Assembly: GCA_905178155.1 (NCBI GenBank) | Contig: CAJINV010000002.1 | Coordinates: 5,575,709-5,639,708 of the forward strand | Direction of reading: 5' to 3' | DNA from: Amoebophrya sp. A120 | Lineage: Eukaryota; Protista; Dinoflagellata | DNA: 64,000 nucleotides | Shown: positions 1-64,000 of the stretch, in pieces | Layout of the letters: each line of letters begins with the position of its first letter | Numbering within the stretch: position 1 is the first letter of the stretch | The notes under the pieces: generated by a model | Told to the model about the DNA's origin: nothing | Seen by the model: only the letters and a program-made list of their open reading frames with translations | Databases searched by the model: none | Program-made: the position numbers and the translations under genes

Positions 1-2400
1 GTATTCGCATAGAAATACAGCACCTGGAAGGGCCACTCAAGAACTTCTACGGATGTACTCTTAGTACTATCCGCAAGGCAAGTTCTTGCGTCGCGATCAC
101 GAAGAACTGAGTGCATGACTTCGACCCACCTGTCGTAGCTGCTCCTGCCTTAGCGTTGCAGTGCCGGTCCACGTGGAGCTGCACTTCCACCACTAGCACT
201 ACTTCAGTCCGCATGAATTATACAAATTCGAGAACGGCCGGGCAAGAACGCTCTGTTGACTTTTTACATTGTATACCTCGGTGGTCAAGCACGGCCGCTA
301 TCGTCTGATCCGTCGTACAGGTGGACCTGTTGCGACCAACGGCTGCAGGCTCAACAAGTGCTCCTTCCGCACCGTCTTCGCCTCGGCCCGTCCATGTCGC
401 GCTGCTAGAAGCTGCAACCTCTGGCCGCCGCGAAGAGAAAACATTCGCACGTAGCGCCAGGGCGAGGCTCTTCGGAGAGACCGTGCGACTTCTGCGTTGT
501 TCCTCCGGGTTGTAGTTGTATCTCTTACTTTCGGTGGTGTCGCGCGGAGACGTGGCAGGAAGAACGTCATCTCCCTCCGCTCCTGACCGCGCCAGACGGG
601 GGGGAAAATTAGACTGCTCGTTTGGTTGCTCACAACACCCGGGCCGACCCTGCGTTTTTGTCGCGCCGCTACTTGTAGGACCCGTACCCACCAAAGCGTC
701 TGAGATGGCCTCGAACAGCTCCTGGACACTGTCGGTGGGAGGCGCAACTGAGGATTCCTCCGTGGCAGCTTTTACGTTATTTTCACCGTCGAGGACAAAA
801 CTCCGACCAGGACCAGGAGCACGCTCCTCGTCATGCTCAGCTCTGCCGCTTTTACCACCGGTTCCGCTCCTTCCCCCACCAGCCGTGTTGAGGCAGTCCA
901 CCCGCGTGAACGCATTCGCTAGCAGGCCCAGATTCCGACTGTCCAGCGATGACACATGGTTTTCCTGGTCCTCTGACGATTTTATTCCCGTCCGGGAAGC
1001 AGGGTTCGCGGCGTCTTTTTTCACCCTCGCAGCGCACTTCCTGGCGAATTCAGACCAGAAACTGCTGGTGCTGCTTCCCCTTGGAGATGGTGCGCGTAGG
1101 GTTGCAGTGCTTGCGTCTCCTGCTCTCGCGGTTGGAGGGGCGCGCGACTGCGGCACCACCATGGCGCAACCAAAAGATGTTGAACTCGGGGGAACATTTT
1201 TCGGAGCGTAGTGAGACAAAGCGTTCGCGATGAAAGCCAGATCGGACACTGGCAAGCTATCGGCACATATCAAATGTAAAAATGTCTGGGTCTGGAAGAT
1301 TCTGAAACTTGTCATGCACGTTTTGCATGGGCCACGATGTCTGTGATGCATACCCTCGCATCACAGACTTTTTGAGGGCTTCGTGATACCTATTCCGCAT
1401 GACAAATGCCCTCTCCGCGTAGCCAAAATTGCATTCCCTTTGCTGGTCATGCAATACAGATTTTTTTAGAATCCAAATGCAGCATCACAAGTTCGGATTC
1501 TTCCAGACCCAGACATTTTTACACTTGATAGCACACTGCAGCACCCGGGTCTGAAGCTGGTCCACTATTGTGAGGAAAAACTATCTCAGAAGTCTCAACT
1601 TGTAATGCGAAACTTGTTCCTCGAGACAGTTTTTTCTCAAGCTCGACATGCGAGACAGTCCTCCTTCGTAAGTGTTTTTGCTTGTGTCGCACTTAGCACA
1701 GGTGAGCAAATTTGAATGGCTGAATCTGCAAAGGTTTGAGACTGAGACAATTTTTTCGTACGATATCCACGGAGAACGTTCGACGCCTAATGGCTGAGGG
1801 GTATGGAAAGAAAAGCGCTATTTGTTTCTGTCACTTTGTATTTTGCAGATGCCGCAGATGCAGCAGCAGCTTTTCGTTTTGCATAATAAATTTTTCTGGC
1901 AGCAAAATTGTACTGCAGAAATACGAGGGAAGGGTCACGTGTAAAGCTTCAGCTTTTTTGTATGCATTATTACGCATTAAAAACATTGTTTCATTGCAAA
2001 ATTGCCAATGAGTGCTCGTGACAAACTTATTTTGTCTGATAACAGGAGGAAGCTATCCGGGAGAAAAACTGTGTGAAGAAAAGTTCAAATTAAACAAATA
2101 TCACTTATCCTGCCAAGCGTCCAGTAGCAGTAGCTCAAGGCTCTTTATTTTGTTTGAGTCGCGATCAAGACAATGGAGAATTCTAATTGCGTTTGCGACA
2201 CACAATCTGCGAACAAAACGTTTCTGCTGTCGAACCGAACAAAAAAAATTGCGATGCTAGAGTACTGGAATTTACTATAACACAGTTTTTTCCTTGGATA
2301 GAAGGACGCTTGCTTGTCCATTGTCTGCATTACCGCTACTCGTCCGGGAAGCAAACGGCCATATTGGGCGAAGAAAGCTCGTCAGATTGTTTTGGAAAGA
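1..2400 (-). CDS. Spliced helical-repeat (HPR/RAP-like) putative RNA-binding protein; runs off window start, 5' end approximate
   Basis: Removing IEs 1566-1765 and 1268-1530 joins ...SAIRRRTFSVDQLQTRVLQCADSLPVSDLAFIANALSHY...; DLAFIANALS and NLGLLANAFT resemble alveolate HPR/RAP repeats. Confidence 0.5.
1268..1530. mobile_element. IE family A non-canonical intron (263 bp)
   Basis: TIR TATCAAATGTAAAAATGTCTGGGTCTGGAAGA / TCTTCCAGACCCAGACATTTTTACACTTGATA; DR GCACA; in-frame join. Confidence 0.92.
1566..1765. mobile_element. IE intron (200 bp), related to 57207-57400 and 63022-63220 in reverse orientation
   Basis: TATTGTGAGGAAAAA...TTTTTTCGTACGATA; DR TCCAC; in-frame join. Confidence 0.85.
2054..2300. 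mobile_element. IE family E-like, degenerate
   Basis: TATCCGGGAGAAAAACTGTG...CACAGTTTTTTCCTTGGATA; DR GAAGC/GAAGG. Confidence 0.7.
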
Positions 2401-3675
2401 GGCACAAACGCAAACCAAGCGACGCGGTTTTCCTTCGCTAGCCGATTGAAGCCGAGCCCGATCCGCCATAAGACGAACAGCTAAAAAAACTGCTGCAGCC
2501 GTCTACGCTGGCTCGGAGTCGGCCGCCCCCTGCCTGCATTCCTCCCCGACCGCTTCAAACCCCAAGTGACGTGGTACACAAAACGGGCTGGACAGGACAT
2601 GAACCTGATGGGCTTGCTGTGAGAGGGCTCCTGCTGATGTCATAATTCGCCGCATGCTGAGTCTGGATTGTCTCGTTTTGTCGATGTGGAGATGCAGCAG
2701 GAGGTACTACAAAAAATACAGGTTTTCACTTAGTCATAACGACCTCGCGTTCGCAGCCTACAGTTCCTATCAGGTGTCACAAGCAACAGAGACTGTGCTA
2801 CCAGCAGCCCCAGTAAGTCGTACGTGCAGCTGACAATCATACACAAGCTCGCGGGCTGCAACCAATAGTACGCGGATGAAAAAGGATGGCGCTTGATCTT
2901 CTGCACAACAGGCGAATGATCAACGTTTCGTCGACAAAGAAGATCCGCAATCGAACCTGACTACAGTTTCTAAAAACACAGTCTCCGTTCTGCTACACGA
3001 AGACGCATGATCATCGACATAATTCGTCAAGTGGCAATAAAGTACTAGTGATTTTCTAGATTGGTATACACGACGGAAAACAAAAAACACATGGCAGGAT
3101 GTTGAGGATCATTTTGAACTCAGCTCGCTGATGATCATCGTGGCGCAGATCCGGTTCAGAGAGAAGCGCAGGCGAGAGAGAACCTCGCCTCTTCCTGTAG
3201 ACGCAAGTTAGCGCTTGTCACGACCTGTGTCCAACACTAGCAGGTTTTCCATGACCCGTGAGGTCTGGAATGCGGAACCTAGCATGACAGACTCTGTGAG
3301 GTCTCTGTCCTGCCTATCCTGCATTAGAAACTCTCTCCCAACTTGGTCGAAAGTAGTGGACAGCTTTTGGCACTCATGCAACACAGACTTTTGCATGATT
3401 CGGATTTAGCATGACAAGTTGCATCACAACCCCAGCACTGATCAGCATCACAAATTTTCCGAGCTGACTAGCTCAAATTTGTGGCGCAGAGGAGCCCAAT
3501 AGCAGGCGGATCTGTTATGCAGAAGATGATACCTTGCACGCCTAGGCTCTGCATCAGAAAGGCTCATAGTCATAGTCCTTCCATGCAAGACAAAATGCTT
3601 TCATTTGCAAACTTTGCATGAGAAACAGAAAGTTTTGCAAAAAATTCCATGGTGCGGACATTTGTCACTGTCATA

Positions 3676-4366
3676 GCTGCAGCGATTACTCCGGCTGGTC
3701 AACTCGCTGTCCGACTGCACGGAGTTTCACGTGGCGAGCAAATTTCTGCGGATTCTGAACCTGTCCCACAAGTGCGGGGCGCGAGACTTGGAGCAGTTGC
3801 GGGAGGTTTTGCCCGCGGAAGTGCCAAAGTCCCGGCTGGATGTGCTGTTTCTCTGGCAGGACTATTTGAATAATTTGATGGCCATGTTGGTGCCCAGGTG
3901 CAAGAACTACGCGCGCACGCACGTGAAACTGAACGACCAGCAGGTATGGCGTTCTTAAACGTTACATTCTCAACTGTTACATGATTTGTCATGCGAAATT
4001 AGCATCAACATCCGATCCACACAGGGAAGCTACTTCGCATGACAAATTTTGGAAAGGCTAAACAGCACCTAATTTGTGCGGAATTTGTCATGCTAAAGGT
4101 GCAGCCTCCCTTCTTTGACTTTTGCCATTCTTGCATTACAGTTGAGAGTGTAACATTTGAGAACGCCATAGCAGGAGGTGCTGTCGCTGGAGATTCTTCT
4201 GTCGCTCCACCTCATCTCGCACCTTCTGCCCATGTTTTCCTACGCGAAGTACTACTTGGTCCACCTCCAGTGCCTCAATCTGGTTTTCTACCAGTTTTTC
4301 CGCCCGGCGATTGACAACTTCATCGAGTTCTTTACAATTCACGAACCGATTGATTCTCTAGTTTGA
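3676..4366 (+). CDS. 3' exons of a plus-strand hypothetical protein (upstream exons not resolved)
   Basis: LQRLLRLVNSL...KLNDQQ joins EVLSLEILL...IDSLV* after removal of IE 3945-4170. Confidence 0.65.
3945..4170. mobile_element. IE family H intron (226 bp)
   Basis: TIR TATGGCGTTCT..AACGTTACATTCTCAACTGT / ACAGTTGAGAGTGTAACATTTGAGAACGCCATA; DR GCAGG. Confidence 0.9.
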
Positions 4367-5753
4367 TTTGATTTCCGTAGCAGCAAGAGCAAACAGCTTT
4401 ATTATCCGTAGCAATAGTAATAGGTCGATATAAAAGTACTTACTCACTCGAGAAGCAGAACAGAGTTCGTATTTCCAACGCGAATTATCCTACGATCGTT
4501 TTGTTGTATATGCAGGTCGAGAAGTATCTGGTGCCAGCGCAGGGTTTCTAGACAAGGACCAAGACAGTAAAAGTCTCTATCTATAATTTGTATTTCTGCG
4601 AATCAGCTGCTACGTGTTCAAGGTAGGATCTGTCGCAGCGTAATATCGCAGGCTGCAAGCAGCACTTGCCGTACTCTAATTACTTTCACCTTTTCTATTT
4701 CAAAATCGTTGCCAGCAGGTATTCGTCTCGTCCCCATAAAATCGTTCTGCGTGTTTGTGCTACTGGTCGTCCCTGAAAAATATTAAAGTTGCCCGTACTA
4801 TCCATCATCGTGGCGCAGATCCGGTTCAGAGAGAAGCGCAGGTAAGGTCTGAGAATGAAGTGCGTGATGTACAACTACCCGCATATTTACAGCACGTCTT
4901 CTACTTCCGCTTCTTCTGTCCTCTACACCTACCGAGAGATGAATTATCAGAACTAGTTTTGTAAAACGCAGACATCTTCACTCCACATCAGCACTTGAAG
5001 ATGAATGAGGGGAACGATTCACGAAGAACTGGAGGTTATGTGCGGGTGCGGCGATCAAGATGTTGAACATGACAATGAAATGCTATTTGCCGTTTGCGTT
5101 GCCCCTCGATGAACTCGAAAGCACAAAAAACACCCTGTCGCCAGGAGTACCTGACCTGGGCGCCGAGGCCTCTGCATCCTCCTCGTGCGTCATATTTTTG
5201 TATTTGCTTGGAATAATTGCCTTTGCAGGAGCTTCCAGATGGCTTCAGCGTTTACACGATTCATTCTTGTACCGAGGTACTACTTAGAGTTGCCCAGTGG
5301 ATCTTCACCCACCACTACTAGAGTTTTCTCTTTCCGTATGATTGGAACGAATTTTCAGGGTGGCTGGTGGTGCCCCTTCGATATTTACAAAAAATAAAAA
5401 AAAACAACAACTCCTTACATACGATTAAACATGTCTGCGTCTAGATCAAAGCATACGATTTGTCGTGTTACGTCTTGCATCTTGACAGAGTACTAGTACA
5501 ACAGCAGCAGCATTTTTTTGTACCGCATAGAAATGCTCGTGAAAACAAACACATGCACCATGACTGGCGTACTGAAGTCCGTCATAGATGATGCCTTGCG
5601 TACTAAGCCTCTGCTTCTGGTTCTTTATTTGTATTTCTCGAAAGCTCGTCTTTACATGAAGACCGACACGAATCCGCTCTTGCAAAGAGGTCCGCACTTT
5701 TTCCTCGTTAGTCCTCGTCAGTAAGCAGTTTTTCTTCTTCGATAAAGAACGTC

Positions 5754-6028
5754 CATCAACTGCAAACATGTCTCGGTCTGAAAGTTACAAGACTTCATGA
5801 TGCTTGTCCTCTGAGATGGCAGTAGAAATTATTGTCATGCGCGTTGCGCATGAGCGTCGCTCGTTTGTATTGCAATAAAGATGGACTTTCTCATGCGGAA
5901 GACGCTACACATCAAAACTCGACAACATCTTGTCATGCGTTGCTGCCTATTGTATTCTGTGTACTTATCATCTTCCACGCGGTCGTCGCTTGACACCTTT
6001 CTAGACCCAGACATACTTGCAATCCATA
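5754..6028. mobile_element. Degenerate IE family A
   Basis: Decayed A ends (CATCAACTGCAAACATGTCTCGGTCTG / CTAGACCCAGACATACTTGCAATCCATA); no clear DR. Confidence 0.6.
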
Positions 6029-6301
6029 AATCTGTCCCAAATAACGATCAAAGTGCTGGTGTGGCAGTGACCAGCGACACGACCGTGGGAAGAAAACGTA
6101 CTATAATTATAGTTTAGTATGCCTTCTGTTCATCTCTTTCGGTATTCTTTCCTGCCGCAATTTGTCAATCTTTACTTTGCATTTCGTTTGCAAGAAAATG
6201 AAAATTAATACTAAAAAAATGCGGGTCGCAATGATTTTGAGAATCTTCAATATGCGGAAACTCCGTCGTCCCACTGCCGGTGTCGCGGGTGGAGCACCGT
6301 T

Positions 6302-8700
6302 TTACGTTGCCCCACCTGCTGAGTCCGGTCGTGGTCTGCGATCAGCGAACATGGATTTCTCGTTGGTACAGCAACAGCTGCAGTGATGAAGCATAAAGTT
6401 TCGACAACACAGGTCCAAATTGCACCATTTAGAGCTCCAACATTCTTGGCAACGACAACGAGTAATATGAAAGCATTTACAGACTTTTGTCGACGCACAA
6501 GCCCGCCGCATTGGACAGCAGACGAAACAAAATACGACTAAAAAGGTGACAACTGAGAGGATGATTATACAAATAACGAGTACTATGGGGTCAGTCACCA
6601 CAGGAAACCCGGACGGAAAATCGTATACATCAAATTCGGGTACATATTTTGCGTGGGCGAGGGAGTCAAGCAAATACGCCACAAGTAGTCCCCCTATAAC
6701 GAGCTTAAAAAAGAACCACCCACAAAACTCAATATAACCATTATCCTGATCCTTGTTCTCTCGCTGATCCATGGTCGGACATTATTCTGCAGAAAAGCGC
6801 CCCTCCCTTGCCGTATGCCAAATTATTTGTGGCGCGTCTGTAGTTGCTCTGTTGCTGAGCCAGACAGTGAGGTGGTTTGTGAGACTTAAAGTCGGGAAGA
6901 CCACAGCAATCATGCGACTGCTCCGAAGGAGAAAAACAATCTTCTGCTGGCAACACGAGATCAATCAACGCCTGACAAGTAATTTCGAATACCACATGCG
7001 GTGGAGTAGTACCCTGTTCTGCAGCATAGACAGCAAAGCATGAAGCAAATATCGCCAAAGAAGCATCTGCACCACCTGCCGCACTTCCCACCTGCTGCTA
7101 CCGCACCTGCACCCCCTGCAGCAACTGCACCACCTACTGCTGCTGCATTATTTTTCGAGTCTCCCATGCATTCCGTACAGCACCCGTCATACCGATCCTC
7201 TTGAAAAGCCGTCCATGTCATTATATGGCTCAGACTAGAGAGAACCCCAGCTGGCGTTTTTAGAAGTGCACACTACGTCTGCGGTAGACGTAAGTTTGGC
7301 TTTGCTTTTGCCGGGAAAAAGCCGCAATTACCTTTGTGAGGCTGCATCTTCATCACAGAGCCGGCCTCTGCCTCTCGCTGCCCTAGGGTTTTGGTTCTGC
7401 CGGGGCGATGAATTTCCACACATCATTGCCTAAGCCTCGTCTCTGGACCAGCTTCAACACAAGGACAAAGCACATTCAGCTCCTGCAAATTATGTCGAGT
7501 TTTGATTTTCATGACAAGTATGCCGGGACGGACAAAGACGCCATAAAGAGGATAATCTTTGCAGCAGTTCCCCTCGTTGCAGCAGTTCCGCTTGCCGCAG
7601 CAGTTACACTTTGCGCAGCATTCATCCAGCCACGCGCATTTGCAGCACTCCCCATTTCCTTCGTTGTTTTTTTGCACCGGCAGATCGCGTCGCGCCGGGG
7701 TAACTGGGCCTACGCGATTCTCCATCGGCGGTCGTTGTCCGGGCGGCACCGCAGCTCCTTCAGCCGCCGAATAATCCTCCCCCCAATCCGCCCAATCCTC
7801 GGCGCGCTGCATGGGAGTGTCAAAATTGAGACCGCCAAAGTTGATATAACTTGTAATGCAGAAAATGGATGAAAGTTGTGACCCAGTTTCTAAGTGGCGC
7901 ATGACAAATTTGGGTAGAACCGAGATCCAGTTTGTCATGCTGTTTGGGTAAGGCATACGCCTTTTGTCATGCTACTTTAGCAGCTCAGTTTCTACCCCTC
8001 AACAGGCTTACAGTCTGCCTCACTTGCCTCCTCTGCAAGACAGGCACTCTGCGGGCTGAATTTTACGCATGACAAACTATTTCAACTGTGACGATTTCAA
8101 TCCTGACGCTTCCATACGCTGCACGTACCTGTCAAAGTACTTCACTTCTTCACGTTTCACTTTCCCTTTCTCCTTCATTGTCTCGACCCAGTTCCAGAGG
8201 CCCTCTGGCACGCCCTCCAGTCCGTTTTCGCGAATCCAATTCGCCCATGCCACTAGCGTCCATTATCCAACATCAAAAAAGTTCGTCACAATCACGCATT
8301 GGTATTTTTGCAAAACGTCGGACATGCGTACTTAAGAATGCATGTTCACATTGCAGCTATGCGTAATCTGCTTCCGACTTGTGGTTGTACTAGTCGTGCT
8401 TCTGCAATACAAGAGAAAGCTGCTTTAGCAGAAAGAGGTCCTCTCGTGTCCGGCAAAAAACAAGTGTGACAAACACAAACTTTTTTCTTTTCATAAATAT
8501 CCCCTGTACTTCGGTTTGGGTCGCCGTTTCCTTTTCCCGCTGCTCCTCCGCTTATCCGGTCTCTTCTCGCGTCCCCCAGTTTTGGCCGGGAAAGATCGGT
8601 CCCCCATCTCCCCAAATAATTCAACCTTTCTTCATTGCAGTCTATGTCATCTGGGTCTCGATTTATTTGATGTGATGTCGTAGGACGTGCAGCACAGCAA
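6302..8700 (-). CDS. Spliced Cys-rich membrane protein (boundaries approximate; may belong to a larger gene)
   Basis: ORFs 6302-6772, 6961-7221 and 7423-7956 contain CC-rich tracts and hydrophobic TM segments; IE 7810-8116 removal joins KYFDRYVQ|RAEDWADW. Confidence 0.5.
7810..8116. mobile_element. IE family F intron (307 bp)
   Basis: Ends CATGGGAGTGTCAAAATTG / TTCAATCCTGACGCTTCCATA, like 51421-51827; DR CGCTG; in-frame join. Confidence 0.85.
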
Positions 8701-9128
8701 GATCTGTGATGCATTAAGAGGCTTCACGAATTTGCTATGTTATGTAATGCGCAACCAGACTCACTCATGCCGTCGCAAAATACTTCGAAAAAATTGTCAT
8801 GTTGCGCAGGTGTCGTACAGAACCGGAGCCGGACCGCTTTTTCATGAAGAGCTCAGCAATCATAGTATCAGTGCATCATATTTCCAGGCCCAGACACAGA
8901 CACACTTTCAATGGACAGTACGTCCGTAGTACGCAATTTATTAAAACTAGTCATCATGCGCAGTTTCAACATAAAAAAGTTTGCTGCAGTGCAGCTACCC
9001 ACGACGGCTACTGCGCTCTGCATGGTTTCCTTTCAGCTTCTGCCATCATGACATTGACACATCAATCATATTACTTTCTTGTGTACACACACCATCCTAG
9101 TAGACAAATTTGTTCTGCGTAGGAGGTA

Positions 9129-9404
9129 TATCAAATGCAAATGTGTCTGAGTCTGGAAGACTGCAGGTGTTTGTCATGCAGATTTTGGATGCCCCGCAAG
9201 GACTGAATCTGAAATGCTGGGCTTAGCATCACAGGCGGTGTAAAAGCTTTCCAATTCATATATGCCGCATGATGAGAAATACCGGTATAGTGTAGCCAAA
9301 AGTGGGCAGCTTGTGCTACCCGCGCCAGACAAATTTTGTGTAATCTACAGGACGTGCTGTCACAAATTGCCATCTTCCAGACCCAGACATATTTGCAGTG
9401 GGTA
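9129..9404. mobile_element. Degenerate IE family A
   Basis: TATCAAATGCAAATGTGTCTGAGTCTGGAAGA...CTTCCAGACCCAGACATATTTGCAGTGGGTA; DR decayed. Confidence 0.7.
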
Positions 9405-9860
9405 GAGATGGGGGCCGCGGTTTTCTTCTTGATAATTTTCGATCTTCTCTCTGGATTTTTCCCCAATATCACACAGAAAAAAAGCCAGTGTATCATGCAT
9501 GCAACGAATAAACGGATGAGTAGATGATCTCTCTTGCTCTTCAAGGGGATGATCCCCATACATAGCATGTTGTAACTGCTTTAGCTAGTAAGTACGCAAG
9601 AGGACCGACCTACCTGTGCTGACAAAGCTAGACTTTTTCCCTGGCGTAATACTTTTCTTCCCTTCTGAAGGTTGTGGCTTGCCGTATCTGTCGCGCAGGT
9701 GCTGTATGATAACGTTTTAACAAATTTCAACCTTCTTCTGGTCCGCATCCGCGAACGCGGTCGTAGCCATGTTAACTCTTTCACGCTGAAGTACTACATG
9801 CGTCCCAGAAAGTAGAGCGCAGCGTTTTTTGGCTGATGAAGACAGAACTAGGGCTAGGAA

Positions 9861-21557: not shown

Positions 21558-24500
21558 TTAGCCCATCATTTGGCCACTGGGGATCAGCGCCATGTTCACC
21601 ACGGGCGGGGCCGTTTTCGGCGGAATGAGAAAGTTGGACCGGGCCTCGAGCCGTAACCGCCCACCTTTTCCGACGTTGTAATAGGCGAGCGTGCGGTTGG
21701 CGCGCAGCATATCGTATGTAAAAACGTCCCCGACCCATAGCCAAGTTCGAAAATCTGCAAGACAAATCAACAACCTTTGGCTGTTACGCATGACAAGCTT
21801 GGGCGAGCAGTGTACTCGTGTTTAGCTAGTGCGACAGCAACATCACAAATCCAGCACCTCATGCTGATTTGAGCAGCACAAATTCCAAAAAACACCTAGA
21901 AAACGCGTCCCATGGGGCTCCGGATGAGAGACATTTTAAGCATGCAGATTTGCATGACAGCTATGGGGTGGGGATGTCTTTCCACAGGATACAGCACCAT
22001 GTCGTTCTCCGCGTTGATAAATTTGACGCTGTCGGGCTCGCACCCGAGGGATCCGCAGAGCGACTGTTTTAACGCTCCGATTTTCGTGGTCACCTTCAAC
22101 GTGACCTCCAGCTCGGACGGGATGGAAATCTGCCCGTCGGAGGACTGGATGATTTTTGACTGCAGGTCCTTCGACACCTGAATGAGCAACACCGCGGGCG
22201 CGTCGGAATTTCGCAAAATGAACTCGGTTTCGAGTATCAACGTGTTTTGGATGGTCTTCTGTCGCTTCAGTGGGGGTTCCCCGTCGGACTCCTCACCGGA
22301 GTCCGGGGCCTCGTTCGTGGGCACGGCCACGCCGGTCGGGCCGCGGCGCACGCCGCCCCGGAGGGCGTCCGGGTTGTACACGGTGTGGGCGGGACCTGGG
22401 CGGAAGTTGTGTGAAACATCAAGTTAGTACTAGTAGTGCTTCTACGAAGTTCATAGATAGTGGTGCTCCCGTATCAAATCGTACTACGAGAAAAGAAACG
22501 GCTCGCATTTCTTTTCCTCGTCTCTGATGCATAATTAGTATCCTTACAAGAAAAATCGACTACTCCTGTGTACCTGCATCCGCGCCTGCTGCCCTGGCCA
22601 TGGCTTCCTCGTCTTCGTCTGCCGCCACGGCAATCTCCTCTTCGATGGTACCGAACAAATCGGGCCTCATGGCGGCGAAGGCTCCGAGGTTTGAATCCAC
22701 GTCGTTTATGTAGTAATTTTCTGACTTCGCCTTCTCCAACGCCTTATCCCGCTGCGTCTTGTACCTGACAAGGTATTATGAAAAAGAGATCACGATACAC
22801 GCAGTTGTGCAGAGACGTGGTCAAGAACAGTTTGTTGCTCATGCTCGAAAAATGAAGACCTCCTATCAATTTTCATACAGAGATAGAATTTCTTGTTGAC
22901 CTTTTCACCAGTCGTGAAAGTTGAAAGTCGTAAAAAGAGTTGTTTAGTAACATCACAAGTACTTTGGGTCCATCAGCAGAATCCTCATGTGGTCAGCCAT
23001 ATCGTCCGCGGCCACCATCTGCCCGGTCAGGGGACACACCTGCATCGCCTTGTTTTCGTTCCTCTCTCGTTTCCTCACGTAGTCGGTTCGGACCACGACG
23101 TTCTCGAAGTCTACCACGTATCAAAAGGAAAGATCCCACCGCCCCACATCAAAACGAAATTTCTGATGCTGGATTTGGATACACAAATCAAATTTGTGTT
23201 GCACTAGAGGAATGCACGCAGATTCTGAGCCTAGGCGGGGCCTTTTGGTGTAGGCGCCTAGCATGGTAGACGGCTACACTGTAGGTCTTATACCACTACA
23301 AATCGCTTGCATAGCGTGCTGGCGGACAGCATGAGTGTGCGCTCTTGCAAGACAGACCCGATCTGTGGTCACAAATCTGCATCACAAATTTTCGGACGGA
23401 TGCGTTTTCAATAGGGGGAGGGGAGATTTTTCCTTGCAATACCACGTTGTCTGGCACCACGATCTCTTCATCCAGTACCTCCTTCGCTCGACTGACGTTC
23501 GCCCCCGTGATATCGCAAGAAAAAAGTGCTACAGTTACACCTTGTGTTGCAAGACCGGCAACACAGACAACCTTTCTCATGCAGGAAATGCTTGGGAGCC
23601 TCGTTTCCTTCCTGTTTGTTTTCCCTTATGATCTTCGCATTAAAAGTTTTCTCTGCCATACAGAGAAAATTTGTGATGCAGAAACTCCAACAAATGTGTA
23701 ACTGTAACACTTTTTTCTCATGATACGTGAGCGCCTGCCCCTTCGCCTTTGGAATCGGCACCTTCGGGAGCTTGGTCTGCGGATCCAGCACCTCTGGCTC
23801 CTTGGGCTTCTCCACGACCTTCTTCTCCGGCACGGGAGGCGGCTGCTTCAGTTGCAGCTTCCCGGACGCGACGGTGCTCTCGAAATCGACGACGGCTGGG
23901 GTTGTAGTATTGTTGCTATCATACGTTTCTTTGTTCTCATCGATAAAAAGCGGTTCTAAATGCGACGCAGCAGCTTGCGGGTAGCACATCAAGTATGAAC
24001 CCATACAAAGACATTGACCTTCTTGTACGCGGCCCTAAAGTTGCAGATTCAAATCCATTTGCATGACAAAAAGAACAATTTTATAACCGTGTACATTGTT
24101 GTACAAATTAACCAGAGGAAACATGTAGACAAAGTACGTAAAACGTCCTCCCCGAGCGCGTCTGCGTCTAGCTCTTCGTCGCTCAAGTCCATTCTTTCTT
24201 CTTCCGCGATTACCTGAGGCAGGTTCATTTCCGGGTCCAGGGCCTTCGCGGCGCGGAGTTCCAATTTTCTGAAGTCGATCGGCGCTTGAAGTGGAATGAT
24301 GTCATCCTCCTCGGTGAAAGTGATGGTTTCTGCCACCACAAAATCGTGCCAGTCAATCGCCTCCATCACCGCACGCTCTTTCTGGTGGAGCACTTCCTTT
24401 GTCTCCTTCTCCCGCTTGGTCTTTTCGTCCCACCTGTGGTGACGGGGTAGTTATGAACAAAATAATTGGATCGGCAAACACAAGTTCACTTCTTATGATG

Positions 24501-26072
24501 CAAGAAGGAGTACTTCTACTTAACTGCCTGTGACAACATCATGCATAGGTATGCAAATCTTCGGGAAATAGAAATCGGTGTTTGTACAAAAATTATAGAA
24601 AAATCACACACATCAAGAAAACTACAACTATCTCGTACTGTACTTGAATCGTTCCACCGCCTTTTCGATGACGTAATTTCTGTCCGTCGCGAGTCTCCTC
24701 AATTCTATCAGGTGCTCCCCGTTTTGGTTTGTCGTTGGGTTGGTCAGGACTTTTGTGTAGGCGTCACACATGCCCGTGAAATAACTGAACAGGTGGTTCG
24801 TGGGCTTCAGGAATATGGATTGTAAAAATGTCTGGGTCTGGAAGAATACAACTTGTCATGCTAAATCTCAAGCATGCAAAAATCTGTGTTGCAGGATTAC
24901 CAAAGGTCTGCCAGTTTTGACCAAGTCGTGAGGGAGTTTGTCATGCAGGATAGGCATGAGAGAGATCGCGCAGCATCTGTCATGCTAGGTCCTGCATTCC
25001 AGACCTCATGGGTCATGGAAAAGCTCCATGACAAGTCGCGCACTCTTCCAGACCCAGAGATTTTTGCATTTGATAAGGAACTCAAACTGCGGGTTCCCGC
25101 CCTCTCGGTTCGCCAGGTCCTCCAGAAAACTGCCCCCGTTGCGCGCGACAAACTGCGCGGTCCTCTATCCTGAGTTAAAACGTCCCCACACCAGAGTCAA
25201 GATGGGCAATCTGCTAGACACATCTGTCAGCTTTTGCTGTTGCGCATGACAGGTTTGGCCTCGTAGTGTAATCCTGTTCAGCTTGTGCAGCAGCATCACA
25301 GATCTTCTAGCGCATCATGCTGATTGGCTCATTACAAATCCCAAAACACGACCAGAGAATGCCTCTCATGGGGCTCCGCATGACAAACATTTTGAGCATG
25401 GAGATTTGCATGACAACTCTGGGTTGGGGACGTTGTTACACAGGATATCACCTTGATGATGTCCATGTCAAGCGGGGCCATTTTGAAGTAGGGCACCGTG
25501 TACTCGTCCGCGGCTGGTTCCTGCACATTGGCGTAAAACGGCACTTTGCTGCTGGACACCGCCACGTGGGAGGTGTTCGTCGCGGTCTTTGCCAACTGCA
25601 GCTGGGACGGATCGAGACCCGCTGCTCCTGGTGCCGCGGCGGCCCCGTTCGCCGTGGCCTGGTCCGCGGAGGTGTCGTAACTCGGGTTTGCCGCGAAGTC
25701 CGCCAGCGCGAGAGGCAGCACGTTCGCGGCCTTGCCGCCCTTTAGCTTTTTCGCCTCCTTTTTCCGCTTTTTTTCTTCCTCCTCCCGCTCGATTTCCTGC
25801 AACGCGACGGGCTTGGAGGGCGCCACGCCACTTATCCCGTTGGCGAGCGAGTTGTCGTGGTTTGCTTTTATTTCCGCCAAGCGGTACTCGTAGTAGGGGC
25901 GGTACGGGTTGTTCTCCCGGAGAAAGGCCAGCTTTTCGTTGTTCTCCCGGAGGGCGCGCTTCTCGAAGTCGACACCGTGCTTCGCAACGTGGTCCGCCAG
26001 CTTCTCGATGATCCCCCGCATGTCGGGCGGGGGAAAAATCAGGTCCGAGGTGTCCTTCTTTTCCTCCACCAT
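21558..26072 (-). CDS. SF3A1: Splicing factor 3A subunit 1 (Prp21/SAP114), spliced
   Basis: SURP1 (IFPPPDMRGIIEKLADHVAKHG..FE..NPYRPYY), SURP2 (DIIK.TAQFVARNG..FL..FEFLKPTNHLFSYF), Prp21 motif IDWHDFVVAETITF, RPDLFG, and a C-terminal ubiquitin-like domain (TLAYYNV). Confidence 0.93.
21710..21991. mobile_element. IE family C intron (282 bp)
   Basis: DR CAGCA; joins NDMVL|RANRTL. Confidence 0.9.
23119..23441. mobile_element. IE family B intron (323 bp)
   Basis: B-type ends; DR CCACG. Confidence 0.9.
23511..23725. mobile_element. IE family I intron (215 bp)
   Basis: TATCGCAAGAAAAAAGTG...CACTTTTTTCTCATGATA; DR CGTGA. Confidence 0.9.
24814..25075. mobile_element. IE family A intron (262 bp)
   Basis: Same subfamily as 13083-13344; DR AGGAA. 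Confidence 0.92.
25166..25447. mobile_element. IE family C intron (282 bp) with diverged DR
   Basis: C-type TIRs; flanks TCCTC/TCACC; splits SURP2 IIK|xTAQF. Confidence 0.88.
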
Positions 26073-27237
26073 TTTTGCGGAATTTATTTCTGCTTTATTC
26101 AAATGGTTGCTCAACAAAAAGTTGCCAGAAATAAAAGAAGTAAAACCACTACCACAGTCGAAGATTCTGCTTTCCACACGTGGGTCGGAAGTATATGTCG
26201 TAGACGAGGAAGGCGTAAAAATATGTTAACTCCTTGTCTACGACCTTCCTACGTACTACTACACCGCAGGTCGCTACAGTTAGAGCAAAGTTGTCGCTGG
26301 TAATAAATATGGAAGTGGTTATCCTTATCGATCAAGCGAAATCTTCATTAGTGAAACATTCTGTTTCTTACTACTGTCTCCGTACCGCAGCCTAGTGAAC
26401 CAAATCGATCTACGGCTAGTACGACCTGATAAAATTGTGGCAACAGCTAAGCTACGGTTTTATTTACGAGAGCGGGTTGAACGGAAAATGAAATTTCGTT
26501 CATCGATAAGACACGGAAAAATTCATTTCATCACGTCCGCTATCAGATCCGCTTAATATTATGAGCACTCGTATTGGAAAAGAATCGCAAGCTGAAGTAG
26601 ATCTTGGAGTGTTTTTGCGTCGCAGGATCGACTTTCGAACCGTATCGGACAACTGCGGATCCATATGTGTTTGACTTTTTGCGTCTGATGACAAAACTTT
26701 AGGCTGTACATCATTTGCGTATCGATCAAGGTCATGAACATCCGGATCACAAAAGGTGTCATAGAAGTACGCAGAGGACAACTCCTGTACTAGCGAGGAC
26801 GGGGCGCTGTGGTGCATTGATATTTATTTTTAGTACTTTCGCTTTTTTCTACGCGCACCGACACGAATGAAATACGTAAAGCTAATATTTGCGGTACTGA
26901 AGGTTCTTTGGAACGACGAGCGAAAGAAAGCGATGCGCGACTCGCGGCTTGGTTTTCTGACATCATCCTCAGAAGTTTTCTGCGTTGTAAAACATTTCAT
27001 TTGAATTTCTTCATCTTGTTCTCAAAATTTTGCGCAATACCATATAGCATTTTCGCAACGTCGAAAAACTGCTCGAGCGATGAGTAAACGCATCCAGGAA
27101 AACGCTGACATACTCGGAACCGACGCGCCATCAGATTATGGAAAAATCCCCGCGTACAAAGTTACAGTACTATCGCGAGCCGCGTTGTAATATTGCTCCA
27201 CTAAAGGTTTATTTCATTTGATTTTGATGCGATCTCC

Positions 27238-29681
27238 TCACTGGTAAGGATTGTACGGCTGGCGCAAATTCGGGTTCATTTGGGCGACGTTTGGATAGTT
27301 CGGATTTCCCGTTGCTCCGCCCATGGCGGGAGACAGGTTCGGGTTAGGTTGGCCCTGTTGTTGCTGCTGTGGTCCAGGATAGTTGTACATCCCCCCCGAA
27401 GATATTAGTTGCTGGCCCGGCTGCGGCCCTGCGTACTGCGGCAGAGAAGCACCGCCGGGAACTCCACCCATCATCGGCACAGCTTGCCTGTTCGGCGGGG
27501 TCTGTGGCATGTAAGAACCTGTTCCCCCCGGCTGATGTGGCGGTGACTGTATACTACTGTTGTTCCCACCAATTGGCACCGCGTAAGCGTTGCCCATGGT
27601 GGGGGATTGCCGCTGGGTCGTCGCATTGTTCATATTGTAGTTCACCACGGGTGAGGGTTGATTTGGTGGGTAACTGTACTGCGCTGTGTTCCCGTACTGT
27701 TGCTGCACTACCGCGGGGGGTGGTCGGCTCATCTGCTGCGGCGAGTTGTACGAAGTAGACATCTGCTGTGCCTGCTGGTTACTGTTGTAGCCGTGCGAAG
27801 GCGGCCCACCTGTAGTTCCTGGCCCTGCCCGCATCATCTGCGGCCCGAGGCTGTGGTTGATGTTTGGTGAGGCGAAGTGCTGGCCGCGCTGTTGTAGTTG
27901 CGCTGGACCGTTCGAGTGATTTTTGCCGCGACCACCCGGAGGGCCACCTGCTGCTGGTGGCCCTCTGCTGGAGCTACTCGCGGAAAACGGGTCTTGCTGC
28001 TCCGACGATTCTATCCTTTGCAAAAGTTGTATCGCAGACCCGTCGTTATGGCAATACTGCATTATGACAAATCTGGTAAAAACTATTCAGCGGTACACAT
28101 TCCACTAATCACCTAGAGAGTCTTCTATGCATTACTTATACACGTAGTTGTACGATTCTACAGTACTACTTTTGCAATGCATACAGCCGGATTCCGATGC
28201 TGAGGAGGAAGTCTCTTCCCCGGAAGAGGAACTCTTCGCGGCTTGCTGCTGTTGCTGCACGTTATTTCTTCCCCGGTCGAAAAGTGACTTCTCTTCGCTA
28301 ACCGGTCTTTGCACGATCCTGTTTACGCCACCAGCTGTCGCCGTCGTACTCAACAAAGAACCTGCTGTGCTGTTCACTGTGACATTCATTTTAGTACTTC
28401 CCTCCAACGGCAAGGGTTTTTTCCCACCAGCACGAAGATGTTGTTGATCCTCGTCGGCGCTACTGCTGGTTTGGTTTTGCTCCGACGAAGAATTATTGTT
28501 TTCCTCCTTGCTCCTGACCAGACTGCTCTGTGCCACCACGAGCGGCCTAGCACTTGTAGTTGTACCCAACTGCGGAGCTCCTGCGGGTAACAGCGCGGCA
28601 GCTGGCCCGTTGGTCAACGCCAAAGTTTTTGGCGAGTACGGCTTCGGCTCTACCAAAGCGAGTTGTTGGTTGTGGTAACTAACCGCACTGCCGTTCTCCA
28701 ATGGTAAGAGCGGGTCGGGGGGCGGCTCCGGGGTTTTCTTCCTTCCGATGTCCATGATCGCAAATGGCGTGTTGTTCGTGTAGCTGTATGCGTGCGGCGA
28801 CCGCTGAGGCGAAGAAGATCCGGCCTGCCGTTCTTGGCCCTGTTGCTGCTGCGGGGGCATGCTCCCTTGGTTCGAATTGCTCGCATAGTACGGGGGTGCT
28901 GGCGGTGGTGCTGCTGACGCAGCATGATTTTGCTGCGCTGCTGCGTGGAAAGCAGTAGTTCCTGTCGTGGGCTGATTACTATACGCGGCCTGCTGGTTGC
29001 TATTCCTTTGTTGTTGAAAGCTGCGATAAAGCTCCTCCTGGACCTCCGGCGAGTTCTCGTACGCATTGGGGTCGAACTCGTCGGGACTCGGGGCATTCCG
29101 CATCTGCTGCTGCTGCATCGCGCGCTGCCGTTGCGCCTGCCCCAGCAACCCGATCAGCATGGCGAGGCCACGGATCTCCCGAGTGCCCAGGTACTCGAAA
29201 AACGGAATACCGTCGATGGACAGGATGAACGCTGGTCGTGTGGTAGTACCGTGTACTAAATGGGTCTTTTGGTTCTATACTTCTTCTACTTCACCAAAAC
29301 GCGACTCTCTTTCTCTCTAGAACAGAATGCGAACGCAGATCTACAAACACAAAAAAAAAGCATAAGCTATAAGTAAACCCGAGACATCAATTCCGTACCT
29401 GAATCCAGTTGCGCCTTGTAGTCTTTGTTTGGCGACACGCAGAGCAAATGGTTTCCCAGCGGCCAAGAGTAGAAAAACCTTGAGGACTGAAAGACCTGCT
29501 GTTCGTGCTGCAGAAAGCCGTTCACCCGTATGCGCTTTTTCCCCGTAAATTTTGTGTTGGTGAACACGATCTCCTGCTCCCGGTTGCTCAGCATTAGCTT
29601 CCAGGTGTACCGCTTTTTTGAGCTCCCGATCGTCTTTCCCACGTCCTCCTCTCGGTAATCGAGCAGCACGATGTCCGTCAT
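27238..29681 (-). CDS. Protein with N-terminal FAIM1-like beta domain and long Q/P/G-rich tail; spliced, no IEs
   Basis: YTWKLML..EQEIVFTNTKFTGKKRIRVNG...FILSIDGIPF resembles FAIM1-type domains; ORFs 29367-29681, 28132-29160, 27238-28062. Confidence 0.6.
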
Positions 29682-30709
29682 TTTTTTTCTCTTGTTGCTT
29701 GCTAACTGTAATGTTTATTTTGCCGTGCTGTGGTCAACAGACGAAAATAATTTGAACTCGCGGTCGTACAACAACTTGGTCTTCTGCCTAGAACGAGCAA
29801 GAGGTCTTCACTTCAAAGTAAGCTACGGCAGTAGCAACAATCTGAATCAGAAGTGAGTTAAGTGACTAAAGGTTACGTTAATCGTTACCGACAAAGTTGT
29901 GAAATGGAAACTAACTTGATCACGACGACCGCAAAGTTTCTACGGCTTTTTGCTTACACGACAGCGACTCCTTATCTTAAACGACGGATTGCGCAGGCTG
30001 CCTCTGCTGCGGTAATTGGCAGCACACTACGGAGGTGACAATGTAGTGTCTCTCAACTCACCACGTACACGATAGCGATGAAAATCTATCCATCGAACGA
30101 ATTTTTTCGATTATTCCACTAAATACTAAACGAAAGCCTTACATACGTAGTACACGACATCTTTTCTCTCGACGGAAACCAGCAAAGTTAGACCCAGAAA
30201 TACCATGAATTTACGCAGCACGACGTGCGTGCGCCATGACTGCGGCGAGTGGAAGATTGCGCCGCAATCCAGTTGGGCTGCATGAAAACTGCCGGAACTA
30301 CTCCAGCGGAACTCGTTTCGACTTATCACACCACGAACGTTAATTTTACAACCCTCACATAATTCCTTTTCGCCAGCACCTTGCTGAAGCATTATCCGTG
30401 AGCCGTAACAAGCGCTGGATCCGAATAGCGAACTGCTCGGTGAGTGTGATACTGTTCTGAAGTAGGAAGACCCTCGCCCTCCATCAATTGTGTATAAATG
30501 GGTTTTCTCTAATTTCTTCCCTTCGTAACGACTGCAGCAAGAAACGCGTTACAACTAGTGTGGTGACAATTTCTTCGGATTTAAATATTTCAGGCCTTCT
30601 CCCCACTTCCTTGTGTAGTAATTATGGAAACGCATACTAATATACTCTTCTTCTATACAAGTCGTCACTCCAGAAATTATTCACAAAAAAACCGAAAGCG
30701 CTCCCCCTT

Positions 30710-33700
30710 TTACGCAGCCGCCGGTGTGTTTTGTCGACTCCCCACGCCCGAACCGACTCCGCTTCCCGCTACCCCGGATCCGACGTTGCTGTCGCCGCCA
30801 AAGGGTTCCATAGGCTCCATCACTGGAACGAACGCCGGCAGATACAAATCCGCGTCCACGTTCTCCATCAGAAATTGGAACCGTTTCTCCAGCGCGTTTT
30901 CGCTGCTGATGCCCGATCCGGCCAGGTAAAGGACCGCGCAATCCTATCAAGTGCAAATAGGTCTGCTGGGTCTCGAAATTTGCGATGCGAGTCATCTGAA
31001 AGCAATTATGAGCTCACTGCAATTATTTTTGAGTGCCAATGTGTTTTGTATTCATCCGGATCGACCAGCGTCTTAGTTTTCATGACAATGGAAAAAAGGA
31101 TCTCGCCAGGCCTGTAAGAATCAGTAGAGGCATGCCAGACACAAGCATGGCAAATCTTGCAATCTTCTAGACAAAGACCAAGATGACAACATATTTGCGA
31201 TGCATAAATCAGATGCGAGAATAATGTCCAAAAAGGGGTAATTCAGGCTGTCGTCGCCCGTGCTAAGAACCCCACTGGATTCTGTGTATGCAAGAAAAAA
31301 CTGTGAGAGTGTAAGTCTGTAATGCAAAGCACGCCATACAGTTACACTTGCCATGCTGGCCACTCATAATGCCCTCTTTTCAAACGTGTTTTCACTTGCT
31401 AGCTGTGCATGACACGATTTTTTTGTCATGCAGAACAAATTTCTCATGCTGTCACCCCAAGACACCTACACTAACGCAGTTTTTTTCTGGGATACCGTGC
31501 AGGTCACAAATAGTTCATTGGAGAAGCCGAAAATCGGCTTCTTCAAGGGCTCCCGGAGTGCCTGCTGAGCGTAGGCCAGAGGCGAGTCGAAGTTGATGGG
31601 CGCCAGCGTGGTTTGGAGCGCGGCTGTGGTTCGCGTTGTGGTAGGAATGTATTCAGCTTGATGTTTGCACGACCCGAACTCTCTGCGTATCGGAGGTGGA
31701 CCTTGCGAGGACACTTCTAGCACTACTGCATGACAAACACACAAAGCCACGCACATTTTTCAAACGAAAAAATACAGCTTTCTAATTTCCTGTTCACACT
31801 CAACATCATACCTGGAACGCGCTCCACGTCGAAAGCTTTGTAGGCCAGCGGGGAGCCAAAAATCCTGAGATTTGGGTTCGTTTCCAGAACTGTATCCGGG
31901 ATTTCGAGCGGCGCCGTGGTTGGGGTGAATTCGTCCGGAATGGATAGAATCGGCGTGAAAGAAAACTTCTCGTCTTCTTCTTCTATCATCGTATTAGACG
32001 GCATCTTGAAGGACTCGGAAGGAGGTGCCTGTAATGATGAAAACGAATACAAAATTGCTGCAATTCCGCCGCAATTGATTCTTTGCACAACAAAGTTGTA
32101 AACTACGTCAACTACACCTGCACCTGCCTGTATCTTGCAGTGCAAAATATTTCCACAGTACTTGAAAAATTCTCATGCGACTATGAAACAGAAATGACCA
32201 GGTAAAGCTTTAGTACGCAGGAAGTACCAAAACGCTCTCCGCCGCCTGCCTAACGACTGCGAAGCCGTCCTCGATGCTTTTCGAAACTAAAATCCCATCT
32301 TCGACAACAAGCTGCTCCCCCACTAAACCCTTGAGCGCCTCATTCACTTTTTCTGTTATCATCGCCATCCGGCTCCACGCGTTGGTCGGCATACCTTGTT
32401 GCAGTGGAAAATAAGTTGCATCATAACGCAATAGAAACAATGAGGAGAAAAGGAAAACCATAGCTGTAGCTAGTTCAAAAATTCTATCATCTGCACTAGA
32501 GATACATCAAAACCGCTCCTCTTAGTATACTCGTCCGGCCTTCGATTCCGTTCGCAAACCCGCTCGCCTCGTCCCCAACGCCCTCCGCTAGCGCACTGGT
32601 CCAGGGAATCGACACCCCGACGAAGGGGGCCTTTTTTGCCCACAGCGGCAACTTCGGATTTTCCTCCAGCGCAGGCTCCTCGTCCGGCACCGGTGGCTCC
32701 TCTTCTCCGCCGTCCTCGGTATCGACTGCAAAAATGTCTGGGTCTGGAAGGGTGCGAACTTGTGATGCGTGTCGCGGATCACACAAAAATCTGTGCTGCA
32801 TGACTTGCAAAAGGTCCCCATTTCTAGCCCTGCCGAGAGACCGTTTCTCATGCAGAATAGGCATCACCAAGGGGCTGCAGCACCTGTGACGCTAGGCCCT
32901 GCATTCCAGACTTGGTGAGGCTTGGAAAAACTGCATGACAAATCTCGGAATTTTCCAGACCCAGACATATTTGCATTTGATACTCAGACCCCTCGGGCAA
33001 CTTCAGATACACGATCCCGCAAAAAAACTCGGGCAGCCGTTTGTCCAAAGTTTTTGGCTTCACCACACTGCTCACCTCGTTGCTCATCAGCAGTTCGAAC
33101 ACCGTATCCCAGAGAAAAAAGCCGGCAGGGCAAATTTGTAACGCAAAAATGAGTACAACACAGAAAAATCGGCCATGGGGGGCCCCATACCATGCAGTTT
33201 AGGATATGCAACACAGATTTTTTTGTGTATTTATTTTTGCATTACAAATGTGGCCTGCCTGCTTTTTTCTCTGTGATACACCGTTTCGCCGGAGTTGATT
33301 TTTGAGTACGCCTATCAAATGCAAAAACGTCTGGGTCTGGAAGAATTTGAGATTTGTCATGCTTGTCTGGCATGACCAAAAAGTGTGTGATGCGTGTCCA
33401 AGAAGAGACCCTTATGACCGGCATGCAAAAACGCAGTTTGTCATGCGAAAAACGCAACACAAAGAAGCGCAGATATTTCTCACGCTTGCCTGTGCATTAC
33501 AGAGCATTCACTATTCCCAACGCAGCATTACAAGTTTCCAGACCCAGACATTTTTGCAGTTGATAACGCCAGACAGAGATTCCCCTGCATCCGGAGACTA
33601 AACGACTGGTACTTCTGTCTTCTTGCGCGGCTGGACAGCGCGGAGTTTGTGCGGTTTGTCCCCGTATGCATTCCAAATGTAGTGTCTGGATCGTCTGGAA

Positions 33701-35862
33701 GAGTGCGAACTTCTGATGTGCCGTCGTGACGGTGGTCACACAAAAATAAAGATCACACACAATCCGTCATGGTAGGTCCAGCATCCAGGCCCCATGGGGA
33801 ATGTAAGTAAAACCGGAATGACAAAGCTAACAATTTTCCAGGCCCAGACACATTCGCAATGCATACCCCGTCTTCGGCCGCTCGGTGTCCGATCCGGACA
33901 GCATGCGACTCGCCGCGGATTATCACGTGGGAAAACGTCGTGCCCAACCCAGAGGCAAGATGACGACCAAAACATCTTGGCTGTTGCGCATTACAGGTTT
34001 GGGTCTCCAGTGTAGTCGTGGCTGGCTGGAAGAGCCACGTCACAAATCAAGCTGTCCCTATCCTTCCAGACAGCATGAGAAAATCAATGCTCCTCATGGG
34101 ACCACTGCGCATGACACACAAGAGTCTGGGCATGCGAATACACAGACATGACAAGAACTCTGGTGGGATGGAAATGTTTTTACTCAAGATAGTGAAACCG
34201 GGCGCGTCATGCCGGTGCCCGGGCGGGAGGAAGAGCCGCTGGTGGTTGTATCAAAAGGAAAAATCCCCCCTCCCCATATCGAAAACGAAATTTGTGATGC
34301 TGCATCTGAGTGCACAAATCTGGTTTGTATTGCAGAGAGGCACTGCGGCCAGATCCCCAGGCTAGGTAGGGGCGTATGGGTCTAGTTGTTCAGCACGGCA
34401 AGCGGCCCACTTTTAGGCCAAACAGCATGACAAATCGCTTCCATAATGGGGCGGAAGCTTCTGCCCTTGTCTTCTTGCAAGACAAATGCGATTTGCGACC
34501 TCAAATCAGCAACACAAATTTTCGGAAACATACCTTCTCGATATGGGGAGGGGGGATTTTTCATTCTGATAGGTTGGGAACAGAGACTCCAACACTTCGG
34601 GCAGAAACATCTGTTGAAAAAAGAACACGCGGTGGGGAAGATGAGAGGATCGCAATGAAATTTGCGAGCCACGCAGCTCCATGCTCTACTTGTGGGTACG
34701 CACGACAGGGGGACAAGCTTCCTGCTTACGCTGCTTGGCATAGGCATTCGCATTGCATGCCAAGTCGAAAATCAGGCCAAAAGAAGAAGGGAGAATGAAA
34801 ATGCAAATTTACAATGAATCAATACCGGTCCTAAATCCAGCAGCTCCGTGCGGCTACTTTGGAACAACGCACCACAGAAACACTCCAGCTCGAAAACAGT
34901 TGGCGTGAACATGCCGCCCGTGCTGCTGCCGTTGCTTCCCGTCCCAGAGCCCGGATTGCTCGCCGACTTTACACCACTCCCCTCGGATCCGGCTTTATAA
35001 CAGTGCACAAGGCCTGCCACGACCCCATGTCGTTTGTCACGCGAAAGAGCAATTCAGACTTACTTCGGAAGAAGCAAGTTCCCTGTTTGTTGAAACGCGC
35101 TGCATGAAAAAATATGCTGTAGCAAACTTACGACCGTACGAAAGTCTGACTTCTCCCATGGAGGTGACCTCTGTCATCCAAAAACATGCACCCCACAGTT
35201 TCTGTTGCTGTTCATGAGAGGGGGCGAAACTGGTTGTGTGCACCCTCGTAGTTCTCGGCGGCGGGCGGTGGCGGTATTCGCACGTCTAACCCGAAACTGT
35301 GGACGCGAACCTAAGGAGCGATTTTTGCGATTTCTGGGGTACTTATCATTGGGCTCTTTCTTGAAGACGAACGAGAAGAACCAACGAACTTGCAAAACCA
35401 CGAAGCACCAGTAGTGCCACGTTAGAAAAAAATCAACATAAAATTTTCCAAAACCGACACAGTATTGATGTCTACCGGCGCCCCCCGCACGTTCATGATG
35501 ACTTCCAGCACCCTTCTTGGATTTGTCGCGTCGGGTGTTTTCACAACCCGGATCTTACCGAATTGCGGGCCGCCGAGCGGCTTCTGCCGCGACGAGGAGG
35601 AGGAAGAGGACGAGCCAGAACCTGATGCGCTGGAGCTAGAGCTCGCACCCTTACCATTTCCACCTTCAAATTCGCTGGCTGGTGCCGCCGGTGTATCCGC
35701 CAATTTTTCGCTGAGCCGCAGCACTAAATCGCCAAACGGGTCGGGAGACAACGCGGTCGTGGTTTCGTTCATAGCGTCCGCCAGCGCCGTGTCGAGCTTG
35801 CACGTGTCCAAGTACTGCGTCACCGGTGCCGGAAGCACCACGCGCTGGAACATCTCCGGCAT
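30710..35862 (-). CDS. Enolase-like (ENO4-type, probably non-catalytic) protein with N-terminal RIIa/Dpy-30-like helix; spliced
   Basis: QYLDTCKLDTALADAMNETTTALSPDPFGDL (RIIa-like); SKSIEDGFAVVRQAAE; C-terminal DCAVLYLAGSGISSENALEKRFQFLME is weakly enolase-like. Confidence 0.45.
30945..31206. mobile_element. IE family A, degenerate (262 bp)
   Basis: DR AATCC/AATCA. Confidence 0.78.
31287..31494. mobile_element. IE family E (208 bp)
   Basis: TATGCAAGAAAAAACTGTG...GCAGTTTTTTTCTGGGATA; DR CTGTG/CCGTG. Confidence 0.87.
32720..32982. mobile_element. IE family A (263 bp)
   Basis: DR CTCGG/CTCAG. Confidence 0.9.
33105..33278. mobile_element. IE family G (174 bp)
   Basis: TATCCCAGAGAAAAAAGC...GCTTTTTTCTCTGTGATA; DR CACCG. 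Confidence 0.9.
33313..33565. mobile_element. IE family A (253 bp)
   Basis: DR ACGCC. Confidence 0.92.
33665..33865. mobile_element. Short A-like IE (201 bp)
   Basis: TATGCATTCC...GCAATGCATA; DR CCCCG. Confidence 0.85.
33921..34191. mobile_element. Degenerate IE family C
   Basis: TATCACGTGGGAAAACG...TGTTTTTACTCAAGATA; DR decayed. Confidence 0.72.
34249..34571. mobile_element. IE family B (323 bp)
   Basis: DR GGTTG. Confidence 0.92.
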
Positions 35863-36348
35863 GGTGCTGGGCGCCGGTCGTTTTGGTGATTGCTTTCGGA
35901 ATCGCAAGGACTTGTGCTCTAATGTAGTTCTTTCAGAATTTTTACAGATTGTCTCGCACTCTCGAAAAAACTTAGTAAGTACTTACGTACGACCTCCCTC
36001 TCCCTCTTGTTTGCCACCTCTGCTCTGCTCCTACACTGAAATGCCTTGCGCTCGTGTCTACTCTAATTCTGACGCATTTCCTATAAAAAAATACCAGTGC
36101 TTGCATCTTCTGCTCCCGTCGCTCTCCTGCACCGGTGGGGCGTGCTTTCAGAATACACCAGCACAATCCCAAAACTCCTGCGCAAATTACTTGTAGATAC
36201 GGATGAACTAGACACACTGCACCTCGCAATCGCAGCTTGCACGTCTCGGCTGCATCATGTGACGCAATGATATTTCATCCCGGCAAGAACTACTGATCGT
36301 AGTCTTTTGTTTATTCCCTTCGTACCCTAGTCAAGCTGTTCAAGACCT

Positions 36349-39300
36349 CTATTCCTGTGTTCTCATAGTTCCGGGATGGTCTTCGTCTGAGGAATCTGAC
36401 GAAACCTCCCATTCCACGCCTCTGAATTCTTGGAAACAAGCTTCTTGCGCAGCAGTTCCTTCCTTTGCCATTGCCAGATCATCTGCTTCAGAAATCATAT
36501 TACCTGGTGACATTGACGTTGACCCATTCAACATCATCGGCGCTGCACTGTAATTCACATGACCACTACCTCCATCCCCAACTGCCGGCCGTACCTGATT
36601 GCTACCCCGAGAACTATAGGTTCTCCGGCGGCTCTCTTGCAGCAGTGCATTCGGGTTGAAAGTACCCTGCCCGCCGTGAATTTCGCTGGTTGAGGAAGAG
36701 GAAGAAGAGTTAGATTCAACGGAAAAGTTGTTGTAGAAGTTCGTGTAATTTTCATCCAGATCGTGGTCTTGTTCGAGAATGTTGCTGGATAAAAGACCGC
36801 CATCATCTTCACCGTTTGCACCAGTACAAAGACCCCCTTTTACGATGTTTTGCTCACCAGGCGCAGCAAACCCGACTCCGACAAAATCCGCATTATAATC
36901 TGCTGCAGCTGCATAATTCGTTCTTGGAACTACATCAGCAGTAGAGTCCTGGCCACCTCCACGACCCCTACTACAAGAACTCACCACAGGATGAAAACCT
37001 CCTCGATCCAAATTTTCATCTCCCACTGCGGTCAGGTACGAAAGAACTTCGGTGTGCAAATCCCTCGCTTTCGGAAACACCACCGGCGGACCGAACGAGG
37101 ACGAGGATGGCTGATCGCCAGCGGTGGCGGCGTACAACTGGGTCCTCCTTGTTTCAACACCGGAAGCTGCAAGGTCTTTATGCTTCAGAACCTCCGCGGC
37201 AGCTTTTTCTACGCCGAGCCTCGTATCCATGGGGGAGATGGACGAAGAGTAATTTTCTACTTCTTCTGAGCAGGAGCCGAAGGAGCCTTCACCTTCTTCT
37301 AGATCTAGAACCTGCTCAAGAACATCCTCATGTCCTCCGTCGCTGCTGCTCGAGGAGGCGTAATGTTCCGGATAAAACAGCACGGGATTGTTGTTTTTGC
37401 TGTTGTTGTTTGTTTCCCGACCTGAATCAAGATGATCTCCCCCTTGATGTTCCTCCTGCTCCTCGCTGGAAGAGGTCGCTGGCCGGACTCCCGCTTGCTG
37501 CTGATCATTATTTTGCTTCTTGTTCATCCCTAATCCAACTGTCTGCTCAACATCATCGAGTTCGTACGTTCGCTCCTCTTCCTCTTCTTGCCTGCTGTTC
37601 GTTGCACTATTCCGCAACAAATGCTCCACGTCGACGTGCGCACCCTCCTCGTCATCCCCGAGCAACGGCGTACTACTAGCTGCACCGTAATTTATTGGCA
37701 TCAGCAGCTGGTTGCGGCTTGCGCTGTTCCGTGACCTTCGGGAGACGCGCTTGACCACGGTGCTATTGTTTGCAGTTGTGGAGTAGTTGTTCAATGCAGC
37801 CACCGGAGCTTGTAGTTCTTCCGGGGCGGGTCCTCGTAGTTCTCTTTGCTGTTTTCTCTTCTCAAATTCGTCCACCACAGTCGACTTGATCTTCTCACTC
37901 ATCCTTTCCATCTCGGCCGCGAGATTCGCCTCGACATTTTCTTCATCGTCGTAGTCGTATTCGTAAAATTTTTGATCTTTCGGATCTTCTTCTATCGTAA
38001 CCTTCCTCGCCTGCGAAGACTTCTCACTACCTGTTGCAGCCGCTGCTGCTCCTGCTTCCGCGGCTTTATTCGTGTTACTCTCCACCTGCTTTTTGTCACC
38101 ATCCTGATCAACATCATCCGCACTGCTCGTGCCGCGATTTGCCCCTCGTACTAGTTCCTCACCGCGAATAAACAGTTTCCCGCTCAGCAAGTATCGGACG
38201 GCCCGTCGGACCAGTCTGCCAAAAGCGTAATTCGACACCACCTCGATCGCCACGACGGCGAAGCAGCACCAGAGACACACGACCACTAAATACATCCCCA
38301 GCCAATGGTACTGCCGCGGCAAGTATCAAATGCAGAAATGTCTGGGTCTGAAACATTCTAAACTTGTGACGCCGTCTCTAGAAAGTTGTATTGCATGGTC
38401 AGCAAGAGGGCTCCAGTTTGTGCTACGCGGAGAAGGCATTTCTCACGCGGTAGAGGTATCACAGAGCGCTCTAAAAATCTGTGATGCTACGGAATGCATC
38501 ACAAACGTCACGGGTCATGGAAAATATACGTGTCAAATCTAGAAATCTTCCTGACCCAGACATTTTTGCAATCCATAGCAAGTGCTTGCGCGGCGTGTGG
38601 TACATCTGGTAGTGCTCCGGCTTAAACTATCCAAGAAAAAAACTGTGTAAGTGTAAGTCTGTAATGCAGAACATGCAAGAGAGTAACACCTGTCATGCCA
38701 AACAGCCATGAAATCCTCTTCCCATGTGTGTTTTCCGTTACAAACCACGCATGACAGGTTTTCTCTGTCATGTACAGCATATTTGTGATGCTGTCAGCGA
38801 AAAAAAGTTTACACTAAACACAGTTTTTTCCTTCGATATGAACCGCAAGAACGACCGCATCAGGTAGAACCCAAAACAGTCAAACACTTCCGTTGGATCG
38901 TTCGGCGGGAGGAGGATCTGGTGCGGTACCGCGTGCCTCGCGCCGAGTGTTTCGGGATTCGTCGTTTGCAAGTCCACTATGGACACATCGGCGAGTTCAT
39001 CCGCGGAATTGATTAAGTAGTACTGAATCAAGCTCGCCAACCGGACCCACCCCCGGCCAAACGAGACCGCCACCACCAGGACCTTTGCAAGTCGGACGAA
39101 CCTATGAAATGCAAAAGTGTCTGGGTCTAGAACATTCTAAACTTGTAATGCTGTCTCTGGATTTTGAAAAAAAATGTATTGCATGACCAGCAAGGGGACT
39201 CCGGTTTGTGCTACGCGGAGAGGGTATTTCTCATGCAGTAGAGGTATCACAAAGCGCTCTAAAAACCTGTGATGCTACAGTATGCATCGCAGACATCATA

Positions 39301-42300
39301 GGTCATGGAAAATATGCATGACAAATCTAAAAATCTTCCAGACCCAGACATTTTTGCATTTGATAGAACCACGGGCGCAGCTCCAGTGTGACTCTGGGGT
39401 CGTTCCGGTCCACCGCGAGTATCATCGCGGCATCCATCTCATCGTCAATCACGTGGATGGCGTCGAGACTGGAACTGTGCACGCCACCGTGCGTCTCCGT
39501 CATCGCGTGCGGGGCGGGAAAATTCCGCTGCTTGTTCGGGTTCCGCTGGTATGAATTGCAAATATGTAGTCTGGGTCTAATGCTAAAAGTGAATGATAGA
39601 CGCACTGCAATACGCAGCTATGCATGACAAATCTTTTGGCTGCCATGTGCTACGTATTCCGCATGGCAAGGTGCGTTTTTGCATGACAGGTAAGAGTGCC
39701 TTTTCGTGCCTATGCAACACAGATTCTCGAGTCATGATGCCAGACAAGCATGACAAACTTGCACTCTTCCAGACCCAGACATATTTGCAATTCATAGCTG
39801 GTACAGCCGCGAGAGGTGGTCCCTGGTTCGACGTCGCTCGTCGTTCCTAGTCGGTACGTCGTCGTCACTCGTCAGAACAGCAGTTTCCTCTCGTCGCGAC
39901 GTCGGGGATCCGTTCATCGGCAGGTCATTTTCAACATCCGAACTGTCGCTTCCACTGAGCTTGTTCTGGTTCAACATTTCTTGCCGATCGTCCTTGCCAT
40001 GGAGGTCGTCACCACGACCTTCTTGAGATGATAACTCTTGCATTTTGTCTCTCAGCATCTCCTCCTCCGTTTTCACCCGGTAGACACTTCCCGTGAACAG
40101 CAGCACCGACCCCCCGAACAGCTGGCATGCGAAGAGAAAAATGCAGCCCCACGCGGCGTAAAAAGGCTCGTCCCCGTGGGTGATCCACTTCTGCGACTTG
40201 ATGACGCAGCAGAATGAGGTGACCATCCAGAAGAACGCGAAGGTCGCGGCGAAAGCACCCAGGCAGAAGAGCCCGAAGTGGAGGATGTGCGTGTAGGCGA
40301 ACAGCGCCGCCACCAAGGGGAGGAGCACCTTGAGTAAGAACTTCATCGCCAAGTGCGCCGTCGTGGAGTAGGGTTTCACCACGTCTGCACCAGCCGAGGT
40401 CCGCGTCGCGACGCCGCCGTGCTCCAGCTGCTGCTGCGTGGCCTTCATCGTGAATTCCTCCACTTGCGAATCGGACAGGGACTCCAGCTTGCCCTGCAGT
40501 TCGTCGAACAACGGACTGCCGGACCCGCTCGCCGTGTACGTGACTTTGTTCGCCCTCGTTTGGCCGGAGGTGCCGGACTTCGGAAAAATTTGCTCCAAAA
40601 TGTTGTTGGTCACCGCCATGGCGCTCTGCCGCTGCAGCCGGAGCTCTTCCTGCTGCGTGCTCGCCAACACGGGCCACTCGAAGGGGTTGAACAGGATGAA
40701 GAGCTCGAAAATGCTGTACACGTAAAGAAAAGCGTTCAACGCGGAAATGAGCGCGAGGTGCTTGATCTTTTTCGAATCATCGTCGCGGTGTTTTTTCTTC
40801 TTCCGATCTTTTTTCCCCTTTGCTCCTTGTCCGGAACCAGCTCCTGCAGCTTTCTCCTTATTCAGCGGATAGTAGAGCATGACGATCCCGTGCAGGAAAA
40901 AAAACAGAACGTAAAAGTTGTTACAGTGAAAAGTGCCCCCCACCCCCAAAGTTGCAAAGATTATTTGTGATGCGAAGTTTCCAAATGAAAACTTTTTGTC
41001 ATGCATGAAAGGAATACGAATCTTTCTGATGCAGACTCTAGTGGTGTTTCGCATCGCTTGAATGACAAGCACCGCTCTTGCTGGTGGGATCTTTTGCAAT
41101 ATAAATTTTTGCTATTCACGATCGGAAATGATTTCCGATACATGCAAGAGGGCGAATGTTTCATTTGGAAAGGTTTGCAATACAAATGCTTTCAAGTTCG
41201 GGGATGGGGGCATTTTTCATTGTAATAAAAGTTGTCGATGGACGTGCGCTCGAAGGATTCCTGCTGCTCCGCTTCCTGGAGTGCCTGTTGCTGCACTTCT
41301 TCCACCTGTTCCTCCCGCTGCACCTTGTCGGTGAGCGCCTTGACCGCCAGCATGTTGTTGGACGTGGTTTGTTGTTCTTGGAGGGCTTTAGTACTAGGGG
41401 AACCGGTCCCAGGAGCGGCCACCATACTCGCAGCGATGCCCGGCGGGAGATTCCGCAACGTCTGCACGTGGCGCTGCTGTACCTTTTCCTCGGGAGACAG
41501 CGGCAAACCAGAAGAAGATCCTCCCGCAGCAAGCCTAGACTGTGCCGTTAGCTCCTGTTGCTGCACCGCGATCAAGTTCGTTTTCTCGAACACGTCTAAG
41601 TCAACTAAAGCGCCGGGGGAAATCCCGGAGAAGAACTCTTTTCCCATATTCGCTAAAAAGAACTTCGCGGGGCTGTCTGCAGAGTAGCCCACGCCGGGAA
41701 GGAAAACGGTGTTGGATCCGACTGGCGTGGTTGCACTAGAAGCTCCTCCCCCGCCGCTGCCACCGTTATTATGGTCGATCGCGTTTTGGAAGTTCCGCAG
41801 AGCTTGCTGCAGAATGCGCTTTCGGTACTCAACGCCCGAGTTGTCCAATCCCAACTGGTCCAATCCCAACTGCACGAAGGACGTTATTTCCTCGACATGG
41901 GTGATATCTTCGTCGGTGTTTCCAGGTGGGGTCCCTGTACTAGCCCTGCTCGTCTCCGTATTCGCAGTGGAACTCGCGCGTCCTGCTGCTGCCCGCGCGG
42001 CCGCCTTCTCGGCGCTGTCTCTTTCTTGGAAAAATTCGGCCAACACGGCCAAAATACTGCTGTCTTTGTCCGTGTCTGCGCTCGGAGATGAAACAGATGA
42101 AGTAGACGCCGGAGGGATAGAAGTACTTCTGCTTGCTACGTTTACTGCGTTGAAGGAAGACGACGCTGTAGCTACCTGTCTCGCGGCTCCAATCGATTTA
42201 CGCCGCACGGACAAGAGGCTGCGGATCATCTCCTGCACGGCCGCGTTGGTGTGCAAAGCACCCTGGTCGTGATGAGATATCAGGCTGTCCCAGTGCAGAA

Positions 42301-45300
42301 CTTGGATTCCGTATCAGAGTGCACAACTCCCCGCCTTCCTCCTCTGGACTTGATGGGCAGGAAGAAACAGCATAGAAAATAAAAACCAGCGAGGGACATG
42401 AAGCCTCCCTTCTGTTACAAGTTTTTGTACTTTGTTTGGGCTTCTAGCAGAATTTTTTGTAATTTTTTCATGCAAGAAACAGGGCCACAAGGCTCAGCAA
42501 GTGGATTTTTTGGATTTTTGGATGACAAACAAGGGTTTTTACTATGGGGACGAGTTGTGCACTCTGATATTCTGTGCAGCAGGGACATCAAGTCGTGCAC
42601 GAAGGTGACAACGCCCTGGAAATACAGCAATTCCGTTCTCAAACTGCTCTGTTGTTCGTCACCGCTCTCGAAAACTCCGACCAAATCAATCGTGGCGCCG
42701 TCCGAGGGCAAGCACACCGGGTACAGGAAGCAAGGTTCTTGCAGGTGCAGCAGTTCTTGTCCTCCATCTTCGCTAGAAGCCATTTTTGCCTCGTCGGCTG
42801 AGGTAGACGATGCTCCTCCTCTTGTTGTGAGGCTGGCAGAAGAAGTTTCTACGCGTCCAGAAATTTTGATCTCCGTAGAAGTTTCCAGCGCTTGCAGCAG
42901 ATCTATCCAACTCCATGCGAAGTACTTTGCAGTGTTGGATGTTGTACCACTATTTCCCCCGTCGTCCACAGCACGGCTCTGCGTTCCCCTTGGGTACGTA
43001 AAGACGGGAAGACTTCTACCCTGCTGCAGGAGCCCCGTTTGCTCTTCTGGGAAATTCTTGTCCGGGTGGTTCTTTCTGTTTTCATCCGAAAGTTTTGGAT
43101 CTGCCGAACCCCAACCCGTGTCTGCACGACCCCCTGTACTTGTAAAAATAGCCGGCTGCTGTACTATATCGAACGCCCTTTTCCCCGTCGCGCTGTGGGC
43201 AAACCAGAGGAAAAACAGCTCGGTGCAAAATTCCATTCTGTCCAAGGGAAAAAGTTCCATGAAACCAGCGAGATGAGAGCTAATAGCCTCCTCATCCTTT
43301 TCCGGAACGTACAGCACGATGCTCCCGGCGGGCGCCTCGTCGGTCGGGCTACCAAGTTCCAAAACCTTCCCATAAAGGATCATGCTGTGCAGAACCTTCC
43401 TGTCGTCCTCGACGGCAGCAGTATCAACCTCTACAGCATCTTGTTCTTTGTCGGCAGGAGCTACAGCTTCATTGTCGCTTCCCTCGTCGAAGAAGTACTC
43501 CACCAGAATCGCCCCGAAGTACCTCTCCTCGAGCAGAAACGGCTCCACGCCCGGAATGTTAACGGGGGTGATGGAGTGCAAGACCGCCGCTAACGGAGAA
43601 GGAGCTCCTGTCGAAGCCCCACCAGTGGCCGTCGGATCAAACTTCGGGAAGATTTTCAGTGCGCACATCGCCCGCACGACGGGTTCCATGGAAAGAACGA
43701 TGGGCGGCTTGGTTTTTGCAGGACCCGTCGTGGTCGACGATGACACCGCCTGCGATAACGACGACCCAGTCCTCCTCCTCGCGGCTTTCTGCATGTCCTG
43801 TTCCCAGTGCGCCATGCTCCGGAACACGAGCGGCGCAAGCTCTTTGTGCCACAGGTCGCTGACGTCCTGTACTACTTCTACGCGGGAACGACCCGGTGTT
43901 TTTTTTTCCTGATGTGCACCTTCTCTGGTCAGAGATGACGTCGAAGAAGAGCTCTTCAAGTCCGGAAGCACAATCAGTCTCCCGAACGCGCCAGAAGTTC
44001 CTCTAATTTTCGCACCATCAGCATCTCCTGCTTCCTATGAACTGCAAAAGTGTCTGGGTCTGAAAGGTTGCAACCTGTGATGCTGTTTTTCAATTCTAAA
44101 AAAATCCGTATTGCATGACCAGCAAGAGGAGTGCGGTTTGTGCTACGCCGGGAGGGCATTTCTCATGCGGAATAGGCAACAGGAAGCCCTCTGAAAATCT
44201 GTGATGCTAAGCCATGCATTGCAGGCATCATGGGCCATGCAATATATGCATGACAGACCTGGCAATCTTCCAGACCCAGACACTTTTGCATTTCATACTT
44301 CATCTGCGAAGGATTTTACGAACGCGAAGGCTGTTTTCACGCTTAGTTTCCCGTATCAAAAGGAAATATACCCCCTCCCCATACTGAAAAGGAATGTTTC
44401 TAAAAATTTGTGATGCTGATTTGTGGCCACAAGTCCTGTCTCTCTTGCAAGAGGGCAAACTCAGAGACTCCGCCACGATATGGAGGCGATTTGTAATGCT
44501 GCAAGGCCTATAGGGCAGACGTCTGTCATGCTAGTCCCCTAGACCAAGAGGCCCCCCCTTAGGCTTACGATCTACTGCGTGCAGTCCTTTACTGCAAGAC
44601 AAATGTGATTTGTGTACTCAAATACAGCAACAAAAATTCCGTTTTCGATATGGGGAGGGGATGTTTTTCCTTTCGATATCCCGTCCCGGGACCGCTCCTC
44701 CCGCAAGATCGCCGGAATCCCTTGCTCGATCAGCATACGCAGCTCGTGAAAAGAAGAGGAGAAGGACGGGTAGCTGAAGCCCGCGGTAGGGTTGTGAAAA
44801 CACTTGGAGGAGGACAGAAACGCGGCTTCCGGGTCCTGGTATTTCGTGTAGAAATGCACGGAGGAAGTACTAGGGTTCCGCAAGTAACCACTTTCGACGA
44901 ACTGCAGAAACGGACAACTCTTTTCATCCGAGGCGCACACGACTCGGTCCGACGCCACATCAACTTGCGAAGCAGATAATTTTTGCGCTTGCAGGTTTAT
45001 TTCTGGCCCTCCTTGATGTTGTTCTGCCGACGTCCTCGAGAGAGCCGCGGGGTGATTCGTGTCACTGGAAACCACCAAATCGTCTACATTCAGGTCGATC
45101 AGAAACAAACTCGAGGGCGCACCGTCGGGACAGCCGCAGTCACGAACAAGGATTCTAGCTTCTTGTCCTGCATAATTTTCATCGACATCTTCTCCCATCG
45201 CCAAAATCTTCGCGGCGCTGAGCGTTAAAGAGAAGGAACTACTGGCAGTTGCGGTACCTCCGGTGCTCGTCTTGTACAAGTCATTTCCCAGCGCCGGGGC

Positions 45301-48300
45301 GGGCGCTTGTAGACCTACATCGCCTCTCGTAGTACTACTGCTCACGACGGGTGTGCCGTAGTACTCCATTTTCTCGTACGGCAACACGCTCCCGAAAAGG
45401 TTCTCCCCCACCGCAGCCCGGTGCAGCGTCAACAACGCAGCCTCGGTGTCCCGCGCGACCTTGAGCCAGTTCACCACCCGCTGGTACAGGCGCTGCTGTT
45501 TCTTGGTCACTTGATTCTGCTGTCCTTCCTTTCCCGCAGAAGTACCTTCTTGTGCTGTAGTACTATGCATACCACCTTCTTCCCTTCGTGCACCTGGTAC
45601 TGCACCGAAGAACAGTAAAATATTTCGGTTTAGTAACACGTTTTCTTCCAGAAACGCGCCGACCCAGAACGCTACCTTCTGCTGCAGGTCGATCTTCTCT
45701 AATCCGCCGTAGCTGCCGCCGTTCTTCCGGGGCTTGATTCTGTTCCCCATCATTACCTCCGGCGGAATTTCGGTCCAAGGCACAACTGCTTGTTCACCGG
45801 CTCCTGTTGAAAACTGCAATAATCCGCCGCTTGTTCCTGCATCTCCAAAATTAGTAGAATGGGAATTTGGAGTAGCGAAGATTCTACTACTCCCCATGCT
45901 GGTCGTCTTATCGTACCCGGCGAGAAACCCGAAGTTTGCCACCGACGCCCGCTGAGAGGTGAAAAAAGTCTGCAGGATCTGTTCCGCTTTGTCCGGGTAG
46001 TTCTCGCTGTTCACCTTCTCTACCAACGGCATCGGAAGTCTCTGGCCGTTCTCAAACCGCAGCAATTCGAAACCGTTCAAGGTGGCAGGATCTCTGAACT
46101 TCGGGAGCTGCGGAGTTGGTATGTTCATCTCCACCTGCTGCTGCTGCTGCTGTACAGCAGGTTTATTACCGCCGTTAACCTGTTCGCTGGTCGTGTAATC
46201 TGCGTTCTCATTAAGCACATCGGTGTAGTAATCCAGAATTTTCCCCACCGGGTACACAGTTTTCCGCCGAAACGGAATCTGCACGACTTCCCCGGGGTCT
46301 TCAAAAAACCAATCGGGTGGGAACGACTGGAGCAGTTTCAAATTCTCCTCCGTCAGGACCAGATTTTTGTTATTCGGACTTGTACTACCATTATCCTGAT
46401 TAAAAACGTACCCACACCAGAGTCAAGATGGGGACTTTGCAACACAAACCTAGGAGTTTTGGGAGTCACGCATGACGAGCTTCAGTCCGTAAGGTAGTGC
46501 AAGTTAGCAAGGAAAGCCGCACCACAAATCGATCTGCTGATCCTGTTTACAGCATTACAAGTTCCCAAACACGATTGAAAATGCCTGTCATGGGGTTGCG
46601 CATCACAAATGTTCCTGTCATGGCAAATCTGCATGACAACTCTGGTGTGGGTACGTTTTTACTCAGGATAACCATCTCCCGTGGTTTTCTCCGAAAGCCG
46701 CTGCATACGACCGTCGTACGCGGGCGACTCGAAGTAGTACAGCAACTTTCCCCGCAGGTCGTACTGCTGCACCCGCGTGCTGATTTCCTGAATCTTTTCC
46801 CTCCCGTACTTTGGAATGGCACTTTGCCCTTTCGCACCCACCCGCGTTTTCACTGCGTGCCATGGTACAAATTCTCCCGTTTCTTCCTGCAACTCGTGGA
46901 TAAATTGCTGGGCGCTCTCACGACCTTCACCACTTGATGACGTTCCTAACATCTTCGGGTCAAAACTGTAGCACTCATGGAACGCAAAGACCCGCTTATT
47001 TGCAGCTGTCGACCGGGCGGGTCGTGGTGCATCATTAGATTCCGTGTCCGAGTCGATTCCTGCCGCCTCCTTAGATGTTTTGGCGGTAGTAGCTCGTCCC
47101 GCCACCACTCCAGAGCCTGTAGTTGGGAATGAGGTTTTTTCCGACGTCCGCGATGACCCTGAACTCCCGCCGCTGGTGAAACTAGTAGCTCTTCCGAAAA
47201 CGTCCTCCGTCAGCGCCAGCCCTTCCCGTTCCAAAACTCTGGTCTCGACCTCAAATACGTGCCACGCGGGCGTGAGATAGTCGTAGGGATTGAAAAACCG
47301 CGGGTTGCTGCAGTCGTACGCTGGCCCGTAGTATGCAAGAAAAAAACTGTGTAAGTGTAAATCTGTGATGCAGAACACGCAGCAGAGTTACGCCTGTCAT
47401 GCCAGACAGCCATGCAGTCTTCTTTTCATGTGTGTTTTCCCTTACAAACCACGCATGACAGGTTTTCTCTGTCTTGTAGAGCAAATTTGTGATGCTGTCA
47501 GCCAAAGATAGTTACACTAACACAGTTTTTTTCTTGGATACGTAGGGGGCGGGATTCGCCTTTCTTGTAGTTTCCTGCAGGAGCCCTGCTGTGCTCATGC
47601 CGGACGTTGTACTAGATCCTGCTGTAGTAGCGGAATTTTTTACTCTCGGCAGCTGAAAGTTTTTCAGCAGATTCAGCAGGTTGTCACGCTTATCAAATGT
47701 AAAAGTGTCTGGGTCTGGAAGAATGCAACTTGTGATGCTGCGTTTGGATTCCAGAAAAATCTGTATTGCATGAGTACCAAAAGGAATGTAATTTTTGCTA
47801 CGCGAAGAGGGCATTTGTCATGCGGAATAGGCATCAAGAAGCTCTCAAAAAATCTGTGATGCTAGGGCATGCATCACAGACATCAGGGCTCATGCAAAAC
47901 GTGCATGACAAGTGTCAGAATCTTCCAGACCCAGACATTTTTACATTTGATAACGCTGGTCCGTGATTTGCATCTTCACGTTCCGGGTCAGGGCGCTCTG
48001 CTTGGTTTTGTCCAAAATTTCCCCCTGCAAAAGCCTCCGCACGCCGTTAGGCACAATTCTCGCCTGCTCCAGTTCGAGAACGGGCACGATCATGTGATAT
48101 GCCTTGCAAAAGTATCGTACTCGTACTAATTGCAACTATGCATCACAAATCAGATTTGTCATGCTGTTTCCTCTGAAGGACAAGATTTGAAATCTTGTCC
48201 TTCAGAGGAAACAGCATGACAAAGTCCAGTTCTCATGCTGAGGACATTTGTAATGCATTTATACGACGAGTACGATATTGCTTTTGCAGAGAGTATGTGA

Positions 48301-51300
48301 AAAAAGTCCACCAGCAACTTCCAGTAGTAGTTCCGGCTGTATTCGTCCACGAACTGCGGCTTCTGGTAGGACTGAGGCGCATCAAATGCAAAAATGTCTG
48401 GGTCTGGAAGGATGCAACTTGTAATGCTACCTCCTTTGGACTCCACATAAAAGCTGTATTGCATGAACAGCAAAAGAGGCGTAAGCTGTGATACGCGGAG
48501 AGGGCATTTCTCATGCGGTATGAGCATCAGAAAGCCTTCGCAAAATCTCTGATGCTAGGGCATGCATCACAGACCTCATGGGTCATGCAAAATCTGCATG
48601 ACAAACTCCTGCATTCTTCCAGACCCAGACATTTTTGCAATCCATAAGGCGCAACCAGGTACAAATTTGGGTTCTCCAAATACGAAAAACTGCTGTCAAA
48701 CTCCGGTACCGTGTCCAGGTTGCTCACGGCTTGCGAAACGATCGCCTCTCCCCCCGCGCTCACCCCGGGAAGAAACGACCCGCTCAGGGGTTTCACGTAG
48801 GTGCTGTAATAGCACGGAAGGAGGACGAAGAGGTACAAACTTTCCACGAAACGCAGAAACCTCGTGGGAAAGGGGCTGTACGGACTGCGCTCTTTCAGCG
48901 GAGAATTTTCCGGATCCAGCAGCGGGTGTAGTAGCTTCGGGATCTGGGTGCTTGACGTCGGGGTTCCGAATCCCAGAGAAAAACGCTACTTGTTGTGATG
49001 CAAAAACAAATACACCACAAAAAAATCTGCCATGGTTGAGCGCAGAGGATGCCTGCTAATTGTTTTTTTCTGTGCATTTATTTTTGCATTACAAATGTGG
49101 TATTCTAGCTTTTTTCTCTGGGATATTCTGACCAGCAAACCGGAGGTGAAGGAGAGTTTCACTTGGTAAAAAGCGTCCCCTCTGTTGCTTCCTCCGTTTT
49201 TAGAAGTTTTCCCCCCTCGTCCCGCAACCAGAATCAAATGGTCCAGAAAATTGAAGCCCGCGGTTTTCAGCTCAAACTCTTCTTTCAAGAAAAACCGCGT
49301 CGCTAGGAAGTCCGCGCACTCCAAGATCTTCTTTGTCACGAGTTGCAGGTCCCCCAGGTGGGGGATGGTCGTGGGCAGCTGATCTAGAACACCGTCGAGC
49401 TGCTGGTGCAGGTTCCCCTCATTCGACGCCGTTTTGAAGTACTATCATGTGGAAATAAAACGTCCCCACCCAAGATGTCTCATTCGTACCTGCATGCCCC
49501 AAACTCTTTTTCATGCACAGCCCCAACTACATCATGCGGAGCATTTTGATTTTCCAACGCTGTCAGGAACTTTGTCACACTCCAGTGAGACAAATGTGGG
49601 CATCAATTTGTGACGCTCCCGCACCAGCTAACTACGACTACACTGTCATGCGCCACAGCTAAAACTACTCGTTGAGTTGTGGAGAAGCATGCCCATCTTG
49701 ACTCTCGCGCGTGGCCCCGTCTTCAAATACACGGGATAAGTACTCGGGCAGCTTCATCCACTCTTCCCCGTCGTGGTTCCATTCCTCTGCGACGATGAAG
49801 ATTTCTTCGCTACCCGAACTACTGCTGCTCTCACTTCCGGGAGCTGCAGTAGTCCCGGCGACATTTCTGCCGCTCTCGTCGAAGTTGTTCAGTGTCGGGC
49901 ATCAAAATGAAAAGCCCCCCCTTCCCATATCAAGATGGAAATCTGTGACGTGGGATTTTAATTGTTGTACTTGTGTTCTTGCATTAGAGGACTTCACGCA
50001 GATCAAAAGCCTAGGCCGGGATCTTTTAGTCTAGGTACCTAGCATGGCAGACGTCTGCCCTGTGGGCGGACGTCTACTAGCGTGGCAGCGATACAAATCG
50101 CCTGCACAACGAACGCGGCGAAATCTCTGAATTTGCGTTCCTTCGTGCAAGACATGGCCACAAATCTGCATGACGAATTTCCAGACGGATGCGCTTTCGC
50201 TCAATATGGGGACCACGAGGGAAAATTTTTCCTTGTAATATCGGGAACAAGAGCTTCTCGAACAGCTGCACGCCCTGCGCCAGACTTCCGGGGCGGATCC
50301 TCCCCGCGAAGTAGCACTTTTGGACAAACTCCGGGGTGGCATTGATGTTGACCGCGGCGAACTTGTCCTGGAGAAACCGACACGTATCCCTGAGGTAATC
50401 CTCGACTTCCGCCTCGACGAAGTGGAAGTCGTGGTTCCTGTCAACACCAGTTATACTGCCGGCGCTGGACGAAGATAACAGCACCCCTCCAGCTCGTCCT
50501 GCCTCTTCTAAACTTGGTGTAGTCCTTGTTCCACTGCTTCTCCCGCTTGCCCGCTTCATTTTGATGGCGCAAGGGAAGGAGGGCGAGGAGTCCTCTGAGC
50601 CGGTCGCAGATGTTGAGAAGCCCTGTGCAAAAGTTCCAGCTTTTCCTCCCGCTCCTGCCTGCCCTGCGACCGCTCGGGTGGAAATCTTCCCCGTACACTT
50701 GCCCTTGAATACCAGCCAATACAGCTGGCTCGCCACCTTCACGGCGTCGGGACTCTGGGATCGCAGGAGAACGCTGATCGGCTGCGTCCCGAGGAAATGC
50801 AGCTTGTTGCTTTCGGTCACAAGTTTCACGCCGATCGGTGCGGGTTTAGAATCGGCGGGTCGTGAAGGAGCACCAGCAGCTTCAGATAGTCCTGTGATTC
50901 CGCTGCGAGGCGGAAGATCCTGCGCGTCTACTTCCTCACCACCCGTGGAGCTGTACAAAATTCCATTACCAGGTGCAATCTGCAGACTTTTCGCTTGCTG
51001 GATGATCCTTTGCCGGCTAGGATTGGTGTGTAGGTTTTCGTCCCCGTCAGTAGAAGTAGAATCTTCACCGTTTTGATCGTAGATGCCCTTGCTAGTTCTT
51101 TTCCCAGGAGCATCTGCTGCCCCCTTGCGGGAAACGAAGCCACGATGAAGATGACCGTCATCATCACGACCCAAAGTTCTGGCTTGCGTGCTGGTGCTGG
51201 CGCTTAGATAGGGTAAGTTGGACGCCGCCGGTAGGGAGACTGGCAGTGGTGCCCCTGTTGCTGGAAAGTCGCTGGAGGTAGGCGGCACTGCGTCGGCTGT

Positions 51301-54258
51301 GTCTCTCGCTGTAGTTGTGCCTCCTCCTGCTGCTGCGGCGCTTGTTCCCGACGTTGTACCACTACTCCTACTACTTCCCATGTCTGGAACCACCTCCAGC
51401 ATGCTTGATGGCAGCGACTCTATGGATGTGTCAGAGTTGAAATCGACAAAGTTGAAATAATTTGTCATGCTAAACCGACCGAAACCACTACACAACCTGT
51501 ATAGGGAAAAATAGTACTACACCAACCCAGTTTCACAAAGGGAATAAATAGCACTACACAACCTGTAAGGGAAGGTAAACGCACTACACAAACCCAGTTT
51601 CCAAGTGGCGCATGACAAATTTCGGCGGTCCCTAAATCCAGTTTGTCATGCTGTTTAGGCAAAGACGAGCGATTCTCTCATGCTACTTTAGCAGCTCGAG
51701 CTTTAACCCCAAACAGGCTTACAATAGGCCTCACTTGCCTGCTCTGCAACACACGTACCGCGGGCCATGCATTTTATGCATTGCAAATTATTTCAACTTT
51801 GACGATTTCAAACCTGACGCTTCCATAGACTCGCCCCGGTTATCATTTGATCCGTCGACGATGAAAGAACCAAGAGCACTGCTCTCCTCAGCCTCGTTGT
51901 TGGTCTCCTCGGGGTTGATCCTTCCCTCCTCGTGAAATGCTCCCGGCAGGTCGTCCACGACCTGGTCGCTGTCCTGCATCTCTGCCACGCTCGAGGTGCT
52001 ATCCCCCTGTTCATCGACGTACAACGTGGAGTCTTTGTCCTCTTCGACGTCCTGAAGGTCATTTTCATTTTCTCTCGTCTGCAGAACCGAAGAGGATTCG
52101 CTGAGGAAACCGGGTTTGTTATCCTGAGTAAAAACGTACCCACACCATAGTCAAGATGGGAAATCGGCTAGACAAATCCACAAGTTTTGGCTGTTTTACA
52201 TGACAAATTTGGATTCGTAGTGTAGTGCTGTTTGAGCTAGCTCAGCAGCATCACATATCTAGCATACCATGCTGATTGGAGCATGACAAATTGCAAAAAA
52301 CCACTAGAAAATGCTTCTCATGAGGCTCCGCATGGGAAACATTTTCAGCATGCAGATTTGCATTACAACTCTGGTGTGGGTACGTTTTTACTCAGGATAT
52401 TTGTTTTCCCAGGACAACTCGTCGTCCGCCGGGAGTTCCTCGACCGTGTGGCGATGCAGCTCCTCCTATCAAAATGAAAAATAAATCCCCCCTCCCCATA
52501 TCAAAAGGGAAGTCTGTGGCGCTGTATTTGCGTAGTACACAAATCAGTCTTGTATTGCAGTAGGGCACTGCAGGCAGATACAAAGCCCGGAAAGGAGTGG
52601 CCTGAGGTAGGCACTTAGCATGGCAGACGTCTGCCCCATTGGCGCAGCAGCATTACAAATCGCCTGCGAAATGCGGCGGAAGCTCTGGCTTTGATCTTTT
52701 GCAAAACAGACTCGATTTGTGACCACAAATCAGCATCACAAATTTTGAAAAGCACGCCTTTTCGATACTATGGGGAGAACGGATTTTTCCTCACAATACC
52801 TCCTCGTCCGCGGTACTCCTCTGATGGAAATCAGAGTTGTCGTCCTCGTCTGCCACCTCGTCGCCCCCTTCTCGCGCCTCCAAATCCGGAATAATTTCGC
52901 CAAACTTCATATCCTGAGTAAAAACGTACCCACGCCAGAGTTGTAATGCAGACTCGCAAAGACAGGAAGACTTGTAATGCGCATCCCCATGAGAGCCATT
53001 TCCAATCGTGTTTTGGAATTTGTGATGCTGTGAACAGGATGAGCAGCTGGATTTGTGATGCGGCTGCACTTGCTAACCTGCACTACACTGCAGCGCTCAA
53101 CTTGTCATGCGTGACTCACAAAGCTCCTAGGTTTGTGTTGCAAAATCCTCATCCTAACTTTTTTTTTGTATGAGATCCACTATAAACCATAATCAAAGAG
53201 TAGTAGTGCAGATCCAGCTGTTCAGGGAGGATTAAGAATGGATTCTGCTCTGCTCCTCCTCCACCGCGGTTCATTGTGATCAGCATGCGTCTACGGGACT
53301 TGTACAACAACGCTACAGGGACATCTACAGGGCCATCTACAAATCCTCATCCTAACTCTGGTGTGGGTACGTTTTTACTCAGGATACTTCAGCTGTGGCT
53401 CGTCGGGGAATTCCAGTGCGCCGTAGATCGTGGGCCTATTACAATGAAAAATGCCCCCACCCCCGAACTTGGGAGCATTTGTATTGCAAACCTTTTCAAA
53501 TGAAACATTCGTTCTCTTGCATCTATCAGCATCACAGATTTCAAATCGTGAATTATAGCAAAAATCTGTATTGCAAAAGATCCCAGCAAGAGCGGCGCTT
53601 ATCATGCAAGCGATGCAACACACACCTAGACTCTGCATCAGAAAGGTTCATCTTCATACTCGTTTCATGCATGACAAAAAGTTTTCACTTGGAAACTTTG
53701 CATACACAAATTTTTGCAACTTTGGGGGTGGGGGCATTTTTCCGCGCGATAGGGCCCGTCGCGCGCGGGCGCGCTGACTTCGGGGACGTGCTTGCTCGTT
53801 TTCTGCTTTCGGGTTTCAAACACGGAGGAGGCCGGGACGGAGGTGTCGTCCGGAATAATGTGCAGGGGGTGGTGTCGTACTTCCGGCTCCTTTTCAAGAA
53901 CCACGACAGACGACAGCGCGCGACCCCCCTGTCGTGCCGCGACCGAGGTAGCATCTTGCGCAATATCCTCGGTGTTTCCAACATTTTTGCTAGTATCTGT
54001 TGACGGCAGGCTTTCTGACCTTGCGTGTTCATCGTCTACGGAAGTAGAAGACGCAGGCCCTGCACGACCTTCGGACAAACCTCCTTCGCCGGGCGGGATT
54101 TGCTGTTCCTTTCCGCTGCTGCTTATTCTGGCAGAGGTCAGTAGAACGTTCGAGAGGTAAAAATCATTTTTCCAGGTGCCGCCCAAGAACATGTGCACGA
54201 CCAACAGGAAGCAGCGGAAACAAAACCCATTGCTCCGCCTCGTAGAAGAAAACCTCAT
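36349..54258 (-). CDS. Very large (~3,950 aa) hypothetical protein, signal-like N-terminus and multi-pass TM region near C-terminus, split by 21 IEs
   Basis: Span 17,910 nt minus 21 IEs plus one DR each (6,054 nt by my count) = 11,856 nt, divisible by 3; joins checked e.g. IDNF|YVLF, LHR|IQVL, TGDG|STSP, TDQR|DNLL, LLVR|TPTS. Confidence 0.75.
38324..38577. mobile_element. IE family A (254 bp)
   Basis: DR GCAAG. Confidence 0.9.
38628..38838. mobile_element. IE family E (211 bp)
   Basis: DR TAAAC/TGAAC. Confidence 0.87.
39103..39365. mobile_element. IE family A (263 bp)
   Basis: DR GAACC. Confidence 0.92.
39550..39796. mobile_element. IE family A (247 bp)
   Basis: TIR TATGAATTGCAAATATG; DR GCTGG. 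Confidence 0.9.
40919..41227. mobile_element. IE family D (309 bp), reverse orientation to 15021-15329
   Basis: DR AAAGT; in-frame join. Confidence 0.92.
42312..42569. mobile_element. IE family J (258 bp)
   Basis: Perfect 18-bp TIR TATCAGAGTGCACAACTC; DR TTCCG/TTCTG; in-frame join. Confidence 0.88.
44036..44297. mobile_element. IE family A (262 bp)
   Basis: DR CTTCC/CTTCA. Confidence 0.9.
44354..44678. mobile_element. IE family B (325 bp)
   Basis: DR TCCCG. Confidence 0.92.
46392..46670. mobile_element. IE family C (279 bp), reverse orientation to 14508-14793
   Basis: DR ACCAT. Confidence 0.92.
47332..47540. mobile_element. IE family E (209 bp)
   Basis: DR CGTAG. Confidence 0.92.
47691..47952. 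mobile_element. IE family A (262 bp), reverse orientation to 1268-1530
   Basis: DR ACGCT. Confidence 0.92.
48098..48295. mobile_element. Fold-back IE (198 bp)
   Basis: TATGCCTTGCAAAAG...CTTTTGCAGAGAGTA; DR TGTGA; central perfect palindrome. Confidence 0.85.
48380..48646. mobile_element. IE family A (267 bp)
   Basis: DR AGGCG. Confidence 0.9.
48969..49125. mobile_element. IE family G (157 bp)
   Basis: Similar to 33105-33278; DR TTCCG/TTCTG. Confidence 0.85.
49443..49738. mobile_element. Degenerate IE family C (296 bp)
   Basis: DR AGTAC. Confidence 0.8.
49900..50240. mobile_element. IE family B (341 bp)
   Basis: DR TCGGG. Confidence 0.88.
51421..51827. mobile_element. IE family F (407 bp)
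   Basis: ~40-bp TIR TATGGA.G.GTCAG..TTGAAATCG.CAAAGTTGAAATAATTTG; DR GACTC. Confidence 0.92.
52120..52399. mobile_element. IE family C (280 bp)
   Basis: DR TTTGT. Confidence 0.92.
52467..52798. mobile_element. IE family B (332 bp)
   Basis: DR CCTCC. Confidence 0.9.
52910..53386. mobile_element. IE family C (477 bp) carrying a nested retroposed insert
   Basis: DR CTTCA; 477-181-17 = 279 bp, the family-C length. Confidence 0.9.
53160..53340 (-). mobile_element. Retroposed poly(A)-tailed insert (181 bp)
   Basis: Starts with a T-tract; flanked by 17-bp duplication AAATCCTCATCCTAACT (53143-53159, 53341-53357). Confidence 0.8.
53437..53751. mobile_element. IE family D (315 bp)
   Basis: DR GGGCC. 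Confidence 0.92.
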
Positions 54259-56175
54259 TTTCGTCACACGGCGCAACATTCAGCCCTGCTTCTTCAAGAA
54301 TCTTCGGTTGTACGTCGGATTTTCGGTCTTCATTTTGCTGTACTGAACATTCGACGACACACAACCCGTCGTGCTACTACTCGTTGTATATCTTTGGTCA
54401 ATAAATGCGGAAGTTCTAGATCAAAAAGGAAGACTACCTCGCGGCAATAACACGCACTCTTCGACACCAGATCACAGTCACTCTCCAGCACACAAATAAA
54501 ACGAGCACCTTTGCGGCAAACTAGCTCTCACGTCGACAAGCTCCGTCAGTCTTTGGAGTACTAACAGCGGTCATTACGCGTTGAGCATGCAGCTTTAAGG
54601 ACCTTGCTCGCGTCATCGCAGTTGCAAAAAAGGGCGGCACTAAAAAAGGCAGCGCGAAAAGACAGCGCAAAAGAGCAAACGCCGCCGTTTTCCAAATTTG
54701 GATACCACTACATATGGTTATGAGACTGAAAAAAACGAAGGAAACGCGATAAAAAGTCGAGGGGATATAGCTCTCAGCTTCTTTGCCTAGTTACGCTCGT
54801 CTCTCGCTGTGGCCTTGCTTCAGAAAAACGAATCGCTCCGCGAAAAGAATACGCAAAATCGTCGTGGCGTTAGAACAGCAAGACGAATCGCCGTGAAAAT
54901 AGACCAGGAAGACGATCTGTACAACTCTGAAATAATATCAACAATACTAGGAGGTGGATCCGGTAGTACGAAACGAAGTCCTTGCACTTCTTTCACGACC
55001 TTGCTTAGTTTCTGTTCTCAACAAGATAGAACAACGACGAAGATCAAAACAAACGGCGCACTTTTTGACGCACGTGTATTCTTTTGCGTTTTTCTAATAT
55101 GCGTTTCCCATATGTATTTTTTTGTGTTTTTCTCATATGTAATTTTTTTTCATATGTATTTTTTTTTTTGTGTTTTTGCAATTTGTGAAATATGTTAGCA
55201 AATTCCAACAGGTCCGACAAGATGTTCACACTGATCCTAAGCTTGCAATTTCGATAAAACTGCAACGCCCCTTTGACAGTTTCACTATCCTTCGTCTTTT
55301 CTCCGGATGATGAAGCTCTGAAGTCGTTTCTCTGATGAAGGCGCTGAAGCTACTTGATACCCGATAACTGAATTGATAAACTTTCATGGAACAATGTACA
55401 TTAAACTTTCGAAAAAAAGTATTGCTGCTGCTGTTGCTGTTTAAGAACCAAACTCGTACGAAGAAAAGAAAATTACTCAGTACAGATTCCCTAAAAAACC
55501 CGAACAAGAAAAACTTCAAAACCCATTAACAGATTGAACCGCATCGCCCCGCTCTGGTACCGCTGTGCCTGAAAGTGATGGATCATTTGGGTTGTTCGTA
55601 AGCAGGACAACTGCGTGAGTACACGACATAACAAATTACTTTCCACGAAGGCAAAAAACTAGCAGTCACAGCAATCACATCATAGCACTAGGTACGCTAC
55701 GAAAGATGGATCTTGTCAAGCAACGCTGCTAATAATGGGCGTTGTCAAGCACTGGGCACATGAAGGAGGCGCAAACTGTCTGCAGCACTCATATCCTTTG
55801 CTGATCAGTACTTAACGCCGTCACGTTTTCTCACTTTGAGGGAGCGAGTTCGACGAATTCGCGCACCGTGCGGCAACCGACCCCGGTAGTGCTAAGGGTC
55901 GGCCGCTCTTCTTAATACATCCCCTACGGTGCAAAGCACCTAATTGTACCGCGAGTGCTCAAGGAAAAATCCGAGAACTTGATTTGTCGCTAGCGCCTTT
56001 TTGGAACCACGCAGCATCATGCTTAGCGTCTCGCATGCCGCTCTCGCTCTACCCGTGGTCTTGCAGAAAAGCCATTAATCCAAAGCACGCTTTTGCTGCT
56101 GTGACTGCTAATCATGCGCAGAAACTGGGTATGTAAAGCAAGGTAGAAAAGTCACGGAGTACCAGTTCCAAAACA

Positions 56176-57693
56176 CTAGCGCTCTGCAGCAACGGCACCT
56201 ACTTCAGCAAGGGGAGCAAGGTGCGTGGCCAAATTCACGTTGTTCGCAGTCTCCGCAGTGCATATCAAGTGCAAATACGTCTGAGTCTGGATGAGTCAAC
56301 GTGTTTACCATGCAGATTCCGGATGCCCCGCCAGGTCTGGAATGCCGGGGATCATCATAGATTATGTAAGGACTTTGCAATGCACATTCCGCATGCGAAC
56401 TACCGTTTCAGCCTGGCCGAGCATGGGCATCTTGTGCTACCTCCGCAGGACAAATAATTTTTGCCAGATATACAGGACTCAGTCGCAAGGTTCAGACATA
56501 TTTGCAACGCATATCTTCGCTCAACTCGCCCGATACCTCGGTCATGTCCTCTAGATCCGATAGACTCTCAGTCTCAGCAGTCTCGGCCTCGCTCGCCTCG
56601 GCCTCGCTCGCCTCGTCACCCCAAACTAGTCTCCTCGCATGTTCCCCTTCGTGGTATTGATCCATATATCTAAGCCAGACCTCCAGGTCCACTTCCGGAT
56701 CGCTTTTTCCGGCAGCCTCCAACTCTTGTTTCCAAGTCTTGAAAGTCCGCCAGCCCTCGTCCGTATGATATGCCCACTGCTTAAATTCCGTATGCTGATC
56801 CGGAAAACGTGATTGGGAGGTAGACAATGCACTTGAAAATTTGTTAGTCAAGTGAAAATACGTCTGAGTCTGGATGAGTCCACGTGTTTGCCATGCAGAT
56901 TTTAAATGCCTCGCCAGGTCTGCAAAGCCGGGGATAGCAGTTACTTATCATTTTTGTAAGGACTTTGCAATGCATATTCCGCCTGAGACTTACCGCTTCA
57001 GCATGACCGAAAATGGGCATCCTGTGCTACCTCCGAAAGACAAACTTTTGCCCGATCTAGAGGACGCAGACACGAGTTCTAACCTTGAAGACCAAGACAT
57101 ATTTGCAGCGCATACTTTCCTGCGGGGTCACGGTCCTTTCCTTATAAACCAAGGCCTTCACGCGCCACAACCAGTTGAGTAGGCTCCACCAATCCCCGTT
57201 GTAATCTATGCAAGGAAAAAGCTTTCTCCGTCTCAAACCTTTGCAGACACAGCAGTCATGAGTTTGAGTGTGATGCGTCGGACACAAGAGAAAACAACAC
57301 GGATGAAAGCCGCCTTTCTTGCATGTGCAGCGTGACAAAGAAGTGTCTCAAGGATTGCCCGTATTACAAGTTGAGACTGAGACTGATTTTTCTCGTGATA
57401 TGATCCTCGTCATCGTCATCATCATCATCGTCAGATTTTTTGGAACCGCCAGATGCTGTACTCATCTTCCCGGTCTTCGATTTCCGGCTGGTTTTCGATT
57501 TTTTCCCGCTCTTCTTGGCTTCCACCTTGGTCGCTCCGCCTTTCTTCCGGTCATGCTGAATGAAACCCGTCGGAACCTCCTCGCTTCCCTCCCAGGAGTG
57601 TGTTGCTGTGCCGGCCTTCTTCTGCAAGGCGGACACGACCGGCCCCCCCCTCCCGGGGGCAGCAACGGCGACAAGCACGATCTTCTTCATCAT
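56176..57693 (-). CDS. Putative secreted protein, paralogue 1 (4 exons, 3 IE introns)
   Basis: MMKKIVLVAVAAPG signal-like start; exons 57693-57401, ~57206-57115, ~56840-56514 and ~56257-56176 join in frame after IE removal. Confidence 0.7.
56263..56513. mobile_element. IE A-like (251 bp), DR decayed
   Basis: TATCAAGTGCAAATACGTCTGAGTCTGGA...GACATATTTGCAACGCATA. Confidence 0.8.
56846..57114. mobile_element. IE A-like (~269 bp), DR decayed
   Basis: Same subfamily as 56263-56513. Confidence 0.78.
57207..57400. mobile_element. IE (194 bp)
   Basis: TATGCAAGGAAAAAG...GATTTTTCTCGTGATA; DR TAATC/TGATC. Confidence 0.85.
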
Positions 57694-58602
57694 TTTGGAG
57701 ATTCTACTAGTTGTATCGCTTTGACTTTGTCCTGCAAAGCAGCTTCTTTTCCGTTCCTGCCGGAGTAACTGTTTTTATGTGGGTAAAAAGGTCTACTACT
57801 CACTTGAGTTTCACTGAGAGAGTGGCTTCCACGAACCTCTCGCGCACAGAAAAAAAATCTTGGGAACTGCAGCAATTGATGTAGTCACTATTGATGCTGT
57901 CTTTTCAGAATAATGCCACACTTGCAACAGAACCCTAAGCAGGCACACTTAGCTATGTGAAATTCAATCGATAGTACTATGTATTCGAGAAAAGTTCCGG
58001 CGAGCGAGCTGCTTTTTGCACGGTGTGGTCGTGGGCATGGACGAAAGTAGCTGAAAACGACTGGCACGGACGATGACTTAACTACGACTTGGGAAGTCCT
58101 GCGAGGTAGCAACTTGTGCTGTCGTGGCTCCAGCACGGTGGGATCTATGGGGATTTCTGCACGTGGTACGGATAGATCCAGGGTGGAAGCGCGAAAGCGT
58201 GGCGCATATATATACGGAATGGCTGTGATTCTTTTTTACCACAACAAAAACGAACTTTCACTTTGTCTTTACTCCACGACCACGAATAAAAACGAAATAT
58301 ATTACAACGAATAGTATCTCTGAACAAGAACGATGTTGATCACGCAGTACTATACAAGGAGGAATTCCTTATATGAAATCTGTACAAATTACATGATAGC
58401 GTCCTTCTTTCCCATCTAATTTTCGGAGGTCGAGCCATTACTACGAAACGAAGTCCTTGTATTTCACGACGGTCCTATGTGTTTTTGTCTTCCCCTGGAT
58501 CGCAGCACAAGATAGAACAACGACGAAGATCAAAAAAAACGGCGCACTTTTTGATGCGCCTGTAGCCTTTTGCGTTTTTCTAATATGCCTTTCCCATGTG
58601 TA

Positions 58603-58732
58603 TTTTTTTGTGTTTTTCTCATATGTAATTTTTTTTGTTTTTTTCTCATATGTAATTTTTTTTGTTTTTTTCTCATATGTAATTTTTTTGTGTTTTTCTC
58701 ATATGTAATTTTTTTGTGTTTTTCTCATATGT
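58603..58732. repeat. Minisatellite, ~26-bp unit TTTTTG(T)GTTTTTCTCATATGTAA x5
   Basis: Direct reading; fewer copies in unit 1 near 55120-55160. Confidence 0.85.
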
Positions 58733-61138
58733 TGAAAACTAAAATCCCAAAGGGAAGTTTGAAAAAAAGCACTGTAGCATAGCGAACCGAGCATAATTGT
58801 GAAAGCACATCCTGTGAGGGGTTTTTTGGAAAATGAAGAAGGAAGCGACTACGTGAGTCCCTAGCTAGAAATGGGCGCGGCGCGAGTGTGGATACTTCTG
58901 CCCACGGGGTCCCACATGGCGGAAGCTGGAGCACTACGACCAAGTAGCGCTGCGCCCAGCCTACCACGTGGGTGCTCCCCTAGTTAGCATTTGGTCGATC
59001 GTTTTGCGCCCGTGGGTACCGGTTCACCGCAGAAACGAAATGCATAACTAGCGTATACCACGACCTAACTAAAAACTCTACTTGCCGGCTAGTCACGAAA
59101 ACAAACATACATAATATTTATACGCGTCAATACAGGTAAGTGAAAATAGGATGGAAGGAGCGTGATTATGATTTTCATGCGAAGAGCGGGGATCTGCAGC
59201 CATAAAGACCACGTCAAAAATTTCAAGAACGATCTCTCTATGTGTCGATGTGCTGACCATGCGCTTTTTCGGAACTCAGAATTTCAATTTTTCCGTACTC
59301 GAAAGCAATAGCATTTACCCAGAACTGGATCTGTAATGCGAAAATGAATCGAAATTGAACAGCTTCAAGATGATTGATGTGTTTCGAATCTAACGAACAG
59401 CCTGTGTTTTTCTCATATGTAATTTTTTTGCGTTTTTCCAATAGGTAAAATATGTTAGCAAATTCCAACAGGTCCGACAAGATGTTCACGCCGATCCTAA
59501 CATTGCAATTTGGATAAAACTGCAACGCCCCTGCTTTTACAGTTTATTCACTATCCTTCGTCTTTTCTCCGGACGGTGAAACCTCTGAAGTCGTTTCTTA
59601 CCTTTTACACTAAAGCTTTTATCTAGTGCACAGCAGTACTATTGAGCACGCGCTTCCTCAGTTGATGCTACGACGTACAATTATTGCAGCTCATGTTTCT
59701 TGGAGTCCAAGAGGCTGCTCGTTCTCAACAGCCGGAGGCGGAACGCATAAGCACATCCCGTGGGAGAGCTCTGCCGAAAACGCTAGTATAAAAGGTATGC
59801 ACTCCAAACCAACCAAAAAAAAGAAGAAGCTGCTAAAACATCTTGCTGCAAGGTTCTTGCATGAAGGACTGTGAAAATAATGCTATCACGGGTAGGCATT
59901 TCCATCCAAAACTGTTGTGTGTTACCTGCGACGCACGCAGGCCAGGTAAGAAAAAACGGATAGACCGCATTCGCTGCAGGCTATGCAGTTCTCCTCAGGG
60001 ATGAAAGATAAAGATTTAGCAGGTCCGTGACAGAGAGATGATGGGCAATAAAGTTATTATGATGCGAAACGATTTGAGTAATTATTTGTTTGCTTGACTT
60101 TGATTGTTGTCAAGCGGAACGTGAGAACGCGCGTGAAACGTCTTTTAATGCTAGTTGAAAAATCAAAAACAACAAACTCCGTTGCTGCGATAGAAATCGA
60201 TCAATGCAATTATTTTCTCTGACCTGTAGATGAATAAAATGGAGGCGCTGAAGCTACTTGATACCCGAGAACTAAATTGATAACCTGTTATGGAACAATG
60301 TGCATTAAACTGTCGAAAAGAAGTCTTGTTGCTGCTTTTGCTGTTTATTTAAGAACTAAACTCGTAGGAAAATGAAAAGAAAATAACTCAGTACAGATTT
60401 CCTAAACCCGAGAAAGAAAAACTTCAAAACCCGTTAACCCATTGAACCGCATCGCCCCGCTCTGGTGCGGCCGTGCGCGTGCCTGAAAGTGATGGATCAG
60501 TTGTTGAATTGGGTTATTCATAAGCAGAAGATAACATCATGAACAATTGAGTGAGTACACGACATAATAAATTTACTTTCCACAAAAGCAAAAAACTAGC
60601 AGTCACAGCAATCACAGCGTAGCACTAGGTACGCTGCGAAAGATGGATCCTATCAAGCAACGCTGCTAATGATGGGTGTTGTGAAGCACTGGGTTTGGGC
60701 ACATGAAGGAGGCGAAGCAAACTGTCTGTAGCACTCATGTCCAGGACGCGCTCACTGTTTCTTTGCTGCTCAATAACGCCGTCACGTTCTTCACTTTGAG
60801 GGGACGTTTTCGACGAATTCGCGCACCGCAGCGGCAACCGACCCCGGTAGTTCGAAGGGTCGGCCGCTCTGCTTATTACATCCCCCACGGTGAAAAGAAC
60901 CTAATCCCACGAGTGCTCAAGGACAAATCCAACAAGTTGATTTGTCGCTAGCTTCTCTTTGGGCCCACGCAGCATCATGCTTTAGCGTCTCGCATGCCGC
61001 TCTCGCTCTACCCGTGGCCTTGCAGAAAAGCCATTAATCCAAAGTAAGCACGCTTTTGCTGTTGTGACTGCTAATCATGCGCCGAAACTGAGTAAAGCAA
61101 GGTAGAAAAAGTCACGGAGTAGTACCAGTTCCAAAACA

Positions 61139-63489
61139 CTAGAAAGCTGCGGCAACGGCACCTTCAACAATGGGAGCAAGGTGCGTGGCCAAATTCACGT
61201 TGTTCACAGTGTCCGCAGTGCATATCAAGTGCAAATACGTCTGAGTCTGGATGAGTCAACGTGTTCACCATGCAGATTCTGGATGCCCCGCCAGGTCTGG
61301 AATGCCGGGGATTATCATAGCAGAGAATTTTATAAGGTTTCAGATTCAATACGAGGCGACCAATACGAGCAATCGGACCAATACGAACCCGATACGAGCG
61401 CGGGCGGCGGCTCCTGCCTCCCCCCGTCGCCGATACACCCTACCCGTGCTTCCGTTTGAAAATATGTGGCCCCACGCCTGATGCTGCGATCTTCATAGGG
61501 CCTTCCCCTCTATTAAGCTGACACAGTACGGGCGCGGGACATGATGCGCGGCCGGGTTCTCGTCCCCTCTGACGGGGACGACTAAATCTCGAGAGAGAGG
61601 CCCCCCTACCTCATCTAACTAAGCTTGTTACTAGCCTGCTGAGCCCAAGCATGGAACCAGCTCGGGCGCCGGTGAATAGCGGCGATTCTTGACTCTGTCC
61701 GGCCCCTGGAGCTCATGCGGCAAAGCATAAGAGTCAGGGGCGCGATAGCAGCAGCGCTGCTTTGCGGGCGTATTTGAAAGCAGTGACGTTGCCAACAAGC
61801 GTCGGCCCGCCAGTTCTCATTCAATTATTAGTTTTTGTTTACCAAAAGGAAAAGCCGCGCCGCAGGCGCGGCGCCGAGTTTTTTTCTCAAAGTGGCGCGG
61901 CTACTTACTTTCAAAAGTTTCAAAGCGGCGCTCAAAGCGGCGCGCCGTCGTTTTTCGCGACGCCGTCGCGGTATACCAACCAATTGGGGCGGGCGGCTGG
62001 GCGGACCATCTTGGGGGTCCTGGCGCCACGTCAATACGAGGCGACCAATGCGAGCAATGAGACCAATACGATTTCACTCGATTTCTGTGTCGGTCTAATA
62101 CGACTCGTATTGTTTATAAAATTCTCTGTCATAGATTTTGTAAGGACTTTGCAATGCATATTCCGCATGAAAATTACCGCTTCAGCATGGCCGAGAATGG
62201 GCATCTTGTGCTACGAACGCAGGACAAATAATTTTTGCCAGATATACAGGACTCAGTCGCAAGATTCAAACATATTTGCAACGCATATCTTCGCCCACCC
62301 CGCCCGATACCTCGGCCACGTCCTCTAGATCCGATAGACTCGTCTCAGACTCAGTCTCAGCAGTCTCGCTCCAAATAGCCTCGTCATCAGGGTACTTGTC
62401 CCGCATCCACCTAGCCTCGCGATCAGCTGTATCAGGGTGATTTTCCCGCAGCCACAACTGCCAGATCTTCCACCGCTCTTCCTCCACGCTGGCATCACGA
62501 GACAATGCTCCTTCTCTTCGCCAGCGCATGATAGCTTCTCTGCCATCTCCCCCCTGCCTGAATCTATGACATTCGTCAAACAGGTCGGGGTGTCTATGTT
62601 CCGCGAGTTCCAATTCACGTGCCAACTTGTTGTTCAATTCATTTGATATCCAAAGTGAAAATACGTCTGGGTCTGGATGAGTCCACGTGTTTACCATGCA
62701 GATTTTGGATGCCTCGCCAGGTCTGGATTGCCGGGGATAGTACTTATCATAGATTTTGTAAGGATTTTGCGAATGCATATTCCGCCTGAGACGTACCGCT
62801 TCAGCATGACCGAAAATGGGCGTCTCGTGCTACCTCCAAAGGACAAATTTTTCCCCGATCTACGGGACGAAGACACAAGTCGCAACCTTAAAGACCAAGA
62901 CATATTTGCAACGCATACTTTCGTGTCCGGGAAGCCAACCTGGGAGCGAGGATCGGATTTTTCTCCAGGCCCAACCCAGCAAGTTCCATGCTTGGTTCCA
63001 CCAATTATCCGCACCGTAATCTATGCAAGGAAAAAGCTTTCTCCGTCTCAAACCTTTGCAGACACAGCAGTCATGAGTTTGAGTGAAGTGTGATGCGTCA
63101 GACACAAGAGAAAACAACACGGATGAAAGCCGCCTTTCTTGCATGTGCAGCGTGACAAAGAAGTGTCTCAAGGAGCGCCCGCATTACAAGTTGAGACTGA
63201 GACAGATTTTTCTCGTGATATGATCCTCGTCAGATTTGTTGGAACCGCCAGATGTTGTACTCATCTTCCCGGTCTTCGATTTGCGGCTGGTTTTCGATTT
63301 TTTCCCGCTTTTCTTGGCCTCCACCTTTGTCGCTCCGCCTTTCTTCCGGTCATGCTGAATGAAACCGGTCGGCACCTCCTCGCTTCCCTCCCAGGAGTGT
63401 GTTGCTGTGCCGGCCTTCTTCTGCAGGGCGGACACGACCGCCCCCCCCCCGGGGGCAGCAAAGGCGATCAGCGCGATCTTCTTCATCAT
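61139..63489 (-). CDS. Putative secreted protein, paralogue 2 (4 exons, 3 IE introns)
   Basis: MMKKIALIAFAAPG; same intron positions (61223-62287, 62647-62917, 63022-63220) as paralogue 1. Confidence 0.7.
61223..62287. mobile_element. IE A-like intron, 251 bp plus nested 808-bp element and 6-bp TSD
   Basis: Paralogous to 56263-56513; 1065-814 = 251. Confidence 0.85.
61321..62128. mobile_element. 808-bp non-autonomous TIR element (MITE-like)
   Basis: Perfect 15-bp TIR CAGAGAATTTTATAA; 6-bp TSD TCATAG; empty site at ~56355-56360. Confidence 0.92.
62647..62917. mobile_element. IE A-like (271 bp)
   Basis: Paralogue of 56846-57114. Confidence 0.8.
63022..63220. mobile_element. IE (199 bp)
   Basis: Paralogue of 57207-57400; DR TAATC/TGATC. 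Confidence 0.85.
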
Positions 63490-64000
63490 TTTGGCGGTTC
63501 TACTAGTATCGTTTTTACTTTGTCCTGCAAAGCAGCTCCTTTTCCGTTCCTGCCGGAAGAACTGTTTTTGTGTCGGTAAAAAGGTCTACTACTTACTTGA
63601 GTTTCACTGAGTGGCTTCCATGAGCCTCTCGCACACAGAAAAAAAATCTTGGGAACTGCAGCTATTGATGCTGTCTTTTCATCAGGGTAATATTCGAGAA
63701 AAGTTCAGGCAAGCGAGCTGCTTTTTGCACGGTGTGGTCGTGAGCATGAACGAAAGTAGCTGAAAACGACCGGAACGGACGATGACTTCACTACGACTTG
63801 GGGAGTCCTGCGAGGTAACGACTTGTGCTGTCGTGGCTCCAGCACGGTGGGATCCATGGGGATTTCTGCACGTGGTACGGATAGATACAGGGTGGCCGCG
63901 CGAAAGCGTGGCACATATATATACGGACTGGTTGTAATTCTTTTTTACCACAACAGACCACGAATAAAAACGAATACAACGAATAATATCTCTGAACAAG

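Follow-up and report, generated by a model that had tools for sequence, protein, structure and literature searches.

Non-canonical introns make up roughly two thirds of the total in Amoebophrya sp. A120, and their removal has been a standing question since 2021. The introner elements reported from this genome have inverted ends of the form TAT, seven nucleotides, AAA, measure about 240 nt, belong to many families, are bordered by direct repeats of 3-5 bp and lie in co-oriented genes, and their removal is supported by RNA (Farhat et al., 2021; PMC7789003). In the parts of that account used here, splice sites are described as variable relative to the hairpin, or their position as unknown, and no internal motif is described. 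Most spliceosome parts are given there as present in A120, with U1 not detected. Nine of the nine predominant non-canonical splice pairs in its Table S4 begin N-T, a pattern that depends on aligner placement.

The inserts in the window, 64,000 nt of Amoebophrya sp. A120 (contig CAJINV010000002.1; all positions are relative to the window), are introner elements of this A120 type, real and already known. The preliminary description had identified them as such, and rightly, since their TAT-N7-AAA motif equals the A120 motif in the cited parts of PMC7789003. A strict scan, which required the same 5-bp repeat on both sides, TAT-N7-AAA at the start, ATA at the end and inverted ends, returned 24 elements in the window and none in each of 100 local pair-shuffles; with relaxed scans and hand curation we counted 60 candidates, which bears out the earlier figure of about 50 transposon-like elements in coding exons. 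The other structural claims held up as well. Sizes had been put at mostly 157-480 bp, and 57 of the 60 measure 157-477 bp (the remaining three 858, 1065 and 1210 bp); the described TAT-N7-AAA and ATA termini correspond to 52 candidates with TAT-N7-AAA at one or both ends; and the estimate of about ten families compares with 8-10 multi-copy families in the window by BLAST grouping, plus 10-13 singletons. All five direct repeats named (GCACA, CGAAC, GGTTG, AAAGT, TTTGT) are present. Perfect 5-bp repeats border 36 of the 60, and 17 more match at 3-4 of 5 positions (13 at 4/5, four at 3/5); the other seven are decayed copies that match at 2/5 or fewer. The scans selected for 5-bp repeats, and the 5-bp length is supported mainly by transcript contigs that skip 5 nt beyond the element. 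Relatives of the elements occur in 140 metagenome loci, with identity of up to 96%.

The features are listed below. Fractions give the match between flanking repeats; "skipped" means that the element plus 5 nt is missing from a transcript contig; register 4 denotes a cut after repeat base 4, the intron being repeat base 5, the element and repeat bases 1-4.

1268..1530 (-): element, family A, 5/5; scan, frame
1566..1765 (-): element, 5/5; scan, frame
2054..2300 (.): element, 4/5; scan
3945..4170 (+): element in plus-strand ORF, repeat GCAGG gives GT...CAG exactly at register 4; scan, frame
7810..8116 (-): element, 5/5, 3' terminus mutated; scan
9129..9404 (.): decayed family A copy, ends approximate; scan
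9467..9651 (.): decayed copy, ends approximate; scan
10398..11607 (-): 1,210-bp TAT...ATA element, 200-bp inverted repeats, 5/5, no Pfam match, no TGTVWTGC; scan
11935..12277 (-): element, 3/5; scan
12298..12467 (-): element, 3/5, GT-AG at register 4; scan
12821..20871 (-): host ORF, 1,545 codons after removing 10 elements plus 5 nt each; frame, transcript contig (run X8 record 14)
13083..13344 (-): element, family A, 5/5; skipped
13538..13821 (-): element, 4/5, registers 3-5; skipped
14011..14334 (-): element, 3/5, registers 3-4 only, register-1 GT-AG unused; skipped
14508..14793 (-): element, family B, 5/5, orientation opposite to 21710 and 25166; skipped
15021..15329 (-): element, 5/5, orientation opposite to 40919; skipped
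15412..15623 (-): element, 4/5, registers 4-5 only; skipped
16097..16407 (-): element, 5/5; skipped (adjacent contig pieces)
16987..17254 (-): element, 4/5, 3' terminus mutated, registers 1-5; skipped
18040..18897 (-): 858-bp element, TTAGG...CCTAA ends, 78-bp inverted repeats, 5/5; frame needs removal, contig arithmetic implies it
19035..19286 (-): element, family A, 5/5; removal implied by contig arithmetic
21181..26072 (-): Surp-domain gene, five elements and four GT-AG introns; transcript contigs, Pfam
21710..21991 (-): element, family B, 5/5; skipped, 4/4 runs
22396-22573, 22765-22962, 23896-24137, 24434-24643 (-): GT-AG introns of the Surp-domain gene, all donors GTAC
23119..23441 (-): element, 5/5; skipped, 4/4 runs
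23511..23725 (-): element, 5/5; skipped, 4/4 runs
24814..25075 (-): element, family A, 5/5; skipped, 4/4 runs
25166..25447 (-): element, family B, 3/5, registers 3-5, register-1 GT-AG unused; skipped, 4/4 runs
30945..31206 (-): element, 4/5; scan
31287..31494 (-): element, 4/5; scan
32720..32982 (-): element, family A, 4/5; scan
33105..33278 (-): element, 5/5; scan
33313..33565 (-): element, 5/5; scan
33665..33865 (-): element, 5/5; scan
33921..34191 (-): decayed family B copy, 2/5; scan
34249..34571 (-): element, 5/5; scan
36352..54279 (-): host ORF, 3,958 codons after removing 21 elements plus 5 nt each; frame, transcript contig over 38000-46386
38324..38577 (-): element, 5/5; contig arithmetic over four elements, 483 nt expected and seen
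38628..38838 (-): element, 4/5; same four-element arithmetic (483 nt)
39103..39365 (-): element, 5/5; same four-element arithmetic (483 nt)
39550..39796 (-): element, 5/5; same four-element arithmetic (483 nt)
40919..41227 (-): element, 5/5, 3' terminus mutated; skipped (adjacent contig pieces)
42312..42569 (-): element, 4/5, no strict TGTVWTGC, registers 2-5; skipped in run X3, whole in a run X1 contig
44036..44297 (-): element, 4/5, registers 1-5 (inferred); removal implied by arithmetic (51 nt)
44354..44678 (-): element, 5/5; removal implied by arithmetic
46392..46670 (-): element, family B, 5/5; scan, frame
47332..47540 (-): element, 5/5; scan, frame
47691..47952 (-): element, family A, 5/5; scan, frame
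48098..48295 (-): element, 5/5, 5' end TAC; scan
48380..48646 (-): element, 5/5, 3' terminus mutated; scan
48969..49125 (-): element, 4/5, 3' terminus mutated; scan
49443..49738 (-): element, 5/5; scan
49900..50240 (-): element, 5/5, 3' terminus mutated; scan
51421..51827 (-): element, 5/5; scan
52120..52399 (-): element, family B, 5/5; scan, frame
52467..52798 (-): element, 5/5, GT-AG at register 4; scan
52910..53386 (-): element, family B with extra sequence, 5/5; scan
53437..53751 (-): element, 5/5; scan, frame
56263..56513 (.): decayed family A copy, no repeat; scan
56845..57114 (-): decayed family A copy; scan
57207..57400 (-): element, 4/5; scan
61223..62287 (.): decayed family A copy with nested 808-bp insertion; scan
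62647..62917 (-): decayed family A copy; scan
63022..63220 (-): element, 4/5; scan

Precise removal, as claimed earlier, is borne out by the transcript contigs: an element plus 5 nt is missing at 23 of the 36 elements compared (15 seen directly, eight by length arithmetic), and both element orientations are removed (e.g. family B at 14508 against 21710 and 25166, or 15021 against 40919). All informative transcript runs come from one study, and their labelling as RNA is a guess; the contigs that skip elements also skip the four GT-AG introns of the Surp-domain gene, which is likely the splicing factor SF3A1/Prp21. The raw-read runs X10 and X11 matched the window with 14 and 97 reads only. Reading frames agree, given that removal of 4 or 6 nt instead of 5 at any of 31 junctions (21 and 10 in the two long ORFs) collapses the frame. 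The statement that the frame is restored at every junction checked therefore stands for these 31 junctions, but "every" goes beyond what can be demonstrated, as the frame carries no information at decayed copies or at elements close to canonical introns.

The elements are probably cut at one fixed register, after repeat base 4. Seven imperfect repeats (13538, 14011, 15412, 16987, 25166, 42312 and 44036) restrict the cut to the registers listed above, and only register 4 is common to all seven; the two tight bounds, 14011 and 15412, both derive from a single contig in a single run. If one register applies throughout, the intron consists of repeat base 5, the element and repeat bases 1-4; it starts N-U-A and ends four arbitrary bases beyond the inverted repeat. 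At register 4, U+2 and A+3 are found in 51 of 51 TAT-type elements in the window and in 274 of 274 from the metagenome loci, and this start matches positions +2/+3 of the genome's GUAC donors (GTAC in four of four canonical donors). At register 4 the 18040 element has U+2 only, with A-U-U as its start, yet it seems to be removed. Conservation is also one-sided: terminal bases 1-2 show no deviation at the transcript 5' end against six at the 3' end in the 51 window elements, and none against 11 in the 274 oriented metagenome elements, i.e. 0 against 17 overall, with strand calls correct in 39 of 39 cases in the window and at 8 of 8 Pfam-identified genes. A canonical U2 intron with a GT (or GC/GA) donor and AG acceptor was rejected as the general solution: as had been claimed for most junctions, GT-AG can be placed at few, namely six of the 50 examined in the window and 16 of the 274 metagenome elements (eight of them at register 4). 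In the window, register 4 yields GT-AG at 3945, 12298 and 52467.

The families also share an internal motif. Elements totalling 15,178 nt contain TGTVWTGC 166 times, against once in 16,108 nt of exon; the motif faces inward 521 times against 145 outward, and follows element orientation rather than transcript direction. Inward-facing copies are spaced 31-33 bp, about three helical turns, and this spacing is common to families that BLAST does not link; strict sites number none in 42312, one in 18040 and none in 10398. These are likely to be transposase sites. Five frames of the two long elements gave no Pfam match, and among 224 ORFs from the metagenome loci, a tiny share of the genome, the 80 longest gave no transposase family. 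The preliminary description had called the transposase unidentified; none was found here either, but an integrase-like lead is already in print, as A120 family 38 is listed with a 5-bp target-site duplication (TSD) and TA/TA termini and has integrase-like homology (PMC12130899, among 40 of its 58 A120 rows). The same paper, in the part drawn on here, describes that family as without typical Ginger termini and TSDs.

We favour, at a probability of roughly 55%, the reading that the elements are non-autonomous DNA transposons, taken out of the RNA by an altered form of the ordinary spliceosome, probably at a single fixed register. A DDE transposase of integrase-like type, supplied in trans, would bind the inward-facing TGTVWTGC pairs spaced 31-33 bp and insert the element in either orientation into almost any site, with a 5-bp stagger. 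The element is kept in run X1 contigs and missing from spliced contigs, and the intron, if the single register is general, starts N-U-A and ends in any dinucleotide. The spliceosome would then read U+2/A+3, its requirements for G+1 and AG having been lost, and the acceptor would be set 4 nt past the inverted-repeat end, probably via the folded ends. A start signal resembling U+2/A+3 of ordinary donors, together with the apparently fixed cut, makes an altered ordinary splicing machine likely. The N-T starts in Table S4 and the spliceosome parts present in A120 are in keeping with this. Two null results count against this explanation, as a normal spliceosome would predict otherwise: among the 274 metagenome elements neither G at +1 (82) nor AG at the intron end (25) is enriched, and mismatched repeat base 5 shows no drift towards G (4 upstream against 5 downstream). 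Also counting against it are the start of the 18040 element, the single contig behind the tight register bounds, the lack of a G-U excess in the inverted repeats (below) and the negative transposase searches. A bolder version is tentative: A120 might splice these introns in a mode without U1, blind to the dinucleotides at both intron ends, in which U+2/A+3 alone is read and the acceptor is set by a distance of 4 nt from the inverted-repeat end. Any 5-bp-duplicating transposon whose inverted ends start with T would then become a clean intron whichever way it points, and a single integrase-like transposase that reads the phased TGTVWTGC might have spread most families.

Removal could instead be the work of a separate, non-spliceosomal RNA system, in which a structure-specific endonuclease and a ligase, of the kind suspected for the nonconventional introns of euglenids, cut at the base of the paired inverted repeats. 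We consider this unlikely, even if no base is required at +1, -2 or -1, elements leave in either orientation, A120 is reported without a detected U1 (PMC7789003, in part), and euglenid introns with terminal inverted repeats (TIRs) and TSDs are reported to leave as circles, not lariats (PMC11282704, in part). Predicted folds lie well below those of shuffles in all 17 of the removed elements tested (z -2.1 to -14) and not in the four canonical introns, but elements are removed even where the terminal pairs are predicted to be open (24814) or weak (13538 and 40919). Moreover, the inverted repeats, read on the transcript strand, carry no surplus of G-U over A-C pairs (183 against 194), which leaves selection on an RNA hairpin unsupported. 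The invariant 5' U-A equals +2/+3 of the canonical donor and is not mirrored at the 3' end, and register 4 is a true GT-AG where the target permits. Alternatively, the marking might lie in the DNA: a protein of transposase origin, sitting on the element ends or on TGTVWTGC, might position the spliceosome during transcription, with RNA pairing unneeded. A motif phased at about three helical turns across BLAST-unlinked families, and inverted repeats without strand-specific pairing bias, would suit such marking; it is nonetheless improbable, given that 42312 (no strict site) and 18040 (one) are both removed, that the motif tracks the element and not the transcript, and that no such protein was found.

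A spliceosome with a sliding register, picking the most canonical-looking sites (GT, GC or GA donors; AG acceptors) within each repeat, would fit the variable splice sites of Farhat et al. (PMC7789003, in the cited part), and the contigs allow the register-3 placements at 14011, with a GC donor, and at 25166, with GA-AG. However, the GT-AG on offer at register 1 of these same two elements is ruled out by the contigs, 15412 allows only TT-GC or TA-CT, and no register offers GT-AG at 44 of the 50 junctions in the window or in 258 of the 274 metagenome elements, which makes sliding quite improbable. The preliminary description viewed removal as a precise reversal of transposition, either on RNA or conceivably on DNA as for ciliate IESs. 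The product does fit, as it equals the pre-insertion site, and the elements have DNA-type ends and phased motifs; the mechanism does not, since the element plus 5 nt is lost even between mismatched repeats and the cut lies asymmetrically relative to the direction of transcription. A run X1 contig covers 41199-44131, including the whole 42312 element, with no other letters, and further run X1 contigs pass from exon into element ends, although this comparison took in 15 of more than 1,600 joints, leaving room for rare empty-site DNA. Bases 1-4 of the upstream repeat copy are retained in 7 of 7 cases, and which terminus is conserved depends on the direction of transcription; a symmetric DNA reaction would predict neither. 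Given that the element-less contigs also lack the GT-AG introns and that the cut is asymmetric, RNA splicing is most likely, and DNA excision before transcription very improbable.

With a fixed register, both ends of each excised intron become exactly predictable, a basis on which an altered spliceosome could be told apart from a new enzyme. It also suggests that many annotated A120 splice-site types are placement artefacts inside the repeat, and the shared phased motif could serve as bait for the missing transposase. If true, a spliceosome needing neither G+1 nor AG would widen the known limits of splicing chemistry.

The portions of the published A120 introner accounts cited here contain no description that we found of a fixed register, an invariant 5' U-A or a shared phased motif. 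Compared with Farhat et al. (2021; PMC7789003, in part), one register fits all informative junctions here, U-A is invariant at the 5' end, TGTVWTGC is phased across families and an 858-bp TTAGG-ended element is apparently removed. Ginger/TDD transposons duplicate 4-5 bp of target; the 5 bp found here are as in TDD-4 and TDD-5 (PMC2836005, in part), whereas the termini read TAT instead of the TGTNR of Ginger and no element examined here carries a transposase ORF. Euglenid nonconventional introns share TIR-paired ends, TSD-like repeats, non-canonical junctions and offset pairing near the ends (PMC11282704, in part). Their CAG/CTG pairing lies at +4..6 and -8..-6 (from +4/-6), whereas here the inverted repeat starts from +2/-5 with TAT/ATA and the donor keeps U+2/A+3, and euglenid-type end pairing was rejected for these elements. 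The non-canonical introns of Fritillaria borealis prefer AG-AC/AG-AT ends, in a system with U1 kept and U2AF duplicated, whereas here the last two bases are free and U1 is undetected in A120; they share the transposon origin, TIRs and TSDs and are removed by a modified U2 spliceosome (PMC13326754, PMC11282704, both in part), which by analogy would make Fritillaria the best precedent for the mechanism that we favour.

In the window a strict pattern scan recovered 24 introner-like elements, against zero in every one of 100 local shuffles. Relaxed pattern scans and manual curation of the window brought the number of candidates to 60, in which the flanking repeat is a perfect 5-bp one (36), matches at 3-4 of 5 bases (17) or is decayed (7). 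Nearly all candidates (57/60) measure 157-477 bp, and they group into 8-10 multi-copy families, the rest being singletons. When each element is deleted together with 5 nt, an ORF of 3,958 codons spans 21 elements and another of 1,545 codons spans 10; deleting 4 or 6 nt instead at any single junction of these two ORFs makes the frame collapse. Scan and restored frames thus bear out the preliminary description of the elements as about 50 introns with terminal inverted repeats and 5-bp direct repeats that lack GT-AG. The window elements match the definition of A120 non-canonical introns in the available text of Farhat et al. (2021; PMC7789003), which gives 29,850 repeated non-canonical introns, an inverted repeat of TAT, 7 variable bases and at least three A, and direct repeats of 3-5 nt. 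The same text treats where splicing falls with respect to the hairpin as unknown or variable, and reports U1 as undetected and no transposase in A120. The elements and their removal are already published. Three features described below, namely the register of the cut, the directional conservation and a phased internal motif, were not found in the available text of PMC7789003, PMC12130899, PMC11282704 and PMC12005148, or by literature searches outside subscription journals.

Partial sequences resembling family A, with indistinct ends, lie outside the 60 at 3240-3640 and 5755-6028. The regions 54950-58330 and 59400-64000 are local duplicates (~78-89% identity), with a small gene and its elements included in the copy. 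A decayed element encloses a nested 808-bp insertion (61321-62128) whose ends read CAGAG...CTCTG and whose duplication is 6 bp long (TCATAG); it is of a different transposon class and is missing from the paralogous copy at 56263-56513.

Transcripts were compared with the window at 12800-27200, using contigs of sequencing runs X3-X5 and X8 (two samples of one study), and at 38000-54200, using contigs or reads of runs X1, X3, X10 and X11 at 90% likeness; raw reads of X10 and X11 (14 and 97 mapped, mostly on repeats) were left out. X3-X5 and X8 carry no RNA label on record and were taken as RNA since GT-AG introns are skipped: the four GT-AG introns of a Surp-domain gene are skipped in the same contigs as elements, and these contigs therefore derive from spliced RNA. 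Among the joints listed, 15 of 36 elements are skipped by exactly the element plus 5 nt, in a single joint or in adjacent pieces. For eight further elements removal is implied by lengths that agree exactly between expectation and contig (483, 132 and 51 nt). The other 13, all among the 21 elements of 38000-54200, have no joint among those listed, where repeat joints are abundant, and neither support nor contradict removal. Contigs of X1, which is perhaps the window's own source and not independent, retain elements, one contig covering the whole element that starts at 42312. We regard removal at the RNA level as very likely. The Surp-domain gene (21181-26072) likely encodes the U2 snRNP protein SF3A1/Prp21, and its expression needs five elements removed from the gene itself.

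Perfect repeats mask the cut site, whereas mismatched repeats expose it. Counting the register as the number of repeat bases, in transcript direction, after which the cut falls, seven junctions are informative.

Informative junctions, named by element start, with the cut registers that each allows
Junction 13538: registers 3-5, from a transcript contig
Junction 14011: registers 3-4, from a transcript contig (X8)
Junction 15412: registers 4-5, from a transcript contig (X8)
Junction 16987: registers 1-5, from a transcript contig
Junction 25166: registers 3-5, from a transcript contig
Junction 42312: registers 2-5, from a transcript contig
Junction 44036: registers 1-5, inferred

Register 4 alone is compatible with all seven, the tight bounds (14011 and 15412) both coming from a single X8 contig. 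The intron then consists of repeat base 5, the element and repeat bases 1-4; where a minus-strand element spans a-b, the intron runs from a-4 to b+1. GT-AG placements at register 1 are available at 14011 and 25166 but excluded, and GT-AG arises at register 4 in 3945, 12298 and 52467. One single register probably holds for all elements. Since removal is precise despite mismatched repeats, it is apparently the ends of the element, and not repeat identity, that fix the cut. Polarising 49 imperfect repeats by codon usage brought out no usable signal.

Among metagenome contigs, a pattern scan yielded 140 loci (515 kb) with 388 unique elements, compared with 0 in shuffled controls. Genes for the RNA polymerase largest subunit (L054:1140-5103), an SNF2 helicase (L009:3891-6353) and a KN17-like protein (L025:4364-5218) are also interrupted by or adjoin elements there. 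A codon model, correct at 39/39 window junctions and for 8/8 elements in Pfam-identified genes, assigned the transcript strand for 274 locus elements, and the 114 without a call were dropped before asymmetry was counted. Terminal bases 1-2 depart from TA in none of the 274 at the 5' end and in 11 at the 3' end, and among 51 window elements in 0 versus 6, giving a pooled 0 versus 17 (two-sided binomial ~1.5e-5). The two bases correspond, at register 4, to intron +2/+3 and agree with the GTAC donors of 4/4 canonical introns. In the available part of PMC7789003, all nine predominant A120 non-canonical pairs of Table S4 begin N-T and the A25 pairs begin TT, which is consistent with this donor, aligner placement affecting both. 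The TT(A) starts published for A25 suggest that its donor, too, is N-U-A. The +1 base is free (AT 88, GT 82, CT 59, TT 45 in the 274 locus elements at register 4), as is the intron end, with AG in 25/274. Elements are present and removed in both orientations, some families being biased one way (27:12, 11:3). No 5'/3' asymmetry was found at positions 4-20 of the inverted repeat, which leaves a role of the 3'-proximal T-run as a pyrimidine tract unsupported. The A at intron -7 changed once, versus six times at the mirror position (p 0.125), weakly suggesting a branch point.

Relative to pair-shuffles, 17/17 of the removed elements that were tested fold much lower (z -2.1 to -14), as against 0/4 canonical introns. 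Nonetheless, the transcript strand of the stems shows no preference for G-U over A-C (183 versus 194) and three elements that are still removed have terminal pairs predicted to be weak or open, leaving the idea of the hairpin as an acceptor ruler without selective support. A bulge-helix-bulge, the mechanism of tRNA endonuclease, was dropped because pairing between direct repeats is impossible when their sequence is arbitrary.

Elements contain the motif TGT[ACG][AT]TGC 166 times in 15,178 nt; exons (16,108 nt) and canonical introns (828 nt) hold one copy each, and shuffles 2.8 on average. Its usual distance from an element end, in the 274 locus elements, is 33-34 or 41-43 and 64-65 or 72-75 nt; it faces inward 521 times versus 145 outward and is most commonly spaced by 31, 32 or 33 bp, family copies not being independent in these counts. 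Because the motif tracks element orientation and is missing from the removed element 42312, it reads as a putative DNA-level transposase site. Tn7 and Mu ends carry multiple sites. No transposase was found in the two long window elements or in the 80 longest of 224 ORFs and the long candidates of the metagenome loci, and the inverted-repeat patterns had no match among viral contigs. Three long TIR-bounded candidates in the loci were rejected: those in L073 and L052 are host-gene stretches lying between separate elements, and the longest frame of the one in L054 does not exceed 86 codons. The best lead for the mobiliser is A120 family 38, for which the available text of Gozashti et al. (2025; PMC12130899) gives integrase-like homology, a 5-bp TSD and TA/TA termini.

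Some elements are unusual. Sited among A120-type elements, an 858-bp element at 18040-18897 is bounded by TTAGG...CCTAA, with inverted repeats of 78 bp, and is apparently removed from the transcript; its start agrees with the motif of TTA plus two purines that is in print for strain A25. The 1,210-bp TAT...ATA element at 10398-11607 has 200-bp inverted repeats, whose pattern had no match among metagenome contigs, and lacks the TGTVWTGC site. It encloses an inner palindrome (10958-11058) and, at 10589-10912, a frame of 108 codons that looks like a gene but has no Pfam match, and may represent host sequence that was captured. At 8626-8921, 9129-9404, 9467-9651 and 11935-12467 lie decayed elements whose repeats are eroded; several begin with GT at register 4, 12298 being GT-AG, and may be ageing into canonical introns.

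The most likely explanation, with a probability of about 0.55, is that an integrase-like transposase inserts MITE-like elements, which an adapted U2-type spliceosome then splices out; this spliceosome would retain U+2/A+3 and give up G+1 and AG, with the acceptor placed 4 nt beyond the inverted repeat. Alternatively, a separate RNA enzyme could remove them, as suspected in euglenids, which we consider possible but doubtful. It is unlikely that splice sites are marked at the DNA level, and marginally less likely still that the register slides. Excision from DNA, which the preliminary description had entertained beside removal on RNA, is very improbable: X1 contigs hold elements in place, 42312 whole, though the window itself possibly comes from X1, and the contigs without elements come from spliced RNA. 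For a spliceosome adapted to such introns there is a precedent in Fritillaria, whose spliceosome is able to adapt to transposon introns according to the available text of PMC13326754 and of the review PMC11282704.

What the first reader, a model, noticed from the sequence alone, without database searches (positions are those of the whole stretch)
56176..63489. Tandem secreted paralogues: hypervariable exons bracketed by conserved IE introns
Seen: exon 1, exon 4, all three introns and intergenic DNA align closely between the units. Exon 2 (DYNGDWWSLLNWLWRVKALVYKERTVTPQE vs DYGADNWWNQAWNLLGWAWRKIRSSLPGWLPGHE) and most of exon 3 (FSSALSTSQSRFPDQHTEFKQWAY... vs ELNNKLARELELAEHRHPDLFDEC...) are barely alignable and differ in length, yet stay open and Trp-rich. 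Divergence begins within a few bases of the IE ends. Inference: either extreme diversifying selection (conotoxin- or effector-like), or cassette exchange of exons by recombination or gene conversion using the repeated IEs as homology arms. The latter would be a candidate introner-assisted diversification system for host-interaction proteins.
Basis: partly seen in the sequence, partly recalled or inferred. Interest (0 to 1): 0.85.

Follow-up and report, generated by a model that had tools for sequence, protein, structure and literature searches.

The report
Old exons between young introner introns
Two neighbouring, spliced copies of a likely secreted protein gene in an algal parasite have near-identical transposon-made introns but deeply different middle exons, likely because recombination kept the introns alike while selection preserved two old versions of the protein's variable domain.

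Summary
Two tandem genes (A 57693-56176, B 63489-61139, minus strand) are spliced in RNA-type contigs: all three introner (IE) introns in A, two in B directly and the third by inference. Introns and flanks are 90-97.5% identical. Exon 2 and the first three quarters of exon 3 are about 30% identical as protein, yet homologous. Their synonymous sites look deeply diverged (10 of 25 shared residues keep the codon), which fits old versions of the domain better than a burst of selection on a young duplicate; the burst is disfavoured, not excluded. Cassette exchange through dispersed IEs found no support: no donor copy of A's exons, no intron-2/intron-3 chimera, and one of four borders lies inside an exon. 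Best reading: two anciently diverged versions of a variable domain, with introns and flanks homogenised by ordinary homologous recombination, the IEs serving as homology islands. New here: the first ~45 residues (signal-like stretch plus THxWxGSExxPxGF) are shared with four Amoebophrya A120 proteins with unrelated C-termini, a candidate effector-like family. The conserved-intron, divergent-exon pattern is known from venom genes; an active IE role is untested.

The parts
57401..57693 (-). Gene A exon 1 (coding part): signal-like stretch, conserved THxWxGSExxPxGF leader motif, Lys-rich and acidic linker
   Evidence: spliced contigs
57202..57400 (-). Gene A intron 1, IE family Y, 199 nt, 5-bp flank repeat 4 of 5 kept
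   Evidence: joint 57201|57401 in X3, X6, X4, X5
57116..57201 (-). Gene A exon 2, variable, Trp-rich, 86 nt
56842..57115 (-). Gene A intron 2, IE family X, 274 nt, flank repeat 2 of 5; 90% identical to B intron 2 although both neighbouring exon parts are deeply diverged
   Evidence: joint 56841|57116
56588..56841 (-). Gene A exon 3, variable part; predicted five-helix bundle
56515..56587 (-). Gene A exon 3, conserved acidic tail (90% identical to B)
56259..56514 (-). Gene A intron 3, IE family X, 256 nt, flank repeat 0 of 5, ends AT..CA
   Evidence: joint 56258|56515
56176..56258 (-). Gene A exon 4 to the stop codon; protein 262 aa
55568..56161 (-). Gene A 3'UTR intron
   Evidence: loose end at 56162 in X4 and X5 whose letters are window 55540-55567
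63221..63489 (-). Gene B exon 1 (coding part), 95% identical to A
63017..63220 (-). Gene B intron 1, IE family Y, 204 nt
   Evidence: joint 63016|63221 in X3
62919..63016 (-). Gene B exon 2, variable, Trp-rich, predicted amphipathic helix
   Evidence: hydrophobic moment p=0.009 against shuffles; A exon 2 p=0.38
62643..62918 (-). Gene B intron 2, IE family X, 276 nt
   Evidence: joint 62642|62919 in X3
62289..62642 (-). Gene B exon 3 (variable to about 62371, then the conserved tail); predicted helical bundle
61219..62288 (-). Gene B intron 3, IE family X, 1070 nt with a nested insertion; splicing inferred in X4 and X5, read into in X3
   Evidence: 633-nt contig = 138+98+354+43; joint depth 80.8 = 58+22.8; record 7
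61321..62128 (.). 808-bp MITE-like element nested in B intron 3: perfect 15-bp terminal inverted repeat, 6-bp flank repeat
61139..61218 (-). Gene B exon 4 to the stop codon; protein 266 aa if intron 3 is spliced
60482..61124 (-). Gene B 3'UTR intron, GT-AG type
   Evidence: joint 60481|61125 in X3

Best explanation
A and B are two spliced tandem copies of a likely secreted, leader-plus-payload protein whose variable payloads are likely two anciently diverged versions kept apart by selection, while introns and flanks were likely kept alike by ordinary homologous recombination. Shown: the exon structure and splicing, the mosaic of identity, homology of the variable exons, the shared leader. Inferred: (1) the payload (exon 2 plus the five-helix part of exon 3) has been under long-term diversifying or balancing selection, probably through contact with the algal host; (2) everything else was exchanged between versions, most simply between alleles before an unequal crossover placed two old alleles in tandem at about 7% neutral divergence, or by conversion between the copies afterwards; (3) the IE introns are passive but consequential: 200-270 bp of unselected homology whose exchange stops where the exons stop matching, giving sharp borders at intron ends, and intron 2 would let exon 2 and exon 3 versions reassort because splice phases match (2,1,1) and splice sites follow the hairpin, not the flanking exon letters.
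For: Splicing and phases. Non-coding segments differ by 2.5-9.7% with mild heterogeneity (chi-square p=0.027; p=0.33 without intron 1). In the variable region dN is about 0.8 and dS about 2-3 as point estimates; 10 of 25 shared non-Met/Trp residues keep the codon against 9.2 expected at saturation and 71 of 79 in exon 1; among well-anchored shared residues 1 of 7 (simulated P of 0.02 or less for dS 0.07-0.14; a post-hoc statistic). Variable exons are homologous with helices in register (both models used the same two-row alignment). Introns 2 and 3 are a private, aged-looking IE pair: 63-65% to the family plurality, flank repeats 2 of 5 and 0 of 5, against 4-5 of 5 in 29 of 34 other elements. 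Splice sites sit about 1 nt before and 4 nt after the inverted repeat even with no flank repeat. Divergence peaks under conversion are described in PMC2588116 (passages); sexual spores in Amoebophrya in 10.1101/2025.04.10.648098 (abstract).
Against: No converted tract is visible: longest identical runs are not longer than chance in 8 of 8 conserved segments (p 0.09-0.96), which argues against ongoing conversion between the copies. Over all shared residues, simulation does not reject a young duplicate with omega 5-20 (P=0.06-0.08). The age of intron 2 (about 0.22-0.26 changes per site from its nearest window relative) only just allows it to predate exons with dS near 1 or more; if it is younger it had to be copied across non-matching flanks, which this model does not explain. 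Only two sequences from one strain were compared; no population data. Secretion and host contact are untested.
Confidence: 0.55

Rival explanations
1. A young tandem duplicate (about 7% neutral divergence) whose payload exons then changed by extreme positive selection, possibly with local hypermutation, as argued for venom genes; the IEs play no part.
For: Even spread of differences in conserved parts, no conversion tracts. Simulation over all shared residues gives P=0.06-0.08 for dS 0.07-0.14 with omega 5-20. The exon 3 tail and exon 4 also lean non-synonymous (dN 0.10 against dS 0; 0.15 against 0.08; small counts). Precedent: snake PLA2 introns more conserved than exons (PMC7285919, passages). 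It needs no copying of intron 2.
Against: Best-anchored shared residues use different codons at 6 of 7, three with two changes in the codon. It needs about one change per non-synonymous site over some 115 codons, plus indels, in the time neutral sites took 0.07. Second codon positions are the most conserved (0.52 against 0.42, protein-guided alignment so biased).
Confidence: 0.22
2. One reading: exons are exchanged as cassettes by ectopic recombination between dispersed IE copies that act as homology arms, an introner-assisted diversification system.
For: 3 of 4 borders at IE ends; matching phases; flank repeats of introns 2 and 3 broken (2 of 5, 0 of 5; Fisher p=0.01 against window elements), as chimeric IEs would be; the family fuses one leader to unrelated payloads.
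Against: The interiors of introns 2 and 3 have close relatives only at this locus by depth and are 48-69% identical to the 14 other window copies. 18 of 18 informative sites group introns by position, none by gene. Exons at the same position are homologous, not foreign. The fourth border is inside exon 3.
Confidence: 0.13
3. Assembly or annotation artefact: collapsed or chimeric haplotypes, or non-coding open frames.
For: The DNA runs may be the source of the window; no homologue of the payloads was found.
Against: Separate contigs carry each copy at similar depth in DNA-type runs, and spliced contigs of both genes stand in a second study; open frames are rare in shuffles.
Confidence: 0.03

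Closest known systems
Amoebophrya A120 introner elements (Farhat et al. 2021, PMC7789003; sections 10 and 11 and passages read)
   Same: About 200-275 nt non-canonical introns, inverted repeats starting TAT, 5-bp flank repeats, repeated families.
   Different: Introns 2 and 3 have lost the flank repeat yet splice at the same offset from the hairpin; the passages read do not discuss IEs between hypervariable exons.
Divergence peak in duplicates under gene conversion (Teshima and Innan model, as applied in PMC2588116; passages read)
   Same: Local deep divergence in coding sequence inside an otherwise similar duplicated block.
   Different: Divergence here is far deeper (about 30% protein identity), is split by an internal homogeneous IE intron, and no conversion tract was detected.
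Venom multigene families: snake PLA2 and three-finger toxins with ASSET segment switches (PMC7285919; passages read); conotoxins (recalled)
   Same: Conserved signal region and introns, divergent mature-region exons, abrupt segment switches.
   Different: No cysteine framework (0 and 1 Cys in the variable region); dN does not exceed dS as a point estimate; introns are transposon-derived.
Oomycete Crinkler effectors (PMC5289972; passages read)
   Same: Conserved N-terminal leader ending in a motif, joined to unrelated C-terminal payloads; a role for transposons in shuffling has been hypothesised (helitrons).
   Different: No sequence relation (no such Pfam match); leader about 45 aa rather than about 130; translocation untested.
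MHC alleles with old exon polymorphism and homogenised introns (recalled; the one paper checked, PMC4369332, did not state it)
   Same: Old coding variants flanked by young introns through allelic recombination.
   Different: Here inferred from two paralogues in one genome, with no allele data.
Amoebophrya sp. A120 proteins CAD7971588.1, CAD7950317.1, CAD7967545.1, CAD7943297.1 (unnamed)
   Same: Leader with 12 invariant columns across 6 sequences; E 5e-8 to 5e-6 for three, 1.5e-6 for the fourth by profile.
   Different: Post-leader regions unrelated to each other (6 of 6 pairs p>0.06) and scoring only 14-31 against the window's exons 2 and 3: Cys-rich, Pro/Glu-repeat or coiled-coil-like.

Membership tests
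Amoebophrya introner element (introns 1-3) | Terminal inverted repeat of 8-20 nt beginning TAT | tested here: met
   9-13 of 18 positions pair, degraded relative to the 14-18 of the scanned set; folding pairs the ends in 3 of 5 introns folded
Amoebophrya introner element (introns 1-3) | 3-5 nt direct repeat at the exon/intron boundary, intron 1 | tested here: met
   4 of 5 in both genes
Amoebophrya introner element (introns 1-3) | 3-5 nt direct repeat at the exon/intron boundary, introns 2 and 3 | tested here: not met
   2 of 5 and 0 of 5: IE-derived, not intact insertions
Amoebophrya introner element (introns 1-3) | Repeated family, spliced out in RNA | tested here: met
   14 other family-X copies in the window, one family-Y copy; joints
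Venom-type accelerated exon evolution | Introns and signal region more conserved than mature-region exons | tested here: met
Venom-type accelerated exon evolution | dN close to or above dS in the variable exons | tested here: inconclusive
   point estimates dN 0.73-0.95, dS 2-3 under four alignments; simulation leaves high omega open at P=0.06-0.08
Conotoxin-like | Conserved cysteine framework in the mature region (recalled feature) | tested here: not met
   0 and 1 Cys
Divergence peak under gene conversion | Local peak of divergence in a duplicated block | tested here: met
Divergence peak under gene conversion | Conversion tracts or shared derived sites between paralogues against an outgroup | tested here: inconclusive
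   no excess identical runs; mild heterogeneity; no outgroup available
Crinkler-like modular effector | Conserved leader joined to diverse payloads | tested here: met
   (analogy only)
Crinkler-like modular effector | LxLFLAK and HVLVxxP motifs | tested here: not met
   absent from the translations; no such Pfam hit
Crinkler-like modular effector | Secretion and delivery into the host | not testable with these tools
   hydropathy only (9-residue maxima 2.7 and 2.4)
IE-mediated cassette exchange (proposed) | Donor cassettes elsewhere in the genome | tested here: inconclusive
   none at 80% or more for A's exons in X1 and X2; B's exons and other strains not tested
IE-mediated cassette exchange (proposed) | Chimeric intron 2/intron 3 elements | tested here: not met
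   18 of 18 informative sites by position
Harmonin-homology five-helix domain (exon 3) | Structural match above background | tested here: inconclusive
   B model Z 6.2, rmsd 3.0, 73 aligned to 2kbq; not among the 50 rows for the A model (best Z 5.4); Foldseek none at E<=0.001

The most novel reading that the evidence does not exclude
Introner insertions cut a non-recombining hypervariable effector domain into modules and supply the only homology between them, so that crossovers inside IE introns reassort exon 2 and exon 3 versions among alleles and copies, and swap payloads behind a shared secretion leader: transposon-made introns as working recombination joints of a host-range gene family in a bloom-controlling parasite.
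Probability: 0.22. Interest if true: 0.82.

Novelty: new variant of a known kind. Interest (0 to 1): 0.52.

Why it matters
Whether introner invasions ever help their hosts, and whether new introns promote exon shuffling, are open questions with few concrete loci. This locus has a 270-bp IE that is 90% identical between two genes whose adjoining exons look synonymously saturated, so the question can be tested directly by resequencing strains. Separately, Amoebophrya host specificity lacks candidate effectors (PMC6176090 found only ROP14 among apicomplexan rhoptry proteins; passages), and the shared leader gives a handle to list a family of likely secreted proteins.

Tried and rejected
No whole genome was held, so family size rests on contig depth, which the tool says is no copy number. 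Exon 1 against longer proteins: none at E<=0.01; leader profile against proteins over 285 aa: none, both weak evidence. Pfam on five exon peptides: nothing at a curated cut-off. Metagenome contigs: no related locus; the pattern had a wrong spacer length, so its blank says nothing. Raw RNA runs X8 and X10 did not cover the genes: no evidence either way on strains or stage. The ESM Atlas gave no answer. Fold searches gave only background-level helical matches. The naive binomial test of codon saturation (P=1.5e-8) was set aside as overconfident after simulation. Intragenic duplication as the origin of introns 2 and 3: 2 of 5 local comparisons nominal (p=0.017, 0.046), not surviving correction; left open. 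The four named relatives are not in the 10 supplementary files of PMC6176090 held as text. No earlier scan notes were found. Literature searches (listings and starts of abstracts only, except the papers cited) showed no title on this family or on IE-mediated exon exchange in Amoebophrya; Roy et al. 2023 (Curr Biol) was seen only as a reference and the supplements of PMC7789003 were not read, and either may bear on this.
Full report
Setting. The window is full of 170-410 nt elements with terminal inverted repeats starting TAT and 5-bp flank repeats (37 found). This matches the introner elements (IEs) described for Amoebophrya A120 (PMC7789003, sections 10-11), and the only protein relatives found are A120 records. 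The organism is therefore inferred to be A120 or close to it. No whole genome was available.

Anatomy. Two head-to-tail units lie on the minus strand. Contigs of RNA-type runs give the joints: A 57201|57401, 56841|57116 and 56258|56515 in X3, X6, X4 and X5; B 63016|63221 and 62642|62919 in X3. These runs are one study and their RNA status is the tool's guess, but the joints are absent from the DNA-type runs X1 and X2. B's intron 3 is 1070 nt because of a nested 808-bp element. Its splicing is inferred in X4 and X5 from a 633-nt contig (138+98+354+43) and a summed joint depth; in X3 the contig reads into it. The frames give 262 and 266 aa with intron phases 2,1,1 in both. Both genes have a 3'UTR intron. 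Splice sites sit about 1 nt before and 4 nt after the inverted repeat, also in intron 3, which has no flank repeat and ends AT..CA.

The mosaic. Upstream DNA, exon 1, all introns, the last 73-82 nt of exon 3, exon 4 and the UTR intron are 89-97.5% identical; exon 2 and the rest of exon 3 barely beat shuffles as DNA. As protein the variable part is 30% identical and homologous: global z 3.7 and 3.5, summed score above all 1000 codon shuffles. AlphaFold gives each exon 3 five helices in register (mean pLDDT 67 and 73; same two-row alignment, so not independent), with no clear structural relative. Three borders sit at IE ends; the fourth lies in a repetitive acidic stretch inside exon 3.

How old are the variable exons? 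Shared residues keep their codon at 71 of 79 in exon 1, 18 of 18 in the exon 3 tail, 18 of 19 in exon 4, but 10 of 25 in the variable region, where saturation predicts 9.2. Simulation with indels and realignment tempers this: a young duplicate with omega 5-20 gives the observed fraction (11 of 25 when the exons are aligned separately) with P=0.06-0.08, while dS of 0.8 or more fits best. Restricting to residues anchored by neighbouring identities, a choice made after seeing the data, 1 of 7 keeps the codon, P of 0.02 or less for the young case; simulated sets were filtered at n of 8 or more. The balance favours old payloads with young surroundings.

What the IEs say. Introns 2 and 3 form a private clade (99/98) within family X; A and B copies pair by position (98/95, 99/97), and 18 of 18 informative sites agree. 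There has been no exchange between introns 2 and 3 since A and B separated. They are 81-85% identical to each other and 63-65% to the family plurality. Their flank repeats are broken (2 of 5, 0 of 5), whereas 29 of 34 non-nested window elements keep 4-5 of 5 (3 nested hits dropped from 37). In X1 and X2, A's variable exons are at single-copy depth (43-48 and 25-29) and the intron interiors at two to four times that, so no donor at 80% or more is seen. Intron 2 differs by 9.7%, more than intron 1 (2.5%, p=0.002) but not clearly more than the other non-coding segments (p=0.09). No segment shows an unusually long identical tract. The unsolved point is intron 2: young-looking between A and B, yet set between exons that look old. 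It may predate their divergence and have been exchanged since; the dates allow this narrowly.

The protein family. A full HMMER scan with the first 60 residues found 7 proteins at E<=0.001; the best 3 match the whole leader and are A120 proteins; the other 4 are long proteins with partial, repeated matches and were not followed. A profile added a fourth. Twelve columns are invariant: M.KK and THxWxGSExxPxGF. After the leader the four are unrelated. Loose ends in X4 and X5 show one more expressed relative matching only this motif (hand translation). This is a leader-plus-payload family, like Crinklers in design (PMC5289972) but unrelated in sequence. Secretion is inferred from hydropathy and this architecture alone.

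Mechanism and verdict. Most likely (0.55) the payload has two old versions held by selection, and the unselected sequence around and between them, including the IE introns, was exchanged by homologous recombination; the even 7% divergence without tracts favours capture of two alleles by one duplication over continuing conversion. A young duplicate under extreme selection (0.22) and ectopic IE cassette exchange (0.13) are the rivals. The pattern of conserved introns and divergent exons is known from venom genes (PMC7285919) and from conversion theory (PMC2588116). What is new is that the homology islands are introner-derived, that one splits the variable domain, and the leader family itself. 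I rate it a new variant of a known kind, interest 0.52.

Noticed in passing
window 61321-62128: 808-bp MITE-like element with perfect 15-bp terminal inverted repeats, a 6-bp flank repeat and subterminal CAATACGA repeats, nested in an IE intron that still appears to be spliced; no other copy in the window.
   Followed up: partly
window 57510-57770 and 58338-58505: B-type exon 1 contigs have 1.3-2.3 times single-copy depth in DNA-type runs and a third variant of the spacer appears in X3: a hint of a further B-like promoter and leader copy, perhaps beyond base 64000.
   Followed up: no
window 57544-57600: Contigs in X4 and X5 match only the leader motif and then diverge on both sides: another expressed family member.
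   Followed up: partly
window 56259-56514 and 61219-62288: Intron 3 is spliced with non-canonical ends and no flank repeat, at the same offset from the hairpin as intact IEs: the direct repeat is not needed for splicing here.
   Followed up: partly
window 58570-59400 and 59600-60220: Two insertions in the spacer between the units; the first is very deep in all runs (a high-copy repeat) beside a 26-27 bp tandem repeat; the second has inverted arms at 59599-59619 and 59777-59797.
   Followed up: no
window 9861-10409, 10397-10873, 11408-11607: An inverted 200-bp duplicate (88%) overlapping short open frames, one with a signal-like stretch and S/A-F-L-E motifs; such motifs recall apicomplexan rhoptry-protein processing sites (recalled, not checked).
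   Followed up: no
window 6783-7028, 16097-16407: IEs with a second inverted-repeat pair inside them.
   Followed up: no
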